Positions 1 to 64,000 of a DNA stretch of 64,000 nt are shown piece after piece. Source of the DNA: Euprymna scolopes (Eukaryota). The notes beneath the pieces are model-generated. The model did not search any database. It worked only from the letters and a program-made list of their open reading frames with translations, and was not told the origin of the DNA. The first letter of the stretch is position 1; the number at the start of each line of letters is the position of its first letter. Both the position numbers and the translations under genes were made by a program. Location: the NCBI GenBank assembly GCA_053919585.1, contig CM132784.1. One strand, 5' to 3'.

Positions 1-29
1 TAATATTAATTCTCGTCCATCTTCCTCGA

Positions 30-807
30 ATCAGTTAAAATATTCAGCTGATCTAGAAGTTGACCTGGATTATAGATTGGGGTAAGAAACTGCTTGTTTC
101 GTTTAATCCTGTTAGGACTCGCTTCCTGTCTTTCAATCATAGACGTATCCCTATTCGTCTTGAGATTTTTATGAATAGCGTAATTCTCAACCCTGAACCC
201 TCAGTGGTCTTTCTTTCTTATATTACATCCATTAGTCCTCTACTTCCGGTAAAATAGGTTATATCTTTCTAAACACTTTCTTCCACCAGAAACTATTCTT
301 TATCGTACTAATCCCCTATCAGCTCATGTATAGAATACATATGTGAACTGGTAAATCTTTGCCCCATTTGAGAGTTCTTGATAAGGTGCAGAAATGTACC
401 TGTAAACTAATTGATCTTAACATTTCTTCTCTGCAACTTCGCTCAGATACATAATGTAATGTAATGTATTTTAAGTGTACTGTCTTCTATAAATACTAGA
501 ATGACATGTGTTTTTTCAGAATTGTCTTATTTATTCCCTGCTTCCGTTGTTCGACTCGCTAGTCTAGTGGTCTCTATCGATTTGCTGTTTTGATAGCTTA
601 TTCTAACATAACTAGTAGTTTCTTTCCAAAAAATGCAACGTTATGGAACCATTTTTCTGCTCACTGATTGTCCAGCCTACAACATTTGTCTTTTCAAGAC
701 TAAGGTTAATAGGCATTTCCCCTCTTTGTGATAATTATCTTTCGTTCTTGTTAGCTGCTTACGTCAAGTAACTTCGAGCTTTGTCTCGATTTCAATTTAA
801 AAAAAAA
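30..807 (+). mobile_element. Degenerate 3' end of a CR1-group LINE (RT C-terminal region and 3' UTR)
   Basis: Translates to 'IIDWGKKLLVSFNP', followed by remnants resembling the C-terminal motifs of the better LINE copies in this window. Ends in an A-rich tail near 800. Confidence 0.75.
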
Positions 808-2871
808 TCTCAGGTGTAGAATCGTCAATCAATGAAAGGAAAATGACAACGTTTCTTCTGCGTTATTCCCTTTTATTTTCGAGATCGAACATTTGCACGC
901 AACAGCTGAGTCTTGCTGCAAGTTAACAAACAGCTGCGACTTACGAGAAGATCATCATGAAGACCAGGCGATTTTCATGATTTTTATTCTAGAAGTCCAA
1001 TTCATAACGACATTAACTTTTTGGAGGTTTTACGACGAGGTAAATAGTCACATATATGATTCTGACCAGGCTCAGCGTTGCTTAACTTCGGTGACCTAAC
1101 GAGAACCGGTGTGTCAATGTGATTATGGCGTATATTTTCAAGTTTCAGGAGAGATGGAAAACAATTATAGATTAGGCAATTCGTAAGAATAACAGTCTGA
1201 TTTTCATAAAGTAATGGATGCAATAGTATAATTTGACAAAGATAGTTTTCAGGGGAGATGGTCAATTATAGATTAATTGAGTGATGCGTATACATAAAAG
1301 TCGGATTTACAGAAATGTTTTGCTCTATTGGTTGTTATTAAAATGGAAGAGTGACTGATTCACTGTTGCCTGAGGTATATGATCTTGCATTCTGTGAAGT
1401 TATAGGAGGTCCATTCTCCCAGAATTTACCTTCTCGCCATTTGAGAAGGAATTAGATTATTGTTAATCACCCGAGTGGCCCTTATCGGGTAATGCTGAGG
1501 GAAGTCAAAGCATTTTTGCAAGGAAGCCTGCTCCCCCCCTAGAGCACTAGTTTTCAAACCACACTTTTCCAGCCTTGTATCACATTTCCCCGTGACGGCG
1601 AGGGAAAATAAATATCGAATCTTCAGGACAGATTGAAAAACACCATCCGTAAAAATACGAGTCTGGTTCTCATAAATAATCAAAGCTACCCAAGAACGCT
1701 ATGCCCTTCGAACCGAACTCAGTCAAAAAAAAAAAAAAAAAAAAAAAAAAAACTGACAATATAAAAAAAAAAACTTTACCTTTGAAGCTAGACAAATAAG
1801 AAATGTTATAGCAAGATGGTACAATCGAAAGAATCATTATTCTTAAAGATAGGACCCATCGCACCTCTTCCGAGTCGCTTCAGCTCCTACCCCCACCCGA
1901 GGGAATTCACACAATCATGCTTGGCCTGAATTGCTATGCAAATCAGTTAAGATTCTCATGCCGATAAACGCAAGATTCAAAATCAACTAAAAGAAAAAAA
2001 AAAAAGAAAAAAAGAAAAGCAAAAAAAAATTAAGATTACGAAATTACTACGAAATAAAAAAGCAAAACATAAAAGTCCCCCGCCTCCGATTTCTCGGACG
2101 TCGACTAAATCAACTAAAAGAATTGTTTAGGAAAAGCTTATTTGGCGATTCTCAACCCCGAATCTACTTTCATACCAGTCTCCATCTCCCCGTTACCCGT
2201 TTCGATTAACAAAGCCAATTATTTTTATCGTTTTATTCGCGCGCAATTTCGTCCCCGCCCATCACGCCTTTGCCTTTTTACGTCTCTCCATAAAAACGAC
2301 TGCGCAGTCGCAAACCTTCACAGGCAGACAGACAACAGCCATTCTGTGTCTTGCAAGACATTAGAACCGATATATAGTTAAACCACCATGACCTACTACA
2401 CTTCAACCACACATACATAAATACAGAAAGATATTTGAGATTTATATTTTAATAAACCATCCGGTTCACTATTTGATTTTGGTGTTTTTGTTTTTTTTTA
2501 AATTATTATTAAATATCTTATACTTTCTCCTTTATCTAACCCCTTCTCTCCTATATTACTTATCTGCTTCTCCATAAAGACCAACTGTAACATAAAGTTG
2601 AGTTTAATTTGGCGTTTAGGCAGTACGTCCATTATTCAGTACAAAAAGGATACTACTAGCTCTTTGAGGTTTGATAATAGTCACTGATTGGACCAATGAA
2701 CGATGTTGCTAAATGATCATAATTTAACAAAATATTATACACCGTTACTCAGTTTTTTAAAATTGTATAGATTATATAGAAAGTAAAAGACTATGTAGTA
2801 AAAAAAGAAAGAATATTAAAAAGGAAAAGAACAAAGATACTTAATGGAAAGGGAAATTACAAATGAGGGAA

Positions 2872-3262
2872 AGAAATATAGAAATTGTCCCAGACAAGGC
2901 ATGGAGCCACTTGATATAAGGAGCTAATAAGAACGAAATACGATTATCACAAGACAGGAAATGACTTTTTGCCTTAATCTTGAAAAGACCAAAATTATAT
3001 GTGGAAAGAATATAGTCAGCAGGAAGAGAGTTCCACAAGTCTTGCCACAATAACAGGAAGTTGTATTAGAACAAGGTATCAGAACAACGAATTGAAGGAG
3101 ACCACTAGATCAACGTTAAATGAGCTTGAACATGTGGAGAAGAGAATAAATCTGACAATTTTGATAAGCACATGTCATAATAGTATTTATAGAAAAGACT
3201 GAGACTAATAATATTACGTCTATGTGAGAAAGGTTGCATAGGGGAAGAAAAGCTAGACCAAT
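2872..3262 (-). mobile_element. CR1-group LINE 3' fragment
   Basis: Minus-strand 'QPFSHRRNI', 'LFYKYY' and 'LWNSLPA' motifs, shared with the other LINE copies. Confidence 0.75.
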
Positions 3263-3439
3263 TACAGGTATGTTGCTGAACCCCTGAAATAGAACAGGGG
3301 GGAAAATAATGAGAAACGCGAATAAAAATGTTGAAGGACAGAAAAATAAGTTGAAGAAAGAATAAACCGGAGAAAAAGGAGAATGAAAACAAAGATGAAA
3401 AATAGAAAGAAGGGTAGGCTCTCTCTTTCTCCCCCCCTC

Positions 3440-3600
3440 TCTCTCTCTCTCTCTTCACTGATTTATTATATTGTATCCAATATATATAATAATGATTTCA
3501 AAAGTTAAAAGAAAATGACTTCCGTGTCATCAGCTTGAATCGAAACAAACAGCGTTCCAGCCATAATCGTTATTTAGCGCTCCAACCTTTGTCATTACTA
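3440..3600 (-). mobile_element. Fragment of non-autonomous Helitron-like family H3
   Basis: Aligns by eye with 57295-57400 and, reversed, with about 11015-11100. Confidence 0.5.
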
Positions 3601-3603
3601 GAC

Positions 3604-3774
3604 CTATGACAACAGCATATTCTTTTCATTGTTTTAACTCTCTAGTATATATCCGACACAGTTAGACACAATTAATCAATCGAGGATCACATCACTCTAC
3701 ATAAAAAAACATAAGATATAAATGGATATATACCTGAGAATCAAAACAAGGAAAAGAATATTCTGTTGTCATAG
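3604..3774. repeat. Fold-back inverted repeat with ~50-bp arms
   Basis: ctatgacaacagcatattcttttc (3604) is nearly the reverse complement of gaaaagaatattctgttgtcatag (3751-3774). The match extends inward. Confidence 0.75.
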
Positions 3775-3977
3775 TCGGAGTCATTACCGAAGAAAAACGG
3801 CTTTAAACTAGAAATATATTTGCACGTATGTTCAGAAGTCAATCGATTTACTATTTTTTTTCAATATCGGCTGCTTAACTGCTATTTTAACAGGCTAAAA
3901 GATAAATCGAAAATGTTCCCGAGGACAAATACCTAGTTTAAAGTCTGTAGGCAAAATATTCAGAGAGGAGCTCGGTA

Positions 3978-4003
3978 AAAACGTTTCACACACGCACACT
4001 AGG

Positions 4004-4056
<53 letters not shown>

Positions 4057-4083
4057 CCCTGGTCTGCGTGTGTGAAACGTTTT
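3978..4083. repeat. Inverted repeat (~30 bp) enclosing (TA)n
   Basis: aaacgtttcacacacgcacactagggca ...(TA)n... tgccctggtctgcgtgtgtgaaacgttt. Confidence 0.85.
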
Positions 4084-4713
4084 TCACTCCAAACAAGGCA
4101 CACTGACACTTTAAAGTAGAGAGCTACTATCTGGAACATAAGTTGCAGGGACATCGTGAAGGGAGATGAGCAGCAAGATGTTTGTTTACATTCAACTACA
4201 TTTTGCATATCAGTACAGTTGGGAAAGCAGAATCCTGGAAGGGAGTTCCAAAGTCTAACAGTTTCTTTCCCAGAACTGCTAGAGTAGAAGGCTTTCTTGC
4301 ACCTAGGGTTCTCTAATATGTAGGGGTGGGATTCACTTGCTTGTCGGGTTTGTCAGATATATTTAGGTTGAGGGGATACAAGTTCTTGTAGTTCGTCAAA
4401 GCATTCACCATTAAAATACTTTTAGCAAAAGCAAAGGGATGCAACATTTCGTCGATGGGACAGAGGTTGAAGCTTAGGTGACAGTTTGGGACCTATCAGG
4501 TTGGCTACTCTCTTTTGAACCCTATCCAGGAGGGAAAGACTAGTAGCAGATGCACCAGCCCAAATGTGACAACAATACTCCATACATGGGCAAATGGTGG
4601 CCTTATAGAGGTACATGATACTTTCAGGCGTAGGTAGGTTTCTAGCACAGTAGAGAGAGGCCACCTTCTTCGCAGTGGTCTTAGCAATGCCCTCAATGTA
4701 TGTTCCAACTCAT
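4078..4713 (-). mobile_element. CR1-group LINE family A, 5'-truncated copy
   Basis: ORF 4422-4664 reads 'YLYKATICPCMEYCCHIWAGASATSLSLLDRVQKR...LSHRRNVASL', closely similar to 19145-20062. The 3' UTR is shared too. Confidence 0.92.
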
Positions 4714-4910
4714 ATCAAATATAAAAACATGGCCGTGTGATAGAACGTTTAATCCTAAATTCTACGCAACTATGCACAATGTAGAAACCATGCATAAAAA
4801 GAATTAATTGTAATAGTTAAATGAAACCAACTATCTAATGGGAAATCACAAAAAAATAATTATTAATTAATGAATGCTTGTTTTTCCAAGGAATATGTAG
4901 ACTCTAGAAT

Positions 4911-4980
4911 CCTGGTTTCGAATGTAACTAGATTCAGCGAAACTGAAGAGTCATAAATGATGAAACATGTCTGTGGATAA
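4911..4980 (+). ncRNA. Hammerhead ribozyme motif (type I, palindromic stem III) after a B-box-like motif; stem I degraded
   Basis: CTGAAGA (4943-4949), stem II GTCA-taaa-TGAT, GAAAC-AT-GTC (4962-4971), then TGTGG. GGTTTCGAAT lies at ~4914. Confidence 0.6.
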
Positions 4981-6429
4981 TTACATCATCTTTTCTCACA
5001 GACTATTAGGCAGATTTGGGTTAAATTTTGTATTGATATTTGTTATCATAAAGTGCAGCGAATTAAGTATCATGGTATCCGTTTGACGCACGGTTATGGA
5101 TTAATTGGGATTAGTTATCACAATCCCACATTTATTCTCATTTTCTCACGACAACAACTGGGAAGATCTGGCTGAAATTTTGTATAGGCATTTATCATGT
5201 TAAGGTGCAGCGAACTGAGTACTATGGTCCCCGTTAGATCTAGAGAAAGATTAACAGCGAATACTATTTAATGAAAAAATCAGTACAATTTAATCATATT
5301 GAACTATCAATTTGACATAAAATATTAATTCTAAGTCAACGGCCTATAACTTTCCCGTTTTTCATACAAGAGAGAAGAAGAGGTGAGGGAATATATATGC
5401 AAAGATAAAAAGGAGGAAATCATTGAACACAAGAATGAAAGACAGAAATAACCAAGGGAAAGAAAGAATAGTTTGAAATCGAAAGACGAGGAAATTTACA
5501 AACAAACAAAAAAGAAGCAGAAAAAAACCCCGATAAAAATAACAAACAAGGAGGAACAAGGAAAGAATAAAAAAAAATACAACAAACTACAAAAAAGTGT
5601 GCGTGGGTGAAAACATGAGAATAGTGTTGGGCAACTAACACTTTTTCGGCCATTATTTTTGGGCTTTGTTTAATTAGTAGTGAACAGACAAAAAATGAAA
5701 TGAAGATCTAAAAAAATGTTCAATTAAAAAAAAAAAACAATGACAAAAATAAGAGTTGAAAAAGAAAAAGTGCTACCTGTGAAAAAAAGAAAAGAAAAAA
5801 GATAAATAAAAAATGCAAATAATTTCAAATCAATTAAGGAACTGATCGAATTCATCCGGATCGACTTAAATAGCATCTATTTTTACCAGCACATCAACGA
5901 GTTTGCTCGACCTGTTGGTTGCGGAGAAGGGAGGGCGGAAAATATCGGCCGTGTTTGCCCATGGGGCCTTTTTTTTATAATTTTTTTTAAGGGAGATGTC
6001 TTTGATGTTCGAGCATGAAAAATGAATGACCATTCGGCCCCATCCATACCTGTTTTCATCAGCTAAAATGATTTTTGCTTTGCTATGCTTTATTTATTTC
6101 GTATTACCTTCGGTGACACGTTTTTGATTGAGAACCTCTGAAAGCAAACAGTTGTAAAAGCGGAGAGTAAATGCGGCCGATACAAAAAGGTAACAGAATA
6201 AAAAGCCTCGCTCCATACAATGAAAAGACATTTTCAATTATTTTAGACAACGAGTCGAAACCAACCGCATATATCCATTGTTCCCCCACTTTATTTCGAA
6301 AAAAAATCAGTGCATGCCCTTCCGAAAAGAGTACGTACGCCACGAAGTCTTTATAATAACACAACCGTTACACAAGCACCAAGTTTTAAAAAAATATCAA
6401 AGCCCACGAACACTTAACAATTGTGTTGT

Positions 6430-6732
6430 CTCGATATACTCCAGACTAACCTGACAAACAGCAACATTTCACCCCTTCATTGTTGAGGTCCCTAGATGTC
6501 CGAAAGGCTTTTACTCTAATACTTTCTTACCTGAGACTGCTAGACTTTAAAATTCCCTTCCTGGTTCCTGCTTCCCTGACTGTACTAACCTTGCAGAAGT
6601 TTATAATGTGAACAGACATCTCCCTGCTCAACTCCCCACAGGTCTCTGTTAGACACGATCCTAAATAAGAGCCCCTTATGTTCCATGTGGCAATATGTCT
6701 TGTTTAGGATAAAAAGTATTAAACAAAAAACA
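6430..6732 (+). mobile_element. CR1-group LINE 3' fragment (family A-related)
   Basis: Similar to 19855-20150 (gactgctagactt...aattcc; aatgtgaacagacatctc). Ends in an A tail. Confidence 0.8.
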
Positions 6733-6819
6733 TCTAATTCCCCACTGCTCATGTGTTTTGAATTTCGATGGATGCTCTAATAAGGAATGCTTGCACGTTT
6801 TTATAATAAAGCATAGGTT

Positions 6820-8752
6820 ACAGTTAAAGCTGCTTTCAGAACCGCCAGCAACCACTGTAAAAGAGTAATAAAAAATGCAAGAGAACTATATGCGCAATCC
6901 GTTAAGTTCAAAGTAGCTGAGCAGCGACTTGGTTCCCACCAGTTCTGGCAAATAGCAAATAGGATCTTGAACAGAAACGTGCGCTCTATCCCAACTATTA
7001 TCAATGGACCAGAGGTCATCTCGACAGCATCCGACAAGGCCAAATTATTTGCCAAAAACTTTGCGGCAAATTCTACCATGTGTGACGAAGGCCATCAACT
7101 CCCCATATTCCCTCCTATAACAGACAACACGCTATGCAACATACAAATATCTGTGCGTGAGGTGGCCAAGCTAATCAAGAACCTTGACTCCAGTAAAGAA
7201 ACTGGTCCCGACGGTATTCCAATTATAGCGTTAAAAAAATTACAACCAGAACTTGCCCCCATACTTTCCAAACTGTTTAAGCGTTGCCTTAAGGAGAAGT
7301 GCTTTCCAACACCTTGGAAAACCTCATCAGTATGCCCTGTATTTAAGAATTCAGGTGATAAGTCATCTCCCTCTCAGTACAGACCAATAAGTCTCCTGTG
7401 TGTCATGAGTAAGTTGCTGGAATCCACAATAAATAGAGAAGTAGTCAACCACCTCAGCAGAAATAACCTTCTTAGCGACACGCAATATGGTTTCCGCTCT
7501 GCTAGATCTACAGCAGATGTGCTAACGGTTATATCTCATAGGATTAGCGAATCTCTCGAAAAAGGCTTCCTTTCTAGGGCAATTGCTCCCGACATATCAA
7601 AGGCCTTCGATAAGGTTTGGCATAAAGGCCTACTATACAAGATTTCCAGCTACGGTATAACTGGAAATGTTTTCTCTATCATTAAGTCATTTCTCTCAGA
7701 TAGGCTCATAAGAGTAGTTGTTGATGGGCAGAAATCAAAGGCCCACAGTATTAATGCTGGAGTCCCTCAGGGGTTCATACTGGGCCCAACTCTCTTCCTG
7801 ATTTACATCAATGATCTCCCAAAACACATACTTAAATCATTCGTTGACATCTATGCTGATGACACGACCATCTATGGCAACACATCAAAGGCCGTAAATG
7901 ATGATGTTCTCTCTGATTCTCCCTCCGCTGATCTTGAGCGCGTGTTACAGTGGGGGAAGAGGTGGCTCCTATCTTTACATCATCAACGCTGATCCCCATC
8001 TGGCACCAATTGAAATTGATGGCTCTCGTCTAGGGGAAGTCCCACGTTTGGATAAGCTTCTGGGCTTGACCTTTATTCCTAACCTGAAATGGAACACGTA
8101 CATAAAGTTTATTGCCAAGGTCGCGGGGAAAATGGTGGTATCCTTCTACAGCTCCAGAACATATCTCACTGCTGATGCAATTCTCTATCTATATAAAAGC
8201 GAAGTACGTCCAAGGATGGAGTACTGCTGCCACATCTGGGTAGGAGCTGCTAAAAACAGCCTATCCTGCCTTGACAGAGTACAAAATAGGCTTCGTTGCT
8301 TAGTGGGGTATGCCCTTTTCTCTTTCTTGCAATCTCTCTCCCACAGGAGAGACGTCGCGAGCCTGTCTTTGTTTTATCGTTACTTCCATGGCAAGTGCTC
8401 GTCTGAGCCCTAATCCCTGCCCCCTCTCTTCGCCAATCATTCACGAAAAACACCCGTCTAGCTGAAACCTATGTAAAAATTTTCCCTCACTCTTTATCTG
8501 TGCCAAAACCAAAACGTAGATTCCATGAACAAAGCTTCTTTCTTAGAAGTGCATGCCTGTGAAACTGTTCCGCTTGCCTGTTTCCCACCTGACTACAACC
8601 TGGATGTCTTCAAGTCCAACATAAACAAATGCCTGATGAACAGCCCCCTTAAGTAAGACACTTTATCAAATCTCAACACTAGCGTACTGTACACGCAATA
8701 ACCCTCATCCTCGAATGGCTTCGGGGCCTTGATAAGTGGTGACCACCTTGTA
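6820..8752 (+). mobile_element. CR1-group LINE family B, 5'-truncated ~1.9 kb copy
   Basis: RT ORF2 remnant plus a 3' UTR ending gataagtggtgacc. Homologous to 26815-28930 (minus) and 13715-14252. Confidence 0.95.
6967..8413 (+). pseudogene. Frameshifted LINE reverse transcriptase (ORF2 fragment)
   Basis: RT motifs GPDGIP, QYRPISLL, QYGFR, DISKAFDKV, GVPQG and YADD in 6967-7992. Continues in another frame (7898-8413: RPRMEYCCHIW, LSHRRDVASL). Confidence 0.93.
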
Positions 8753-8764
8753 ATATATATATAT

Positions 8765-9040
8765 TATATTGAAAAAAAAATGAAAAAAATCGTTATACAT
8801 TTTGTATATTAAGCGTAGTTTATTTTTAATCAGTTTATATGCGTGTCACATTGTTACAGTTGTAACGCCCCCAGTTTTTAATGGTACAGTTCTGCTTTCG
8901 GTTTCCCTTCTAGCAGATGGCACCCAAAACCTTTTTTACTTTTGGAATCACGACTCTGTAATAATATATACTACATTTGGACAAATTAAAGTATAGTTAA
9001 GCGTATTTTACGACCGAGCAAAGCCGCCCCCGTCTGCTAG
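8765..9040 (+). mobile_element. Non-autonomous Helitron-like element, family H3
   Basis: Ends ccgagcaaagccg...ctgCTAG|t. The body matches 62400-62665. Confidence 0.65.
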
Positions 9041-10989
9041 TCATAAGTTTTAAACCAAATTTTTCTCTTTTATTATGAAGCTTATAGAGCAGTCAATGAA
9101 AAAAAAAAAAAAAACTAAAATAGAAACCACATTAAGCCCAAGAAATATAACGACAAGGTAGCAAATAATTGATATAAATTTTCTAGTTGATAGAAAAGAA
9201 AATCAGTTGTCTGCCTCTATTTTTCGGTCTTTTCGTTTTGTAAAACTTCCTCAAGTTTTATTACTTGTGTATACCATACACGAACTTTAACTGGTCTGTC
9301 TACCCGTTGGAACTCATTTTGTCTCACGGAAGATGCGTTAAATTTGATTACGACTATTATCCATTTCGGCTTAATGATTTGTTCTAAAATCAAGCTGGAT
9401 AACGAAAATAAATTCATCACTATGACCAATTTGCGACACTGGCTATGTATTATACATTATTCAATCTAAAATAAAAAATACAAATTTTAATTTTTTATAA
9501 AAGTAACCGAACTTTTGTAAACATCTGTCTTGTTTACATTCGCCTGACTTGGCTAACTAGTGATATATTCGACAAAAATTCTGTACAACGATATTATGCT
9601 AAATCGGATACAGAAGGTGTTGTTTTTCTTTTACCAGACCGATCTTGATGACTATTAGAAAAGTTGTTCACACCATTATAATTATATTAGTTATTCATTC
9701 AAATGTAGCTGCAGTTTTTATTACGTTAGAAGGGCCTCGCAAATATTAAACAGAGTCAAACAACACGTGCCCAGAAAAAAAAAATAACCAGGACAAATGT
9801 TTATCATCGGATGTTCTGAACAATGCATACGGGTCTTCCATCGCAGAACACCTAATAAATAGTCGAGCTTGTGTCTCCGATTTGAGTATTATCTTATTCT
9901 TCAAACTAAGTAAGTCGCACTCTCCGTTTCACCTTAAGATTTCAGAAACTATTTATATGATGTGTTTGCGATATTCTATAGGCAAACAAGAAATCTTTTC
10001 AGACTTAATTTAGTTTTTATTTAAGTGTTTTTCTCTTTCACTCGTTGTAAGTCTCACAGCATAAGTATTGTTGTCCTTTTAACCTTTACATTGATTTAGC
10101 TCTGTTGAACGAGTTTCAAAATCGATTATCTATCCATATCATTGGTTTATTTTCATCCATCATTCTTAGTTCAAATAAATATGATCTGTTCGTCACAATA
10201 AAGAATCTATTACTACAAATATATTATTTATTTATATAAACATTATTCGCTACATGTGCATACATGTTTTGCCTTCGAGCTGGATTTTACACTTAAATTA
10301 GATTTTAAATAGAAATCATTTTATATAAAATCCGGCTGTTATTTTCCACAGAAAAAGTGGATGAAACACCATTCTCTTTTTCCACCCCTTTTGCTTTTCA
10401 AATAACGGAACACTTTCGTATGAAAATAAATGCTATATACAATCTGGTTTCCTTGTAAAGATTCGGCCTGATGACTATGCATTTCGAAAGAAATCTCAAC
10501 AAAAATATGTATGCACATATGTAGCCAATAGTGTTTTAATAAAAGAATAGAAAATATACTGCAATAAAGCACCACTTGTTATTGAGCACTTTTTGATTAA
10601 CACCGGATTTTCATTAGGCTTATATCTAAGAAACCGAACCAATACAATCCTTGTATTTTATTTTAGAGGCGGCGAACTTAAAAGTGACAGCACTATTTTC
10701 TTTAATTGCAGATTTGGCTACTATCGACTATTTGGAATTAAGTTCTGTTTAAAAATTCATCACAAGGTTTCCGCAAGATGGAGCCACATTCCACACAATG
10801 CGATATAATGCGATTTAGCGAGAGAAATATTTGATAAACAAATAATTTCACGAAATGGACTTGTCAACTGTCCACTTCGTTCGTACGATTTAATCCTATT
10901 AGATTATTTTCTTTGCGGATATGTAAAGTCTCATATCTATGCTGACGAATCAGACACAACGTACCATAGTGCATAAAACTAATAGTAAC

Positions 10990-11322
10990 AACAAATCAGG
11001 CTAAACCACTATATGGTTTGCTTTCGATTCGAGCTGATAGTACCGAAGCATTTTTTTTAACGTTTAAAACCACTTATATTAAGTACAATATGATAATCAA
11101 AAGAGTATTGGCTTTAGAATAATGATGAGAAATCTGCATCAATTAAAATATCATATTTAAGCGTATTTTACAACCTGACCACGCCGAGAGACACTGCTAT
11201 ATATTGGGTACAATATAATAATCAATAGATAGGCTTTATAATAAGAAATGTGAAATCGGCATAAATTAAAATATGATGTTTAAGCGTATTTTACGATCAG
11301 GCAACAACGCACGATCTACTAG
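10990..11322 (+). mobile_element. Helitron-like family H3 remnant with two tandem 3' ends
   Basis: aagcgtatttt(t)ac occurs at ~11159 and ~11282. The second copy ends tctaCTAG|t. Confidence 0.55.
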
Positions 11323-11514
11323 TATGTATTAGTGTAGCATTACATTTTGATTTTATTCTATCCAAATAGTGCTCCATGCTACAAAGTCCTTATTAGTTGA
11401 ACTAATAGATATATAGGTTGACATTCCAAATCACATACGCTTCAATATAGTAATTCTTTGTACAAATAACTTGATAAATTAGGTTTGTGGAGGTAACAAA
11501 ACAAAACCCAAACT

Positions 11515-11682
11515 NNNNNNNNNNNNNNNNNNNNNNNNNNNNNNNNNNNNNNNNNNNNNNNNNNNNNNNNNNNNNNNNNNNNNNNNNNNNNNNNNNNNNN
11601 NNNNNNNNNNNNNNNNNNNNNNNNNNNNNNNNNNNNNNNNNNNNNNNNNNNNNNNNNNNNNNNNNNNNNNNNNNNNNNNNNN
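11515..11682. other. Assembly gap (other gaps: 12908-13160, 22574-22742, 35459-35589, 53773-53908)
   Basis: Runs of N. Confidence 1.
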
Positions 11683-12114
11683 TGTCGTAGAGAAAGTGAC
11701 GATACGTTAATGTCCTTCATTTCCGGCCCGCTTTTTAATTGTTGTCGGTCAGTTTGACAGGGTGCCTTGAGATAGTGTTTGAAAGCCACTTGTGTCTCAC
11801 ACTTTGTCCCTCGCAGACCAGTAATCATCTGAAGCCTCGCGGGTATGGAGACGTTAGGGTGGACAACATTCGTGGGCGAGTCGAAATTGCCTGAGAGGTG
11901 AGAGTCAAGACACATACGCTCTCGATTCTTCTCAGCTAATAAAGAATTTAATAAAACTGCAAAAAGGAACTAACCATAAATATCAACAGTACATTGACAA
12001 TCAATGTTCCCTCAAACCCAACAGCTTATTTAAAGCCACCTCGAAGACATGCGAATAATTTATTATGTCTGACATATGGTTTTATTAATAAACTAGCAAA
12101 ATAAACATAGGAAG

Positions 12115-12495
12115 TAGAACTGCCAACTATCAACTATATAGTTCAACTACATGTTTTGCTTTGATGCTTGGCTAAGCTAGCTGTAGAGCTGTCGTACAGC
12201 GAAACAGATTGGCTGTGGATGACGATATAAACCCCCATCTTAGGTTAAGTATTTTCATTAAATTATATCCTCTGTTGTTTAATTAGCTTAATACAAATCT
12301 CCTTGTTAGTAAATAAATAAATAGAGGATTTTAAAAGTGTCGGTCAATATTTTTAAAAGACATGGATATATAATTTACAAGCGTCGATACGATGGCTTTG
12401 AAAGTAAAACTGCCAGCTATCGATTAGATAGTTGTAAGTTGGGATGGATCATAGTCTAGTCGCACCGACGAGTTGTAATATAGCAAAACACTCTC
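12115..12495 (+). repeat. Two tandem degenerate copies of the family-1 hammerhead element
   Basis: 12181 ctgtaga-gctgt-cgt-acagc-gaaac...tgtggatgac and 12451 atagtctagtcgca-ccgacga-gttgt-aat-atagc-aaaac both align to 13324-13378. Each is preceded by aactgcca(a/g)ctatc. Confidence 0.65.
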
Positions 12496-12682
12496 TGCAA
12501 AAGCGAAACATATCAACTGGAATTTTGAAATTTCAGATTACAGATTGTATAATACTGTAAAGTTAAAGCCCACATTAGTATTAATATTTATAAGAACATT
12601 AAAAAAAAAAGATAAAGAAGCTCAATACATCAGAGAGAGCAATATTATAAACGAAAATTTGGAATTAAAATCAATAAATTAA

Positions 12683-12768
12683 AAAGTTTATGATAAATTT
12701 GGTATTCGACACGGAATACAAAAAAAAAATTTGTATTCCATGTCGAATAATAAATTTGTCGTAATTTT
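12683..12768. repeat. Inverted repeat/hairpin with ~40-bp arms
   Basis: tattcgacacggaatacaaa ... tttgtattccatgtcgaata, with flanking extension. Confidence 0.8.
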
Positions 12769-12836
12769 TAAAATATACTGAATTTAATTAATATATATTT
12801 TTGGCTTGGTGCAAAAATGTTTTTTCACGTTCAAAT

Positions 12837-12896
<60 letters not shown>

Positions 12897-13160
12897 ACCC
12901 CCAGAAANNNNNNNNNNNNNNNNNNNNNNNNNNNNNNNNNNNNNNNNNNNNNNNNNNNNNNNNNNNNNNNNNNNNNNNNNNNNNNNNNNNNNNNNNNNNN
13001 NNNNNNNNNNNNNNNNNNNNNNNNNNNNNNNNNNNNNNNNNNNNNNNNNNNNNNNNNNNNNNNNNNNNNNNNNNNNNNNNNNNNNNNNNNNNNNNNNNNN
13101 NNNNNNNNNNNNNNNNNNNNNNNNNNNNNNNNNNNNNNNNNNNNNNNNNNNNNNNNNNNN

Positions 13161-13382
13161 GCGACGCTCTTTGTGTAAACAAATCGAGCGGAGGTATTTC
13201 GGACGATATCAAAACATCGTTAAACTCACTACTCTTTCAAGCAGCCGCCAATAGCGTAATGGTTAGAAGCCTTGACTGCCGTATAAACGGTCGGGTTTCA
13301 ATCCTGGCTTGAGGTAGTTGCCTGTCTAGCCGCACTGATGAGCTGTGAAACAGCGAAACAGTACTGCATGTGGATGACTATA
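13161..13382 (+). mobile_element. tRNA-derived SINE-like element with 3' hammerhead (family 1)
   Basis: A box TAGCGTAATGG (13252), B box GGTTTCAATCC (13294), HHR at 13324-13378, then a (TA)n tail. A second copy lies at 17400-17698. Confidence 0.85.
13324..13378 (+). ncRNA. Type I hammerhead ribozyme; U16.1 is C in this copy
   Basis: Stem I ccgca/tgtgg, plus gtc/gac beyond an internal loop. CTGATGA at 13335-13341, stem II gctgt-gaa-acagc, GAAA, palindromic stem III cagtactg, then CA instead of TA. Confidence 0.8.
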
Positions 13383-13714
13383 TTTATATATATATATATA
13401 TGTATTCATATGTATCTAGGAACACACACACACATATATATATATACATAGGATAACTCCTATACTACTTACTAGATCATAATACATTTTTGAATAGATA
13501 TGCTAAGCGTAAGGTATCTAAATGTAGGCTGTATTTAGTTTAATTAACAGAAAGCGGATAGAAAACGGGCAAAAGTACTAAAATTGCAGACATCTTCGAT
13601 TTTCATGAATTGTTAATATGTACAAAATCGTTCTATATTTCAGTGTTATTTTAGTATTTTTATATGTGTGTATGGAACACAACGTCTTTATGAAAATCAA
13701 AATATTAAAACTAA

Positions 13715-14252
13715 AACTACTGTCAAAAATTTTCCTCACTCTTTATCTGTGCCAAAACCAAAACGTAGATTCCATGAACAAAGCTTCTTTCTTAGAAGTG
13801 CACGCCTTTTCTCTTCCCTGCAACCTCTCTCCCACAGAAGAGACGTTGCGAGCCTATGTTTTTTTTATCGTTTTTACCATGGCAGGTGCTTGTCTGAGCT
13901 CCAATCTCTCGTCCCCGTTATCTTTCACGATAAACTAGCTGAAACCACTGTCACTCTTTATCTGTGCCTAAATCAAAACGTAGATTCCATGAGCAAAGCT
14001 TCTTTCTTTGAACTGCACGCCCGTGGAACTCTCTACCGCTTGTCTGTTTTCCTCCTGACTTCAACATGAATGTCTTCAAGTCCAACATAAACAAATTCCT
14101 GAAAAACAGCCCCCTCTAAGTAATGACACTTTATCAAATCTCCAATACTAATGAATACTGCAACACTATCCCATTGATTTCTGTACAATAAATAAACCTT
14201 ATCCCCGAGTTGCTTCTGGGCCTTGATAAGTGGTGACCTCCATGTAAAAAAA
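13715..14252 (+). mobile_element. LINE family B 3' fragment with a rearranged duplicated segment
   Basis: Encodes 'LQPLSHRRDVASLCFFYRFYHGRC'. The segment cactctttatctgtgcc...gtagattccatga occurs at ~13737 and ~13953. Family B tail followed by poly(A). Confidence 0.9.
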
Positions 14253-14637
14253 GAGATTAATAAAAGAATAAACCCTTAAGTTTAGACTTTTAAAGCATTT
14301 TATAGGATGTTATGGGTAAAATAGGAAACGAAAATAACCTTGCGTTTGGAAATTTAATATTTTAGATCTGCTTTAAATGTGATTCACATAAAAACAAAAT
14401 AACTGAATTAGTATTTCGTCTTGCCATTTTTAAATGGTAGGAAAATAATGTAAAACATTCTCTTGAAAAAAAATCATCTAATTGATCTTTGATCAAATTG
14501 GAGTAAGAATTTTAGAGATGAGTTTTAAATATCATGATGTTTTAATTCTAATATTTTTAAAGGAGCCTAAAAAGTAGTGTAAACTATTCTGCCCGGTGAC
14601 AAAAATTTTGCCTTTTCTGAATAGATAATGTTATATA

Positions 14638-14702
14638 TGTGGTGGTGGAGGGTAGAAACGTAGATTGTGAACTCAACGTTCAGGTTTCGATCCCCGCTTG
14701 AT
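14638..14702 (+). repeat. Degenerate tRNA-like SINE head
   Basis: A-box-like ggtggtggagggtag followed by B box GGTTTCGATCCC (~14682). Confidence 0.45.
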
Positions 14703-15261
14703 TTAGGGCTTAACTGTTAGGTTCGCAGCAATTTTTTAATAATTCAATTCATTATTTTCGACTAATCAATTATTTAATTAATTCCTCCCTACACACGTGT
14801 TATTATTTCTAGATTTAACAAATAAATTGTTTATAACATCATCTGTTTACAGTTTTCGCGTAAGCTAACATTATGCGATTATAGTACTGAAGCTAAATTT
14901 AAGATTCGCAGTAATTTTATATAATTCTATTTCAAATTGCCAGTATTAGTATCCATTAGTATAACTTCAATATTGTCATTTAATTATATTAACCAACATG
15001 CTAGTTTTTTTTCCAGAAACTTAAGTTTTCCAGTCTCCAAACTGGCTGTGTTTACATTTAATGATTGCAGCCACTGTAAAAAAAACTTTATTTATGAATC
15101 AGTTTTAAACTACCAGCGCCCTCTTCATTAATCAAATATTCAACAATTATTTTGTCAATTGATATGTTTTATTTAAAAAAAAAACTTTTCAAATCTAGGA
15201 GTTTTTATATATGCCAAACGTTACAACGGTTTATTCATATTTACGATGCTTAAACTTCCAG

Positions 15262-15322
<61 letters not shown>

Positions 15323-15330
15323 TATATACA

Positions 15331-16440
15331 CTAGCATTTCAGCCCGGCGTTGCCCGGGTGTTTTTAGGTGTGTGGTGAGCAAAAAAAAAAGTGGTAGTAG
15401 GAAGGCAGGCTCCAACCCGTATTGCGAAGGAGGAAAAAAAACGGGAAAAACGTGGCGTCTTTGCTGTTACGACCACCGCCAAACCGGAAATTACGTAGGT
15501 TTAAATTAAAGCTATACAATCGAGAAGAGGGGTGACTTTCGAAAATATCGGCGAAAAAATCGACCCCTCCCTGTAGAAAAGTGCTCATTTGAGGATAAAG
15601 AAATTAATGTTTTTAGCTAATTTTTCGGTATTTGTCGTCTGAAGGGTCAGTTAAAAAACGATACTGTGAGAATGCGTCGCCTCTATTGAAAGTTTAAGGC
15701 AGACATGAAAACAGACATACATACATACATTTATATATTGGTAACTAAAAATTTTCGACCCAGACCGATTAAAAAGCTTGCCCTATCTCTGAATATCCTT
15801 TATGTAAACTTTCAAATGTTTAGTGTATTTATTTGCTTCCCCACCAAAGCAAATTAGGTACAAGACCGGTTTTAATGTGGGGTAAAAACAAGCTCCCCTA
15901 AAAGTAGGCAAAAAGGGGTCACTCTCGTTACCAAAAATAATAATTGTCCCAGTATAGAGGGTTTCCCCTCCATTGACTGGTACAAATTATCTTAAGTGCA
16001 GCATCTGCAGAACAGACCAAGAACAACAGAAAAAAGGTAAGCCTCTTCAAATGTTTAGACCATAAATTGTCTGAGTAATTTGGTAGAGACAACAGAGGTC
16101 AATTTTTTAAAAACTTTGACCGCTATTATGACCCCGTAACCTTTATTGTTTTGGGCTCAAATCAAGTTATTAAGTTAGATCCATGTCCAAGGAAGCTATG
16201 ACTAAAAGTTCAATTGTTTATACCCAAAATTAGCAGAGGAGTTTGGTAGAGCTCTCAAAGGTCAAATCGTTGAACTTTTACCCCTTAACAGCCAAATTTC
16301 TGGCCGAAAACGGATTACAAAGATTTTCCCAAATATTCATACCTTGTATATCAAATTTCGAGTCTGCAGACTGAAAATTGACAGAGAGATTATGTACATA
16401 GACAGACGCACACACATACAGACAGACACTTTCATATATA
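15331..16440 (-). mobile_element. Non-autonomous Helitron family H1 (long form)
   Basis: The minus-strand 3' end is the hairpin cccgg-gcaacg-ccggg followed ~8 nt later by CTAG|T. Largely the reverse complement of 55538-56403. A (CAGA)/(CA)-type repeat lies near the 5' end. Confidence 0.85.
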
Positions 16441-16452
16441 TATATATATATA

Positions 16453-17175
16453 CTAGCAAAAATACCCGTTGTTGACTGGGTTCAAAAACAGCCTACAGAA
16501 AATGGATTCTGATTTATGAAAGTATGTTAGGTTATGAAAAGGAAGGGTTGTAAAGAGATAGCTTCGAATTTGGGGGTATCAAAACCAAAGCAAAATATGA
16601 TGAAAGTAAAAATAAAATAGATACACCCCATAATTTATTATACCACACCTGTTCACACTAAAACACTTATCACAATATTATGTGGATCTATATTAAAAAA
16701 AAACCTTGTTATACTTTGTGACATATTTCCATTCTATGGAGGTCAGGTGCGAACGAACACTCCATAATTTTATTATATCATATTTCTTCAAACTGGAACA
16801 TAATTATCAAAGTATACTTACGCAGATAGATATAAAAAGTCTTTATTAAAGTGTGTGCCTATTTCCATTCTATGGAGGCCAGGCGCAAACGCAGACACCA
16901 AAATTTTATCATGCCATCCCTATTTAAGTAAAAACATACGTATCAAAGTATTATGTACATCTATATCAAAAACACTTGTAAACGTTTGTTTTTAATTTTT
17001 AAATTTTTCATTTCCATACTTTGTGGACCAGGATCGTACGCAGATCCCACAATTTTAATGAATCATTATTATGCCAGATCAAACATACCCATTCCTGTGT
17101 CTCGATACATCTTCTGTCATTATATATGATCAGTTTTCTATAATAGTAAACCATATAGAAGCCTATTCGTGACCA

Positions 17176-17234
<59 letters not shown>

Positions 17235-17254
17235 GTTCAGCTTTATATTATAGA
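16453..17254 (-). mobile_element. Non-autonomous Helitron family H2
   Basis: On the minus strand it starts A|TCtataatataaagc, contains (TG)n, and ends in a hairpin plus CTAG at 16453. The body is highly similar to 53150-53772. Confidence 0.8.
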
Positions 17255-17399
17255 TATACAGAGAGAGAATGTGTGAGAGAGAGATATTGTGTTGGTAAAA
17301 TATGTTTTTCAATTATATTTAACTCTTTGTGTATACTAATCTTTTTGTGTTTAGAAGTTCACTGTATGTTAAATATAATAACAATATATATATGTATGT

Positions 17400-17698
17400 G
17401 TGAGTGTGGTTAGGTGTCTTGACTGTCGTACAGGCGGCCGGGTTTCAATCCTGTAATGCTCCTCATTTTGAGTTGAGCATATTGAGAAGTGATACACGAA
17501 TTACTATTGGCTTATAAAGCGATGCTCTTTGTGTAAACAAATCGAGCTTAGGTATTTCGGACGATGTCAAAACATCGTTAATACACGACTCCCACAGCAG
17601 CTGACGATTAGCGTAATGGTTAGGAACCTTGACTGTCATACAGGCGGTCCAGTTTCAATCCTGGCCTGAGGTAGTTGCCTGTCTAGCCGCACTGACGA
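17400..17698 (+). mobile_element. Family-1 SINE-like element with two tRNA-like heads; hammerhead truncated after CTGACGA
   Basis: B boxes at 17441 and 17651, A box at 17609. gtctagccgcaCTGACGA (17681-17698) is followed directly by Helitron H1 sequence. Confidence 0.8.
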
Positions 17699-17893
17699 AA
17701 ATTTGGCTGCTAAGAGGTCAAAGTCAAAAGAGTTGACCTTTGCAGACTCTATCAAACTCCTCCGCCAATTCTGGGTCCAAACACTTAGATGTAGGATACC
17801 TGGACATGAGTGAAACTTTTTAATATATATATACATGTGCACATAAAGTTATGAACAGTACATAGGGTCTGAGCAAAGCCGGCGTAACTGCTA

Positions 17894-17894
<1 letters not shown>
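17699..17894 (+). mobile_element. Helitron-like fragment (H1-related body)
   Basis: Matches ~54609-54720. Ends ctgagcaaagccggcgtaactgCTAG|t before (TA)n. Confidence 0.65.
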
Positions 17895-17950
<56 letters not shown>

Positions 17951-18197
17951 ATTGTTGATTTATTGATTTTTTTATTAGCGATTCTGTGGTATTTCTTACC
18001 GCTCCCTGAGCGCTTTTTGAGAGAAGTTACCTATCCCTTTTTTATATTCTAGTCATCCTCATTTGGGGCATATTATTTGTTATTATTAATTTTTTCTATT
18101 TATCAAACATTTGAATATTTTTTATACAAATATCTCTTACACATAAAAAATATTTAATAGGTATTCGAATAAAAAATATTCAAATGTTTAGTAAATA

Positions 18198-18237
<40 letters not shown>

Positions 18238-19029
18238 CATACATACATAGGTCTACTACAGTTGTTCACGGTCTACCTACTGGAATTTTAATAGGGTCGA
18301 CCCGTTTGGCAACCGTTTATAATCAGTTCTAAAAACCTTCTCAGCTGCCACCTTTTCCGTACCCCATTTCACACTCTGCTCATTCCTTGCCCCCCCCCTC
18401 CTCATCCCATCCCTGCTTTGTTTTCCTCCGGAAACTTTTCTACCAAATTGTTGCATTCAATAAGTTGGTCTGCGTGTTTATGTTTCAGTCTGGCGTACGT
18501 TGAAAAATCTCTCATTCAAAGTTGATGGAATCTTCAAGAGGATTTGCAATTTATTAACTTGGAAGTTCGTTTGGGACTCTGCCAGCAATCGCCGGTCAGC
18601 CGTCCGGCCTGTCGGGAGGGGTTGTGAACGGCGGACGTAAAATAAAAACGAAAAATGAAAACCAGAAACGCTGGTCAACTGATTCAATGCACTGACCCGT
18701 CTTAAAACATAAAACCTGTTTAGGTTTTAACATCTACTCATGACCCTATTCTATTTTGTTTTAGTTCCCTGAGCCGACAAAATAACAATCTGGTTCGCTT
18801 TGCGTTATGACTTGACATTTTTATTTAGTATATAAATCGATAGACGGTTTTGTTAAACAATCAAGAAATATGAAAATTATTTTTAATAGAACATTTTAAA
18901 AAAATATAAATTTTTTTTAATTTCCTCAAATTTAGGATTTCTTCACAATTTCGTGATGATGAATATATGAGAAACGTTGCTGATAAAGAGGGAAGAATTG
19001 CTGTTTTCTCGGTCAGATTCTCAGCATAG

Positions 19030-20150
19030 ATCTTACGGTATCACTGGTAGAATACTTAACATAATTAAATCCTTTTTAGATAAGAGAAAAACCCAGGTTG
19101 TCCTCGACGGTCGTACATCTAAATAATATGATATAAATGCGGGAGTGCCCCAGGGATCTATCCTTGGTCCTCTGCTGTTCCTGATATTCATAAATGACCT
19201 CCCCGACAAAATTGCCTCTGAGATGGGTATATATGCTGATGACACCACACTCTATAGCAGGCATGACAGGAAAACAAATGAACATATATCTAAAGTAATG
19301 GCAGAAACACTAGAGGATGACCTCCAATCAGTAGTGGAATGGGGACTAAAATGGATGGTAACGTTCAATGCCACCAAGACAAAACTGGTTTCATTCAATA
19401 ATTACAAGAAACCTTGTCTACCACCTATAGCAATGGCCAACAACTCTTTATCTGAGAGTACGTCTTTCAAGCTCCTTGGCCTAACGTTCACAGGAAACAT
19501 GAGTTGGAACAATTACATCGAGGGCATTGCCAGGGCCGCTGCGAGGAAGGTGGGCTCTCTCTACCGTGCTAGAAAACTTCTAACACCCGAAAGTATCCTG
19601 TACCTCTATAAGGCCACTATTCGCCCATGTATGGAGTATTGCTGTCATATTTGGGCCGATGCATCGGCTACTAGTCTCTCGCTCCTTGACAGGGTTCAAA
19701 AGAGAGTCGCAAATCTGATAGGCCCTAAACTGGCATCTAAACTTCAGCCTCTGTCCCATTGTCGAAACGTTGCATCCCTCTTCCTGTTCTACAAGTATTA
19801 TAATGGTGAATGCTCTGAAGAACTGCAAGCACTTGTGCCCCCACGACGTGAACACCCTCGACAGACCCGACAAGCTACAAAATCCCACCCCCACACTGTA
19901 GAGATCCCTAGTTGTAAAAGATCTTTCTACTCCAGTAGTTTCTTCCCCAGAACTGCTAGACTTTGGAATTCCATTCCAGGTCACTGCTTCCCCAACTGTA
20001 CTGACATGCATAAGTTCAAGTGCAACGTGAACCAACATCTCGCTGCCCTAATCCCTACATAGTACCCCAGTAGATGTTTCCCCTGATAGTAGCCCCCTAC
20101 ATTAAAGTGGCAATGTGCCTTGTTTGGGGTGAAAATGTAAAAAACAAAAT
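19030..20150 (+). mobile_element. CR1-group LINE family A, 5'-truncated ~1.1 kb copy with a long open RT C-terminal frame
   Basis: ORF 19145-20062 contains PQGSILGPLLF, YADD, FNATKT and RPCMEYCCHIW. The 3' UTR ends gtgaaaatgtaaaaaac. Confidence 0.95.
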
Positions 20151-20279
20151 ATATATATATATATCCGACTAACACTTATCGTTTGCTAATTTTGGACTTT
20201 AAAGTAGTTTTTCTTTCTAAACTTCCTATATAAAGTGGTTTCATATCGTGTGCGGAACGATTTTATACTTTACTTCCCT

Positions 20280-20785
20280 CTCTCAGAGGATGGCTGCCCC
20301 AAAAGTAAGGCCTCCTATTTCTTTTTACTTGAAAAGTAAAACACCGAAGAACTACGAAGAGGGGAGTTGTACAAGAAAAATGCTCCAAAATATGTTTTCA
20401 TACGTAGTCACCACCATTCAAAATGCACTTTTTCCAGCCATTCTGATGTCTCTGTTGTAAAAGTACTGAGCGCGTTTCGTGAATCATATCTCTGTCGCCA
20501 CTCTGAAATCAACGAACCCATCTAACAATGCTGACATCAGCATTCTACACGTTCTACAGGCACCGATGAATGTTGATCGGTGCAATATTTTCTGCATGAA
20601 GGAATTCAATGAGGCATCTCTGCTTTTGGTGCACGTCCCTGGTAGAAGTTATTTCAAGAGTTTAACACCGCTAATATCTTCAACAGAGAAATTAAACTTT
20701 CAGGTCAGAAATGCATAAGTTCAGTCATCATAACAATGCAATTTGCAGTTTCCTCTGATCTAATCGTGCGGAATATAAAATAGGA
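20280..20785 (-). mobile_element. Internally deleted mariner derivative
   Basis: TIR-like ccaaaagtaaggcctcctattt. The minus strand carries transposase N-terminal (IEFLHAENI) and C-terminal (KCILNGGDYV) remnants. Related to 24198-25625. Confidence 0.7.
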
Positions 20786-20999
20786 GACAGTGAGAGACTA
20801 GTAGCAGATGCTCCAGTCCAAATGTGACGACGATACTCCGTACATGGGCGAATGGTTGCCTTGTTTTAGGGTTAGTATGAATCTGGAATAATGACAACTG
20901 AACGGGCGTCTCTACTCCCTTAAGCTCATAAATCAGGACCTTATTACTTGGTGCAGTTTAAGTTTATGCACAAACAGGATTAGAGTAGATATATTTCCG

Positions 21000-21300
21000 C
21001 CACATATCGACATAAAGCGTTGAGTTGTCTAGTGGTTGAAAGTTCAATCCTCACTATAGTCGAAACTGACTAAGAACAAAATAAAAGTATTTACTTAACA
21101 CTTCATAACAGTTATGGATGATAGAACGAGAAGAATCAACCGTGTAGATTAAAGAAAGTGTTCAGGCAAAAAAAAAAAAAAAAAATCCATATAAATTCTC
21201 GAATTCGAAAAGCTGCACCCGAACAAGGTTGCAGGTTACATCGGTCGAAACGTTGTGATAATTATATCTACGATAAAAATCGTAGTAAAAAAAGGCAAAG
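21000..21300 (+). mobile_element. Family-2 tRNA-head/minimal-hammerhead element, degenerate
   Basis: B-box-like agttcaatcc at ~21043. cac-ccgaacaa-ggttg...tcggtc-GAAACGTT-gtg at 21216-21257. Confidence 0.65.
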
Positions 21301-21799
21301 TAATAATTACTTTCTGAAACATTAATTGATAGGTTGATTTGTGTCTTTACGGTTCATCAGCCCCTATGATGTTATTTAAAGTCGAGATATAATATCCATT
21401 GGAAACATTTATTTGTGTATGCTTTGGTGAACAGCAGTTTATATCAAGTTTGTTGCTGGGGTAAAAAATAGTGTATATAGGGTGTCCACTAGTGCTATGA
21501 CGATTAATAGGAATGGGAAAATCGGAACTCTTTGGTGTATGAAAATATTTAGTGTTTTTTTCCAATACAATAATTGATTGTTTTGTGGTTTCATTTCTGA
21601 ATTTTTGTAATGATAATTGGTTATTCGTATCATTTGGATTCATTGGACTACAATGAATTATCTCTATAAGGCTACGATTTGCTCATGCACAAATTCTTAT
21701 TGCTACATCTCCGCTAGTATATCTACGACTACTCTCTCACTTCCTCACTTTTAGTTAAGGTCCAATAATGAGTCCCAAATGTAATAGGTCCGGCACTGC

Positions 21800-22175
21800 C
21801 CGCCAAGTTCTCAGCGCCACAGCATTACATTCCTGTGCTTGTTTTACAAGTACTTTAATAGAATGTGCTCTGATGAACTTATAAAAATTGTGCTTTTGAC
21901 TTAACATACAAGCAGCAAAATCCCATCCCTTCACTATTGAGATCCATAGATGTCAAGAAACTTTCTTGTCTCATAGTTTCTTTCGATAGACTGCTAGAAT
22001 TTGGAATTCCATCCATGTTTTCTGATTCCCTTATTATACTAACCTGCAAAACTTTAAATGTTATGTGTACCAACATTTCGCTTGTCAACTCCCTACAGTC
22101 CCTTGTTAGACATGCTCTTAAATAATAGACCCCTATATCCAGGTGGCAATGTGGTCCATGGGTTGATAATCTATT
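21800..22175 (+). mobile_element. Degenerate LINE 3' fragment (family A-related)
   Basis: tgttttacaagtactttaat, gactgctagaatttggaattccat and the 3' UTR gtggcaatgtg. Confidence 0.75.
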
Positions 22176-22764
22176 TCATATATCTGCTACAATCAAGCGA
22201 GAATTTTCCTATCAACAAGACATCAGTTGGAGCCCTCGATAAGTGTTAGTTTGATTTTATAACAAGTACACACACACACACACAATGCTTACAAGACACC
22301 AATCTTCAAATATCTAAATATTTCTTTTACAAGTAAACCATGACCAAATACGAAAAATTACATAATCTTCGGAGCCCGAATAAAATCCCTTGGTATGGCT
22401 AACCCACCCTGGCTTATACGTGGAATGGTGAACCTGCAAGTGATGTTGCCTCAAGTAACTGCATGAAACTAGATACTCCACCAGGCTAAATTAATTCATG
22501 TCCTGGAATTCAGCTACACCAGGAAACCATTAAAATAAAATAAATAAGTTGTCAATAAAGGAGAAGAAATCTANNNNNNNNNNNNNNNNNNNNNNNNNNN
22601 NNNNNNNNNNNNNNNNNNNNNNNNNNNNNNNNNNNNNNNNNNNNNNNNNNNNNNNNNNNNNNNNNNNNNNNNNNNNNNNNNNNNNNNNNNNNNNNNNNNN
22701 NNNNNNNNNNNNNNNNNNNNNNNNNNNNNNNNNNNNNNNNNNATTTTTGAGATGAGCATTATAT

Positions 22765-23141
22765 ATTAATTTATTTTTTATTTCTGACTATTATTCTCAT
22801 CTTTATCTTATCATCTTCGGGGCCCCTGGCGCAGTTGATAGAGACGTTGAATCTCTACAGTTCCAGATGAACATTGTCTGAAGATAGCGGTTTCAATCCC
22901 ACCCAAAGCGTGCCAGAGGTTAATTGGCCAAAAAATGTGGTGAAACGACAACAACTACAGATGGCAGTGATGGCTGAGAATGCAGTTAGAAGATTTGAAG
23001 TTCCTATCCGTCGCGGTTACCACCTGACGAAGGCCAGAGGAATAGTTGGCCGAAACGTTGTGAATAAACAAAACCAATAAAAGATCAGAAACAACAACTA
23101 ATAAAGATGAGAATAATAGTCCGAAATAAAAATAAATTAAT
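22765..23141 (+). mobile_element. tRNA-head element with Penelope-type minimal hammerhead, bounded by ~41-bp inverted repeats
   Basis: A box TGGCGCAGTTG (22827), B box GGTTTCAATCC (22889), HHR at 23021-23062. 22765-22806 is nearly the reverse complement of 23101-23141. Confidence 0.8.
23021..23062 (+). ncRNA. Minimal type I hammerhead (Penelope-like, dimer type)
   Basis: cac-CTGACGA-a-ggcca-(10 nt)-tggcc-GAAAC-GTT-gtg. The core is intact and stem III is reduced to the AACGTT palindrome. Confidence 0.85.
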
Positions 23142-23539
23142 TCAATAACTAAACATTTGCAAAATAAAAGAGAAATTTAAAAGAATATTAGAACATTTAT
23201 GTACCTCATGTAGCAATCAATGATAGGAACTTCGAGTAATGAGTGTATTTGTAAAGAAATATTCCATGTCCTTCAATGAACAACCTTAAATTGCACAACT
23301 TCTTACTACTTTTTTGGGCCGAGGTGAATATAACAGCGATATCGTTCATTCGAAACTCTTAAACCGTTTATTTATCGAATTTAATGGCGACAGTAATTTG
23401 TCAATTCCGTTAAAGCCATTAGAAACGTCGGGTAGCAAAAGTATCAAGTATTTATTGATCAGTCAATAAAGTGTCATCTACGCACTAACGTCGTTGCGTT
23501 CGACTAGGCACGTTGAATTTCAATCAAAGAGAACAAGAA

Positions 23540-23890
23540 AGAAGCAACCTGAGAAATTAGTATCCCAATGATGCTGGTTTAAACGAAGCTGAGAGGGAAA
23601 AGATAACGACATATCAAGGTTTTATGGATGACATGAAAAGAAATTGAAATGTTAGGAAAATATTCACTATTTCAGTAATTATAAGAGCAAGTAGACGGAG
23701 GAAAAAACTATCGGACAAATCTAACCGGTGAACCAAGTGCAAGAGAGATTCAAACAATTCCACTTGAAAGAAGGTTGAAATCTGAGGATTTTTCAGTTGG
23801 GATGTTTGAGATAGCGGGTGAATATCTAGCATCCGGTGGATGCCCCATCCCTAGCTAGAACAAAATTATAGGAACATTTGAAAAAGAGAG
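23540..23890 (+). mobile_element. RLE-type (R4/Dong-like) non-LTR 3' remnant
   Basis: Translates to 'NDAGLNEAEREKITTYQG...ISVIIRA...REIQ', an RLE C-terminal pattern. The 3' UTR is shared with 30545-30610. Confidence 0.65.
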
Positions 23891-24197
23891 CATTACGGTA
23901 TAAGCAAAAGGCAAGAAACCCAGCTTTCACATATATTTCAGTTATTTATAAAGACATTTGTTAAGAAGTTGAATAATGAACTACACAAAACCAGGATATT
24001 ACGTCTGTCTACAGAAGAATAGTATATAAGAAATCATTTAGTCGATAGGGTACTCAAGTTTATAAAACAGAACACTTTACAAAAAAAACTGAAAAAAAGA
24101 AAACGTTCCTTAAACATTTTACGTTCGTTGCCATAGGTCTTGTTAATAAGATGTTAAGTTAGTTGTATACATAAGGCACAATAATTTATCTAAGATA

Positions 24198-25625
24198 TAC
24201 GAGAGACGTTGTAAAAGTAAAGTTTCATATTTTTATCCCTCTCGAATGTATGAGAAGGCAGTGCAAATTACATTGTTATAATGACTAAACCTATGCAGTT
24301 ATGATCTAAGTTTCATCGACGGTGTGAGACTATAAAAACCCTGCCATGAATACGCGTCAAAGACAGATATGTCTCATAGAATTCTTCCATGCAGAAAAAA
24401 TTCAAATCATCAACATTCATCCGCGTCTGTAGAACGTTTACGAAGCCGATGCAAGTGATTTCAATACAATTAGGAAGTAGGTTCGTCGATTTTAGTGTAG
24501 CAACATATACGAGGTGTCTTAAATAATTTTCCAGACTTGTTTTAGCGTGGCTACTTTTATTGATAGTACACACATGAATCTCTAGTCCCCTTCGAAGTAA
24601 TCTTCTCCAACTGTAATGCACGTTGTACCGTTTCAACAACTCTGGAATCCTCCATGGAAGTCCTCTCCTGTGTGAGTGTCAATGACCTTCATCACAGCCT
24701 CTTTCATCTCTTCAACTGTCTAATAACGACAGCCTCTAAGGTTTTCCTTGAGCTTAGGGAATAATCAAAAGTCACAGGTGCTTAGGTCTAAACTATACAG
24801 ATGGTAAGGACCTCTCTTGATGCCCATCTAAGTACAAATAGTCTGTGATAAGGATAGATTTGTGCAAATTTTCCGCATTTCCAGTTCCTCGCGAATAATT
24901 GTATATACATTTTCCACACTGACTTAAAACAGTACACCTTAATGTCTCTATAGACACGCGAAATTATCCATGAATTTCTTTATTTGGCCAATTAATTTCT
25001 TTACGCCTCTCACACCTCCCATCATCCCTCACAGACTCCCTGCCTTCCTTGAATCTCTTATATCACTCAAAAACTGATGATCGATTCATGCAAGATGGTC
25101 TCAAAACAGTATAAAGCATCCTATATGTTTGTGGCATTTTTTCCCAAGTTTAGAACAGAATTTTATTGCATATCGTTTTTCTAACGTGTCCTCACGTGCA
25201 GATTGCATTAATTTAAATTCAACAGCTGTGACAACCAGGCTTTAGTTGGGTGTATTCCAATTCCTGCTGTGGCTGTTCATTTGAACCTGAAATCATAAAA
25301 ATTGGCCAATCATCTCATAAGCTGTATAGAAAAAACATATTGAATTTTCAAGAGTCTACAATAATTTAGAATGTCTTTTAAAAAAAGGTCTGGAAATTTA
25401 TTGAAGGCACCTCGTACGTAAGTGTCCTCCGGATTTTTACGATCGAGGCATCATTTATCGATGGAAAAATGCATTGAGAATGGTGGTGGCTATGTGACAA
25501 AAATGAATTCTAAAGCACACAATGTTGTTCGTTTTAATGGTATTACTGCCCTCTTCATAATTCTTCTACGTTTTAGTTTCTGAGTAAAAGAAAATGAGAT
25601 GCCTTAATTTTGAAACGCCCCAAAT
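24198..25625 (+). mobile_element. Internally deleted mariner derivative interrupted by a second mariner
   Basis: N-terminal 'MNTRQRQICLIEFFHAEKI' at ~24347 and C-terminal 'EKCIENGGGYV' at ~25461. Degenerate TIRs at both ends. Confidence 0.7.
24510..25414 (-). mobile_element. Nested mariner-family element with TIRs and TA target duplication
   Basis: TA|cgaggtgtcttaaataattttccagac ... gtctggaaatttattgaaggcacctcg|TA. Minus-strand transposase remnants 'YAIKFCSKLGK' and 'DYFEGD*'. Confidence 0.88.
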
Positions 25626-26523
25626 ACAAAGAATATACACCACAGGTAATGTAATTATCCAAGTAATTAAGGATATTAAACGTATTCGTCAAATTAAGAT
25701 TTTGCTTTGTTTCTGAATGAATATGTTTTCGTGCGTTTCATAATGATTATAAATGTGCAGCTTTATTTTCGATCGACTTATCTATCTTTCTAAATTGAAT
25801 TAAATATGAGCTTTCAGGACTGAAATCATGTATACACAAATGTTTCATTGTGGCACAATAATTAATAGCTCTTTTAGTGGAGCCACAGATCCCCACATTT
25901 GGTGACTTATACCAGACGTTCCTTCTACTCGAATAGAGACGAGCATAGTTTTACTATAGTTGTGCTATTAAAACATGGCAGCGATCTATGCCTCGACTAT
26001 GATGACAGATGTTTATAAAATCTCTAAGCAGTTAAGGTAGACACAGGTGCAAAACATAAAATCTACTTGACCGATACCAAGTTTTGTAAAACAATGAGAA
26101 GATTTCAGTCACTTTAGTTTTGATACGTGTCCCCCCCTCTCTCTCTCGTTTTCGTCATGACGAGGGAAAGAGATAATCAGTTTAAATTGGAACCGCGTTG
26201 GCAACGGATCGCCAGCTCAACTTTCAAGTAAAAAAATGTTTATTCAGTTTTGAAAATAAAATAATTATATTTCTGTGTATACGCACACCCGCGCGTGCAC
26301 ATACATAGTCCACAATCAACGATCAGCACGGTGTTTTCTCATCTGACACCATCCTTGGGTGAACTCCGGGCCTTTATAGTATATATACATATATTTATTA
26401 TATATACAAAAAGAATATAATAATACTAGCAGACCGGCATATGTACTCACATCAATACACATGCATACAAACGAAAACACACACACACAAACACACGCGT
26501 AAGCACTATGAGCTATAACCATG

Positions 26524-26568
<45 letters not shown>

Positions 26569-26814
26569 TATATAGATATATATATATAAGAATAAAAGTA
26601 TAGTTACAGTCTAAGATCCGAATATTAATTTTTTATGCAAAACAGTTCCCTTCAGCATGTTTAAATTTCGGTACATTTTTACGGATCCGTTTCGTTATGC
26701 AGAAACAAACGGTGATTAATTCAGTACCGCTTTTTTTTTTCACGCATATACTCCTCTGAAAAATTGGTAATTCCTTGCTTAGATAGAAAAAATGCATGAC
26801 AATATAATGCTTTT

Positions 26815-28930
26815 TTTACATGGAGGTCACAATTTATCAAGGCCCGGAGGCCACTCATGGATAAGTGGTATTAAGTGTACAGTAATCAAAGTAATAGTAT
26901 TGTAGTAATCATTAGTATTGGAGATTTGATAGTGTCTTACTTAAGGGGGCGGTTTGTCAGGAATTTGTTTATGTTGGACTTGAAGACATCCAAGTTGTAG
27001 TCAGGTGGGAAACAAGCAAACGGAAGAGAGTTCAACAGTCGTGCACTTCTGAGAAAGAAGCTCTGCTCATGGAATCTACGTTTGTATTTAGGCGGAGATA
27101 AAAAAGTGGGGAAAATTGTTGACAGTAGTTTCAGCTCGACGGGTGTTTCTCCTGAAAGATTGGTGAGGGGGACGAGAGATTAGAGCTAAGACGAGCACCT
27201 GCCATGGAAATAACGATAAAACAAAGACAGGCTCGCAACGTCTCTTCTGTGGAAGAGAGGTTGCAGGGAAGAGAAAAGGGAATCTCCCACTAAGCTACGA
27301 AGTCTATTTTGTACTCTGTCAAGGCAGGATAGGCTGTTTTTAGCAGCTCCTGTCCAGATGTGGCAGCAGTACTCCATCCTTGGACGTACTTGACTTTTAT
27401 ATAGATAGAGAATTGCATCATTAGTGAGATCTTCTGGAGCGGTAGAAGGATCCCACCATGTTCACAGCGTTCTTGGCAACAGACTTGATGTACGTGTTCC
27501 ATTTCAGATCAGGAGTAAAGGTCAAACCCAAAAGCTTGTCAAAACATGGAGCCTCCCCAACACGAGAGCCATCCATTTCAATTGATGCCATTTGGGGATC
27601 AGAGCGTTGATGATGTAAACATAGAAGCCTGGTTTTGGATGCATTGAAAGTGGCCAGCCACTTCTTCTCCCACCTTACCACGCGCTCAAGGTCAGAGGAA
27701 AGAGAATTAGAGAGCTTTGTCATTTACGGCCTTTGATGTGTTGCCATAGATAGTCGTGTCATCAGCATAGATGTCAATGACTGATTTAAGTATGTGTTTT
27801 GGGAGATCATTGATGAAGATCAGGAAGAGAGTTGGACTCAGGATGGACCCCTGAGACACTCATTAATACTGTGGGCCTCTGATTTCTGCCCATCAACCAC
27901 TACTCTTATGAACCTATCGGAGAGAAATGATTTAATGATTGAGAAAACATTTCCAGTAATACCGTAGCTGGAAATCTTGTGAAGTAGGTCCTTATGCCAT
28001 ACCTTATCGAAGGCCTTCCATATGTCAAGAGCAATTGCTCTGGAAAGGAAGCCTTTGTCAAGAGATTCACTAATCTTATCAGATATAACCGTTAGCACAT
28101 CAGCTGTAGATCTCGCAGAGCGGAAACCATATTGCATGTCACTAAGAAGGTTGTTTTCGCTGAGGTGGTTGACTACTTCTTTATTTAATATGGATTCCAA
28201 CAACTTACTCATGAAACACAGAAGACTTATTGGTTTGTACTGAGAGGGAGATGACTTTTCACCTGAATTCTTAAATACAGGGCTGATGAGGTTTTCCATG
28301 GTGTTGGAAAGCACTTCTCCTTAAGGCAACGATTAAAGAGTTTTGTAAGTATAGGGGCTGGTTCTGGTTGGAGCTTTTTCAGCACTCTAATTGGAATGCC
28401 GTCAGGGCCAGTTGCTTTACTGGAATCACGGTTCTTGATTAGCTTGGCGACCTCACGCACAGATATTTGTATGTTGCTTAGCGTATTGTCTGTTTTAGGA
28501 GGAAATGCGGGGAGTTGATGGCCTTCGTCGCATAGGGTAGAATTAGCTGCAAAGTTCTTGGCAAATAGTCTGGCCTTGTCTGATGATGACGAGATGATGT
28601 TAGGTCCATTGATGATGGTTGGGATAGAACGCACGCTTCTGTTCAGGATCCTGTTTGCTATTTGCCAAAACTGGTGGGGACCAAGCCGCTGCTCAGCTAC
28701 TTTGGATTTAACGGACTGAACATATAGCTCTCTTGCATTTTTTATTACTCTTTTACCGTGGTTGCTGGCAGTCTTGAAATCAGCTTTAGTCTCAGTACAT
28801 CTATTACATTGGTAGCTATGGAAAAAAGTCATTTCTGTGCGCGATGGCAGCAGCACATCCTTAGGAGAACCATGGCTGGCTGTTAGTTTTTTATTGGAAT
28901 TTGTTGGATGATATGAATCGGTCTATGCCT
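26815..28930 (-). mobile_element. CR1-group LINE family B, ~2.1 kb 5'-truncated, frameshifted
   Basis: ORFs 28227-28856, 27838-28314, 27421-27723 and 27186-27377 are successive RT pieces collinear with 6967-8413. Confidence 0.95.
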
Positions 28931-30249
28931 ACAATTAACCATTCGGTCAGGTCTGATACTATAGAGGGCACATGCTGCATGAAGAAAAAAGTTTATAGTT
29001 GACTCAACATTGTGTGTTTGTTCCAACATTCGTCTTTGCTCAACTTCAGCACAATATGTCTTACCCAAATAATTCTCAGAGGAAAATTAATGAAATCAAT
29101 TACCGCAAACAACTTCAAGAGAAAACCCGTCCAAAGAGGATGTGGCTATAGTTTTATCGTTTTCAAAATCCGTGGAGTTGATATATCACTGCGACACGGA
29201 AAACCAAGCTACTCTTCCGGCAATCAATATCATTACTTCTGAGGGAACACTGGTTAACGTCAGAAACTATCTTTATAACAAATCGATAACGGTTTCCTAT
29301 TGATCGTGTTTAACTCAATTATTATTTTCTAATATTTCTTCTCATATCAGAGGTAAAATCATTTACCTGCAAATTTAAAATATTACTTTAGAGCATCAAT
29401 CTATTCGCCTGTAAGTAGGTATATCACGTTTAAGATTTAAATATAATTTTAATCATGGCGTGTATGGACAAATGTTAAAATCGTATTAAAATTCAAATAG
29501 GATTACTGATCAAAAGCAAACATGATACCCAAATAAGCATTCGACAAAAAAAAAAAAATAGACTTGCTCGAAAAGTTGAGAAGAATAGTGATTCGACCGA
29601 AAATGTTGGGTGGTCTTGGAGATATTGATTGTCCGGTTATTGATCACCGTCTAATGAACCTTGCCCGTGCTTCCTGCATCCTGCAACAAATTGAATCGTG
29701 AGTGAGAGTGAGAGGGAAATGGGTGGTGACTAACGACCTCGCAGGAAACCTTAGACCTTGTACCTACTTACTTCGATGGCGTCGTTGTTATTTGTTTTTT
29801 TTTTCATTGCTGTTGTTTTTCTTGTTTGTTCTTGCTGTTAGTTGAAGAACCCAATTCCATACGTCAGTTTTGTCTTTGTACTTTCCCCCCGTATCTTGGA
29901 ATTTTTAATTTACTTTGTTTTTCACATTTACGTACGACCCTAACGTCCTTATGAAGTGCTTCGTCTGTCAATCATGTTTTAGTTCAAATAAACAAACCGC
30001 GCAAATTAATTGACATATCGGATATTTTATTGCTTATAGATAACCCGCTTATTAAAGTCCGGGGTCTACTCGGGGATAAGAGTTAATGGAATTTTCAGTT
30101 GGACGATCAAACCCATCCCAAACGGATGAAATAGGCAGAAGATGAGTTGATTATCCAAGATGATATCAAGAAAATTTGTTTAAATTTGACTTGAACGAGA
30201 TTATGATCTATTTGGTTGAGAAGTAACATCGTAGTATTTTATTCTGTAG

Positions 30250-30625
30250 ATGGGGAGAAGTTCCGATTTTGTTTTTTGCACACGCAGAGAAGTTAGTGAC
30301 TCTGGGTTACATAAACATGAGAGGAACAACATAGCAAAATACAAAGGTCTTGCGTATAACATGACAAGAAATAGGAATCTTCGGAAGATCTCAATTATTC
30401 TGGTAATTATAATAACAAGCAAACTCATAAAAATGAATTTCAAAAAGTACCTGGCAAATATACCCCGCGAAGTACAAGAGATATAAACAATTGAACTAAA
30501 GGGACAGTAAGAATTTTAAAAGTATCTCTCGGTTAGAATATTTTAGATAGCAGGTGAATATCTGGCATCCAGTAGGACTCCTCGTCCCCAGCTAGAACAA
30601 AATAAGAAAATTGAAAAAAAATAAA
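30250..30625 (+). mobile_element. RLE-type (R4/Dong-like) non-LTR 3' remnant
   Basis: ORF reads 'ERNNIAKYKGLAYNMTR...KISIILVII...NFKKYLANIP...EI'. The 3' UTR gatagcaggtgaatatctggcatcc...agctagaacaaaat matches 23810-23870. Confidence 0.7.
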
Positions 30626-30651
30626 ATTATATATATATGTATATATGTATA

Positions 30652-31410
30652 TCAGGAGACCCCGCGCTGTCCGGTATTGAATGACAATGAACGCATATTC
30701 CAACCTTCCATATTTTTATTGTCATCGGAATCGGTGAAATCGACCATTTTTTAAAAAATTAAATCGATTATCTGCTCTAGTAAACCCCTTCCCTTGTACC
30801 GGAAGAAAGCTTCACATGTCTCCTCACCACACTATTCTGTAATCTACATTGCAATGTAGAGAATTTGCTGTTGATTTTTTAAAATTATATCTAAGTAATG
30901 GCTGCACTTAAATTTTAAAATGCAAAAGTCAACTATCATAGTTCAATTATGCTCTAGACAAAAATATACATTTCGATCGCGATTCCGTCTTATCAGAGAA
31001 CCAACTACTGATTTTAGGAAATTATTTTCACATAATTAGTTGAATTAAAGTTAAATGTACGAAAGTTAAGTACCCTGGTTCAATTGTGCTCTAAAAAAAC
31101 ATTCATTTCGACTGCACCACTGTTTATAAAAGAATCTACAGTTGATTTTATAGACTGTGTCTTTCTGCTTTCCTGGTGATAAAACATATTAACGGCACTT
31201 GTGTTTTTAGATTGTAGAACAGTGTTAACTTTTGTCGAAATCAACCTTCCTTCTTTAATCGAATGTTTTCGATTATCGGTACTTATCCGAAGCATTCAGA
31301 TACAAAAACTGCGGAAGAACACTCCCAGATACATAAAGCGTGTAATAAAAAAAAACCCGGCAAAGCCGTTTCCACGTGCACAGAAAACGAACTCACATAT
31401 ACATAATTTA
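30652..31410 (-). mobile_element. Non-autonomous Helitron-like family H4
   Basis: Collinear with 56415-57200. Has a hairpin-like end next to a TA-rich tract. Confidence 0.7.
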
Positions 31411-31713
31411 AGGACTTGTTCCTTCTGTAGAAAGCAACCATTTATTAAATCGCCTGACTAGGACTTCTGATTTTAACCGACCATTTGTCTGAAAGATTAA
31501 CATCCCAGTGTCACGACCATGTAAATTGGTTTACATTAATAAAGATGTATCTTACTCTTCTTTTTTTGAACACTGTTTATAACCTCATTAAATTCATTAG
31601 TTATTACCTTTGAATACTTTTAACACCATATATAATTAACCAGAATATATTAATAAAGGTAATCCAAAACTATATTAATAACGTATAAAATGTAGTATAT
31701 ATATAAAAATAAA

Positions 31714-31766
<53 letters not shown>

Positions 31767-32236
31767 TGGCAGTTTTAGTCATTTAGAACTGCTTTAAAGC
31801 TTCACCGCCCACTCCTTTTTCGATCAAATTTCAAACAATTATTACAGTTCATAGATCACCTTCTCTGCTATATTGTGGAAAATAATTCTCAATTTTCGTT
31901 CAGTAAATAAAAGTTATGATGAATTTACTAGTGTTCAAAGTCGTAAAAAAACGTAAGGAGGTGAGCGACGTTTTTTATTACTGGTTTCCATAGCAACTAC
32001 GTCGCTTCAGCAACTACTGTTGCTACTAATCCACCGCTCTCGCGAAAAGAGAAGTAACAAGTGAAATAGAGAAAATGAAAGAATGAAAGGGAGATAATTG
32101 GGGGGATTTTATTGAAAGCAGACGAGTGCCGTACATTGTTATTTCATATTTGTATGTTATGTTTATTGGGGGCAAAAAATAAGACTGAAATTAAATAAAA
32201 AACAAATGAACTTACTAGAAGCCTGGAAAAATCATG

Positions 32237-32579
32237 CATTACAATAGAAAAACGCGAGCATGAAAAGTAATATGGTTAAGCTTAAACGTGGAAAAGTAAA
32301 GGACTAGTGTTTAAAACTGGAAAAGAAAAGGACAATATATTCTAGTCAAAAATATATTAAATTTATAACTTAAAATATTCCAGCATTAAGAAATGTTTTC
32401 TTAAATTCAATTTATAACATTGTACAATCAATTCTTAATGCTGCAATATTTTAAGTTATAAATTTATATTTTTTACTAGAATATCTTGCCCTTTTCTTTT
32501 TCGGTTTTAGCAACTAGTCCTTTACTTTTCCATGTTTAAGCTTAACCATATTACTTTTCATGCTCGCATGTTTCTATTG

Positions 32580-32583
<4 letters not shown>
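32237..32583. repeat. Long fold-back inverted repeat (~155-bp arms, ~35-bp spacer)
   Basis: attacaatagaaa...gcgagcatgaaaagtaatatggttaagcttaaac is mirrored by gtttaagcttaaccatattacttttcatgctcgc...tttctattgtaat. Confidence 0.92.
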
Positions 32584-32618
<35 letters not shown>

Positions 32619-33147
32619 TTTTTACATATTTTTAATAAATAAATAAGAATGTAAATATATAAAGTACTAATAATAGTAGGGGGTGAAAAGTATTAAAATG
32701 GATTAATCCTAATCTTATAAATACAACACTGGTAAATAAAAAAAATATATATCCATTTTGAATTTGGAAACAAGGACGACTCTCACAGGTAAGGAAGATA
32801 TTTTTTATAACATGAATAGGGGAGCCAAATTAATCAGGAGTAGGTAACTAGATCCAATATCTGGAACATTTTTTATTCTTGTAATTCAGGAAGGTGGTGT
32901 TTGATCGACACTGCTGGTGAGCCATGATTTAATGTACTGTTTTGTTTTTAAATTCCCGAAATAGTGTTTCATGGCCAACAACTGATGATCACTTAAATTA
33001 GCATTAGGACTATTGTGAATTCGAAAGAGCAAGTTGATGCATTGATTACAGGTGATTAAATGACTAAATAGTTTTCCAACGAATGATAAAAAATATACAA
33101 ATTTTTATATAGTTTTAAAGGTTAAAAAACTTCCAAGATTCTCTCTT

Positions 33148-33221
<74 letters not shown>

Positions 33222-33223
<2 letters not shown>

Positions 33224-33968
33224 CCTTTGGGACTTTACACAACCGATCGCCACAGTCGATTGAAAATTTCTTGGGGCGACTAAAATTTGTAAATCACTCG
33301 CCCGCCAGTCGATAAAATTTCTTTAAATAAAGAAACGGGAAAAACTCATTTATTTTACGGCCCTTAAATATGCGGTGACTTAGAATGACCAATGTCTCAT
33401 CATTTGTGAATTCTTTCATCTCTAGCTGTGAGACCGTTGGAATATCATATTGAAAAAAGAGAGGTCACGCTAAAGGTCAACAAGAGGTCAAATTTACACA
33501 TTCGGAGTGTAGTCAAAATGTCGCCTTCATTTAGCTCTCTGATTTTGAAATTCATTTTGAAAACAACTTCTTCGACGCTACATACACTTCATGCTTACAA
33601 ATGTAAAGAACAATTGAAAGAGGAAAAAAAAAACGCATCGTTCCGTCAAGCATCCGAAGAAATGATTCTTATTTCTATGGAACAATGATATGATTAATGC
33701 CATATAAAGAAACTGGTGCTGTATTTTAACGATTTGTTGAAAAGTAACTGAAATGTTTGTAGTAATAAAATAGTTGATTTTCAAGAGTTAAACAAATATT
33801 TTCTTGTTAGATTATACACACGGTAATTTCTTGAAGTGTTGTAAAATTATTTACTATTGTTGACTGAAACAAAGACAAAGTCGGACGAGTAAAAATATTT
33901 TGGGGCGAGTAAATTTTCCCTCACCCTTGACCGGCGGTCGAGTGATTTATTTTTCAAAACTCAAAGGT

Positions 33969-33970
<2 letters not shown>
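33222..33970. mobile_element. MITE with short TIRs and subterminal tcgccc/gggcga repeats, inserted in microsatellite
   Basis: Termini agcctttg ... caaaggttg, with repeated GGGCGA(C/G)TAAA and CACTCG motifs. Flanked by (TA)n and (TG)n. The superfamily (hAT-like) is a guess. Confidence 0.6.
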
Positions 33971-34027
<57 letters not shown>

Positions 34028-34816
34028 AAGAGATAGAATATTTGCGTATAAGTATCTCAATAAGTAGTCCCGTCTGTCGTTTCTTTGTCTGTCACATTTT
34101 ACTTGACTATAACATTTATGTTAGTTTGTTTTATTTTAAATAACATGCTTATTTATTTGCAAGAATGTAGTTTAAAATCATTACACGAAACCAAATGAAC
34201 TGAAACTGCGAAAACAGTGCGAAAAATACGTTTGGTGACACTGTCATCTCTTATTATCAGAGAAGGGGCTCTTGAAGGGTCACTGAATTTCTTGATAGGA
34301 TTACTGTTACACAAATTTTAGAGATGTCAATCATCGGCATGAAAGAAATGGTAAACGACAGTTGTAATAGCACAAAGTCATTTCCAACGATTATCAAAAG
34401 AAGCGAAGAGTGATAGAAACTGACGAGACTTGTTACTCAGTTTCCAGGGTTCACAAATTATCATTGTTTTCTTTTATGCGTATCGATTTTTAGCTAATAT
34501 TAGCCGGTCATATTTCAATGGATTTGGTTTTCGAATTCCATGTTCACTGCGTGCAATAATGAATCACAACAGCGGCATCAGCCAAACCGGAAGTGATCGA
34601 AGGAGCAAAGTTTATTTTACTAAGAAGGTCAGTAGAGGAAATAAAAAAAAGCAATCAGTCTCATTTCCTGTCTAGACTATAGAGTCGACGGTCATGCTTC
34701 TTTCTCATTGGCCATTTAGATATATTCAGTTTTAACACATTCCACTCTCCCACTCTTTCTGTCCAGTTCTAAGCCGCGTTGTTTTCTTTCTCGGCACAAC
34801 TTTATACACCTACATA

Positions 34817-35458
34817 CTAGCAGAAATACCCAGCGTTGGTTACGATTAGGTGAATAACCCTGTGTTCTTTATCGCACAGCTCATTAACACCAACTTGCCT
34901 TATTGATCTTATTTGTTTATAATTTAGAATACTTAGTCTTTGAGTGAGTCCAAGCATGTACCGAATACTGATTGGGCGAAAGAAGTGTCAGAATAAAAAT
35001 ATTAACTGAAATACTCTTTGGTGAATTTATGGTTTTATACCATCAGGAGACCCGTATAGTGTTTTTGCCGAATCAATGAGGGCCTTTAATGCACTCTCGT
35101 TCCAAACCTTGAATTTTTATTATTTTCAGTTTTTGTGATTTTTCACATTGTAAATAAAATAAAGTTATGTTTCAATTAACCGCAATTTTAATCGTCCTAA
35201 TAAACCGTAATTTGCAATAGTGGCTAACTTCTTACAAAATTTCTGTATCTCACTCTCAGTATCTCTTACTATACGTTGTTTGACAAACAACGTGTATTTT
35301 ATAAGCAAGCAGAGTACGAGAGAGAAAAAAAGATTAAGGGGGGGGTTAGTGAGTAGCAAGAAACTTATTTTAGATTTTTTTTTATTAAAAATTAACTGGA
35401 TTTGAAAAAACAATTTTTCCTGATTAAAAGAATTTTACCTGTTATCAATAAGCGACCG
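34817..35458 (-). mobile_element. Probable Helitron-like element running into a gap
   Basis: The terminus actagcagaaatacccagcgttgg resembles 16452. Confidence 0.45.
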
Positions 35459-35598
35459 NNNNNNNNNNNNNNNNNNNNNNNNNNNNNNNNNNNNNNNNNN
35501 NNNNNNNNNNNNNNNNNNNNNNNNNNNNNNNNNNNNNNNNNNNNNNNNNNNNNNNNNNNNNNNNNNNNNNNNNNNNNNNNNNNNNNNNNTTATTAAAT

Positions 35599-35716
35599 AC
35601 CTACAGACACTAATGTTTCATATTTTCGGTAATCTTCAGTGCAGATTCGAACCCGGCGATAGAAGCCATCTCTGGCTTCATTTAGCAAGGACCACATCCA
35701 TTCAGCTACCGTTACA
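35599..35716 (-). ncRNA. Compact tRNA(Ser/Leu)-like head fused to a type I hammerhead (family 3)
   Basis: Minus strand: A box TAGCTGAATGG, hairpin gaagcca-gaga-tggcttc, B box GGTTCGAATC, then atctgca-CTGAAGA-(13 nt)-GAA-acattagtgt-C-tgtaggt. Confidence 0.75.
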
Positions 35717-35722
35717 CACACA

Positions 35723-35757
<35 letters not shown>

Positions 35758-35877
35758 TATTTTATGTGACTGTAAAGGAACCTGGATTGAAAAACACTAT
35801 AAATAACTTCGATACCGTTGTATGTAATCTTTATATAGAATATGATTTGAAATCAATTTAAATCTTCAAAAATACTT

Positions 35878-36830
35878 ACGATAGGTGCTCAGTAAGTAAT
35901 GTCCTTGATCCATTTACCGTTGAGTAATCTAGCTAAAATTTTCCAAGTGCAATAATTTATATCTCTATGGGTTGTGTGATAAATTACAGCTTTTAACGAA
36001 CAGTAGTTTCTGATTTACAGATGTTTGAACAGAGTTACATGTGAATTAGAGCTTGTTGAGTGCCATGCAGTGATCCAGTTTTTGTATATAAAGAACTTAC
36101 ACCACAGGAAGTTTTTACCGAAATGAAAGAAACATATCGTAAGGATGCTCCGTCACATGTTCCTATAAAAAAAATAGGCATCGTTAATTTAAATATGGAA
36201 TCTGTGGAAATAGCTCACAGGAAATAGCTCGCAATTTATACAGGGAATCTGTGGAAATAGCTCACAGGAAATAGCTCGCAATTTATACAGGGAATCTGTG
36301 GAAATAGGTCGCAGACCTGGTCGTCCTCCGTCTCCCACTGATGAGGCATATGTAAGACATGTTGAGGCAGGTTGCCATTTTTTAAATCATCTCATGACTA
36401 TTCGCCAAATAGCTCAAGAGATCTAAATTAGTACATAGTCCAATGAGACTATTGTTCATTACCGTCTGCATATGCATAAGGTGTCCGCCGGATGAAATAC
36501 CAGGTTGCTTACATGTTTACAGAAGCGGAAACGCATCGAGTGGTCGTGGATGAATTTGAAGATGAGCCAATGCTTTTCAAAGGACTGATTACACGAGGTG
36601 AAAACTGGGTTTATCACTATGGTTAAGAGACTAAAGCCCAGTCAATATAGTTAAATTCCTTGAACTAACCACCGCTAAAGACGATAAGGGTTCAGCCCTC
36701 CACTTGCAAAGTCACGCTCGCAGTGTTCTAGAATCAGGACAAAGTAGTAATAACCAATTTCTTGGCAATGTGTATCATAATTACAGGTGCTTACAATAAT
36801 TCGCTTTTGAGAAAAGTAACGTAGAAAAGA
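35878..36830 (+). mobile_element. Degenerate mariner transposon (5' TIR and transposase remnant)
   Basis: TA|cgataggtgctcagtaagtaatgtcc TIR. Remnants of the WVPRLL, GDETWVYHY (GENWVYHY) and KVMLxVFW motifs. Confidence 0.8.
36197..36307 (+). repeat. 47-bp tandem repeat (~2.4 copies) inside the mariner
   Basis: ggaatctgtggaaatagctcacaggaaatagctcgcaatttatacag at 36197 and 36244, with a partial copy at 36291. Confidence 0.95.
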
Positions 36831-37644
36831 GGTAGACAATATTAAATTTCATTTGACCTGATTTAACATGATTACATATTTTCAATCACCATTGCCATCT
36901 TTAAAAGTTATCCAATTACTGTTTGTTTCGGAAAAAAATAATGACCATATTTTTAAGTTTTTCGGCGACTATTGACTTCGGATTGATCATGATAGTATCT
37001 AAAATTACCACAAAGTCAGGGATAACCGTGGTCATATTGAATAGTATTCATACAACTATTTAACACAGCAGAGATCATGATCATATGTAAATTTCCCAGT
37101 GACTACTGGTTACAAGAATTACTGAAACTATATCTAAAAGCGATCCAAACCTAATTGATTACGAGAGTAAGAATAATGTCTAAGACACTTGTAGAAGTAC
37201 ACCAGACACCTAAGCTACAGCAGTAACCTTAATCATATGTAAAATTCCCTCCAACGGTTACCATGACTATACGTAAAACATTTCAAAACCTAGGAGATTG
37301 ATTATGACCATAACAATTATTATGCTACTGGGTTTTCATGAATATATATAAAGTGCCTAACACTTACTGCGCAATGGTAGGATTTCCCAACTAATGTTAC
37401 ACCTAATTCTGGAGTTCCTTAATTGCCAATGATTCTCTCAAGAGATTCTGATAAATTAGGCAGAGATTATTATGCCTTTGCACATATGTACAAAAAGCCT
37501 TTTTTTAGTTTTATTTTACAAATCTTATTTTCATGTACGGAATTATGAATAAACCACAAAAACGATTAAGTTATGTGCTTGAACGAGATATAAGAATATG
37601 TTGATTGTTTTTCTTTTCAAAATTATTAATAAATTAGAGAAAAG

Positions 37645-37985
37645 AACACCCGACTAGCTACAACCACTATCAACAATTTCTCCAATTACCAATCCGTGAT
37701 TAAATCTAAACGCAGATTCTATGAACAAAGCTTCTTTCCTATAACTGCCCGCTTGTGGAATTATATTCCGCTGGCCTTCTCACCAGCTGACTACAATATG
37801 GCCGTCTTCAAGTCCAATATAAACAAATTCTTGTTGAACCGTCCCATTAAATAATGAAATTATACCCGATTTCGTCCACTAGCGATTACTATGCTAAAGT
37901 CTCGATGATTATTGTACATTCATTAACCTTTATCCTCGCGTGGCCATTGGGCATTTATAAGTGGTTACTCCCAATATAAAAATAA
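37645..37985 (+). mobile_element. Old LINE family B-related 3' fragment
   Basis: ctatgaacaaagcttctttcct, gtcttcaagtccaatataaacaaattc and the ataagtggt tail. A related copy lies at 45960-46520. Confidence 0.8.
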
Positions 37986-38727
37986 GGAGAAAAAATAAAA
38001 TTGTAAAATATTTTCTTATGTAGGAATTTCTCGGGACATCACTGTTATTAGAATGGTTCCACTATGATAAAAAGGTTGGGAACACAGGGTTATGGTGTAA
38101 GCTATAATCATACATAAAAATGCCGGAATTGTTACTGAGCTACTAAGCTGATCATAATTGTATATAAAAATACTATAGCAATGATAAAGTTTTCATTTAA
38201 ATATTCCCAATTTTCCTTATATAATAAGCTTCCTTTGCTTAGCTTTTCCTCTATGTCGTTATGTTTATATAATTATCTGCTTTTGCTTAGCGCTCCTTCT
38301 GTCGTTACGTTTCTTCTTTCATCTGAGAAAAAACAATCATTATTTTCTTTAGTCAGCTAAGCTATTCGTTCCACGCCTCCTTCATCCATGTCTTTTATAA
38401 ACACACTCTTTCTTCGACCAACCCATTTTTTTTATTTTGTTTTTGGGATTCTGTTATTTTATGTTCGATTTTTCCTTTTTCCATTCTCGTCCTTTGATTT
38501 CTTGCTATCGAATTGGTTCTGTAATTTATTTGTGCCCAATTATTTATTTTCTCGTAGGAAATTGGGGCGTCTTCTGTCGAGACACTCACGAATTGGTGTC
38601 CCGCGGGAGAAATTTTACATTGATTATTTTAAAGGCAATTGTAAAACGGGACAGGAGAAAGAGTCCCGATAAGCACTAGGCTAATTCATCGTCATACAAG
38701 GACATGTTCTCCCCACCATCAAAGTAA

Positions 38728-38807
<80 letters not shown>

Positions 38808-38816
38808 GAATACCTA

Positions 38817-38963
38817 TCATGTACGTTTGAAAGCCAAATCACAACTCAATATTATGAAAATAAAATAAACAAATATTATGCTTGTTAAATAAAAAAAGTA
38901 AAATATTTGTTTATTTCATTTTCATAATACTGCGTTATGATTCGGCTTTCAAACGTAGATGAT
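38817..38963. repeat. Inverted repeat with ~60-bp arms
   Basis: atcatgtacgtttgaaagccaaatca...aaataaacaaatatt / aatatttgtttattt...tgattcggctttcaaacgtagatgat. Confidence 0.88.
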
Positions 38964-39606
38964 ACGTTTTATTGGTTTATTCAAATTAAATCAACGCTCT
39001 TAATACGGAACCCACTGCACCACTTACGCATACATACATTATATACACACACACGTGTGTGTGTGTTTTCTAAAAGAATACACGTTTCAGGTAAAAAGGA
39101 ATTTCCAGAAGAGCTTTGCACCACTTTTAGAAGCCCATACGCATATTTAAAATCAGTATATAATTCTACTGAGCCTTACGTCTAAAATACTTATTCTAAT
39201 TTTGATCAAAATCCATTACATGGCTTTCATTCTAAAACGTGTTTTAAATTTAAGGATCAAGCTTAATGGGTCTTAATAGGAATATTGTTTCTCTGGTCTC
39301 TAATGGCAATGGATTATATTTAAAGGAGATTTGCAACATCCTAATTTTAAAATATGATATTTTCATATTTCGTCTCGGAAAGACACATAAAGCGAACATT
39401 TAGGTAATATATATCAACTGATGCAGAATAGTTAACATCACACTTTCGAAAAACTCGAATTCATTTGAATTATTTCCCTCTTAATCGCCTTGTCAGACAA
39501 CTAAATCAAACTAAATAAGTACACGTTACAAACCTTAACGTTCAACAGCTCACGCTTCCCTTTTAATTAGTTTAGGAGTGTATCCTTAAGTTAAAAATTG
39601 ATAAAG

Positions 39607-39657
<51 letters not shown>

Positions 39658-39809
39658 GTTGGAGAGAGAAAGAGAGAGAAGACAGACAACTGGGACAACA
39701 GATATTGAACAAATAATAGACACAATATCGCAGAGGATAGAGCTAACTAATACTGTAAAAATAACACTGAAATGCATTAATCTTTAAAGCGTTAATGCAT
39801 TATAACAAG

Positions 39810-39993
39810 ACTAGCCTGGGTGTCCGGCGGTTTGGAGGTGTGTGTTAAGCAAAAAAAAAAAAAAAAAGTGGTAGCAGGCAGGCAGGCAGGCTCGAACCCG
39901 TACCGCGAAGGAGGAATAGAATGTGAAAAAAAAAAGAACCATTTTTGCCGTTGCCTCCATCGCCAAACCGAAAGTGCCGAAGATTTAAATTAA
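39810..39993 (-). mobile_element. Helitron H1 3' fragment
   Basis: Matches 15331-15510. Confidence 0.7.
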
Positions 39994-40092
39994 TGAATAT
40001 TTTCTAAAATTTTATTTTCCAAAAATCAACAACGACCATAATAATAATAAATGTACAGGTTACTTGGCATTGCCCCGGCAGTGCTCTATATA

Positions 40093-40172
40093 TTAGGTTG
40101 GTGCAAAAATATTGTCGTTTTTTGACGTTCAATTTCAAGTCAAAAACCGACATTATTTTTGCGTCAACCTAA
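40093..40172. mobile_element. 80-bp mariner MITE (MADE1-like)
   Basis: TA|ttaggttggtgcaaaaat ... atttttgcgtcaacctaa|TA. A second copy is at 61867-61942 and a partial one at ~12801-12838. Confidence 0.85.
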
Positions 40173-40724
40173 TAACAATATCATGAGGTTTGCAATGATG
40201 CTGAGTAACGTTCTTTGATTGTATCTAGAAATTAAAGCATGATATAGACCCTTATAGCCATATATGATATAGACCCTTATAGCCATATATACTCTGAAAC
40301 TACTACAGAGTGTACTTCGATTCATACATTTCATTTTGAACAAAATGAGAGCAGCAATATCATTGATACTGCATTCAATTTTAATGTCTATGAAACGGAA
40401 ATAGAATGTTTAATATATTTTATTTGGGGCTTAATACTTATAGAAAGTAAAAAAAAAAACAACAAAGAAATGTTACTGGGCCCAGGGCATATGGGTTCAA
40501 ATTTATTCCCGAGCGACGCTAAGTGTGACTCGATAAGTTAAAGTTTATTTAAAATTATTTCAATTAAGCTTACCTTTTACATTCCCTCGATTTAATCGAT
40601 ATAAATGCGAAAAATAATAAAATATAGCATTGTGGCTAGGCGTAGAAAACACTTATTCAGTTAGTTCCGAGCAACACCGAGTGTACCTATTAGTATCTCT
40701 CTCTCTCTCACTCTCTGAGCAGAC

Positions 40725-41070
40725 CATTTTTTTTTTACTCAAATTCACTCCCAACAAGGCACTATTGTGAATTAGGGTCCGTGTCTACAGAAACACTAAG
40801 AAGGGAGTTGAGAAGCAATATGCCTGTTCACATATCATTTAAATTTCTGCATGTTAGTACAGACAGGGAAACAGCAAACAGGGAGGGAATGCCCAGGTCT
40901 AGCAGTTAGAGGGAAAAAAGTTCAAAGTAGAAGTCTATCTGGCATTGGGAGACAGATCTCCACAGGGAAAGCGTGCGATTTCGCTGCTTGTGGGGTTAAT
41001 CAAGGACATATATGTCGAGCAGTGACAGCAGTCTTGCGAATTCGCCGGAGCACATTCTCTTCAAGTACTT
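40725..41070 (-). mobile_element. LINE family A-related 3' fragment
   Basis: Reverse complement of the family A-type 3' end (caacaaggcac, ctgttcacat, tctagcagtt). Confidence 0.75.
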
Positions 41071-41899
41071 GAAAAAAAAAAAATCACAGCATAAAACATT
41101 AATATTTCAGACTTTTACAAACTTTATACGACTTCGAGTGCTGGCCGTCAATGGAGCAAGTAGAATCTTCAAACATGGATAAATTAGTTTTATGGGTTTG
41201 GATATCTGTTTATATTGAAAATAAAGTGTAAAATTATTTCTTGAAGGATTATGAAGATAATATTTTTAAAATGATGCATCAAACTGACATATTTTAATAA
41301 GCAATTTTCGGAAAAGACAGAAAAAAATATAGGCATAATTTGGTAATACACACAAGACAGTTTTCATACTAACAGACAGAAACTCGAAATATTTTCTGCT
41401 ATTAAAATTGAAAATAGCCTCAAAATGAAGGTGTTTATTGTATAGCGGGAGAAATCCCACTTCGCTGGTTTCATAAAATCGAACGCATAACAGGTGTTAG
41501 ATGCGACCTCGTATTTTTCTGAAAAACTCCGTTTTCGGTTAAGAACATCAATTTCAGCGATAACCACCCAGATTTAATGTGTCAAATGATCCGCATAAAA
41601 CGATCTATCAATCTATCCCCATTTATTTGCTTCCCTACGAGGACAAAACTAAACACAAAGCCAACTTTTAATAGGGAAACAAAATTCAGCTTCCCTAAAG
41701 GAGCACCTTGGATTGAGACAAAAATAAAATTGTCCTCAGTTTAAAAGGATTGTTTCACTGAAAGAGATAAGATAAGTTAAAGTGTAATATCAGAACAGAT
41801 ACTAGATTTTACTTTTGACTAAAACGTTGTTATCTATAATTTGAAATAATATTTTAGTCAAGTTATAAGTTTGTCACGCCTAAGCGTGAAAACACATTT

Positions 41900-42040
41900 T
41901 CAGCTGCACTATTTGGATTCTTCATACTCTTCTTGAATGTTATTTTCACAACGTTTCAGCCGATGTAACCTTCGACCTGATACAGGTGTATCTTTTTAGA
42001 CTCTGAAATCTTTCTGTCGAACGAGAATTTGCACAGAATT
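41900..42040 (-). mobile_element. Family-2 hammerhead tail, inverted copy
   Basis: Minus strand cac-ctgtatca-ggtcga-aggttaca-tcggct-GAAACGTT-gtg (41947-41988). Confidence 0.7.
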
Positions 42041-42214
42041 TGTTACTACGTTATATACATGCTATTTATAATTAAATGACATTTAAATTAATATAATGAG
42101 TATTTAGTAATAATCGGTAGTAAGAAATAATGATATATAGTGATAAATGTCTAGATTTTGCAAAAAAAAAAATAGGTTGAAGGCTCCCAAAATTCATATT
42201 AAAATTGTTCGCAA

Positions 42215-42540
42215 AAACCCATGGCGTAGAGGATAAAGTATTTTGTGTCGGCAGTTCTTCGTTAGACTCTTATGAAGGTTGATGTTTCAATCCTCAAAAT
42301 ACAATTTCGAATTACTTAGGACTTCTTATCAGTCATGATTGACGGAAGGAGAGCGCGCTATTTCCGTTAATTAAATGAACGGGTTCCGTCCGATATTCCA
42401 TGTAGATTCCCGAGTTCAGTAAGATACATCTGGAAAAGGTCGGAGATTACATCGACCGAAACATTATGAACATAACACTCAGGTATTCAAAAAATAAAAA
42501 ATAATAATGAATCATCATCCAAAAAATTCAGAAACCTACT
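42215..42540 (+). mobile_element. Family-2 tRNA-head/minimal-hammerhead element
   Basis: A box TGGCGTAGAGG (42222) and B-box-like GTTTCAATCC (42284). HHR-like cat-ctggaaaa-ggtcg...cgacc-GAAACATT-atg at 42427-42468. Confidence 0.7.
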
Positions 42541-43019
42541 ATTTTCATTGTAAAACACATAGAATCAATGGACGCATCTTACAATTATTCGTTCTTGTTT
42601 AAAAGTTGTATTCTAACTTTGCCTGTAGCGCAGAAATCGCGGGAATTTCAGGTAAATATGAGTTCTATGAATAGATGTTTTGCTTGTAGGTTAGAAACGT
42701 ATAAACAATAAGTAAGATCAGCAAAATGTTATTAAACATCGAAAAAGGATAAAAAATAAAGGTAAAAAAAACCCCCAAACAACTTGTGATTAAGAGGGAG
42801 AAATATTTAAATGAAGACCGCTAGGTAGAATCCGGACGAATGGCGTAGTGATGGCTAATTTGGTAGTTCTGTTTTTTTAATGGTGCTTTGGTTAATTTTG
42901 GTGAAAGGATTTTCAAGAGGAGAGACGAAACCTTACGAGAAATGCCAGAATCAAAGAAGGAAGAAGAAACTGCTTATATGAATAAATCGATTTTAAATAA
43001 GGAACACATGAATTTGTTT

Positions 43020-43800
43020 CTCTAATACACAGCCTTCCTCTTTTTAAACGCGCTCTCTCTCTTTCTATCAACCCCCTTTTCCTCTCATTAAATGCTCTAT
43101 CTATTTATTTCGCATCTCTATCGTTCTTACTTTTAACCATTCTGTTCTGTCACACTTACTCCCTAATATATACTCCTATTTATTTACTCCCTAATATATA
43201 CTCTTATTTACTTACTTCCCCTTCATCTTATAGCAGTATACCTTCTTTCTCTGACCTATTGCTATTTACAGTCTATCTCTTGTGAAACTTTTCTCCATCT
43301 CTTTCTAATCAATGTTTTACTATTCTTGTAGCAACTTCCGGTCTCCTTCCTATACTTACTCTTTCTTCTTGTGTAGTTATTGCTCTTTGTCTTTTCTGAT
43401 ATCTCACACATTTTATTTCTCTTTTCCATTTTGTCATTCTATCTTTTATTCTTCTCTCACTCTCTCTTACGTCGTCCACCCATTTTTTCTTGTCTCTCCT
43501 TTAACCATTTCCTCTATTCTTTTCTTTTTCTCTCACTTGTCTTGCTATTTTTCTTACACTTATTTCTCCTCACTCCTTCTCTTGACTTTTATCTTTCTGT
43601 TTCCCAGTATCGTCTTACCCTTTTCATAAAACTTTTATACTTCCTCTTCTTCTCCCTTTCTTTTCTCTTTTTTCATGATATATTATACTTTATTTATCAT
43701 TTCTCCTTACTATCTCGACCACCCTCATCAAACGACACCCTATTCCTGCCTTCTATCCCTCTTCCTCACTATCTTTCTACGACCCTTTTCATGATGAGGC
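43020..43800. repeat. Pyrimidine-rich low-complexity tract (purine-rich counterparts at 5360-5830 and 51030-51220)
   Basis: C/T-biased sequence that produces spurious F/L/S-rich ORFs. Confidence 0.85.
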
Positions 43801-43857
43801 AAATTTGAAATTTCAGTAAACAAGTTTTACTCTCACAAATAGATTCCCGACCATAAA

Positions 43858-43925
<68 letters not shown>

Positions 43926-44302
43926 TATATATATATATATATAGTCAGTTTATCGTAACACGTCCACGTACGTATGGTATTTAGCAAAATATGTAGAATC
44001 GATAAAAGCCAAAACAACAAAATACAAAAAAACAAAAAAAAATGTAACACACTGTTTTTTTTTGACTAGGGAAGACACGCTCCTGGTTGTACAAAAAAAA
44101 AAAAAAAACATAAATATCTTACATTTTATTTTTTTCGGATGAATAAAATTTTGGGGACCCTACTAATTTCTTCGAGCAAAAATGCAATGTGCATAGTATT
44201 AAGTTATTTTATGATTCTTATTTGTTCTATCTATAATCTCGTTAATTATATCTGTATTTTTATGTATATACTGAGTGTACATTTATCCGTATGAATATAA
44301 CG

Positions 44303-44848
44303 ATTGTACATCCTGTATCGCTATAAGGCCACTATTAGCCCATGTATAGAGTACTGTTATCACATTTGGGCTGGTGCATCTTCTATTAGTCTCTCACTCC
44401 TGGACAGAGTTCAAAAGAGAATCGCCAACATGTTAGGTCTTGAGCTGTCACCTAAGCTTAAATCTCTGTCCCATCGACAACATGCTACAACCCTCTGCCT
44501 GTTTTACAAGTATTTTAATGGTGGATGCTCCGACGAATTACAAGCACTTGTACTCCCTCGACGTAAATACCCTTGACAAACAGCAACATCCCACCCCTAC
44601 ACAGTAGAGATCTCTAGATGTAAGAAAGCCTTCTACTCTAATTCCCTAGTACTGCTAAACTTTAGAATTCCTTGCTAGGTTCCTGCTTCCCCAACTGTAC
44701 TGACATGCAGAAGTTCAAATTTAATGTGAACAGATATAATGCTGCTCAACTCCCTACATTAGTATCCCTGCTACTTATGTCCCTGATAATAGCCCCTACG
44801 TCAAAGTGGCAATGCGCCTTGTTTATGGTGAAAATGTAATAATAAAAC
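44303..44848 (+). mobile_element. LINE family A 3' fragment
   Basis: Encodes 'YRYKATISPCIEYCYHIWAGASSISLSLLDRVQKR'. Family A 3' UTR. Confidence 0.92.
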
Positions 44849-45959
44849 TACTACTACTAATAAATAATAATAAACATGTCTCCATATGAATATAAATATT
44901 TTATCATTCTAGTTTCCTTGATGTAAATATATTGAAACTCTTGTGATTCTCAAAAACGTTTCCAATGGCAAGCAGAGCGTAATTATAGTATATAAGAAGT
45001 ACGGTTTATAGAAATAAGGAGTTGTAGTAGAAACATGCATGCACATATGTAGCTAATAATTGTTTTATAAACATGCTATATAAGGAATGATTTAACTTGA
45101 TAAACTGAAAACATTCCTCGATTACTGTTGATGAAATTAATTTACATATACTTTAAATAAAATAATAGATATTATCGAATACTTAGATATTTCACTGTCT
45201 TAGTTAAACACCAGCTCAATAATAATTAAGTTATATCAATCAGAGCTTTCATATAATTGTTGGGTAGATTGTAAAACTTCAAAAAGTGTTAATTATAATT
45301 AAAAGTATTCGAACCAAGACCCGAAAATAAATATTCAACAACGCCCATTTATTATTTAATGTACGGCCGTTCGTGAAAATTATCTGTAATAGCAAAATTA
45401 TATTCAAGTAAAAATTCCTACACCGTAGAAGTTCTTTAGCATATTAACATTTGTCGATGATAATAGCATGCGAAGCGTCTTGACTTATTAGAAATCTTCG
45501 TAATTAAACTCGTGACATTATGGCTAGGAGCAAAATATATCTCTTTTGGTTCTATACTTTATTAGTTTTATCTTCGGTCTATGGGCAAAAATCCTTCAAA
45601 ACTGAGGATATTATTATTTTCGATCCAACAAAAGGTTTCCATTTTGGAGGAGCTGGATTTACCTCACATCGACAACCGATCGTGTTCTAATTCTGCCCTC
45701 TCGGGGAGGTAAGTAAATAGGAACATACACAAAGAGAAAATATTATTTCTTAACAAGATGAGTTTTAACTAAATATTTACTCTGTACTAAAAAAAAAAAG
45801 CTGTTGCCTATATATTTTTCTGGTGGATAGAGTTCTATAACAAGAGAGAGAGAGAGAGAGAGGGAGGGAGAGAGAGAGAGAGAGAGAGGGATACGTTTGA
45901 AATAGTTACTTTTAATTAATCCATTTTATGTCAGCTATTGAAGAGGTACAAGCCATCTC

Positions 45960-46520
45960 AGATTCTAGACACTAAGAGGTAAAACTGAACGTAGAATGGA
46001 ATACCTTTGCATATTTGTGGAGAAGCTGTCCAGAGTAACCTTTCCTGCCTTTTCAGTATTCAAAATCAGCTTCGAAACATAATAGCTGATATCCATTTTT
46101 CCTTTATATAACCTTCTTTTTACTGCAGAAATGTTGCGAGTCTCTGTTCTATCTCTGCTTTATCGTTATTCTCATGGCAAGTTCTCAACTAAGCTTTAAT
46201 TTATGACCCCCTCTCCTGCAAAACATTCACAGCAAACACTCGTCTATGTGCAATGACTGTCAAGAATTTACTTACTTTTTATCCGTACCTTAATCTAAAC
46301 ACAAATTCCATAACCAATTTTTTCCTAGAACTGCCAATATATGGAACTATGTACCGCAGGTCTGCTCTCCAGATGGCTACAGCATGGTCGTCGTCAATGT
46401 AAGCAAATTCCTATTGAACCGTCGCCTTAAATAATCAAATTCTACCCAATTTACACTACTACCGATCGTTACACTGTTGTCCTGGCAATTTTACGCACAT
46501 TAAACAATATTCTTGGATAG
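45960..46520 (+). mobile_element. Old LINE family B-related 3' fragment
   Basis: Degenerate 'MEYxxHI' and 'RNVASLCSISALSLF' region. The 3' UTR is similar to 37645-37985. Confidence 0.7.
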
Positions 46521-47259
46521 CGGGGACCCTCTTGCATAAAAATATGCATGTTAGTATTAAAAGAGAATCAAGGAGAGACAAGTGTTACGGAGAAATAAAA
46601 TCTTCCAGCATCTGAAGATCTATAGAGTAATTGGTAGAATGGCTTCGTGGTGACAGATTAAACCACTAGACATTCACTAAGGAATATAACATGTTTACGT
46701 TCAGATCTTTATCCGTTTTTTTTTTATATAAAAAAAGAAACAGAAACCCGAAATTGGTTTAAAATCATCCATATATTCATGAAAAGCCTTTTATCCTTTC
46801 ATGCGTAAGTTCTTTATGTCGCCGGTCCAAAGTAAATAAGTAAGCGAATGCAATCAAATTGTGAGCAATTAGAAGTCGTCAGTAAACAAAAGGTTTCTAG
46901 GATGAACATAAGATTTTTAAAAAATATTAAATAAAGAAAGACAGTTAATTCTGCCAAAAAAGTAATTCCTTTCTTTTTTTAAATAAAGAAATAAAAATGA
47001 AAATCAAATTTAAAAAAAAAGAAAAGAAAACGATTGAAGCATAAACTAAACAAATTTAATAAATAAAGCCATAACGCTACGTTTATCGTCAGCCATTTTG
47101 TTTCACCTTTTTATATTCTTGTTGTTTAAACATATTGAATAGCCTATGACAAGATGGCTACTCTCATTCGTTTAAATACGATCACAGATTCAAAATGGAC
47201 GATTGAGATTTCAAAATAAAAATTCAGAATAAAAAAGTAAAGATGAACTTTAATAATGC

Positions 47260-47336
<77 letters not shown>

Positions 47337-47856
47337 AAAAAACAACGACAACAATTACCCTCGTCCCCAGACTCCATTGAAGCTGACGGACGGCCAGGAA
47401 TAAAATATAATCGAAAAGATATAAAATCAATCAGAGTATTTTGTCGGCATAATTGTTGAAGGATATTCAGTGAGGTGGAATAAATGATTTGTGCTGAACA
47501 AACCGACCTAAACCGATATAGACTCGAAACATAAACACGCACACACACATTATATATATACATACTAGTATAATACTCGCTTCTGGACGGGTAAAATAGA
47601 TTCCCCGAACAGAGCAGTTACGCGCCACTTTATGTGCTCTTAAAAAAATAACTTTATGATATAATACGACTCAATATTATGCCTAGATTCCTTATTTCGA
47701 TGTACTCTATAATCCATTGTGATACAATGATAAAGATCTCTTTTGGTGAGGTACTTGAGCTCCCCATGTTTAAAAGCTTATGTGTATCTTAGGCATAATT
47801 TAAATCACGTGATTAGAAAAATGGAGATCTGAGAACGTGTTATCAATCAAAGGCAG

Positions 47857-48472
47857 CCTCTAACAATTGCATTCTCAAAATCATGGCGGCAGAAATGGAT
47901 ACAACTGATGTAAATATGGAACAGTTATCACTAAGCATGAAACAAAATACGAAACTATATAGAAATATTTTATTTCAAAAAATTATTTTTGCTTTAATAC
48001 TTCTTGCGTTATCATGAATCATTTCTATTAATAATATTTTAAATATATTTATATGGAAATAAAGTTTTCTTGAATATTTTTTAAAATTCTTAGAATGTCT
48101 TCCACAAATTTTATCACATAATTTTGTCAGAAATAATATAAACACCTAACACGATAACCACCTTTAAGCGAATTACGGAATCCAAAATATGTTAATTATT
48201 CCACCAAAGAGCTCCAATAGTAACGTAATGTAAAAAATAAAAAAATAAAAATTTTTATTACTTCATAAGCGTTAAAATAAATATTTTTCAAAATAATAAT
48301 AAAAACATATAATATCAAATATTATAATTATATAATAATATATATAAAATAATAATATGAAATATTTATATATGGTTTCGTATTTCGTTTCATGCTTATT
48401 GACTTCTGTCCCGTATTTACGTACACTGTATCCATTTCCGCTGTCGTATTATTGTGAACACAATTGTTAGAG
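47857..48472. repeat. Fold-back element with ~110-bp imperfect inverted arms and an AT-rich core
   Basis: ctctaacaattg...gaaatggataca...taagcatgaaac...aatacgaaac is mirrored at 48361-48472. Confidence 0.8.
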
Positions 48473-50414
48473 ATTGACAAATCAAATTTGCTCAGCTCAG
48501 ATGTTTATAAAATCCGATCAATCAAGCGGTAACAGGCGCACAAGATGACGCTGTGAATTGTAAAACAATGACAACGTTTCAATCTTTTTGTTTTTAATAT
48601 GGACCTATCTATTTATCTTGTTTTCGTCATCATGAGAGAAAAAATATGAGAGATCTAGTTTAATCTGGGAGGCCGTACTTGGCGATCGCCAAAAGTTTGA
48701 AATGCGATACCATTGTAATAGACGCATTTTAGCCAGTTCAACGTTCGAGTTCTGAAACAGGTTTTCTTCTTTAAATTTTATATTTATATTAAAAAGGTCT
48801 GTAGTGTACTTATTTAATACAGCATCCAATTCCAGCAGAACGATTCCGGTTAGTAATGACGGCAAGAACTCGAAGAGAAAACTCGTCATGGAGACGTAGC
48901 CAACAATGCATCTACCCTTCATCTAAAAGAGATGTATATATTGTTTTATCGTGTTTAAACAGCTGGGAAGCTGGTTGCTGTGTCCAGGATGTAACAGTCT
49001 TTCAAATGACATCCCCATAGCTCATAAAAATCAAGTTGTTCTCCTCGGCAAAGGATTATATTATACCATTACATGATTTTGATTTTAGAAATTGTCAGAA
49101 ATCTAAGAAAGTGATTTGGGAAGACACTAAGATTCAGGTAATATTTATTAAATAGTTTCTAATGACTATGGGGTAAGTTCAATGTAAATCTGAAATATCT
49201 GAATTTTCAAATGGAATATTATACCCATATTATGTCCTCATTCGTAGCCGAAAGGTGTGAGGTAAATTCATACCTTTAACACAGTTCAGACGAAATTTCA
49301 ACCTGCTATGTAAACTTACCAGTCTGCCCGAGTAACAATTCGTCAAGTGCACTTTTCTCATAATAGTGACCGTTTTTACGAATAGCCGCATTTAACCCCC
49401 GGCCTCCCCCTTTTGTCACACCGGCGAATTTCAGTTACTATGACAACCCAACGTATTGTGGACGAGATAATTATAACATTCCAGAGGACTTTAATGCCGT
49501 GACCAACGATCCTATTTTTAGCGTAACATTCATAAATTGAAAGCAATTAGTTCGATTAATGTCACAAACTGACCAACACCCAAGGTTTATTAGCCGCTTT
49601 CTTTGGCTTGAGGGTGGGGCCTGTCATATTTGGTGATATTAGCTCTTTCTTCTATCTAGCCCTGGCCTGCACTCCAGTCAACCGGAAATAGGAAGTTCAT
49701 TAATTGATTTCTAACGGCCGGGAAAGACCCTCACGTACATATTTTTCGAAGCAAAGAAATTATGGCCGTTCTTCATCCCAAGTAGGCTTAAAAATAGTTC
49801 TACGTGGAATGGATCATGTCTGTTACACACTGCTATAGAGCCGTTTTGAGGGACCCCCAGCTCCACTGTCTCTCTCCCCCTTTTTCTCTGACACCCTCTC
49901 TCTCTTTCTCTCATTCTCATTTTGACGCGGGAAGAATTTTAATACAGTTGGAAGTTGCACGTCGTACGAGTTTGATCGCAAATAATTGGATTCGTCTTCG
50001 TTGATGACAGATCTCGTGTCAAAATTGTTAAAATAAAAGATTTCTATTTTTATAAGCAAATATGTTTGTCACCCAGTATTATATCGTTTAATTCTAGCAT
50101 AGCGATTTTGCCAATAATGACGCCGAGATCAGACCTACGTAGCCGACATCATATCAACCCCTGAATCTGAAGTGGATGTGCTTAGCATTTTATCCTGTTT
50201 AACACGAGCGGAGCTCAGGACCGTACCCAGGACGTAACAATCGTTCCACAAACGTCCTGACACCACGGGCAAACCAAAATACTCTCCCGGGAAAGAGATC
50301 GCGTCATAAATCAATGTTGGTGTATCTTTTCAATTGCTCGCTATGGAAGAAAAGTTCTATTATTATTATTATTATTATTATTATTTTTTTGATTACGGAA
50401 TTAAACTTGCCTAG

Positions 50415-50600
50415 AATGTTATAAATCTAGTACGATCCATTTTGGAGTATCTCATTCAAGCAACATATCTTCATCCTCAAAAAGATATCGTGCACCCGAA
50501 GAGTGTACAACGGTTAACAACAAAGATGGTGGCACGACTCTCTACGCTTATACACAAATAACGGTTACAAGTGCTAAATCTGTTCTCACTTTAGCAGTCG
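50415..50600 (+). mobile_element. CR1-clade RT C-terminal remnant
   Basis: 'LVRSILEY...KDI...SVQRLTTKMV...RLQVLNLFSL' follows the classical CR1 C-terminal pattern. Confidence 0.7.
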
Positions 50601-50634
50601 AGAATATTAGAACTGAATTTTACTTAGCATTTGC

Positions 50635-50965
50635 AGACCTGTGGCGTAACAGATAAAGCATTAAGTAAGTTCAGTTTTAAGTGACACTCTTATGGAGCTT
50701 GAGGATTCAATCCTAACTGAGGGCTACAGTAAGAATTAAATTGCAAATTAATTAAGATGTCTACCCGACCACAGGACACGATAAAGCTACGCCCATGAAT
50801 AAATAAATGGTTCCGTTTGTAATTTCGTGTAAATTCACTAGTTCGAAAGAAAGATTACAGAGTTCGTTAATATGCAACTGAAGAAGATCGGAGATTACAT
50901 CGATGGAAACGTGCGAATAACACCCAAAAAACAAACATTGTCCGAATAATCCGAATAAAATAGAT
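50635..50965 (+). mobile_element. Family-2 tRNA-head/minimal-hammerhead element
   Basis: A-box-like GTGGCGTAACAG (50641) and B-box-like GGATTCAATCC (50703). CTGAAGA-a-gatcg...cgatg-GAAACGT at 50878-50912. Confidence 0.7.
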
Positions 50966-51336
50966 GCAACATAATTTTAATTTCTACCGAAGTAAAAGTT
51001 GTCAGTTTACTTCTGCATGCTGTATGATTGAAAGAGAGAGACGGGGGGGGATAGAAAAAAGAAAAAAAGCGAAAGGAATAGGAAAAACAAAAAGACAGAG
51101 AAAAAAGAGAACAGGAAGAAAGAAACAGAAAGCGAGAAAACATATGTAAAGAGAAATATCGATAGAGATAAAAACTAAAGAGAGAAACAAAAGGGAATAA
51201 TAAAAAAAGTATAATAACAACTATACATTTATAGTTAAGTATGCTCATATTTCTTTTTTAATAACAAATGATATGCGTATATGCTTATATCGTTGTGTGA
51301 ACATGATTCACTTTCAAACGAATTAATCGAATGATA

Positions 51337-51480
51337 CCGTACTTTGGGGTAATTGCGCCAAGTCCGATGTAATTGCGCCAACCAGCTAAAAGTGATCTTT
51401 TGGCAACCACGCATATAAAAACACTTGTTTTTAGTTGGCGCAATTACCCCCAGATTTGGCGCGATTACCCCAAAGTACGG
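51337..51480. mobile_element. 144-bp Tc1/mariner/pogo-type MITE
   Basis: TA|ccgtactttggggtaattgcgcca ... tggcgcgattaccccaaagtacgg|TA, with the taattgcgcca motif duplicated in each arm. Confidence 0.9.
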
Positions 51481-52389
51481 TATGGATTTTGGAGCACATG
51501 ATTTCAGCGTAAGTGTTAACTATAGGCTTCATTTTAGTTTTATGAAAAGGAGTAAAAAAAATGTGTAAACATTTGAATATTTCAGTTTTGTATTGAATAG
51601 ACAACAAATAAAAAGAAACACTGAATTTCAAGTTTTTCTTAAAACCGCTTTTAGCGATAGGTTTTAAACCCTTTCTCAAATCAAAATCGTGAAATGGATT
51701 ATATCAAATTTGGAATAAGAATTCTATACATAAGATTTAATATCATTATATTCTGATTTTAATCTAAAGGTTTATAAAAGTGGTGCAGAACTGTTCTATT
51801 AATTCTACTTATACTGTGAAAGGTATTTTTCTTTTAGATATTTGTATGCATATAGGATTCACTCCTAAACTAATTTACAAGCCATTGTGGATCCTTGAAT
51901 ACAGCTGCTAAACATAACTAAAACTAGTTATAATGTAGGATATATTTAGTTTGGAGAAAATAGAGTAAACAGCAAGCGGCTTCGAATGAGTGAATTATCC
52001 TATTTTTTTAGTTTCTTTGAAGTATTTTAAGGAGGATTTTCGTGGGCATAGTTTGAGAAGAACTTACTATTTGAAAATTCAAATATTTCAGATTAACATT
52101 GGATTTAATAGAAACCAGTTAAGAAACATTCCATTGATTACATTTTAGGCCTGTTATAGAATGAAAATCACGTAATAGATTTCGATCAAAACTGAAATAA
52201 AATATATAATTACAATAAAAATATCTTCATCTTAATCGTAGTAAGCAGACATAAAAGTGGTGAAAACTGACATTTGGTAAATTATCTTCCCTGTCTTGGG
52301 TCTCATATTCTTCTGAAATTGATCGATTAATTTGTTTAAGAGTAAATCGTGTAGATAAAAATACATAAACATACTCACACACGTGCGCG

Positions 52390-52430
<41 letters not shown>

Positions 52431-52979
52431 ACTTCTTGCACGCAAAATTGGCTCAGTATATGTTTAGAGAGAGTTGTATTAATAATAATAAATTGTACTT
52501 ATTATTGAACGTATCCTATCTAGTGAAAAGACGAGCGAGATATTTAAACGCCTTTAAAACCGTGCGTTCCCCATTTAGAAACATCGCGCAAATATGGCAA
52601 CCGAGCCTTTCTAGCGACAGCCGATGACCAATTTATAACAATAGAATCCGTTGATGAGAATAGACGCTTCGATGCTATTCCACGTCATTGCGTCGAGACC
52701 AGGGGCACATGCATAATTCTCCGTCGTGTATTGTTGTTTTCCATTCCCATCAATTCCATCTGCGAATGGAATAAGAGAAACAAATCGTCAAAGAGAAAGT
52801 ACAGTGTCTAGCCAGCTGTCAAGTTAGGGTTCACTTGAGTGTCGTCAGAGTCAAGCGGTGTCAACGTGGCCGGTCTAATACTAAGGGCATAGAGAAAAAC
52901 AATCAAGGAAGATAACAAAATACGCAGAGGGTTAGCGCAATAATACTACTACTACTACTACTACTAATAATAATAATAA

Positions 52980-53105
52980 TGATAGTAGTCCCTTAGAACT
53001 TGGACAAATAACTACGAGAAATCATAATCAAGGAGGAGACTGATATAATACAACATACGGTAATGCTGAAAACAGTTGAAATCTTAAGGGAAACCTTCGA
53101 ATGCG
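52980..53105 (+). mobile_element. Short R4/Dong-like 3' remnant after (TAC)n(TAA)n
   Basis: 'VP*NLDK*LREI...IIQHTVMLKTVEILR' resembles the RLE C-terminus. It is adjacent to a TAA repeat. Confidence 0.45.
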
Positions 53106-53149
53106 GAAATGAACCAATGTGAGCTACACAATCAAAATGATAGAATAGA

Positions 53150-53772
53150 GTTGTAAATTTGGGTTGAATTTGGGGGTATCAAAACCAAAGCAAAATATGA
53201 TGAAAGCAAAAATAAAATAGATAAACCCCATAATTTATTATACCATACCTTTTCACACTGAAACACTTATCAGAATATTCTGTGGATCTATATTAAAAAA
53301 ACTTGTTAAACTTTGTGACATATTTCCATTCTATGGAGGTCAGGTGCGAACGAACACCCTATAATTTTATTATACCATATTTCTTCAAACTGAAACATAA
53401 TTATCAAAGTATACATACGCAGATAGATATGAAAAGTCTTTATTAAAGTTTGTGCCTATTTCATTCTATGGAGGCCAGGCGCGAACTCAGACCCCACAAT
53501 TTTATTATACCATCCCTATTTAGGGTAAAGCATACTTATCAAAGTATTATTATGTACATCTATATCAAAAACACTTGTAAACGCTTTTTTTTATTTTTAA
53601 ATTTTTTTATTTCCATACTTTGTGTACCAGGTGCGAACGCAGACCGCACAATTTTAATGAACCACCGTTCTGCCAGATCAAACATACCCATTCCTGTGTC
53701 TCGATACATCTTCTATCATTATATGTAATCAGTTTTTTTATAATACTCAACCATATAGGAGCCTATTCGTGA
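53150..53772 (-). mobile_element. Helitron family H2 copy (ends in a gap)
   Basis: Highly similar to ~16566-17172. Confidence 0.85.
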
Positions 53773-54014
53773 NNNNNNNNNNNNNNNNNNNNNNNNNNNN
53801 NNNNNNNNNNNNNNNNNNNNNNNNNNNNNNNNNNNNNNNNNNNNNNNNNNNNNNNNNNNNNNNNNNNNNNNNNNNNNNNNNNNNNNNNNNNNNNNNNNNN
53901 NNNNNNNNCCTTGAAAAAGAAGTTTAAAATAACGTTAGCTGTAGGAGGCCACGTAAAAAAAATGGTGATCTTAAACAAAGCTACTTCTTAAAAGATATAG
54001 TTTGTAACATGAAA

Positions 54015-54880
54015 TCTATCTATATATCTATAAAAGTGAACGTGCCTGTGTATCTGTCTGTGTGTGTGTGTACATTTCCCTACGCAATAACTCTCACAAT
54101 TTTTAGTCTACAGACTCCAAATTTTATATACATGGTACGGAGATTTGGGAAAATCTATGAGATCGGTTGTTGACCAGAAATTTGGGTGTTAAGGGGTCAA
54201 AGTTCAACGATTTGACCTTTGAGAACTCTACCAAATTCCTCCGACAATTTGGGGTCTAAACACTTGAGATTTTAGATATAGATTCCTTGGACATGGATCT
54301 AACTTAATAACTTGAATTGAGCCCAAAATGATAAATGTTAAGGGATCATAATAGGGGTCAAATTAAAAAAAATTGACCTTTTTTATTGTTTTTTGCTCAG
54401 CATACACCTCCAAACACCCGGGCAACGCCAGGCACACATACTAGTATATCTACAAAAGTGAACGTGTCTGTGTATCTGTGCGTCTGTCTGTGTGTGCGTA
54501 CATTTCCTTACGCAATAACTCTCTCAATTCTTAGTCTACAGGCTCGAAATTTGATATACAGGGTACTGAGATTTGAAAACAAAATCTATGAGATCGGTTT
54601 TCGATCAGAAATTTGGCTGTTAAGGTGTCAAAGTGCAACGATTTGACCTTTGAGAACGCTATCAAATTCCTCCGACAATTTTGGATTGAAACACTTGAAA
54701 TTTTAAATATAGGACATGGATCTAACTTAATAACTTGATTTGAGCACAAAATGATAAATGTTAAGGGGTTATAATAGGAGTCAAATTTTAAAAAATTGAC
54801 CATTTTTTTTTATTTTGTTAATTTTTTTTTGATCAGCATACACCTCCAAACACCCGGGCAACGCCTGGCACTCATGCTAA
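54015..54880 (+). mobile_element. Two head-to-tail non-autonomous Helitrons (H1 short form): 54015-54444 and 54449-54880
   Basis: Each starts TC...aaaagtgaacgtg and ends cccgggcaacgcc(a/t)gg followed by CTAG or CTAA. Confidence 0.88.
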
Positions 54881-55407
54881 TAAAGTAATAAAAAAAAGTG
54901 TAGTAACTTGGTCCTCTTATAAAAACAGTACATTCCAGTCGTAAAATGAAATATGATTTAAGGAATCAAAAAGAATTCTAATTACATTTTACAAATAAAA
55001 GCGAATTATTTAAAACTAATAAAGAGACAATTAAACACTCGAGCTAATTATGCAAACACATCGATTTCAGTCTTTACCACATCCGTCAATAATATCGGAG
55101 TCGTGCTTTCCTCTCTTCACGAAAGGCCGAGCCTTCGAGGTTAATATAACGAGCAAAATGAAAAAAAAAAATTAATGTAAGTAAAAATATTGTGTTTGTT
55201 TATTTGTTTTTTTTTAAGTTTCAAATTCATTTTTAAATGTTTAAAATTTAAAAGCACATGCTTAACTAAATCTTTGATGTATTTTCATGAAGCGAGGCAT
55301 GCATATTAAAAAGCAATACATTTCTTTATGTTCTAAGATGTTATTGTTATTCACGCACATTATCCTTAAGTAATCCTAGATGGAAACGGCGGAAATTTAA
55401 AAAGACG

Positions 55408-55471
55408 TTTTTAAATTTCTTTAAAAACTAACTTTTATCAATAAAAGTTAGTTTTTAAAGAAAATTTAAAA
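55408..55471. repeat. Near-perfect AT-rich palindrome (~30-bp arms, 2-nt spacer)
   Basis: tttctttaaaaactaacttttat-ca-ataaaagttagtttttaaagaaa. Confidence 0.9.
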
Positions 55472-55537
55472 CCTTTTTGTTTTAATGTCCGAACTATTAA
55501 AATATCATCACACGAACACACACACACAAACACACAC

Positions 55538-56403
55538 ATATAAGTGAAAGTGTCTCTCTGTGTACATTTCCCTATACAATAACTCTGTCAATTTTAAGTC
55601 TACAGACTCGAAATTTGATATACAGTGTATGAAGATTCGAGAAAATCTTTGTAATCCGTTTTCGAATTGAAATCTGGCTGTTAAGAGATCAAAGTTAAAC
55701 GATGTGACTTTTGAGAACTCTACCAAATTCCTCTGCCAATATTGGGTATAAACAATTGAAATTTTAGATATAGGTTTTTGACATAGATCTAACTCAATAA
55801 CTTTATTTGAGCCCAAAACAATAAAATGTTAAGGGATCATAATAGGGGTCAAAGTAAAAAAAAATATGACCTCTGCGGTCTCTACCAAATTACACAGACA
55901 ATTTCTGGTCTAAACATTTGAAATTTTACATAAAGGGTATTCAGCGATAGGGTAAGCTTTTAAATAGGTCTGGGTCGAAAATTTAAGTTACCAATATATA
56001 AATGTATGTATGTATGTTTTCAGGTCGGCCTAAAACTTTCGATAGAGGCGACGGATTTTTATAAGATCAGTATCGTTTTGAAGTTCGCTCTTTCAGACGA
56101 CAAATATCGAAAAATTGGCTAAACACATTAATATCTTTACTTTCAACTGGGCACTTTTCTACAAGGGGGGGGTCGCTTTTTTCGCCGATATTTACGAAAG
56201 TCATCCTCTCCTTCGATTGTCTAGCTTTAATTTAAACCTACGTCACTTCCGGTTTGGCGGCGGTCGTAACAGCACAGATGTCACGTTTTTTTTCTTGTTC
56301 TTCCCCTCCTTCGCGGTACGGGTTCGAGCCTGCGGTCCGAATACCATTTTTTTTTTGCTCAACACACCTTCAAACACCAGGGCAACGCAGGCACCCATGT
56401 TAG
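55538..56403 (+). mobile_element. Helitron H1 long form
   Basis: Largely the reverse complement of 15331-16440. Ends ccagggcaacgcagg...TTAG|t. Confidence 0.85.
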
Positions 56404-56414
56404 TATATATATAA

Positions 56415-58415
56415 ACAGAGAGACCCGAGGTTGTCCAGGATTGAATGAAGATCCACAAATATTCCACGGTCCCATACTTTTATTGTCATCGAAATCGGTG
56501 AAATCGGCGATTTTTTAAGCAAATAGATTGATAACTTGCTCTATTTAAGGACGCTCCTCCGTATTGTACCCGGGAGAAGCTTCACATGCCTCCCTGCAAT
56601 TACTTAGGCCACAATACATTGTAGTCTACATTACACTTTAGATAATCTGTTGAATTAATAAAATTCTTTAAATAATGACTTCACTTGAAGTTAAAAAGGC
56701 AAAAGTAAAGTATCATGGTTGAATTGTGCTCTAAAACATTGATTTCGAAGTCGCCCTATTTTATCAAAGAAAAGGCTTGATTTTTATGAAATTATTTTCA
56801 CATAATCACTTGAAACGTACAACAGTCAAGTATTATAGTTCAATTGTACTTTAAAAAGACTAATTCATTCCCAACGGGCCACTGTCTGACATAGTATAGA
56901 ATTTATAGTTGATTTTATAGACTAAGCCTTTTTACTTGTACGGTGATAAAATTTCGCAAATGCACTTGTGATGTTAGGTAGTATAAAAGCGTTAACTTTA
57001 GTTAAAACTGAACTTCCTTTCTTGACCGTTTTTTTTTTATTATCGATTTTTTTTATATTTTTCAGATTCATTCCGATACAAAACCACGTAAGGTCACACC
57101 CAGAGGCATTAAGTACATTTCTGTGAAATTAAAAAAAATCGAACTAGCAGCTTGCAAGTCTATAAAGAACGAACGCACACACAGCAAAGTTCCTTTATAT
57201 AGTAGTAGGCAGTCCGGCGTTACACGGTCGTAAAATACGCTTAGGTGTGCTAATTTAATTCATGCAGATTTCGTATTTATTATAATAAAGCCAATCTCTA
57301 TTAATTATTATATGATACCAAATATATAGTAGTGAGTTGAAAAATTTAAAAATATGACTTTAGTGTCATCAACTAGAATCGAAACCAAAACATTTAGCTC
57401 TCCAGCGGTACTTACTATCATCTTACCTAAGGGCACATGCTTATCAAAACTTGACAAATTAACTCAGTTAAAATTATAAATGCATAATTGCATATGCATA
57501 AAGGATACACATAAATTCGATTTTCGCTTGCCAAGTTCTAATTCTGACAACTTACCAGCTTTTATTTCGGCTAAAAATCAAATCGAATGTTTTTAACAAG
57601 TCCGAATAGTTCATATATCAAGTTTCAAGTCTGTAAACCAAATATTGACATTTATTTGATAGAAACTGTTCCGCACACACAGGTCACTTTATATATATAC
57701 TAGCATGGAGACCCGACGTTGCAGTAACTTAGTCCAAAATAAAGGTTATTCTACATTGCACTCTACAGAACCTACTGTTCATTTTATAAAATTATTTTAT
57801 ATAAACTTTTTTCCAGTTAACAAAAAAAAACAAAAAAACAAAAAAAAAAACATTAATAGATTTACGTGCGGGGTTTGAACCTACAGACCACCTCATGCAA
57901 AAAATCAAAATAAAAACAAAAGAAAAACACGTAAATATTCAAGTTTTACAAAATTCTTTGCAGTTAATGAAAAAAAAAGAAAGAAATTTACGTGCGGGGT
58001 TTGAACCTACAGATATCATGCAAAAAAAAAAAAATACGCGTAAATTATCAAGTTTTATAAAATTCTTTGCAGTTAATGAAAATAAAAAATAAATTTACTT
58101 GCGGAATTTGAATCTACAAACCATGTCATGCCCCCCCCCCAATAAAAAAACGACACATAAAACAAACTATTAACTTAATTTTCCCGGCCCGTTGTTCTAG
58201 CATTGTTGCTTAGTCACGACATGGAAAAGATGGCTTTATCGATGATAGATAAATTAAAATAACGTTTGATTATCGGTAATTATCGGGGGTATTCTAAGAC
58301 AAAACTGAACTGAGATCACTCCCAGACTTATACACTAAAGTTCTGTAAATTTTCAAGAAAAGCTGTTCAGCGGTTTCGGAGTCTATAAGAAACGAACTCA
58401 CACAGACAAAGTGTC

Positions 58416-58420
<5 letters not shown>
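56415..58420 (-). mobile_element. Three abutting Helitron-like elements (H4 56415-57200, H3 57203-57700, H4-related 57700-58420)
   Basis: Each has a hairpin-like end on the left (actagc / ccggcgtt / acccgaggttg) and a cacac(a)g...tttatata end on the right. Homologous to 30652-31410 and to H3 copies. Confidence 0.7.
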
Positions 58421-58466
<46 letters not shown>

Positions 58467-58807
58467 CATCTCTGTCGAATTTCAGACAAGTTGCCCGAAA
58501 TCCTGCTCAAAACTGATTTGTAATCAAGGTTTGTGTACAATCATTTCCATGCTCCGGAACTACCGATAAACTCAGTTGGTGAAAACGATTGCAACAAGAC
58601 AGAATAGACAGTTATATTAGAGCTTTATCTCTCCTAGATGTATCTCTGCGGACTAAGGGGGCATCTCTCCCAGTGCTTTTAAATGATAAAAACTACATCG
58701 CGGCGAAATACATACCTCCAAATGGTAACTCATCTGGTAATGTGTAAGCTCATTATGGCTTAGCTTTGGTGATCTAACGCGCTTCGATCTGCCAACGTAA
58801 TTATGCC

Positions 58808-59218
58808 ATGGGACGATTAAACAGAATCGGAATCGAAAGAATCGGAACCTTTGTGGGTATCGGAATATGTATCGGAAAAAAACTGTGCCTATTTTCCGAT
58901 GCCATAAACGATTCCTTTTTTTATTTGATTTTCTTTAAAGCAAAATCTTTCAGTATTATTAGTAATGATAAAATAAGAAATCTTTATTGATTTTAAACTA
59001 CCAGTAAAACTAAAATATATAAATTATTCTTATGCTTCCGTTTAAGAAAATCTACGAAAATCTAACGTATGCTTGTACGCTAATCGGGAAAAAGAACACA
59101 TCTATAGTTATATATAAAGAGATTTATGAATAATCTGAATCGGAGTCGGTAATTGTATCGGAATCAGAAATTCAGCACGGAATTGGTAGTTGTATCCGAA
59201 AAATATATTCGCGTTGTT

Positions 59219-59221
<3 letters not shown>
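58808..59221. mobile_element. Probable MITE with (ggaatc)-type subterminal repeats
   Basis: Termini atgggacga ... ttgttccat, with aatcgga repeated at both ends. Confidence 0.5.
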
Positions 59222-59305
<84 letters not shown>

Positions 59306-59309
59306 TGGT

Positions 59310-59393
59310 GGATGGTTTTTGGCCTGATGAGGTGATTTTCCCTGATAGGGGGTCATTGAAACACGTTTGCTAATGTGTAGCCAATAGCTCTCC
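59310..59393 (+). ncRNA. Full-length type I hammerhead ribozyme
   Basis: Stem I ttggc (59319-23) pairs with gccaa (59380-84), extended by ggtt/agct and gga/tcc. CTGATGA at 59324-59330. Stem II spans 59331-59357, then GAA, then the 7-bp stem III acacgtt-tgct-aatgtgt. The GUA site predicts cleavage after 59379. Confidence 0.88.
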
Positions 59394-59491
59394 AACAATC
59401 AATATATTGCTCTGTTTCATGCATTGAGCACTCTTTGGAATGACATATTGTGTTGTTGTTATGAGTTACTGAAAAATTCTACCAACAGTAT

Positions 59492-59532
<41 letters not shown>

Positions 59533-59844
59533 AAAACTTTCACGTATGATTCTAGAATAGTCATTTCAAGGTTATTCGGAGTTTTTGAAGTGTTAAAATT
59601 ATTTTTTTTATATTTAATATTTTATTTTTTTGTATTTCAAGCGGTCCTCTGTTCATGATCACAAAAAAATAGCGAAATAAAAAAATAATAATTGCGATAC
59701 TTTTTATGCTCAAGAGCGGAGGACCGCTTGAAATATAAAAAAGAAAACAAAATATTAAATCTAAAAAACAACATTGTTTCATGCTTAAAAAACCCTCATA
59801 ACCTTGAAATTTATATATACATCGATATACACGCACACACACAC

Positions 59845-59883
<39 letters not shown>

Positions 59884-61866
59884 TACGCAGAAAAGGATGG
59901 AGAGAAATAACAAGAGACTGCCACTTCTAAGTAGATTATGTTCACATCTGCACATCGATTGTCGTATTTACTGTTTCGTGTTTGTTTCCTACGAAATTAT
60001 TAAGATTACTACCCTCTCCATCAATTAATGGTTCTGCTTAAACAAAAAGCCGCTTTTTGCAGAACTATTGACCCAAAATGAATTTGCTATGCGCTTCATT
60101 ATTTCTTTGAGGTTTTCCACCTTTTATTCGAAGCGATTTCTTTGGTTTGGCCTACAATCTCAAGCCACCCATACTCTCCTCGGTAAGAAAGGAAACGGAG
60201 TGAAAAGAAGTCCTTAATATACTGACACTTTCGTTGTCTGAGACAATTGTCCAAATACGATGATTGCGGTCATTGTTTGACCGTTTATTGACCGTCATTA
60301 GTGCGTCGTCTTGTCAATGGCGCGACCATTCACGTCTTCCGTGGATTTAATGATTTTATCGTCTTTCTTAGAATTCTTCGGCAAGGTAAATTAACCTGGT
60401 TTCGTTTCTATGTCTTGCGGCAAATCAATCCTTTAGCGTTATTTAACAATCTCACATATTACTCATGCAATGTTTAAGTGCAGATATTTTTCGCTGAATT
60501 TAGATAAACTGATAAACATATTGATTGCAAAGTTCAAATGTTATTGTGATATAAATATGTTGCTTATTTTGCAACCCTTGATTAATTTGTTCGAAATTTG
60601 ACGATTTCAATCCAATATTTTTTACATATAACTCATCTGTTATACTCAAAGCATGTCATTATGTAATATAAATATATATTGTAAAATTTTTTTTTTTGGG
60701 GGGGGGCATATTTCTACGTTTTTCCTCTTCTTTCTTTTCTCTTGAGTTTGCGTCACTGCTGCTGATTTTGTTTGTCACGCGACAAAGTTCTGCCTATTGA
60801 TTTATTGAACTGCGCATTCCCTCATTTTGTGATAAAATTCAAGCTGAGGTTGCCAGTTGGAGCTTGCCACTAAAAATGCAATAGTCTCCCCATCTTAACA
60901 GGACGTTAATATATTGAAGTGAACCCGTGTAAGTTACGTGGCGAAGTTTATAATGTTAAAGTGATTTCGTCTAAGTTACCTGACGAATTCGCATCTCGTT
61001 GAAAGAAATCTACTTCAAGTAAATCCAAGAAATCTGTCAAGAACAAGCTTGCATGTCGGAAATATTCTCACTAGGAAACATTTAATATGCAGTGGAAGTT
61101 TCTATCACTATCACAAGATATTTTCTTCTAAAGCCTAAAAAATGGATACATCTCTTGTTTGCGTTTTCTAGGAGCCATTAACTCTCAGTTCGGGGCAACA
61201 ACTAAATAAAATAATATTTTTATCCTGACCGGAACGAAGAAGGGATTTGGAAAGTAGTTTTTACCTGACTCTTTGCCACATCAGAGAATGTTATTATACG
61301 AAGAACTATGTGTATTTTTTTTCAGGTTATTCCTTCAAGAAAATACGAAAATAAATTTCTCATTATAAAAGAACAATCTCGGAACATTATTTTCAGATAA
61401 GTTATCTTTGTCTCCAGGTATTTCAACTGATCTACACGAGTGAACTGTTGTTTTAAAATAGACGTCATTACCAAATGTAAGCTTAAATTGCGACCAAAGG
61501 CAGATAACTTTTTCGACTTTGCTAAAATATTCGAACTTTAAAAAAATTTCTGCACTAGTGTAAATCTCATATCACGGCACTAAGTAAAGAACACCTTGGT
61601 AACCCGTTTTTTTCTATCTTTCATAATTGTTACCATACAAAGAACTTTCTTTGTAAGTGAGAGCAAAATCCTAGCAAGAGACAACGTGAACTTTTCTTTT
61701 GGCTCTAAGTTTTTTCCTCAATAAAATTGTTTGTTTGCTTCTATCAACCAAGTCTTTTCTCTTCTCATTTTTTCTTTTTGATTTTCTTTGTCTTTGTAAC
61801 GTTTTTGTACGTTGAAATTACCTTAATTGAAAGTGATTATCATAATTGCGACAATATATATACATA

Positions 61867-61938
61867 TTGGATTGGTGCAAAAATAATGTAGTTTATATAT
61901 ATAGTTGAACGTCAGAACGACATTATTTTCGCATCAAC

Positions 61939-61942
<4 letters not shown>
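61867..61942. mobile_element. MADE1-like mariner MITE
   Basis: TA|ttggattggtgcaaaaataatgt ... acattattttcgcatcaacctaa|TA. Confidence 0.8.
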
Positions 61943-61972
<30 letters not shown>

Positions 61973-62237
61973 AATACATATGTGTATAAATAAAAATACA
62001 TATATACATAAATAAAAATGCATATATATATAAATAAAATACATATATATATACAAATAAAATACATATATACATATAAAAAATACATATACATATATAA
62101 ATTCAATGAAAAATTGAGAAATAATTTCACTGTAAAACTAAGTCAATATTAGTATCAATATTATATATTACAATCCCAATCAAATAAAAAAGCTACATAT
62201 TTAAAATAGAACATTTTATATATATATATATATATAC

Positions 62238-62666
62238 ATCTGTCTTCATATTTTGAAACTATCTCCTACAAAACAAAGTCGCAGAGCGGCGCTTAGTGGC
62301 CGGAAACGACATGATTTTTTACAGACCGTTCTTTTGTATGTCTTTAGCGGATAAAACAGTTTTTAAGGTGTCAAAAATGAGTCAAATTTATTAAAATAAA
62401 AGTTATACATATTATACTTTCATCTTAGTTTATTTTTAATATCTAATTTTTAACCACTTCATATGCGTGTCATATTGGTACAGTAATAACGTCACCAGCT
62501 TTGAATGCTACGGTTTTGCTTTGGTTTTGATACTAGCCGATGGCGTCCAAATACTTTTTTTTTCTTTTGAAATCACGACTCTAATAATATATTCGGAATC
62601 TGGACAAATTAAAATAGCATATTTAAGCATAGTTTACACTAATGCAAAGCCGGGCGCTCTCACTAT
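62238..62666 (+). mobile_element. Helitron-like family H3 copy
   Basis: The 3' half matches 8790-9040. Ends gcaaagccgggcgc. Confidence 0.6.
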
Positions 62667-62706
62667 ATATACGTGTGTGTGTGTGTGTATGTGTGCGTGT
62701 GTGTGG

Positions 62707-63507
62707 ATTCTTAATCCGGCAGAGGGATGTGATGCATCTAGTGTGTTAGGTATAAGTTAGTGTTAAGTTCATGCCTGCATGCCTTCTCGCATCCAGCTAA
62801 CACTGCTGGCTAACCTCACGGTGAAAATGGAGCAGCTATGCATAGGTCTTCCCTGCCAGTACATAGCCTCTCCATCATCAAGACTACTACAGTGCATTCA
62901 CGTTGGCCACACATGGTAACTGGATGCCTTGCGGCCCCAGGCTAAACTTGTAGGAGATCTCGGAGTAGTAAGGGATCGCAGAGATAGTGTGTGGACATCT
63001 CCTGCCACACTACCAACCCCTACCCAACTGTCTTGTGGGTGCCCTTGGTTGGGCGAAGACTAGGGGAACCAACCCCAAAATCAAACACCACTGCCTTGTG
63101 GGCCTTATGACAGCAAAATGCTAAGGAGATAGGAACTATGTCTTTAAATCCTACTGCTGCCTTGCAGTTTTTCTTTACAAGGCTATGTAACCTCATCCAT
63201 AAAGAAAAAGCGTAGTAGCGGACACGATTGGGCGACTGTTTACCACACTAAGATTACTTTCGGCCAAAACCTGCGGCCTCCTCTACTGCCAGTTGTAGCG
63301 GGTTCACTCCACTGGAAATAAGCATTGGAGGTTCAGAGGGTGTCTATCTGATGCGCAACAGATACTGCATCTAAACTGTGCAAGCAAGTTTGGAGCTAAG
63401 GGGGAAAGTCCTGTAGTAATGGAGTGAGACTACGCCAATACTGAGGGATAAAGCACTGAGGCCCCAACTAGTCATCGTCAAGACTGGCGGACTACATGAT
63501 GATGATG

Positions 63508-63510
<3 letters not shown>
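62707..63510 (+). mobile_element. Probable non-autonomous RTE-like retroelement with a (GAT)n tail and a degenerate HDV-like fold
   Basis: A GC-richer, ORF-less ~800 bp block between (TG)n and (TA)n, ending atgatgatgatgat. The HDV-like signature GG-TAAC...CCAG-GCTAA lies at 62915-62945. The RTE link is inferred. Confidence 0.55.
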
Positions 63511-63570
<60 letters not shown>

Positions 63571-64000
63571 CAGAACCAATAGTTATAACGAAAAGAGCCG
63601 AAAAAAAAGCCAAAGAAAACTCAACCACTTTAGCAGTATGGATTAAGGAATTAAAGGAAAATAAAACTGAATATAAATTAAGATGGTCAATAATTGATAA
63701 AAGGGAAAAATATAAACCTAGCAAATCGAAAAGATGCAACCTATGTATATTAAAATCATACCACATACTAATATCAAAAGAAACATTATTAAATAAACGA
63801 CTAGATTAACAGGACTAGATTATAAAAAAGAAAACGTGAGTCTTTGAATTTTCAACAAAATTTTACACTTTATAATATATATATATTATTAAAAAAATAA
63901 TTCCAGCAGTGCTCTATTATAAAGAAAAAAATTCCGAAAATTAAAACGTATTATTTATATTTTCAGAAAGTTAGAGATGAGATGTCATCGTTACCGTCGG

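What the first reader, a model, noticed from the sequence alone, without database searches (positions are those of the whole stretch)
4911..59495. Pol III SINE-head plus hammerhead-tail elements: several retrozyme-like families in one 64-kb window
Seen: about 12 hammerhead cores or remnants, at 4943, 12181, 12465, 13335, 17692 (half), 21219, 23024, 35633 (-), 41978 (-), 42430, 50878 and 59324. At least seven lie downstream of tRNA-type A/B boxes in ORF-less units of about 120-350 nt. The heads and bodies differ between families, but the design is the same. Known: Schistosoma SMalpha is a tRNA-derived SINE with a hammerhead. Penelope-like elements (PLEs) carry minimal type I HHRs with a palindromic stem III that cleave as dimers. 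Inference: tRNA-derived promoters have fused repeatedly with PLE-type ribozyme tails here, giving non-autonomous elements that may rely on PLE RT/GIY-YIG machinery instead of a LINE. No PLE ORF is present in this window.
Basis: partly seen in the sequence, partly recalled or inferred. Interest (0 to 1): 0.88.

Follow-up and report, generated by a model that had tools for sequence, protein, structure and literature searches.

The report
Hammerhead-ribozyme short retroelements in a mollusc
This mollusc window holds about a dozen mostly dead copies of short non-coding jumping elements that pair a tRNA-gene-style promoter motif with a small self-cutting RNA (hammerhead) motif, a design known from blood flukes and linked to Penelope-type retrotransposons, here in several families, at least two of them hugely repeated.

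Summary
All 12 listed cores or remnants are at the stated coordinates, and the signal is well above chance. A strict hammerhead descriptor finds 4 hits against 0.125 expected, and A-box plus B-box pairs number 5 against 0.43. Only two ribozymes are intact (23024 and 59324). Two are near-intact (13335, 4943) and the rest are decayed. Rfam and ARAGORN call nothing.

There are two architectures:
- Family B (21219, 23024, 41978-, 42430, 50878) matches the published Penelope-type minimal hammerhead.
- Families A, C and D (12181, 12465, 13335, 17692, 4943, 35633-) carry a canonical-like type I hammerhead directly behind a tRNA-like head, as in Schistosoma SMalpha.

Stem II stays paired, with compensatory changes, in both groups. 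Public contigs show that the 23024 and family A units are enormously repeated. Family A occurs head to tail. The 23024 copy carries a locus-specific inverted copy of its own 3' tail, a Penelope-style insertion scar.

Dependence on Penelope elements remains circumstantial. No Penelope ORF lies in the window, no cleavage-site read ends are seen, and RNA reads come from both strands. The conserved repeat also extends upstream of the heads, so these are not classic 5'-headed SINEs.

The scan has noted the same theme more than 60 times elsewhere in this genome. Verdict: a real new variant of a known kind, of moderate interest.

The parts
4914..4980 (+). Family C unit. B-box-like GGTTTCGAATG at 4914-4924, core CUGAAGA at 4943-4949, stem II at 4950-4961, GAAA at 4962-4965, palindromic helix III ACAUGU at 4965-4970, C17 at 4971. 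Stem I is only 1 bp.
   Evidence: Stem II shows compensatory changes relative to family A.
12096..12230 (+). Family A decayed copy. Core CUGUAGA at 12181-12187 (A6 replaced), perfect stem II, GAAA, G at position 17, decayed head.
12385..12520 (+). Family A decayed copy, 284 nt downstream of the previous one and in the same orientation. Core CCGACGA at 12465-12471, with AAAA in place of GAAA.
13161..13378 (+). Best family A unit. Upstream 'body' at 13161-13251 (starts at the gap edge), A box at 13252-13262, B box at 13294-13304, stem I 5' strand at 13330-13334, core at 13335-13341, stem II at 13342-13354, GAAA at 13355-13358, palindromic helix III region at 13358-13367 with C at 16.1 (13367), A17 at 13368, stem I 3' strand at 13369-13373. 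It then runs into (TA)n.
   Evidence: There is no T4 run from head through ribozyme. 85.6% identical to 17519-17695.
17400..17698 (+). Family A head-to-tail 1.5-mer. 5'-truncated head (B box at 17441-17451) lacking linker and ribozyme, body at 17458-17608 (TTTT at 17466), second head (A box at 17609, B box at 17651), then core CUGACGA at 17692-17698, cut off by another repeat from 17699.
   Evidence: An RNA-library contig joins the ribozyme's 3' end directly to 17457 onward (table 7).
20975..21290 (+). Family B old copy. B box at 21041-21050, core CCGAACA at 21219-21225 (two substitutions), stem II 5 of 6 pairs, GAAACGUU then GUGA.
   Evidence: Low summed contig depth (about 7 thousand).
22743..22806 (-). 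Inverted copy of the 3' tail of the 23024 element (matches 23101-23164). Its left end is cut by the assembly gap.
   Evidence: Most other copies of the family have a different sequence upstream of 22815 (table 7), so this arm is locus-specific.
22815..23164 (+). Intact family B element. tRNA-like head (A box at 22827-22837, B box at 22889-22899), second hairpin resembling stem II at 22912-22929, stem I 5' strand at 23021-23023, core CUGACGA at 23024-23030, unpaired A at 23031, 6-bp stem II at 23032-23051, GAAA at 23052-23055, ACGU palindrome at 23055-23058, U17 at 23059, stem I 3' strand at 23060-23062, A-rich tail to about 23164.
   Evidence: Summed DNA-contig word depth is about 1-1.8 million against 12-27 in unique flanks.
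35590..35716 (-). Family D unit. A box at 35708-35698 (11 of 11), B box at 35653-35643 (10 of 11), then 3 nt later core CUGAAGA at 35639-35633. Stem I is 7 bp with a compensatory change, helix III is AC/GU plus a 6-nt loop, triplet GUC. Stem II is broken. The 3' end runs into the gap at 35589.
41900..42045 (-). 5'-truncated family B copy, inverted relative to the 42430 element. The core is mutated to UGUAUCA (41984-41978). Stem II and GAAACGUU are kept.
   Evidence: It shares a duplication with 50878 that 42430 lacks, so it is probably an independent insertion.
42217..42530 (+). Family B copy. A box at 42222, B box at 42284-42293, core CUGGAAA at 42430-42436 (two substitutions), stem II 6 bp, stem I pair changed C-G to U-A.
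50637..50930 (+). Family B copy. A box at 50642, B box at 50704-50713, core CUGAAGA at 50878-50884 intact. The 10.1-11.1 pair is lost and a 3-nt deletion after ACGU leaves G at position 17.
59304..59488 (+). Headless 185-nt insert inside a (TA)n microsatellite, with a complete monomer-type type I hammerhead. Stem I is 59319-59323 with 59380-59384, core CUGAUGA at 59324-59330, stem II at 59331-59357, GAAA at 59358-59361, 7-bp helix III at 59361-59378, A17 at 59379.
   Evidence: the MFE fold is the three-way junction. T5 and T4 runs inside it. No other copy in the window.

Best explanation
These are copies, mostly dead, of several families of short non-autonomous retroelements. Each unit combines an internal RNA polymerase III-type promoter motif (tRNA-like A and B boxes) with a type I hammerhead ribozyme.

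Inferred working model:
- Units are transcribed, by Pol III from the internal boxes and/or by read-through from neighbouring units.
- The hammerhead, acting in cis or as a dimer through its palindromic helix III, cuts multimeric or read-through RNA at unit boundaries. A unit RNA therefore runs from one cleavage site through tail/body and head to the next ribozyme.
- That RNA is then copied into the genome by the RT and GIY-YIG endonuclease of Penelope-like elements encoded elsewhere. This leaves partial tandems and inverted 3'-end copies.

Shown here: the motifs, their enrichment and linkage, stem conservation, very high repetitiveness, head-to-tail arrangement in family A, and an inverted-tail scar on one family B copy.

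Inferred: Pol III use, cleavage in vivo, and the Penelope partner.

The headless 59324 unit is best read as a separate hammerhead-bearing fragment, either a solo retrozyme-like monomer or a 5'-truncated Penelope 3' end, inserted into (TA)n.
For: Enrichment and linkage:
- Hammerhead descriptor hits are 4 against 0.125 expected, and 2 against 0.007 with stem I.
- A+B box pairs are 5 against 0.43, three of them directly upstream of cores.

Ribozyme type:
- Family B shows every emergent feature listed for Penelope minimal hammerheads in PMC4209133: an unpaired nucleotide between A9 and 10.1, G10.1-C11.1, a 6-bp helix II, a 3-bp helix I and palindromic 15.2-16.2.

Stem conservation:
- Family B stem II is paired in 93% of cells, with compensatory changes at 3 of 6 pairs. 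Slid controls give 20-42%.
- Families A/C/D stem II is paired in 88% of cells, with 3 of 5 pairs compensatory.

Abundance and arrangement:
- Summed DNA-contig depth over 22719-23112 and 17400-17793 is 10^4 to 10^5 times that of unique flanks.
- In family A the body precedes the head at both loci, two heads lie 210 nt apart, and a contig joins the ribozyme's 3' end to the body.
- That contig has U at 16.1, giving a 10-nt palindromic helix III, where the window copy has C.

Insertion scar:
- The 23024 element is preceded by an inverted copy of its own 3' tail, which other family members lack. This fits priming from the RNA 3' end at both target strands, as described for Penelope-like elements (PMC8557442). 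It does not fit LINE twin priming or a MITE terminal inverted repeat.

Other:
- There are no T4 runs from head through ribozyme in the two best copies.
- The SINE tails do not resemble the 3' ends of the two LINE families in the window.
Against: - No Penelope RT or GIY-YIG ORF is in the window, and no partner could be fetched.
- Poly(A) RNA reads cover the 23024 unit about equally on both strands, and no read-start pile-up occurs at the predicted cleavage site.
- Heads are not called as tRNA by ARAGORN or Rfam, even with relaxed settings.
- In most copies of both abundant families, conserved sequence continues upstream of the head. An internal Pol III promoter alone cannot explain that.
- Family A has TTTT about 27 nt after the cleavage site.
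- No target-site duplications were found.
- The nearest-neighbour fold of the 23024 ribozyme prefers an inactive pairing, and the dimer cofold does not form the ACGU helix.
- Rfam hammerhead models score below threshold.
Confidence: 0.55

Rival explanations
1. The units are not independent SINEs. They are solo pseudo-LTRs or 5'-truncated 3' ends of Penelope-like elements whose own terminal region carries both the tRNA-like boxes and the hammerhead.
For: - PMC4209133 states that most minimal hammerheads occur as single motifs, probably from truncated Penelope-like elements.
- Contig depth rises towards the 3' (ribozyme) half of the 23024 unit, from 0.95 to 1.8 million, as expected for 5'-truncated copies.
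- Most family copies share a conserved leader upstream of the head.
- 41978(-) is a 5'-truncated copy.
- Unchecked scan notes report GIY-YIG remnants followed directly by a tRNA-type promoter and a hammerhead elsewhere in this genome.
Against: - Three family B copies in the window (23024, 42430, 50878) all begin within a few bases of the start of the tRNA-like head, and there is no similarity between their upstream flanks.
- No RT or GIY-YIG remnant adjoins any of the 12 sites.
- The A-rich leader could be the tail of a preceding unit.
Confidence: 0.2
2. They are ordinary LINE-mobilised tRNA-type SINEs. The hammerhead is a body or processing module, or a relic, unrelated to the integration machinery.
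For: - LINE fragments of two families are abundant in the window.
- Tails are A-rich, and read consensus after the ribozyme is A-rich.
- Bivalve SINEs are reported to rely on several LINE partners (PMC11481361).
- Both LINEs and these units abut (TA)n, so microsatellite association is not specific.
Against: - The SINE tails show no similarity to the 3' ends of either LINE family here beyond one 8-mer.
- The inverted arm at 23024 duplicates the element's own 3' terminus, which LINE twin priming does not do.
- The ribozyme type of family B is the one found in Penelope pseudo-LTRs.
Confidence: 0.15
3. The hammerhead resemblance is chance, or a by-product of some conserved SINE core domain with no ribozyme fold.
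For: - No Rfam hammerhead model reaches its threshold.
- Most cores are mutated.
- One descriptor hit, at 1626(-), looks like chance.
Against: - No shuffle out of 1500 reaches the observed counts.
- Compensatory stem changes occur in both groups.
- The extra features that match the published Penelope motif were not part of the search pattern.
- The 59324 unit folds into the three-way junction as its minimum free energy structure.
Confidence: 0.03

Closest known systems
SMalpha / Sjalpha SINE-like retroposons of Schistosoma (Ferbeyre et al. 1998; Laha et al. 2000, as summarised in PMC6765202 and PMC8490949)
   Same: - Short ORF-less repeat of about 300 nt with a Pol III-type promoter followed by a type I hammerhead with a very short or palindromic helix III.
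- Occurs head to tail.
- The promoter lies internal to the ribozyme-delimited unit. Family A matches this logic.
   Different: - The host is a mollusc, not a flatworm, and there is no sequence similarity.
- Several families coexist.
- Family B uses the Penelope minimal hammerhead, not the canonical one.
- Cleavage and Pol III transcription are untested here.
Minimal hammerheads of Penelope-like element pseudo-LTRs (Cervera and de la Pena 2014, PMC4209133)
   Same: Family B has the unpaired base after A9, G10.1-C11.1, a long helix II, a short helix I and palindromic 15.2-16.2. These imply dimeric action. Sequence varies widely between copies.
   Different: It is not next to any RT/GIY-YIG ORF here. 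It is preceded by tRNA-like A/B boxes 130-176 nt upstream, in a unit of about 300 nt.
Metazoan non-LTR retrozymes (Cervera and de la Pena 2020, PMC7229834; bioRxiv 10.64898/2026.07.22.740005)
   Same: 170-400 nt AT-rich ORF-less units with type I hammerheads. Known in a mussel. Proposed to be non-autonomous partners of Penelope-like elements. Family A shows a head-to-tail arrangement.
   Different: - Most copies here are dispersed singles, not arrays.
- There is no circular RNA evidence.
- Retrozymes are not described with tRNA-like promoter boxes in the papers read.
- The 59324 unit is not unusually self-paired (z = -1.1).
tRNA-derived SINEs of bivalves and gastropods (PMC4758252, PMC11481361)
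   Same: tRNA-type A and B boxes, a short non-coding body, an A-rich tail, and high copy number in molluscs.
   Different: - Those papers report LINE-derived tails and conserved central domains. They contain no mention of hammerheads or Penelope partners.
- Here the conserved repeat extends upstream of the head, and the heads no longer score as tRNA.

Membership tests
Hammerhead ribozyme, type I | Conserved core CUGANGA ... GAAA with the boxes flanking a helix II | tested here: met
   Exact in 4943, 13335, 23024, 35633(-), 50878 and 59324. The other six sites have 1-4 substitutions or a truncation.
Hammerhead ribozyme, type I | A15.1-U16.1 pair followed by H17 and a helix I closing the junction | tested here: met
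   Met in 23024 (U17, 3-bp helix I) and 59324 (A17, 5-bp helix I). 35633(-) has GUC and a 7-bp helix I. 13335 fails at 16.1, and 4943 lacks helix I.
Hammerhead ribozyme, type I | Score at or above the Rfam gathering threshold for a hammerhead model | tested here: not met
   No hit at gathering score. The best is Hammerhead_3 at 22.4 bits against 48.5. The minimal motifs were originally found with a relaxed structure descriptor, not a covariance model (PMC4209133); whether Rfam's models cover motifs without a helix III was not checked.
Hammerhead ribozyme, type I | Self-cleavage at the predicted site | not testable with these tools
   Poly(A) reads show no pile-up of ends at 23059/23060. This library is not suited to detect it.
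Penelope-type minimal hammerhead | Unpaired nucleotide between A9 and 10.1, G10.1-C11.1, long helix II, short helix I, palindromic 15.2-16.2 | tested here: met
   Family B meets this fully in 23024 and partly in the other four copies. The criteria come from PMC4209133. Families A, C and D do not have the unpaired nucleotide.
Penelope-type minimal hammerhead | Location in the pseudo-LTR of an element encoding RT and GIY-YIG endonuclease | tested here: not met
   No such ORF is in the window. The link to Penelope elements elsewhere in the genome rests only on unchecked scan notes.
tRNA-derived SINE | A and B boxes with tRNA-gene spacing | tested here: met
   13252/13294, 22827/22889 and 35708/35653, with spacing of 31-51 nt. 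Five pairs against 0.43 expected.
tRNA-derived SINE | Head recognisably derived from a tRNA (cloverleaf or homology) | tested here: not met
   ARAGORN finds none at default settings or at ps90/ps80. There is no Rfam tRNA hit even with local E-value searches. The shared B box has T where tRNA genes have the conserved C56.
tRNA-derived SINE | Element begins at the head; the 3' tail is shared with a partner LINE; target-site duplications are present | tested here: inconclusive
   Three family B copies start at the head, but family read consensus and family A extend upstream. Tails are unlike the LINE ends in the window. No duplications were found, and gaps hide three boundaries.
SMalpha-like / non-LTR retrozyme | Head-to-tail repeats of a 170-400 nt unit, each with a type I hammerhead | tested here: inconclusive
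   Family A forms a 1.5-mer at 17400-17698, and a contig joins the ribozyme end to the body. 12181 and 12465 are 284 nt apart, but their spacers are not demonstrably homologous. Family B copies are dispersed.
SMalpha-like / non-LTR retrozyme | Circular or cleaved monomer RNA in vivo | not testable with these tools
   Only one raw-read poly(A) run was available.

The most novel reading that the evidence does not exclude
In this mollusc, promoter-plus-hammerhead units of two ribozyme architectures have become some of the most repeated sequences of the genome by parasitising Penelope-like RT/GIY-YIG machinery. They would then be a SINE-like class with a non-LINE partner, in which ribozyme cleavage sites define the ends of the mobile RNA instead of a transcription start and a terminator or poly(A) tail.
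Probability: 0.35. Interest if true: 0.75.

Novelty: new variant of a known kind. Interest (0 to 1): 0.55.

Why it matters
Three things are already known. Animal hammerheads are tied to Penelope-like elements. Retrozymes are proposed to be their non-autonomous partners. SMalpha shows that a Pol III promoter can be joined to a hammerhead in flatworms.

What this window adds is a mollusc in which several families share that design. One of them uses the Penelope minimal ribozyme and carries a Penelope-style insertion scar. Two families (A and the 23024 subfamily of B) reach huge repeat depth.

The mollusc SINE papers I read attribute SINE tails to LINE partners and do not mention ribozymes. If the Penelope dependence holds, part of the 'SINE' load of mollusc genomes belongs to a different mobilisation system. 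The system would also offer natural material for asking what the ribozyme does in retrotransposition: defining RNA ends, dimerisation, or RT recognition.

Tried and rejected
- **Rfam.** Searched at gathering score and at E-value thresholds, on the whole window and on four sub-regions. No usable hammerhead or tRNA hit.
- **Type III reading of 13335.** Rfam aligns it as type III, with an upstream CUGUC pairing to ACAG. I rejected this as the main reading because helix I would be 1 bp. The type I reading gives a 5-bp helix I, shared with 35633(-) through a compensatory change.
- **ARAGORN at relaxed thresholds.** Heads are not called, and ps70 is pure noise.
- **Collection scans.** Exact patterns from family B and family A ribozymes returned nothing from the metagenome collection, and the family B pattern returned nothing from the viral collection, so no outside copies or partner loci could be fetched.
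- **Penelope ORF search.** Only LINE-type RTs were found.
- **Target-site duplications and flanking direct repeats.** Nothing convincing.
- **12181/12465 as a tandem array of the 17458-17610 body.** Spacers are not significantly similar.
- **MITE reading of the 48-nt inverted arms at 23024.** Rejected, because other family copies have a different upstream sequence.
- **41978(-)/42430 as a single twin insertion.** Unlikely, because the two belong to different subfamilies.
- **Thermodynamic dimer fold of 23024.** It does not recover the active fold.
- **Scan look-up of the 59324 unit by sequence.** Blank.

Full report
**Context.** The window is AT-rich (about 34% G+C) and packed with repeats. 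Public runs that hold its repeats are labelled mollusc or invertebrate. Two LINE families are present. One has an L1/R2-like RT at 6817-7989, with a second copy at 28788-26913. The other is CR1/jockey-like, at 19127-20140, with copies ending at 4081 and 44839. Among 132 stop-to-stop ORFs of 70 aa or more, only three carry an RT domain; the two ORFs examined (6967-7992 and 19145-20062) are LINE-type and the third (27838-28314) lies in the second copy of the first family. None has a GIY-YIG domain.

**Check of the observation.** All twelve listed places carry CUGANGA-type boxes or recognisable remnants, followed by a hairpin and GAAA.

I wrote a descriptor requiring:
- an exact core;
- an optional unpaired base after A9;
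- a helix II of at least 4 bp directly flanked by the boxes;
- GAAA;
- an A15.1...U16.1 segment that is either a hairpin or a palindrome, followed by H17.

It finds four hits: 4943, 23024, 59324, and one probable chance hit at 1626 on the minus strand. The mean in 1500 composition-preserving shuffles is 0.125, and no shuffle reached four. With a helix I of at least 3 bp it finds two hits (23024, 59324) against 0.007.

A-box plus B-box pairs at tRNA-gene spacing number five against 0.43 expected. Three lie directly upstream of cores 13335, 23024 and 35633. The unusual B-box variant TTTCAATCC occurs eight times against 1.3 expected.

The curated tools see nothing. Rfam has no hit at gathering score, and its best hammerhead alignment scores 22.4 bits. 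Neither ARAGORN nor the Rfam tRNA model calls the heads, even with relaxed settings. The heads are therefore 'tRNA-type promoter motifs', not demonstrable tRNA derivatives.

**Two ribozyme architectures.**

*Family B* (21219, 23024, 41978 minus strand, 42430, 50878) reads as follows: helix I strand, CUGANGA, one unpaired A, a 6-bp helix II starting G-C, GAAA, the palindrome ACGU, then U17 and GUG. This matches feature by feature what Cervera and de la Pena listed as emergent properties of Penelope minimal hammerheads: an extra nucleotide between 9 and 10.1, conserved G10.1-C11.1, a long helix II, a short helix I, and palindromic 15.2-16.2 implying dimers (PMC4209133).
- Only 23024 is intact.
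- 50878 has an intact first box, but a 3-nt deletion places G at position 17.
- The other three copies have 2-4 core substitutions.
- Across the five diverged copies helix II is paired in 93% of cells, with compensatory double changes at three of six pairs. Slid controls give 20-42%.
- Four of the five copies have a head with GGCG-type A box and TTCAATCC B box 130-176 nt upstream.
- 41978 is a 5'-truncated copy.

*Families A, C and D* have no unpaired base. They have a 5-bp helix II with a 3-nt loop, a short palindromic helix III and the conserved 3' strand UGUGGAU. This is the canonical-like metazoan type I form seen in SMalpha and retrozymes. The ribozyme follows the head within 3-30 nt. In 35633 the B box is 3 nt from the core, and the intervening bases form helix I.
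- 13335 has an intact core, helix II and a 5-bp helix I, but C at 16.1.
- A contig from an RNA library shows another copy with U at 16.1. That gives a 10-nt palindromic helix III followed by A17 and UGUGG (table 7).
- Helix II is paired in 88% of cells, with three of five pairs compensatory. 4943 differs from family A at three pairs while keeping all of them paired. Helix I of 35633 carries a G-C to A-U exchange.

*The 59324 unit* is different in kind. It is a complete, monomer-type hammerhead with a 5-bp helix I, a long helix II and a 7-bp helix III, and it forms the three-way junction as its minimum free energy fold. It sits in a 185-nt headless insert with internal T runs, inside a (TA)n microsatellite. 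No second copy exists in the window.

**Abundance and arrangement.** I laid public contigs and reads on 17400-23300.
- The 23024 unit has a summed DNA-contig word depth of about 1-1.8 million, and the family A head region about 0.3-0.4 million. Unique flanks have 12-27. These are not copy numbers, but they show very high repetition.
- 21219 is far lower, so it is old or from a rare subfamily.

Family A is arranged head to tail:
- The same 90-150 nt 'body' precedes the head at both 13161-13251 and 17519-17608.
- Two heads lie 210 nt apart at 17400-17698. The first unit lacks the linker and ribozyme.
- One contig joins the ribozyme's 3' end directly to the start of the body.

For the 23024 family, 61-78 contigs share a leader upstream of position 22815, where the tRNA-like head starts. 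The window copy lacks this leader. It has instead an inverted copy (22743-22806) of its own 3' tail (23101-23164).
- Because the arm is locus-specific, it is not a transposon terminal inverted repeat.
- Because it duplicates the element's 3' terminus, it differs from LINE twin priming.
- It fits the inverted 5'-truncated copies described for Penelope-like insertions (PMC8557442).
- A few DNA contigs also show strand-switch joints inside this family (table 5).

**What was not found.**
- Poly(A) RNA reads cover the 23024 unit at about 130-fold on both strands, and no excess of read ends lies at the predicted cleavage site. There is thus no evidence for sense-specific Pol III transcripts or for cleavage in vivo. 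The library type is poorly suited to either.
- No target-site duplications were found, and three element boundaries are hidden by assembly gaps.
- Nearest-neighbour folding of the 23024 ribozyme prefers an inactive pairing. This is in line with the low in vitro activity reported for minimal hammerheads.
- Pattern scans of the metagenome and viral collections returned nothing, so no partner element could be examined.

**Interpretation.** The data best fit short non-autonomous retroelements whose unit is delimited by hammerhead cleavage sites and contains an internal Pol III-type promoter. This is the logic described for SMalpha, where the promoter ends up internal to cleaved monomers and tandem copies are needed for propagation (PMC6765202). 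This would explain two things: conserved sequence lies upstream of the heads, and the two best copies have no T4 run between head and ribozyme.

Mobilisation by Penelope machinery is suggested by the family B ribozyme type and the inverted-tail scar. It remains an inference.

The strongest rival is that the units are simply truncated Penelope 3' ends.
- For: depth rises towards the 3' half, and unchecked scan notes place a tRNA-type promoter and hammerhead directly after GIY-YIG remnants elsewhere in this genome.
- Against: three family B copies in this window all start at the head, with unrelated upstream flanks.

A LINE partner is a weaker rival. The tails do not match the LINE ends here.

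'Repeated fusion' is not established. Heads A and B share the same aberrant B box, and only head D has a canonical one. 'PLE-type tails' applies to family B only.

**Literature.**
- Penelope minimal hammerheads, metazoan retrozymes (including in a mussel) and their proposed dependence on Penelope-like elements are published (PMC4209133, PMC7229834, bioRxiv 10.64898/2026.07.22.740005).
- SMalpha-type promoter-plus-hammerhead SINEs are known from schistosomes (PMC6765202, PMC8490949).
- The mollusc SINE papers I could read do not mention ribozymes or Penelope partners (PMC4758252, PMC11481361, PMC10294476).
- I found no description of tRNA-box-headed Penelope-type hammerhead units in molluscs. 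The search covers open-access text only.

**Earlier scan notes.** The scan has flagged the same theme more than 60 times on other pieces of this genome, and two follow-ups reached similar readings. This window adds several things:
- co-occurrence of several families;
- the covariation counts;
- the head-to-tail evidence for family A;
- the read-depth evidence;
- the observation that the repeat extends upstream of the heads.

Noticed in passing
window 1027-1135 (-): 5S rRNA-like match of 31.7 bits, below the gathering score of 38 (E = 0.013). It could be a 5S pseudogene or a 5S-derived SINE head.
   Followed up: no
window 40091-40174 and 61865-61944: Two about 84-nt near-perfect hairpin repeats that score against the mir-548 model (66.9 and 37.8 bits, below the gathering score of 90), on both strands. 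They are 78% alike. They look like MITE-type palindromic elements, not microRNA genes.
   Followed up: no
window 3977-4084, 32238-32583, 38804-38973, 59496-59878: Large palindromes (108 nt at 93%, 346 nt at 87%, 170 nt at 84%, 383 nt at 74% self-complementary). Several are centred on or next to (TA)n tracts.
   Followed up: no
window 12908-13160, 22574-22742, 35459-35589: Three of the five assembly gaps directly abut hammerhead-bearing units. This suggests the assembler broke at these high-copy or inverted repeats.
   Followed up: partly
window 22912-22929: Just after the B box of the 23024 element there is a second hairpin closely resembling the ribozyme's helix II, followed by an A-run and GAAAC but without a CUGANGA box. 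It may be a degenerate second ribozyme module. Most family copies have a variant hairpin there (loose ends at 22909).
   Followed up: partly
whole window: Ten of the twelve hammerhead sites lie on the + strand (two-sided binomial about 0.04). Five family A-type copies cluster within 12100-17700. Possible orientation or regional bias, for example an intron context.
   Followed up: no
window 15321-16429 with 56413-55583, and 54020-54879: An inverted pair of about 1.1-kb repeats (83-87%) far apart in the window. A tandem duplication of roughly 420 nt period at 54020-54879 belongs to the same repeat family. Another member interrupts the 17692 unit at 17699-17786.
   Followed up: no
window 19939-19972: 92 poly(A) RNA reads show a 'goes back 34' joint with 19 inserted letters inside the CR1-like LINE. 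This is a rearranged, expressed copy elsewhere in the genome.
   Followed up: no

What the first reader, a model, noticed from the sequence alone, without database searches (positions are those of the whole stretch)
59303..59495. Near-canonical full type I hammerhead inserted inside a (TA)n microsatellite
The core nucleotides are all present (CUGAUGA, GAAA, GUA site). Stem III is 7 bp with a 4-nt loop, stem II is long, and stem I is extended and interrupted. The one visible deviation is a G-U pair instead of G-C closing stem II. The ~190-bp unit is flanked on both sides by (TA)n (59224-59302 and ~59495-59528), which suggests TA-repeat targeting. It has no visible tRNA head. It is the best candidate in the window for an active monomeric ribozyme.
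Basis: partly seen in the sequence, partly recalled or inferred. Interest (0 to 1): 0.8.

Follow-up and report, generated by a model that had tools for sequence, protein, structure and literature searches.

The report
Hammerhead ribozyme in truncated Penelope-like retrotransposon
The 190-base unit is the cut-off 3' end of a Penelope-like retrotransposon that landed in a TA microsatellite; its hammerhead ribozyme motif is real and conserved across related families, but both the ribozyme and the TA targeting are known habits of this transposon class.

Summary
Window 59319-59384 carries a complete type I hammerhead: CUGAUGA, GAAA, a 7-bp helix III, and a GUA site with cleavage after A59379. (TA)n lies on both sides.

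It is not a free-standing unit. It is a 5'-truncated copy (59308-59495) of a Penelope-like element (PLE). Longer copies of the same 99%-identical family continue upstream into an ORF with RT motifs and a GIY-YIG endonuclease.

The hammerhead is the only conserved island between the 3' UTRs of sister PLE families (66-69% aa identity):
- The core is invariant; only N7 varies.
- Helices II and III covary.
- A descriptor for it finds 8,272 copies in the genome, against 0 for the reversed control.
- No Rfam hammerhead model detects any of them.

In the lineage's register, one unpaired nucleotide flanks helix II on each side. The true 10.1-11.1 pair is G59332-U59356. It is G·U only in this family.

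Of the family's long-form 3' ends, 90% run into A/T repeats. Inverted 5'-truncated partners and an 88-bp "tail" match published PLE insertion anatomy.

Self-cleavage is not shown. RNA contigs span the site uncleaved, and the raw reads were too few.

About half of the copies start exactly at the foot of helix I. This is unexplained.

Verdict: a new member of a known kind, of modest interest.

The parts
59225..59302 (.). (TA)39 microsatellite, the 5' flank of the insertion and part of the presumed target
59303..59307 (+). TGGTG junction nucleotides that do not match the family sequence (origin unknown)
   Evidence: the family reads ..GTTTCGTGGATGG, the window reads TGGTGGTGGATGG
59308..59495 (+). 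5'-truncated copy of a family-A Penelope-like element: its last ~100 bp with the hammerhead, plus the 88-bp tail
   Evidence: 99% identical copies on many chromosomes; the same sequence continues upstream into UTR and ORF in longer copies
59309..59323 (+). Helix I 5' strand (UGGA . GGUU . UUGGC), extended and interrupted by two 1x1 loops
   Evidence: centroid fold; helices 1-3 are 70-85% paired across families
59324..59330 (+). Core box CUGAUGA (C3-A9). N7 = U here, and C, A or G in sister families
59331..59357 (+). Helix II with its flanking unpaired nucleotides G59331 and U59357. The conserved 10.1-11.1 pair is G59332-U59356 (G·U here, G-C in 19 of 23 relatives). Loop base A59345 is C in most copies
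59358..59360 (+). Core G12 A13 A14
   Evidence: invariant in alignment A1
59361..59378 (+). Helix III, 7 bp (ACACGUU/AAUGUGU), loop UGCU, closed by A15.1-U16.1
   Evidence: pair 69-80: UA 11, UG 8, CG 2; pair 72-77: UA/AU
59379..59380 (+). Predicted self-cleavage site, between A17 (59379) and G1.1 (59380)
   Evidence: Position follows from the hammerhead fold; cleavage was not observed
59380..59394 (+). Helix I 3' strand (GCCAA . AGCU . UCCA)
59395..59407 (+). Segment up to the 'short-form' end. In many copies and in inverted arms the element stops here (..CAATCAATATA) and runs into (TA)n
59408..59495 (+). 88-bp 'tail' (TGCTCTGTTTCATGC...CAACAGTATAATA). It is identical to the sequence that follows the hammerhead in tandem units
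   Evidence: 413 exact ends; published PLE tail concept in PMC8557442 and PMC11167929
59496..59528 (.). A(TA)16 3' flank

Best explanation
Window 59308-59495 is a dead-on-arrival, 5'-truncated insertion of a young, high-copy Penelope-like retrotransposon (PLE). [quoted passage not shown]

The element carries a type I hammerhead ribozyme near its 3' end, that is, in the pseudo-LTR of tandem copies. In the master elements the hammerhead most likely cuts read-through or tandem transcripts after GUA. This is inferred from the PLE literature, and the hammerhead may also serve as a folded recognition module for the element's RNP.

Reverse transcription starts at one of two sites downstream of the cleavage site. 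The short end is about 25 nt past it and the long end about 113 nt past it, which makes the 88-bp tail. Priming is on DNA nicked in (TA)n/(TAA)n tracts. That is why the copy sits inside a TA microsatellite and why many copies have an inverted partner.

Shown here:
- the element's identity;
- conservation and covariation of the hammerhead;
- the TA association;
- the tail and inverted-copy anatomy.

Inferred: actual self-cleavage, its role, and the priming mechanism.
For: - **Copy number and identity.** The 193-bp query has more than 1,000 first-look candidates, and the scored copies are about 99% identical on many chromosomes.
- **Link to a PLE ORF.** Longer copies share upstream UTR and an ORF with YRDDG, CNCK..C..C and FYIGST..TFKERFYGH. 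A sister family has an intact 716-aa ORF flanked by two hammerheads 4,568 bp apart. Its C-terminus hits Pfam GIY-YIG at 27.6 bits, above the 22.6 cut-off. Homologues and atlas clusters carry RVT_1, GIY-YIG and HTH_animal.
- **Conservation of the hammerhead.** It is the only similarity between the 3' UTRs of families A, B and C.
- **Covariation.** In 23 hammerheads from 5 subfamilies the core is invariant, N7 varies, 83% of cells are paired against 27-49% when the partners are slid, and helices II and III show compensatory changes. RNAalifold finds the same three helices on its own.
- **Enrichment.** The descriptor gives 8,272 hits against 0 for the reversed control.
- **TA association.** 373 of 413 long-form ends are followed by at least 12 A/T bases, while (TA)>=8 runs cover 1.5% of the window.
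- **Insertion anatomy.** Inverted 5'-truncated arms lack the tail and forward arms carry it. This matches PMC8557442 (Fig. 2 legend; (TA)n targets) and PMC11167929 (two RT start sites define the tail; both strands are cleaved and extended).
Against: - No Rfam hammerhead model matches, even at E<=10 on the isolated motif or on sister families.
- Pfam RVT_1 does not hit the ORF directly. RT identity rests on motifs and on homologues.
- No cleavage evidence: RNA-library contigs span the site intact and only 4 raw reads mapped.
- Family A has G·U at 10.1-11.1 and an unpaired nucleotide on each side of helix II, which could lower activity.
- The fold is not unusually stable (z = -1.05 to -1.6).
- Published work on an anole PLE found that hammerhead cleavage is dispensable for insertion in vitro (PMC11167929).
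Confidence: 0.88

Rival explanations
1. The hammerhead-plus-tail module (~190 nt) is a discrete short RNA, a non-autonomous SINE- or retrozyme-like parasite or processing product. Its 5' end is defined at the foot of helix I, and it is mobilised in trans by the PLE protein. It would then not be a randomly truncated copy.
For: - The exact 26-mer at the helix I foot has 468 copies.
- Adding 5 upstream nt drops the count to 241, and a 26-mer 55 nt further upstream still has 233. There is a sharp step at one point.
- In a sample of 20 of the short copies, 18 are truly truncated there.
- Summed k-mer depth over the module is 4-11x that of the upstream UTR in three RNA libraries, against a ~2x genomic copy ratio.
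Against: - The module is 99% identical to the 3' end of ORF-bearing copies and has no diagnostic differences.
- I saw no promoter or tRNA head.
- Most short copies abut an inverted arm, which fits two-strand priming and joining rather than a separate element (PMC11167929).
- Contig depth is a poor measure of expression.
- The unit is not tandemly repeated as retrozymes are.
Confidence: 0.2
2. The hammerhead-like motif is a chance or decayed resemblance carried along by a repeat, with no ribozyme function.
For: - No Rfam hit.
- G·U at 10.1-11.1 and extra nucleotides beside helix II.
- Unremarkable folding z-score.
- No cleavage seen.
Against: - Core positions are invariant, and only N7 varies, across subfamilies whose ORFs are 66-69% identical and whose UTRs are otherwise unalignable.
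- Compensatory changes occur in helices II and III.
- A homologous motif sits at the same place in a 48%-identical element from a marine metagenome.
- Hammerheads are a known conserved PLE feature (PMC4209133).
Confidence: 0.05
3. It is a Tc1/mariner-type MITE or other DNA transposon that inserts at TA.
For: TA sequence on both sides.
Against: - No terminal inverted repeats.
- A graded series of 5' truncations, all ending at the same 3' end.
- An RT/GIY-YIG ORF upstream in longer copies.
- The flanks are long microsatellites, not a TA dinucleotide duplication.
Confidence: 0.01

Closest known systems
Hammerhead ribozymes of Penelope-like elements (Cervera & de la Pena 2014, PMC4209133)
   Same: - A type I hammerhead in the pseudo-LTR / 3' region of an RT + GIY-YIG element.
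- A long helix II and a short proximal helix I.
- An extra nucleotide between A9 and 10.1.
- G10.1-C11.1 conserved in the lineage.
- Thousands of mostly truncated copies per genome.
   Different: - Published metazoan PLE hammerheads are 'minimal': helix III is absent or is 1-2 bp and palindromic, so they act as dimers. Here helix III is 6-7 bp with a 4-6 nt loop, like the fungal and protist PLE variants that work as monomers.
- There is also an unpaired nucleotide between 11.1 and G12.
- Family A has G·U at 10.1-11.1.
Canonical EN+ PLE insertion architecture (Craig et al. 2021, PMC8557442; Frangieh et al. 2024, PMC11167929)
   Same: - Partial tandems (pLTR).
- An upstream inverted 5'-truncated copy.
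- A one-sided 'tail' extension.
- A preference for (TA)n / AT-rich targets.
- A Cys-rich linker before GIY-YIG.
   Different: - The tail here is 88 bp rather than the 30-40 bp described.
- A variable (ATA)n run lies between the element end and (TA)n.
- There is a sharp 5'-end hot spot at the foot of helix I.
- I did not determine the clade (Neptune, Nematis, Poseidon and so on).
Metazoan non-LTR retrozymes (Cervera & de la Pena 2020, PMC7229834; Li et al. 2026 preprint, 10.64898/2026.07.22.740005)
   Same: Small AT-rich repeats carrying a type I hammerhead, thought to derive from PLE pLTRs and to be mobilised by PLEs.
   Different: - Retrozymes are short tandem repeats (~170-400 bp) that give circular RNAs.
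- The window copy is a single dispersed fragment collinear with an autonomous element.
- I saw no tandem array of the 190-bp unit.
Rfam Hammerhead families (type I, II, III, HH9, HH10; family list from my own knowledge)
   Same: Same catalytic core and three-helix junction.
   Different: No Rfam hammerhead model scores this motif or its G-C sister families at E<=10.

Membership tests
Hammerhead ribozyme, type I | Conserved core C3 U4 G5 A6 N7 G8 A9 / G12 A13 A14 / A15.1-U16.1 / H17 | tested here: met
   Read directly at 59324-59330, 59358-59361 and 59378-59379. Invariant in 23 relatives, with only N7 varying.
Hammerhead ribozyme, type I | Three helices around the core, with helix I open-ended, supported by covariation | tested here: met
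   83% of cells paired against 27-49% when slid; compensatory changes in helices II and III; RNAalifold recovers helices I, II and III.
Hammerhead ribozyme, type I | G10.1-C11.1 pair directly adjoining A9 and G12 | tested here: not met
   One unpaired or mismatched nucleotide lies on each side of helix II (columns 34/62, 48% paired). The next pair is G-C in 19 of 23 sequences but G·U in the window's family.
Hammerhead ribozyme, type I | Match to a curated covariance model (Rfam hammerhead families) | tested here: not met
   No hammerhead family reached gathering score or E<=10.
Hammerhead ribozyme, type I | Site-specific Mg2+-dependent self-cleavage leaving 2',3'-cyclic phosphate and 5'-OH ends | not testable with these tools
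   RNA contigs span the site. Only 4 raw reads mapped, and no read-end pile-up could be assessed.
Penelope-like element (EN+) | Single ORF with RT followed by a C-terminal GIY-YIG endonuclease | tested here: met
   GIY-YIG: Pfam PF01541 at 27.6 bits, above the 22.6 cut-off. RT: motifs FDIxDYYPSI, GVSMGS and YRDDG in the 716-aa ORF, and RVT_1 on homologues and clusters. RVT_1 does not hit the ORF itself.
Penelope-like element (EN+) | Pseudo-LTRs from partial tandems, each carrying a hammerhead | tested here: met
   L049 has hammerheads at 897 and 5465 flanking the ORF at 1138-3288. After the hammerhead, copies either end or continue into the next unit's start.
Penelope-like element (EN+) | Inverted 5'-truncated partner copy and a one-sided tail | tested here: met
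   head-to-head arms. The inverted arm ends at the short site and the forward arm carries the 88-bp tail.
Penelope-like element (EN+) | Phylogenetic placement of the RT among PLE clades | not tested
Non-LTR retrozyme | Short head-to-tail tandem repeats, each with a hammerhead, expressed as circular RNA | tested here: not met
   The window copy is single. Family copies are dispersed and collinear with an ORF-bearing element. Circular RNA was not testable.

The most novel reading that the evidence does not exclude
The folded hammerhead defines the 5' boundary of a minimal ~190-nt retrotransposition template. About half of all family copies begin within 5 nt of the first paired base of helix I. 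This could mean that a short hammerhead-plus-tail RNA, or an RNP-imposed reverse-transcriptase stop at the ribozyme, is a regular intermediate of PLE integration. That would give the long-puzzling PLE hammerhead a structural role in template definition, not only a cleavage role.
Probability: 0.2. Interest if true: 0.6.

Novelty: new member of a known kind. Interest (0 to 1): 0.3.

Why it matters
- **It explains the finding.** The motif is a retrotransposon fragment, and the TA flanks are the element's target preference.
- **A large blind spot in annotation.** The genome holds more than 8,000 hammerheads of a lineage that Rfam models miss completely. Ribozyme annotation based only on covariance models will undercount such motifs in this genome, and perhaps in related ones.
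- **A natural test set.** This PLE lineage of an animal (probably a cephalopod) has a stable helix III, so it should fold as a monomer. It also offers natural G-C, G·U and core-variant sisters. Together these allow a test of whether PLE hammerheads really cleave in vivo and what they are for, which is still an open question in the PLE literature.
- **A mechanistic lead.** The sharp 5'-end hot spot at the ribozyme's foot is a concrete, testable clue to PLE integration.

Tried and rejected
- **Rfam scans.** I scanned the whole window at gathering score, the region and the isolated motif at E<=10, and 12 sister loci. No hammerhead hit appeared. The only hits were spurious miRNA/snoRNA-like matches on TA repeats and palindromes.
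- **Pfam on whole ORFs.** Nothing was found. GIY-YIG appeared only when the C-terminal 150 aa were scanned alone. PDB sequence search found nothing.
- **Long open frames.** Frames of 1,024-1,089 aa reported by the genome search turned out to be translated (TA)n/(ATA)n repeats, not full-length ORFs.
- **RNA evidence for cleavage.** Three RNA-library contig sets cover the element, and single contigs bridge the cleavage site. The one raw-read run gave 4 reads. This gives no support either way.
- **Covariation within family A.** Copies are too similar (~99%) to be informative, so I used sister families instead.
- **MITE / TA-dinucleotide transposon reading.** Rejected: no TIRs, and a 5'-truncation series.
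- **Relatives outside the genome.** Several 40-48% identical elements from marine metagenomes lacked a clean canonical motif under my descriptor. One has a homologous motif with CCGAAGA (U4C), one a classic palindromic helix III, and one a U3-A8 core.
- **Species identity.** I did not establish it. The genome size, the at least 46 large contigs and the mollusc-labelled RNA runs suggest a decapodiform cephalopod, but this is inference only.

Full report
**Observation**

(TA)n occupies 59225-59302 and 59497-59528.

Between the two tracts lies a complete type I hammerhead:
- Helix I proximal is UUGGC (59319-59323) paired with GCCAA (59380-59384). It continues through two 1x1 loops into GGUU/AGCU and UGGA/UCCA.
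- The core box CUGAUGA is at 59324-59330.
- Helix II spans 59331-59357.
- GAA is at 59358-59360.
- Helix III is 7 bp at 59361-59378, with loop UGCU.
- A17 is at 59379, so the predicted cut is 59379|59380.

The thermodynamic centroid of both the window copy and a full-length copy is exactly this three-way junction. The fold is not unusually stable, however (z = -1.6 and -1.05). A loose hammerhead descriptor finds 0.14 motifs per shuffled window.

**What the 190-bp unit is**

The unit has more than 1,000 first-look candidates in the 5.9-Gb genome, and the scored copies are about 99% identical on many chromosomes.

Aligning their flanks shows that the window copy is 5'-truncated. Most copies continue upstream into a shared AT-rich UTR. 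The longest continue into an ORF. That ORF shows:
- RT motifs (YRDDG; the DFLDV region);
- a Cys cluster (CNCKIPSTCPMNNKC);
- a GIY-YIG core (FYIGST...TFKERFYGHKSSF).

A sister family has an intact 716-aa ORF with the same layout. Its last 150 aa pass Pfam's GIY-YIG threshold at 27.6 bits against a 22.6 cut-off. Homologues at 40-48% identity, and the nearest atlas clusters, carry RVT_1, GIY-YIG and HTH_animal. Pfam RVT_1 does not hit the ORF itself, so the RT call rests on motifs and homologues.

In that sister copy, hammerheads lie 240 nt upstream of the ORF and again 4,568 bp further on. This is the pseudo-LTR arrangement of Penelope-like elements.

The protein search found 234,988 first-look candidates genome-wide. 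It also found many inverted-plus-tandem clusters.

**Is the hammerhead real?**

Family A copies are too similar to each other to be informative. I therefore used sister PLE families from the same genome, whose C-terminal ORF is 66-69% identical.

Between the 3' UTRs of families A, B and C, the only detectable similarity is the ~70-80 nt of the hammerhead.

I aligned 23 hammerheads from five subfamilies (A1). All core positions are invariant except N7, which is U, C, A or G. N7 is the one core position that is free in hammerheads generally.

For my named structure, 83% of cells pair, against 27-49% when the partners are slid by 1-3 columns. The covariation score exceeds all 500 shuffles. Individual pairs show compensatory change:

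| Helix | Pair (columns) | Pair types seen |
|---|---|---|
| II | 36-60 | UA 19, CG 4 |
| II | 37-59 | GC 12, AU 10, UA 1 |
| II | 38-58 | AU 21, GC 1, GU 1 |
| III | 69-80 | UA 11, UG 8, CG 2 |
| III | 72-77 | UA 4, AU 5; unpaired in 14 |

RNAalifold, with no guidance, returns the same three helices.

A descriptor for the lineage (GGCCTGANGA N20-34 GAAAC N12-22 GTAGCC) has 8,272 genomic matches. The reversed control has 0.

A 48%-identical element from a marine metagenome carries a homologous motif at the same position. Its helix I is different (CCAC/GUGG). Its helix III is 6 bp with the same UGCU loop, and the downstream sequence is also homologous. Its first box reads CCGAAGA.

**Register of helix II**

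It appears as G·U, A-U, A·C, C·A and U·U.

The next pair in (59332-59356) is G-C in 19 of 23 sequences, and G·U only in family A.

The extra nucleotide between A9 and 10.1 is a published hallmark of PLE hammerheads, together with a conserved G10.1-C11.1 (PMC4209133). The additional nucleotide before G12 is not part of that description.

No Rfam hammerhead model scores the window motif, or the G-C sister families, even at E<=10.

**TA flanks, tail and inverted partners**

The family's long-form 3' end (…CAACAGTATAATA) occurs 413 times. In 373 cases (90%) the next 12 bases are all A/T, mostly (ATA)n(TA)n or (TA)n. By comparison, (TA)>=8 runs make up 1.5% of the window.

5'-truncated copies also abut TA or AT-rich sequence on the 5' side, as here, or abut an inverted partial copy whose far end runs into (TA)n.

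After the hammerhead, copies do one of two things:
- They end about 25 nt past the cleavage site (…CAATCAATATA).
- They continue for 88 more bases. Those bases are identical to what follows the hammerhead in tandem units.

Inverted arms use the short end. Forward arms carry the 88-bp extension.

This is the published PLE insertion anatomy: pLTRs, an upstream inverted 5'-truncated copy, a one-sided 'tail', and (TA)n targets (PMC8557442). The biochemical account matches as well. There are two reverse-transcription start sites downstream of the hammerhead that delimit the tail, both DNA strands are cleaved and extended, and AT-rich sites are preferred (PMC11167929).

**Function**

By analogy with the PLE literature, the hammerhead is proposed to process tandem or read-through transcripts into unit-length RNA. 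The RNA may then be circularised (PMC4209133).

In the one PLE studied in vitro, cleavage needed the element's protein and was dispensable for insertion (PMC11167929).

Here helix III is long and stable, so the motif should fold as a monomer. This differs from the minimal, dimer-type hammerheads described for animal PLEs, and resembles those of fungal and protist PLEs (PMC4209133).

I could not show cleavage:
- PolyA RNA-seq assemblies from three studies contain the element.
- Single contigs bridge 59379|59380-equivalent positions.
- The only raw-read run gave 4 reads.

The window copy lacks everything upstream of helix I. It would be transcribed only by read-through.

**An unexplained extra**

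The counts of exact matches along the element are:

| Probe | Exact matches |
|---|---|
| 26-mer at the foot of helix I | 468 |
| Same site extended by 5 upstream nt | 241 |
| 26-mer 55 nt further upstream | 233 |

Of 20 sampled copies that lack the 5 upstream nucleotides:
- 2 are point mutants;
- 3 abut AT-rich DNA, like the window copy;
- 15 abut an inverted arm, whose own break point varies while the forward arm's start is fixed.

So roughly 44% of family copies begin within 5 nt of the first paired base of helix I.

Summed k-mer depth in three RNA libraries is 4-11x higher over the hammerhead-plus-tail than over the upstream UTR. This is only a weak hint.

Three readings are open: a short RNA template, a stop of the reverse transcriptase at the folded or bound ribozyme, or a fixed joining point in two-strand priming.

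**Verdict**

The thing is a truncated Penelope-like element with a conserved, probably monomer-competent hammerhead, inserted in a TA microsatellite.

All of the main features belong to a known kind. The particular hammerhead architecture, its invisibility to Rfam, its copy number and the 5'-end hot spot give it modest added interest.

This scan had also noted other hammerhead-bearing repeats in the same window. I did not use those notes as evidence.

Noticed in passing
window 23021-23062 (+): A classic Penelope-type minimal hammerhead: CAC CUGACGA A-GGCCAG..UUGGCC GAA ACGU U|GUG, with a palindromic 2-bp helix III and a bulge after A9. It is a different lineage from the one studied here, and another first-stage note (s1-279909) also flagged it.
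   Followed up: partly
window 10468-10530 (+): A decayed copy of a sister hammerhead (family C/E-like): CTGATGA...ATGTATGCACATATGTAGCCAATA. Helix III and the cleavage site are intact, but the GAAAC box is lost.
   Followed up: partly
G000 genome-wide; examples L098 and L106 (C2:29172600-29172750, C4:68501510-68501660): Near-perfect head-to-head palindromes of two hammerhead arms joined 2-5 nt from GGATGG. They recur at many loci. About half of all family-A copies start at this same point, the foot of helix I.
   Followed up: partly
3' ends of family A, e.g. L008, L010, L030; listing: A variable run of (ATA)n, from 0 to more than 10 units, lies between the element's last bases (AGTATAATA) and the (TA)n tract. 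It might reflect slippage at the start of reverse transcription.
   Followed up: no
L085:10-75 and 4281-4346; L088 and L089 upstream of their ORFs: Related PLEs (48% aa identity) from marine metagenomes carry a homologous hammerhead whose first box is CCGAAGA (C instead of U4), in two distinct elements. This is either a tolerated core variant or a dead ribozyme retained for another reason.
   Followed up: partly
L087 about 2010-2060 (upstream of ORF 2201-4360); L086 minus strand at 36 and 2471 (reverse-complement coordinates): Other relatives show the U3-A8 core covariation known from Schistosoma PLEs (L087) and a compact hammerhead with the palindromic helix III ACAGAUCUGU (L086).
   Followed up: no
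L050:1447-4695 and L045:2192-4417: Kilobase-long (TA)n and (ATA/ATT)n tracts translate as open frames of 700-1,000 aa (YIYIYI..., IIIIMII...). These inflate the 'open frame' figures of the genome search. PLE copies are embedded in these giant microsatellites.
   Followed up: yes
window, whole: The window is 34% G+C, holds 857 N, and has 23 (TA)>=8 tracts (1.5% of bases).
   Followed up: no
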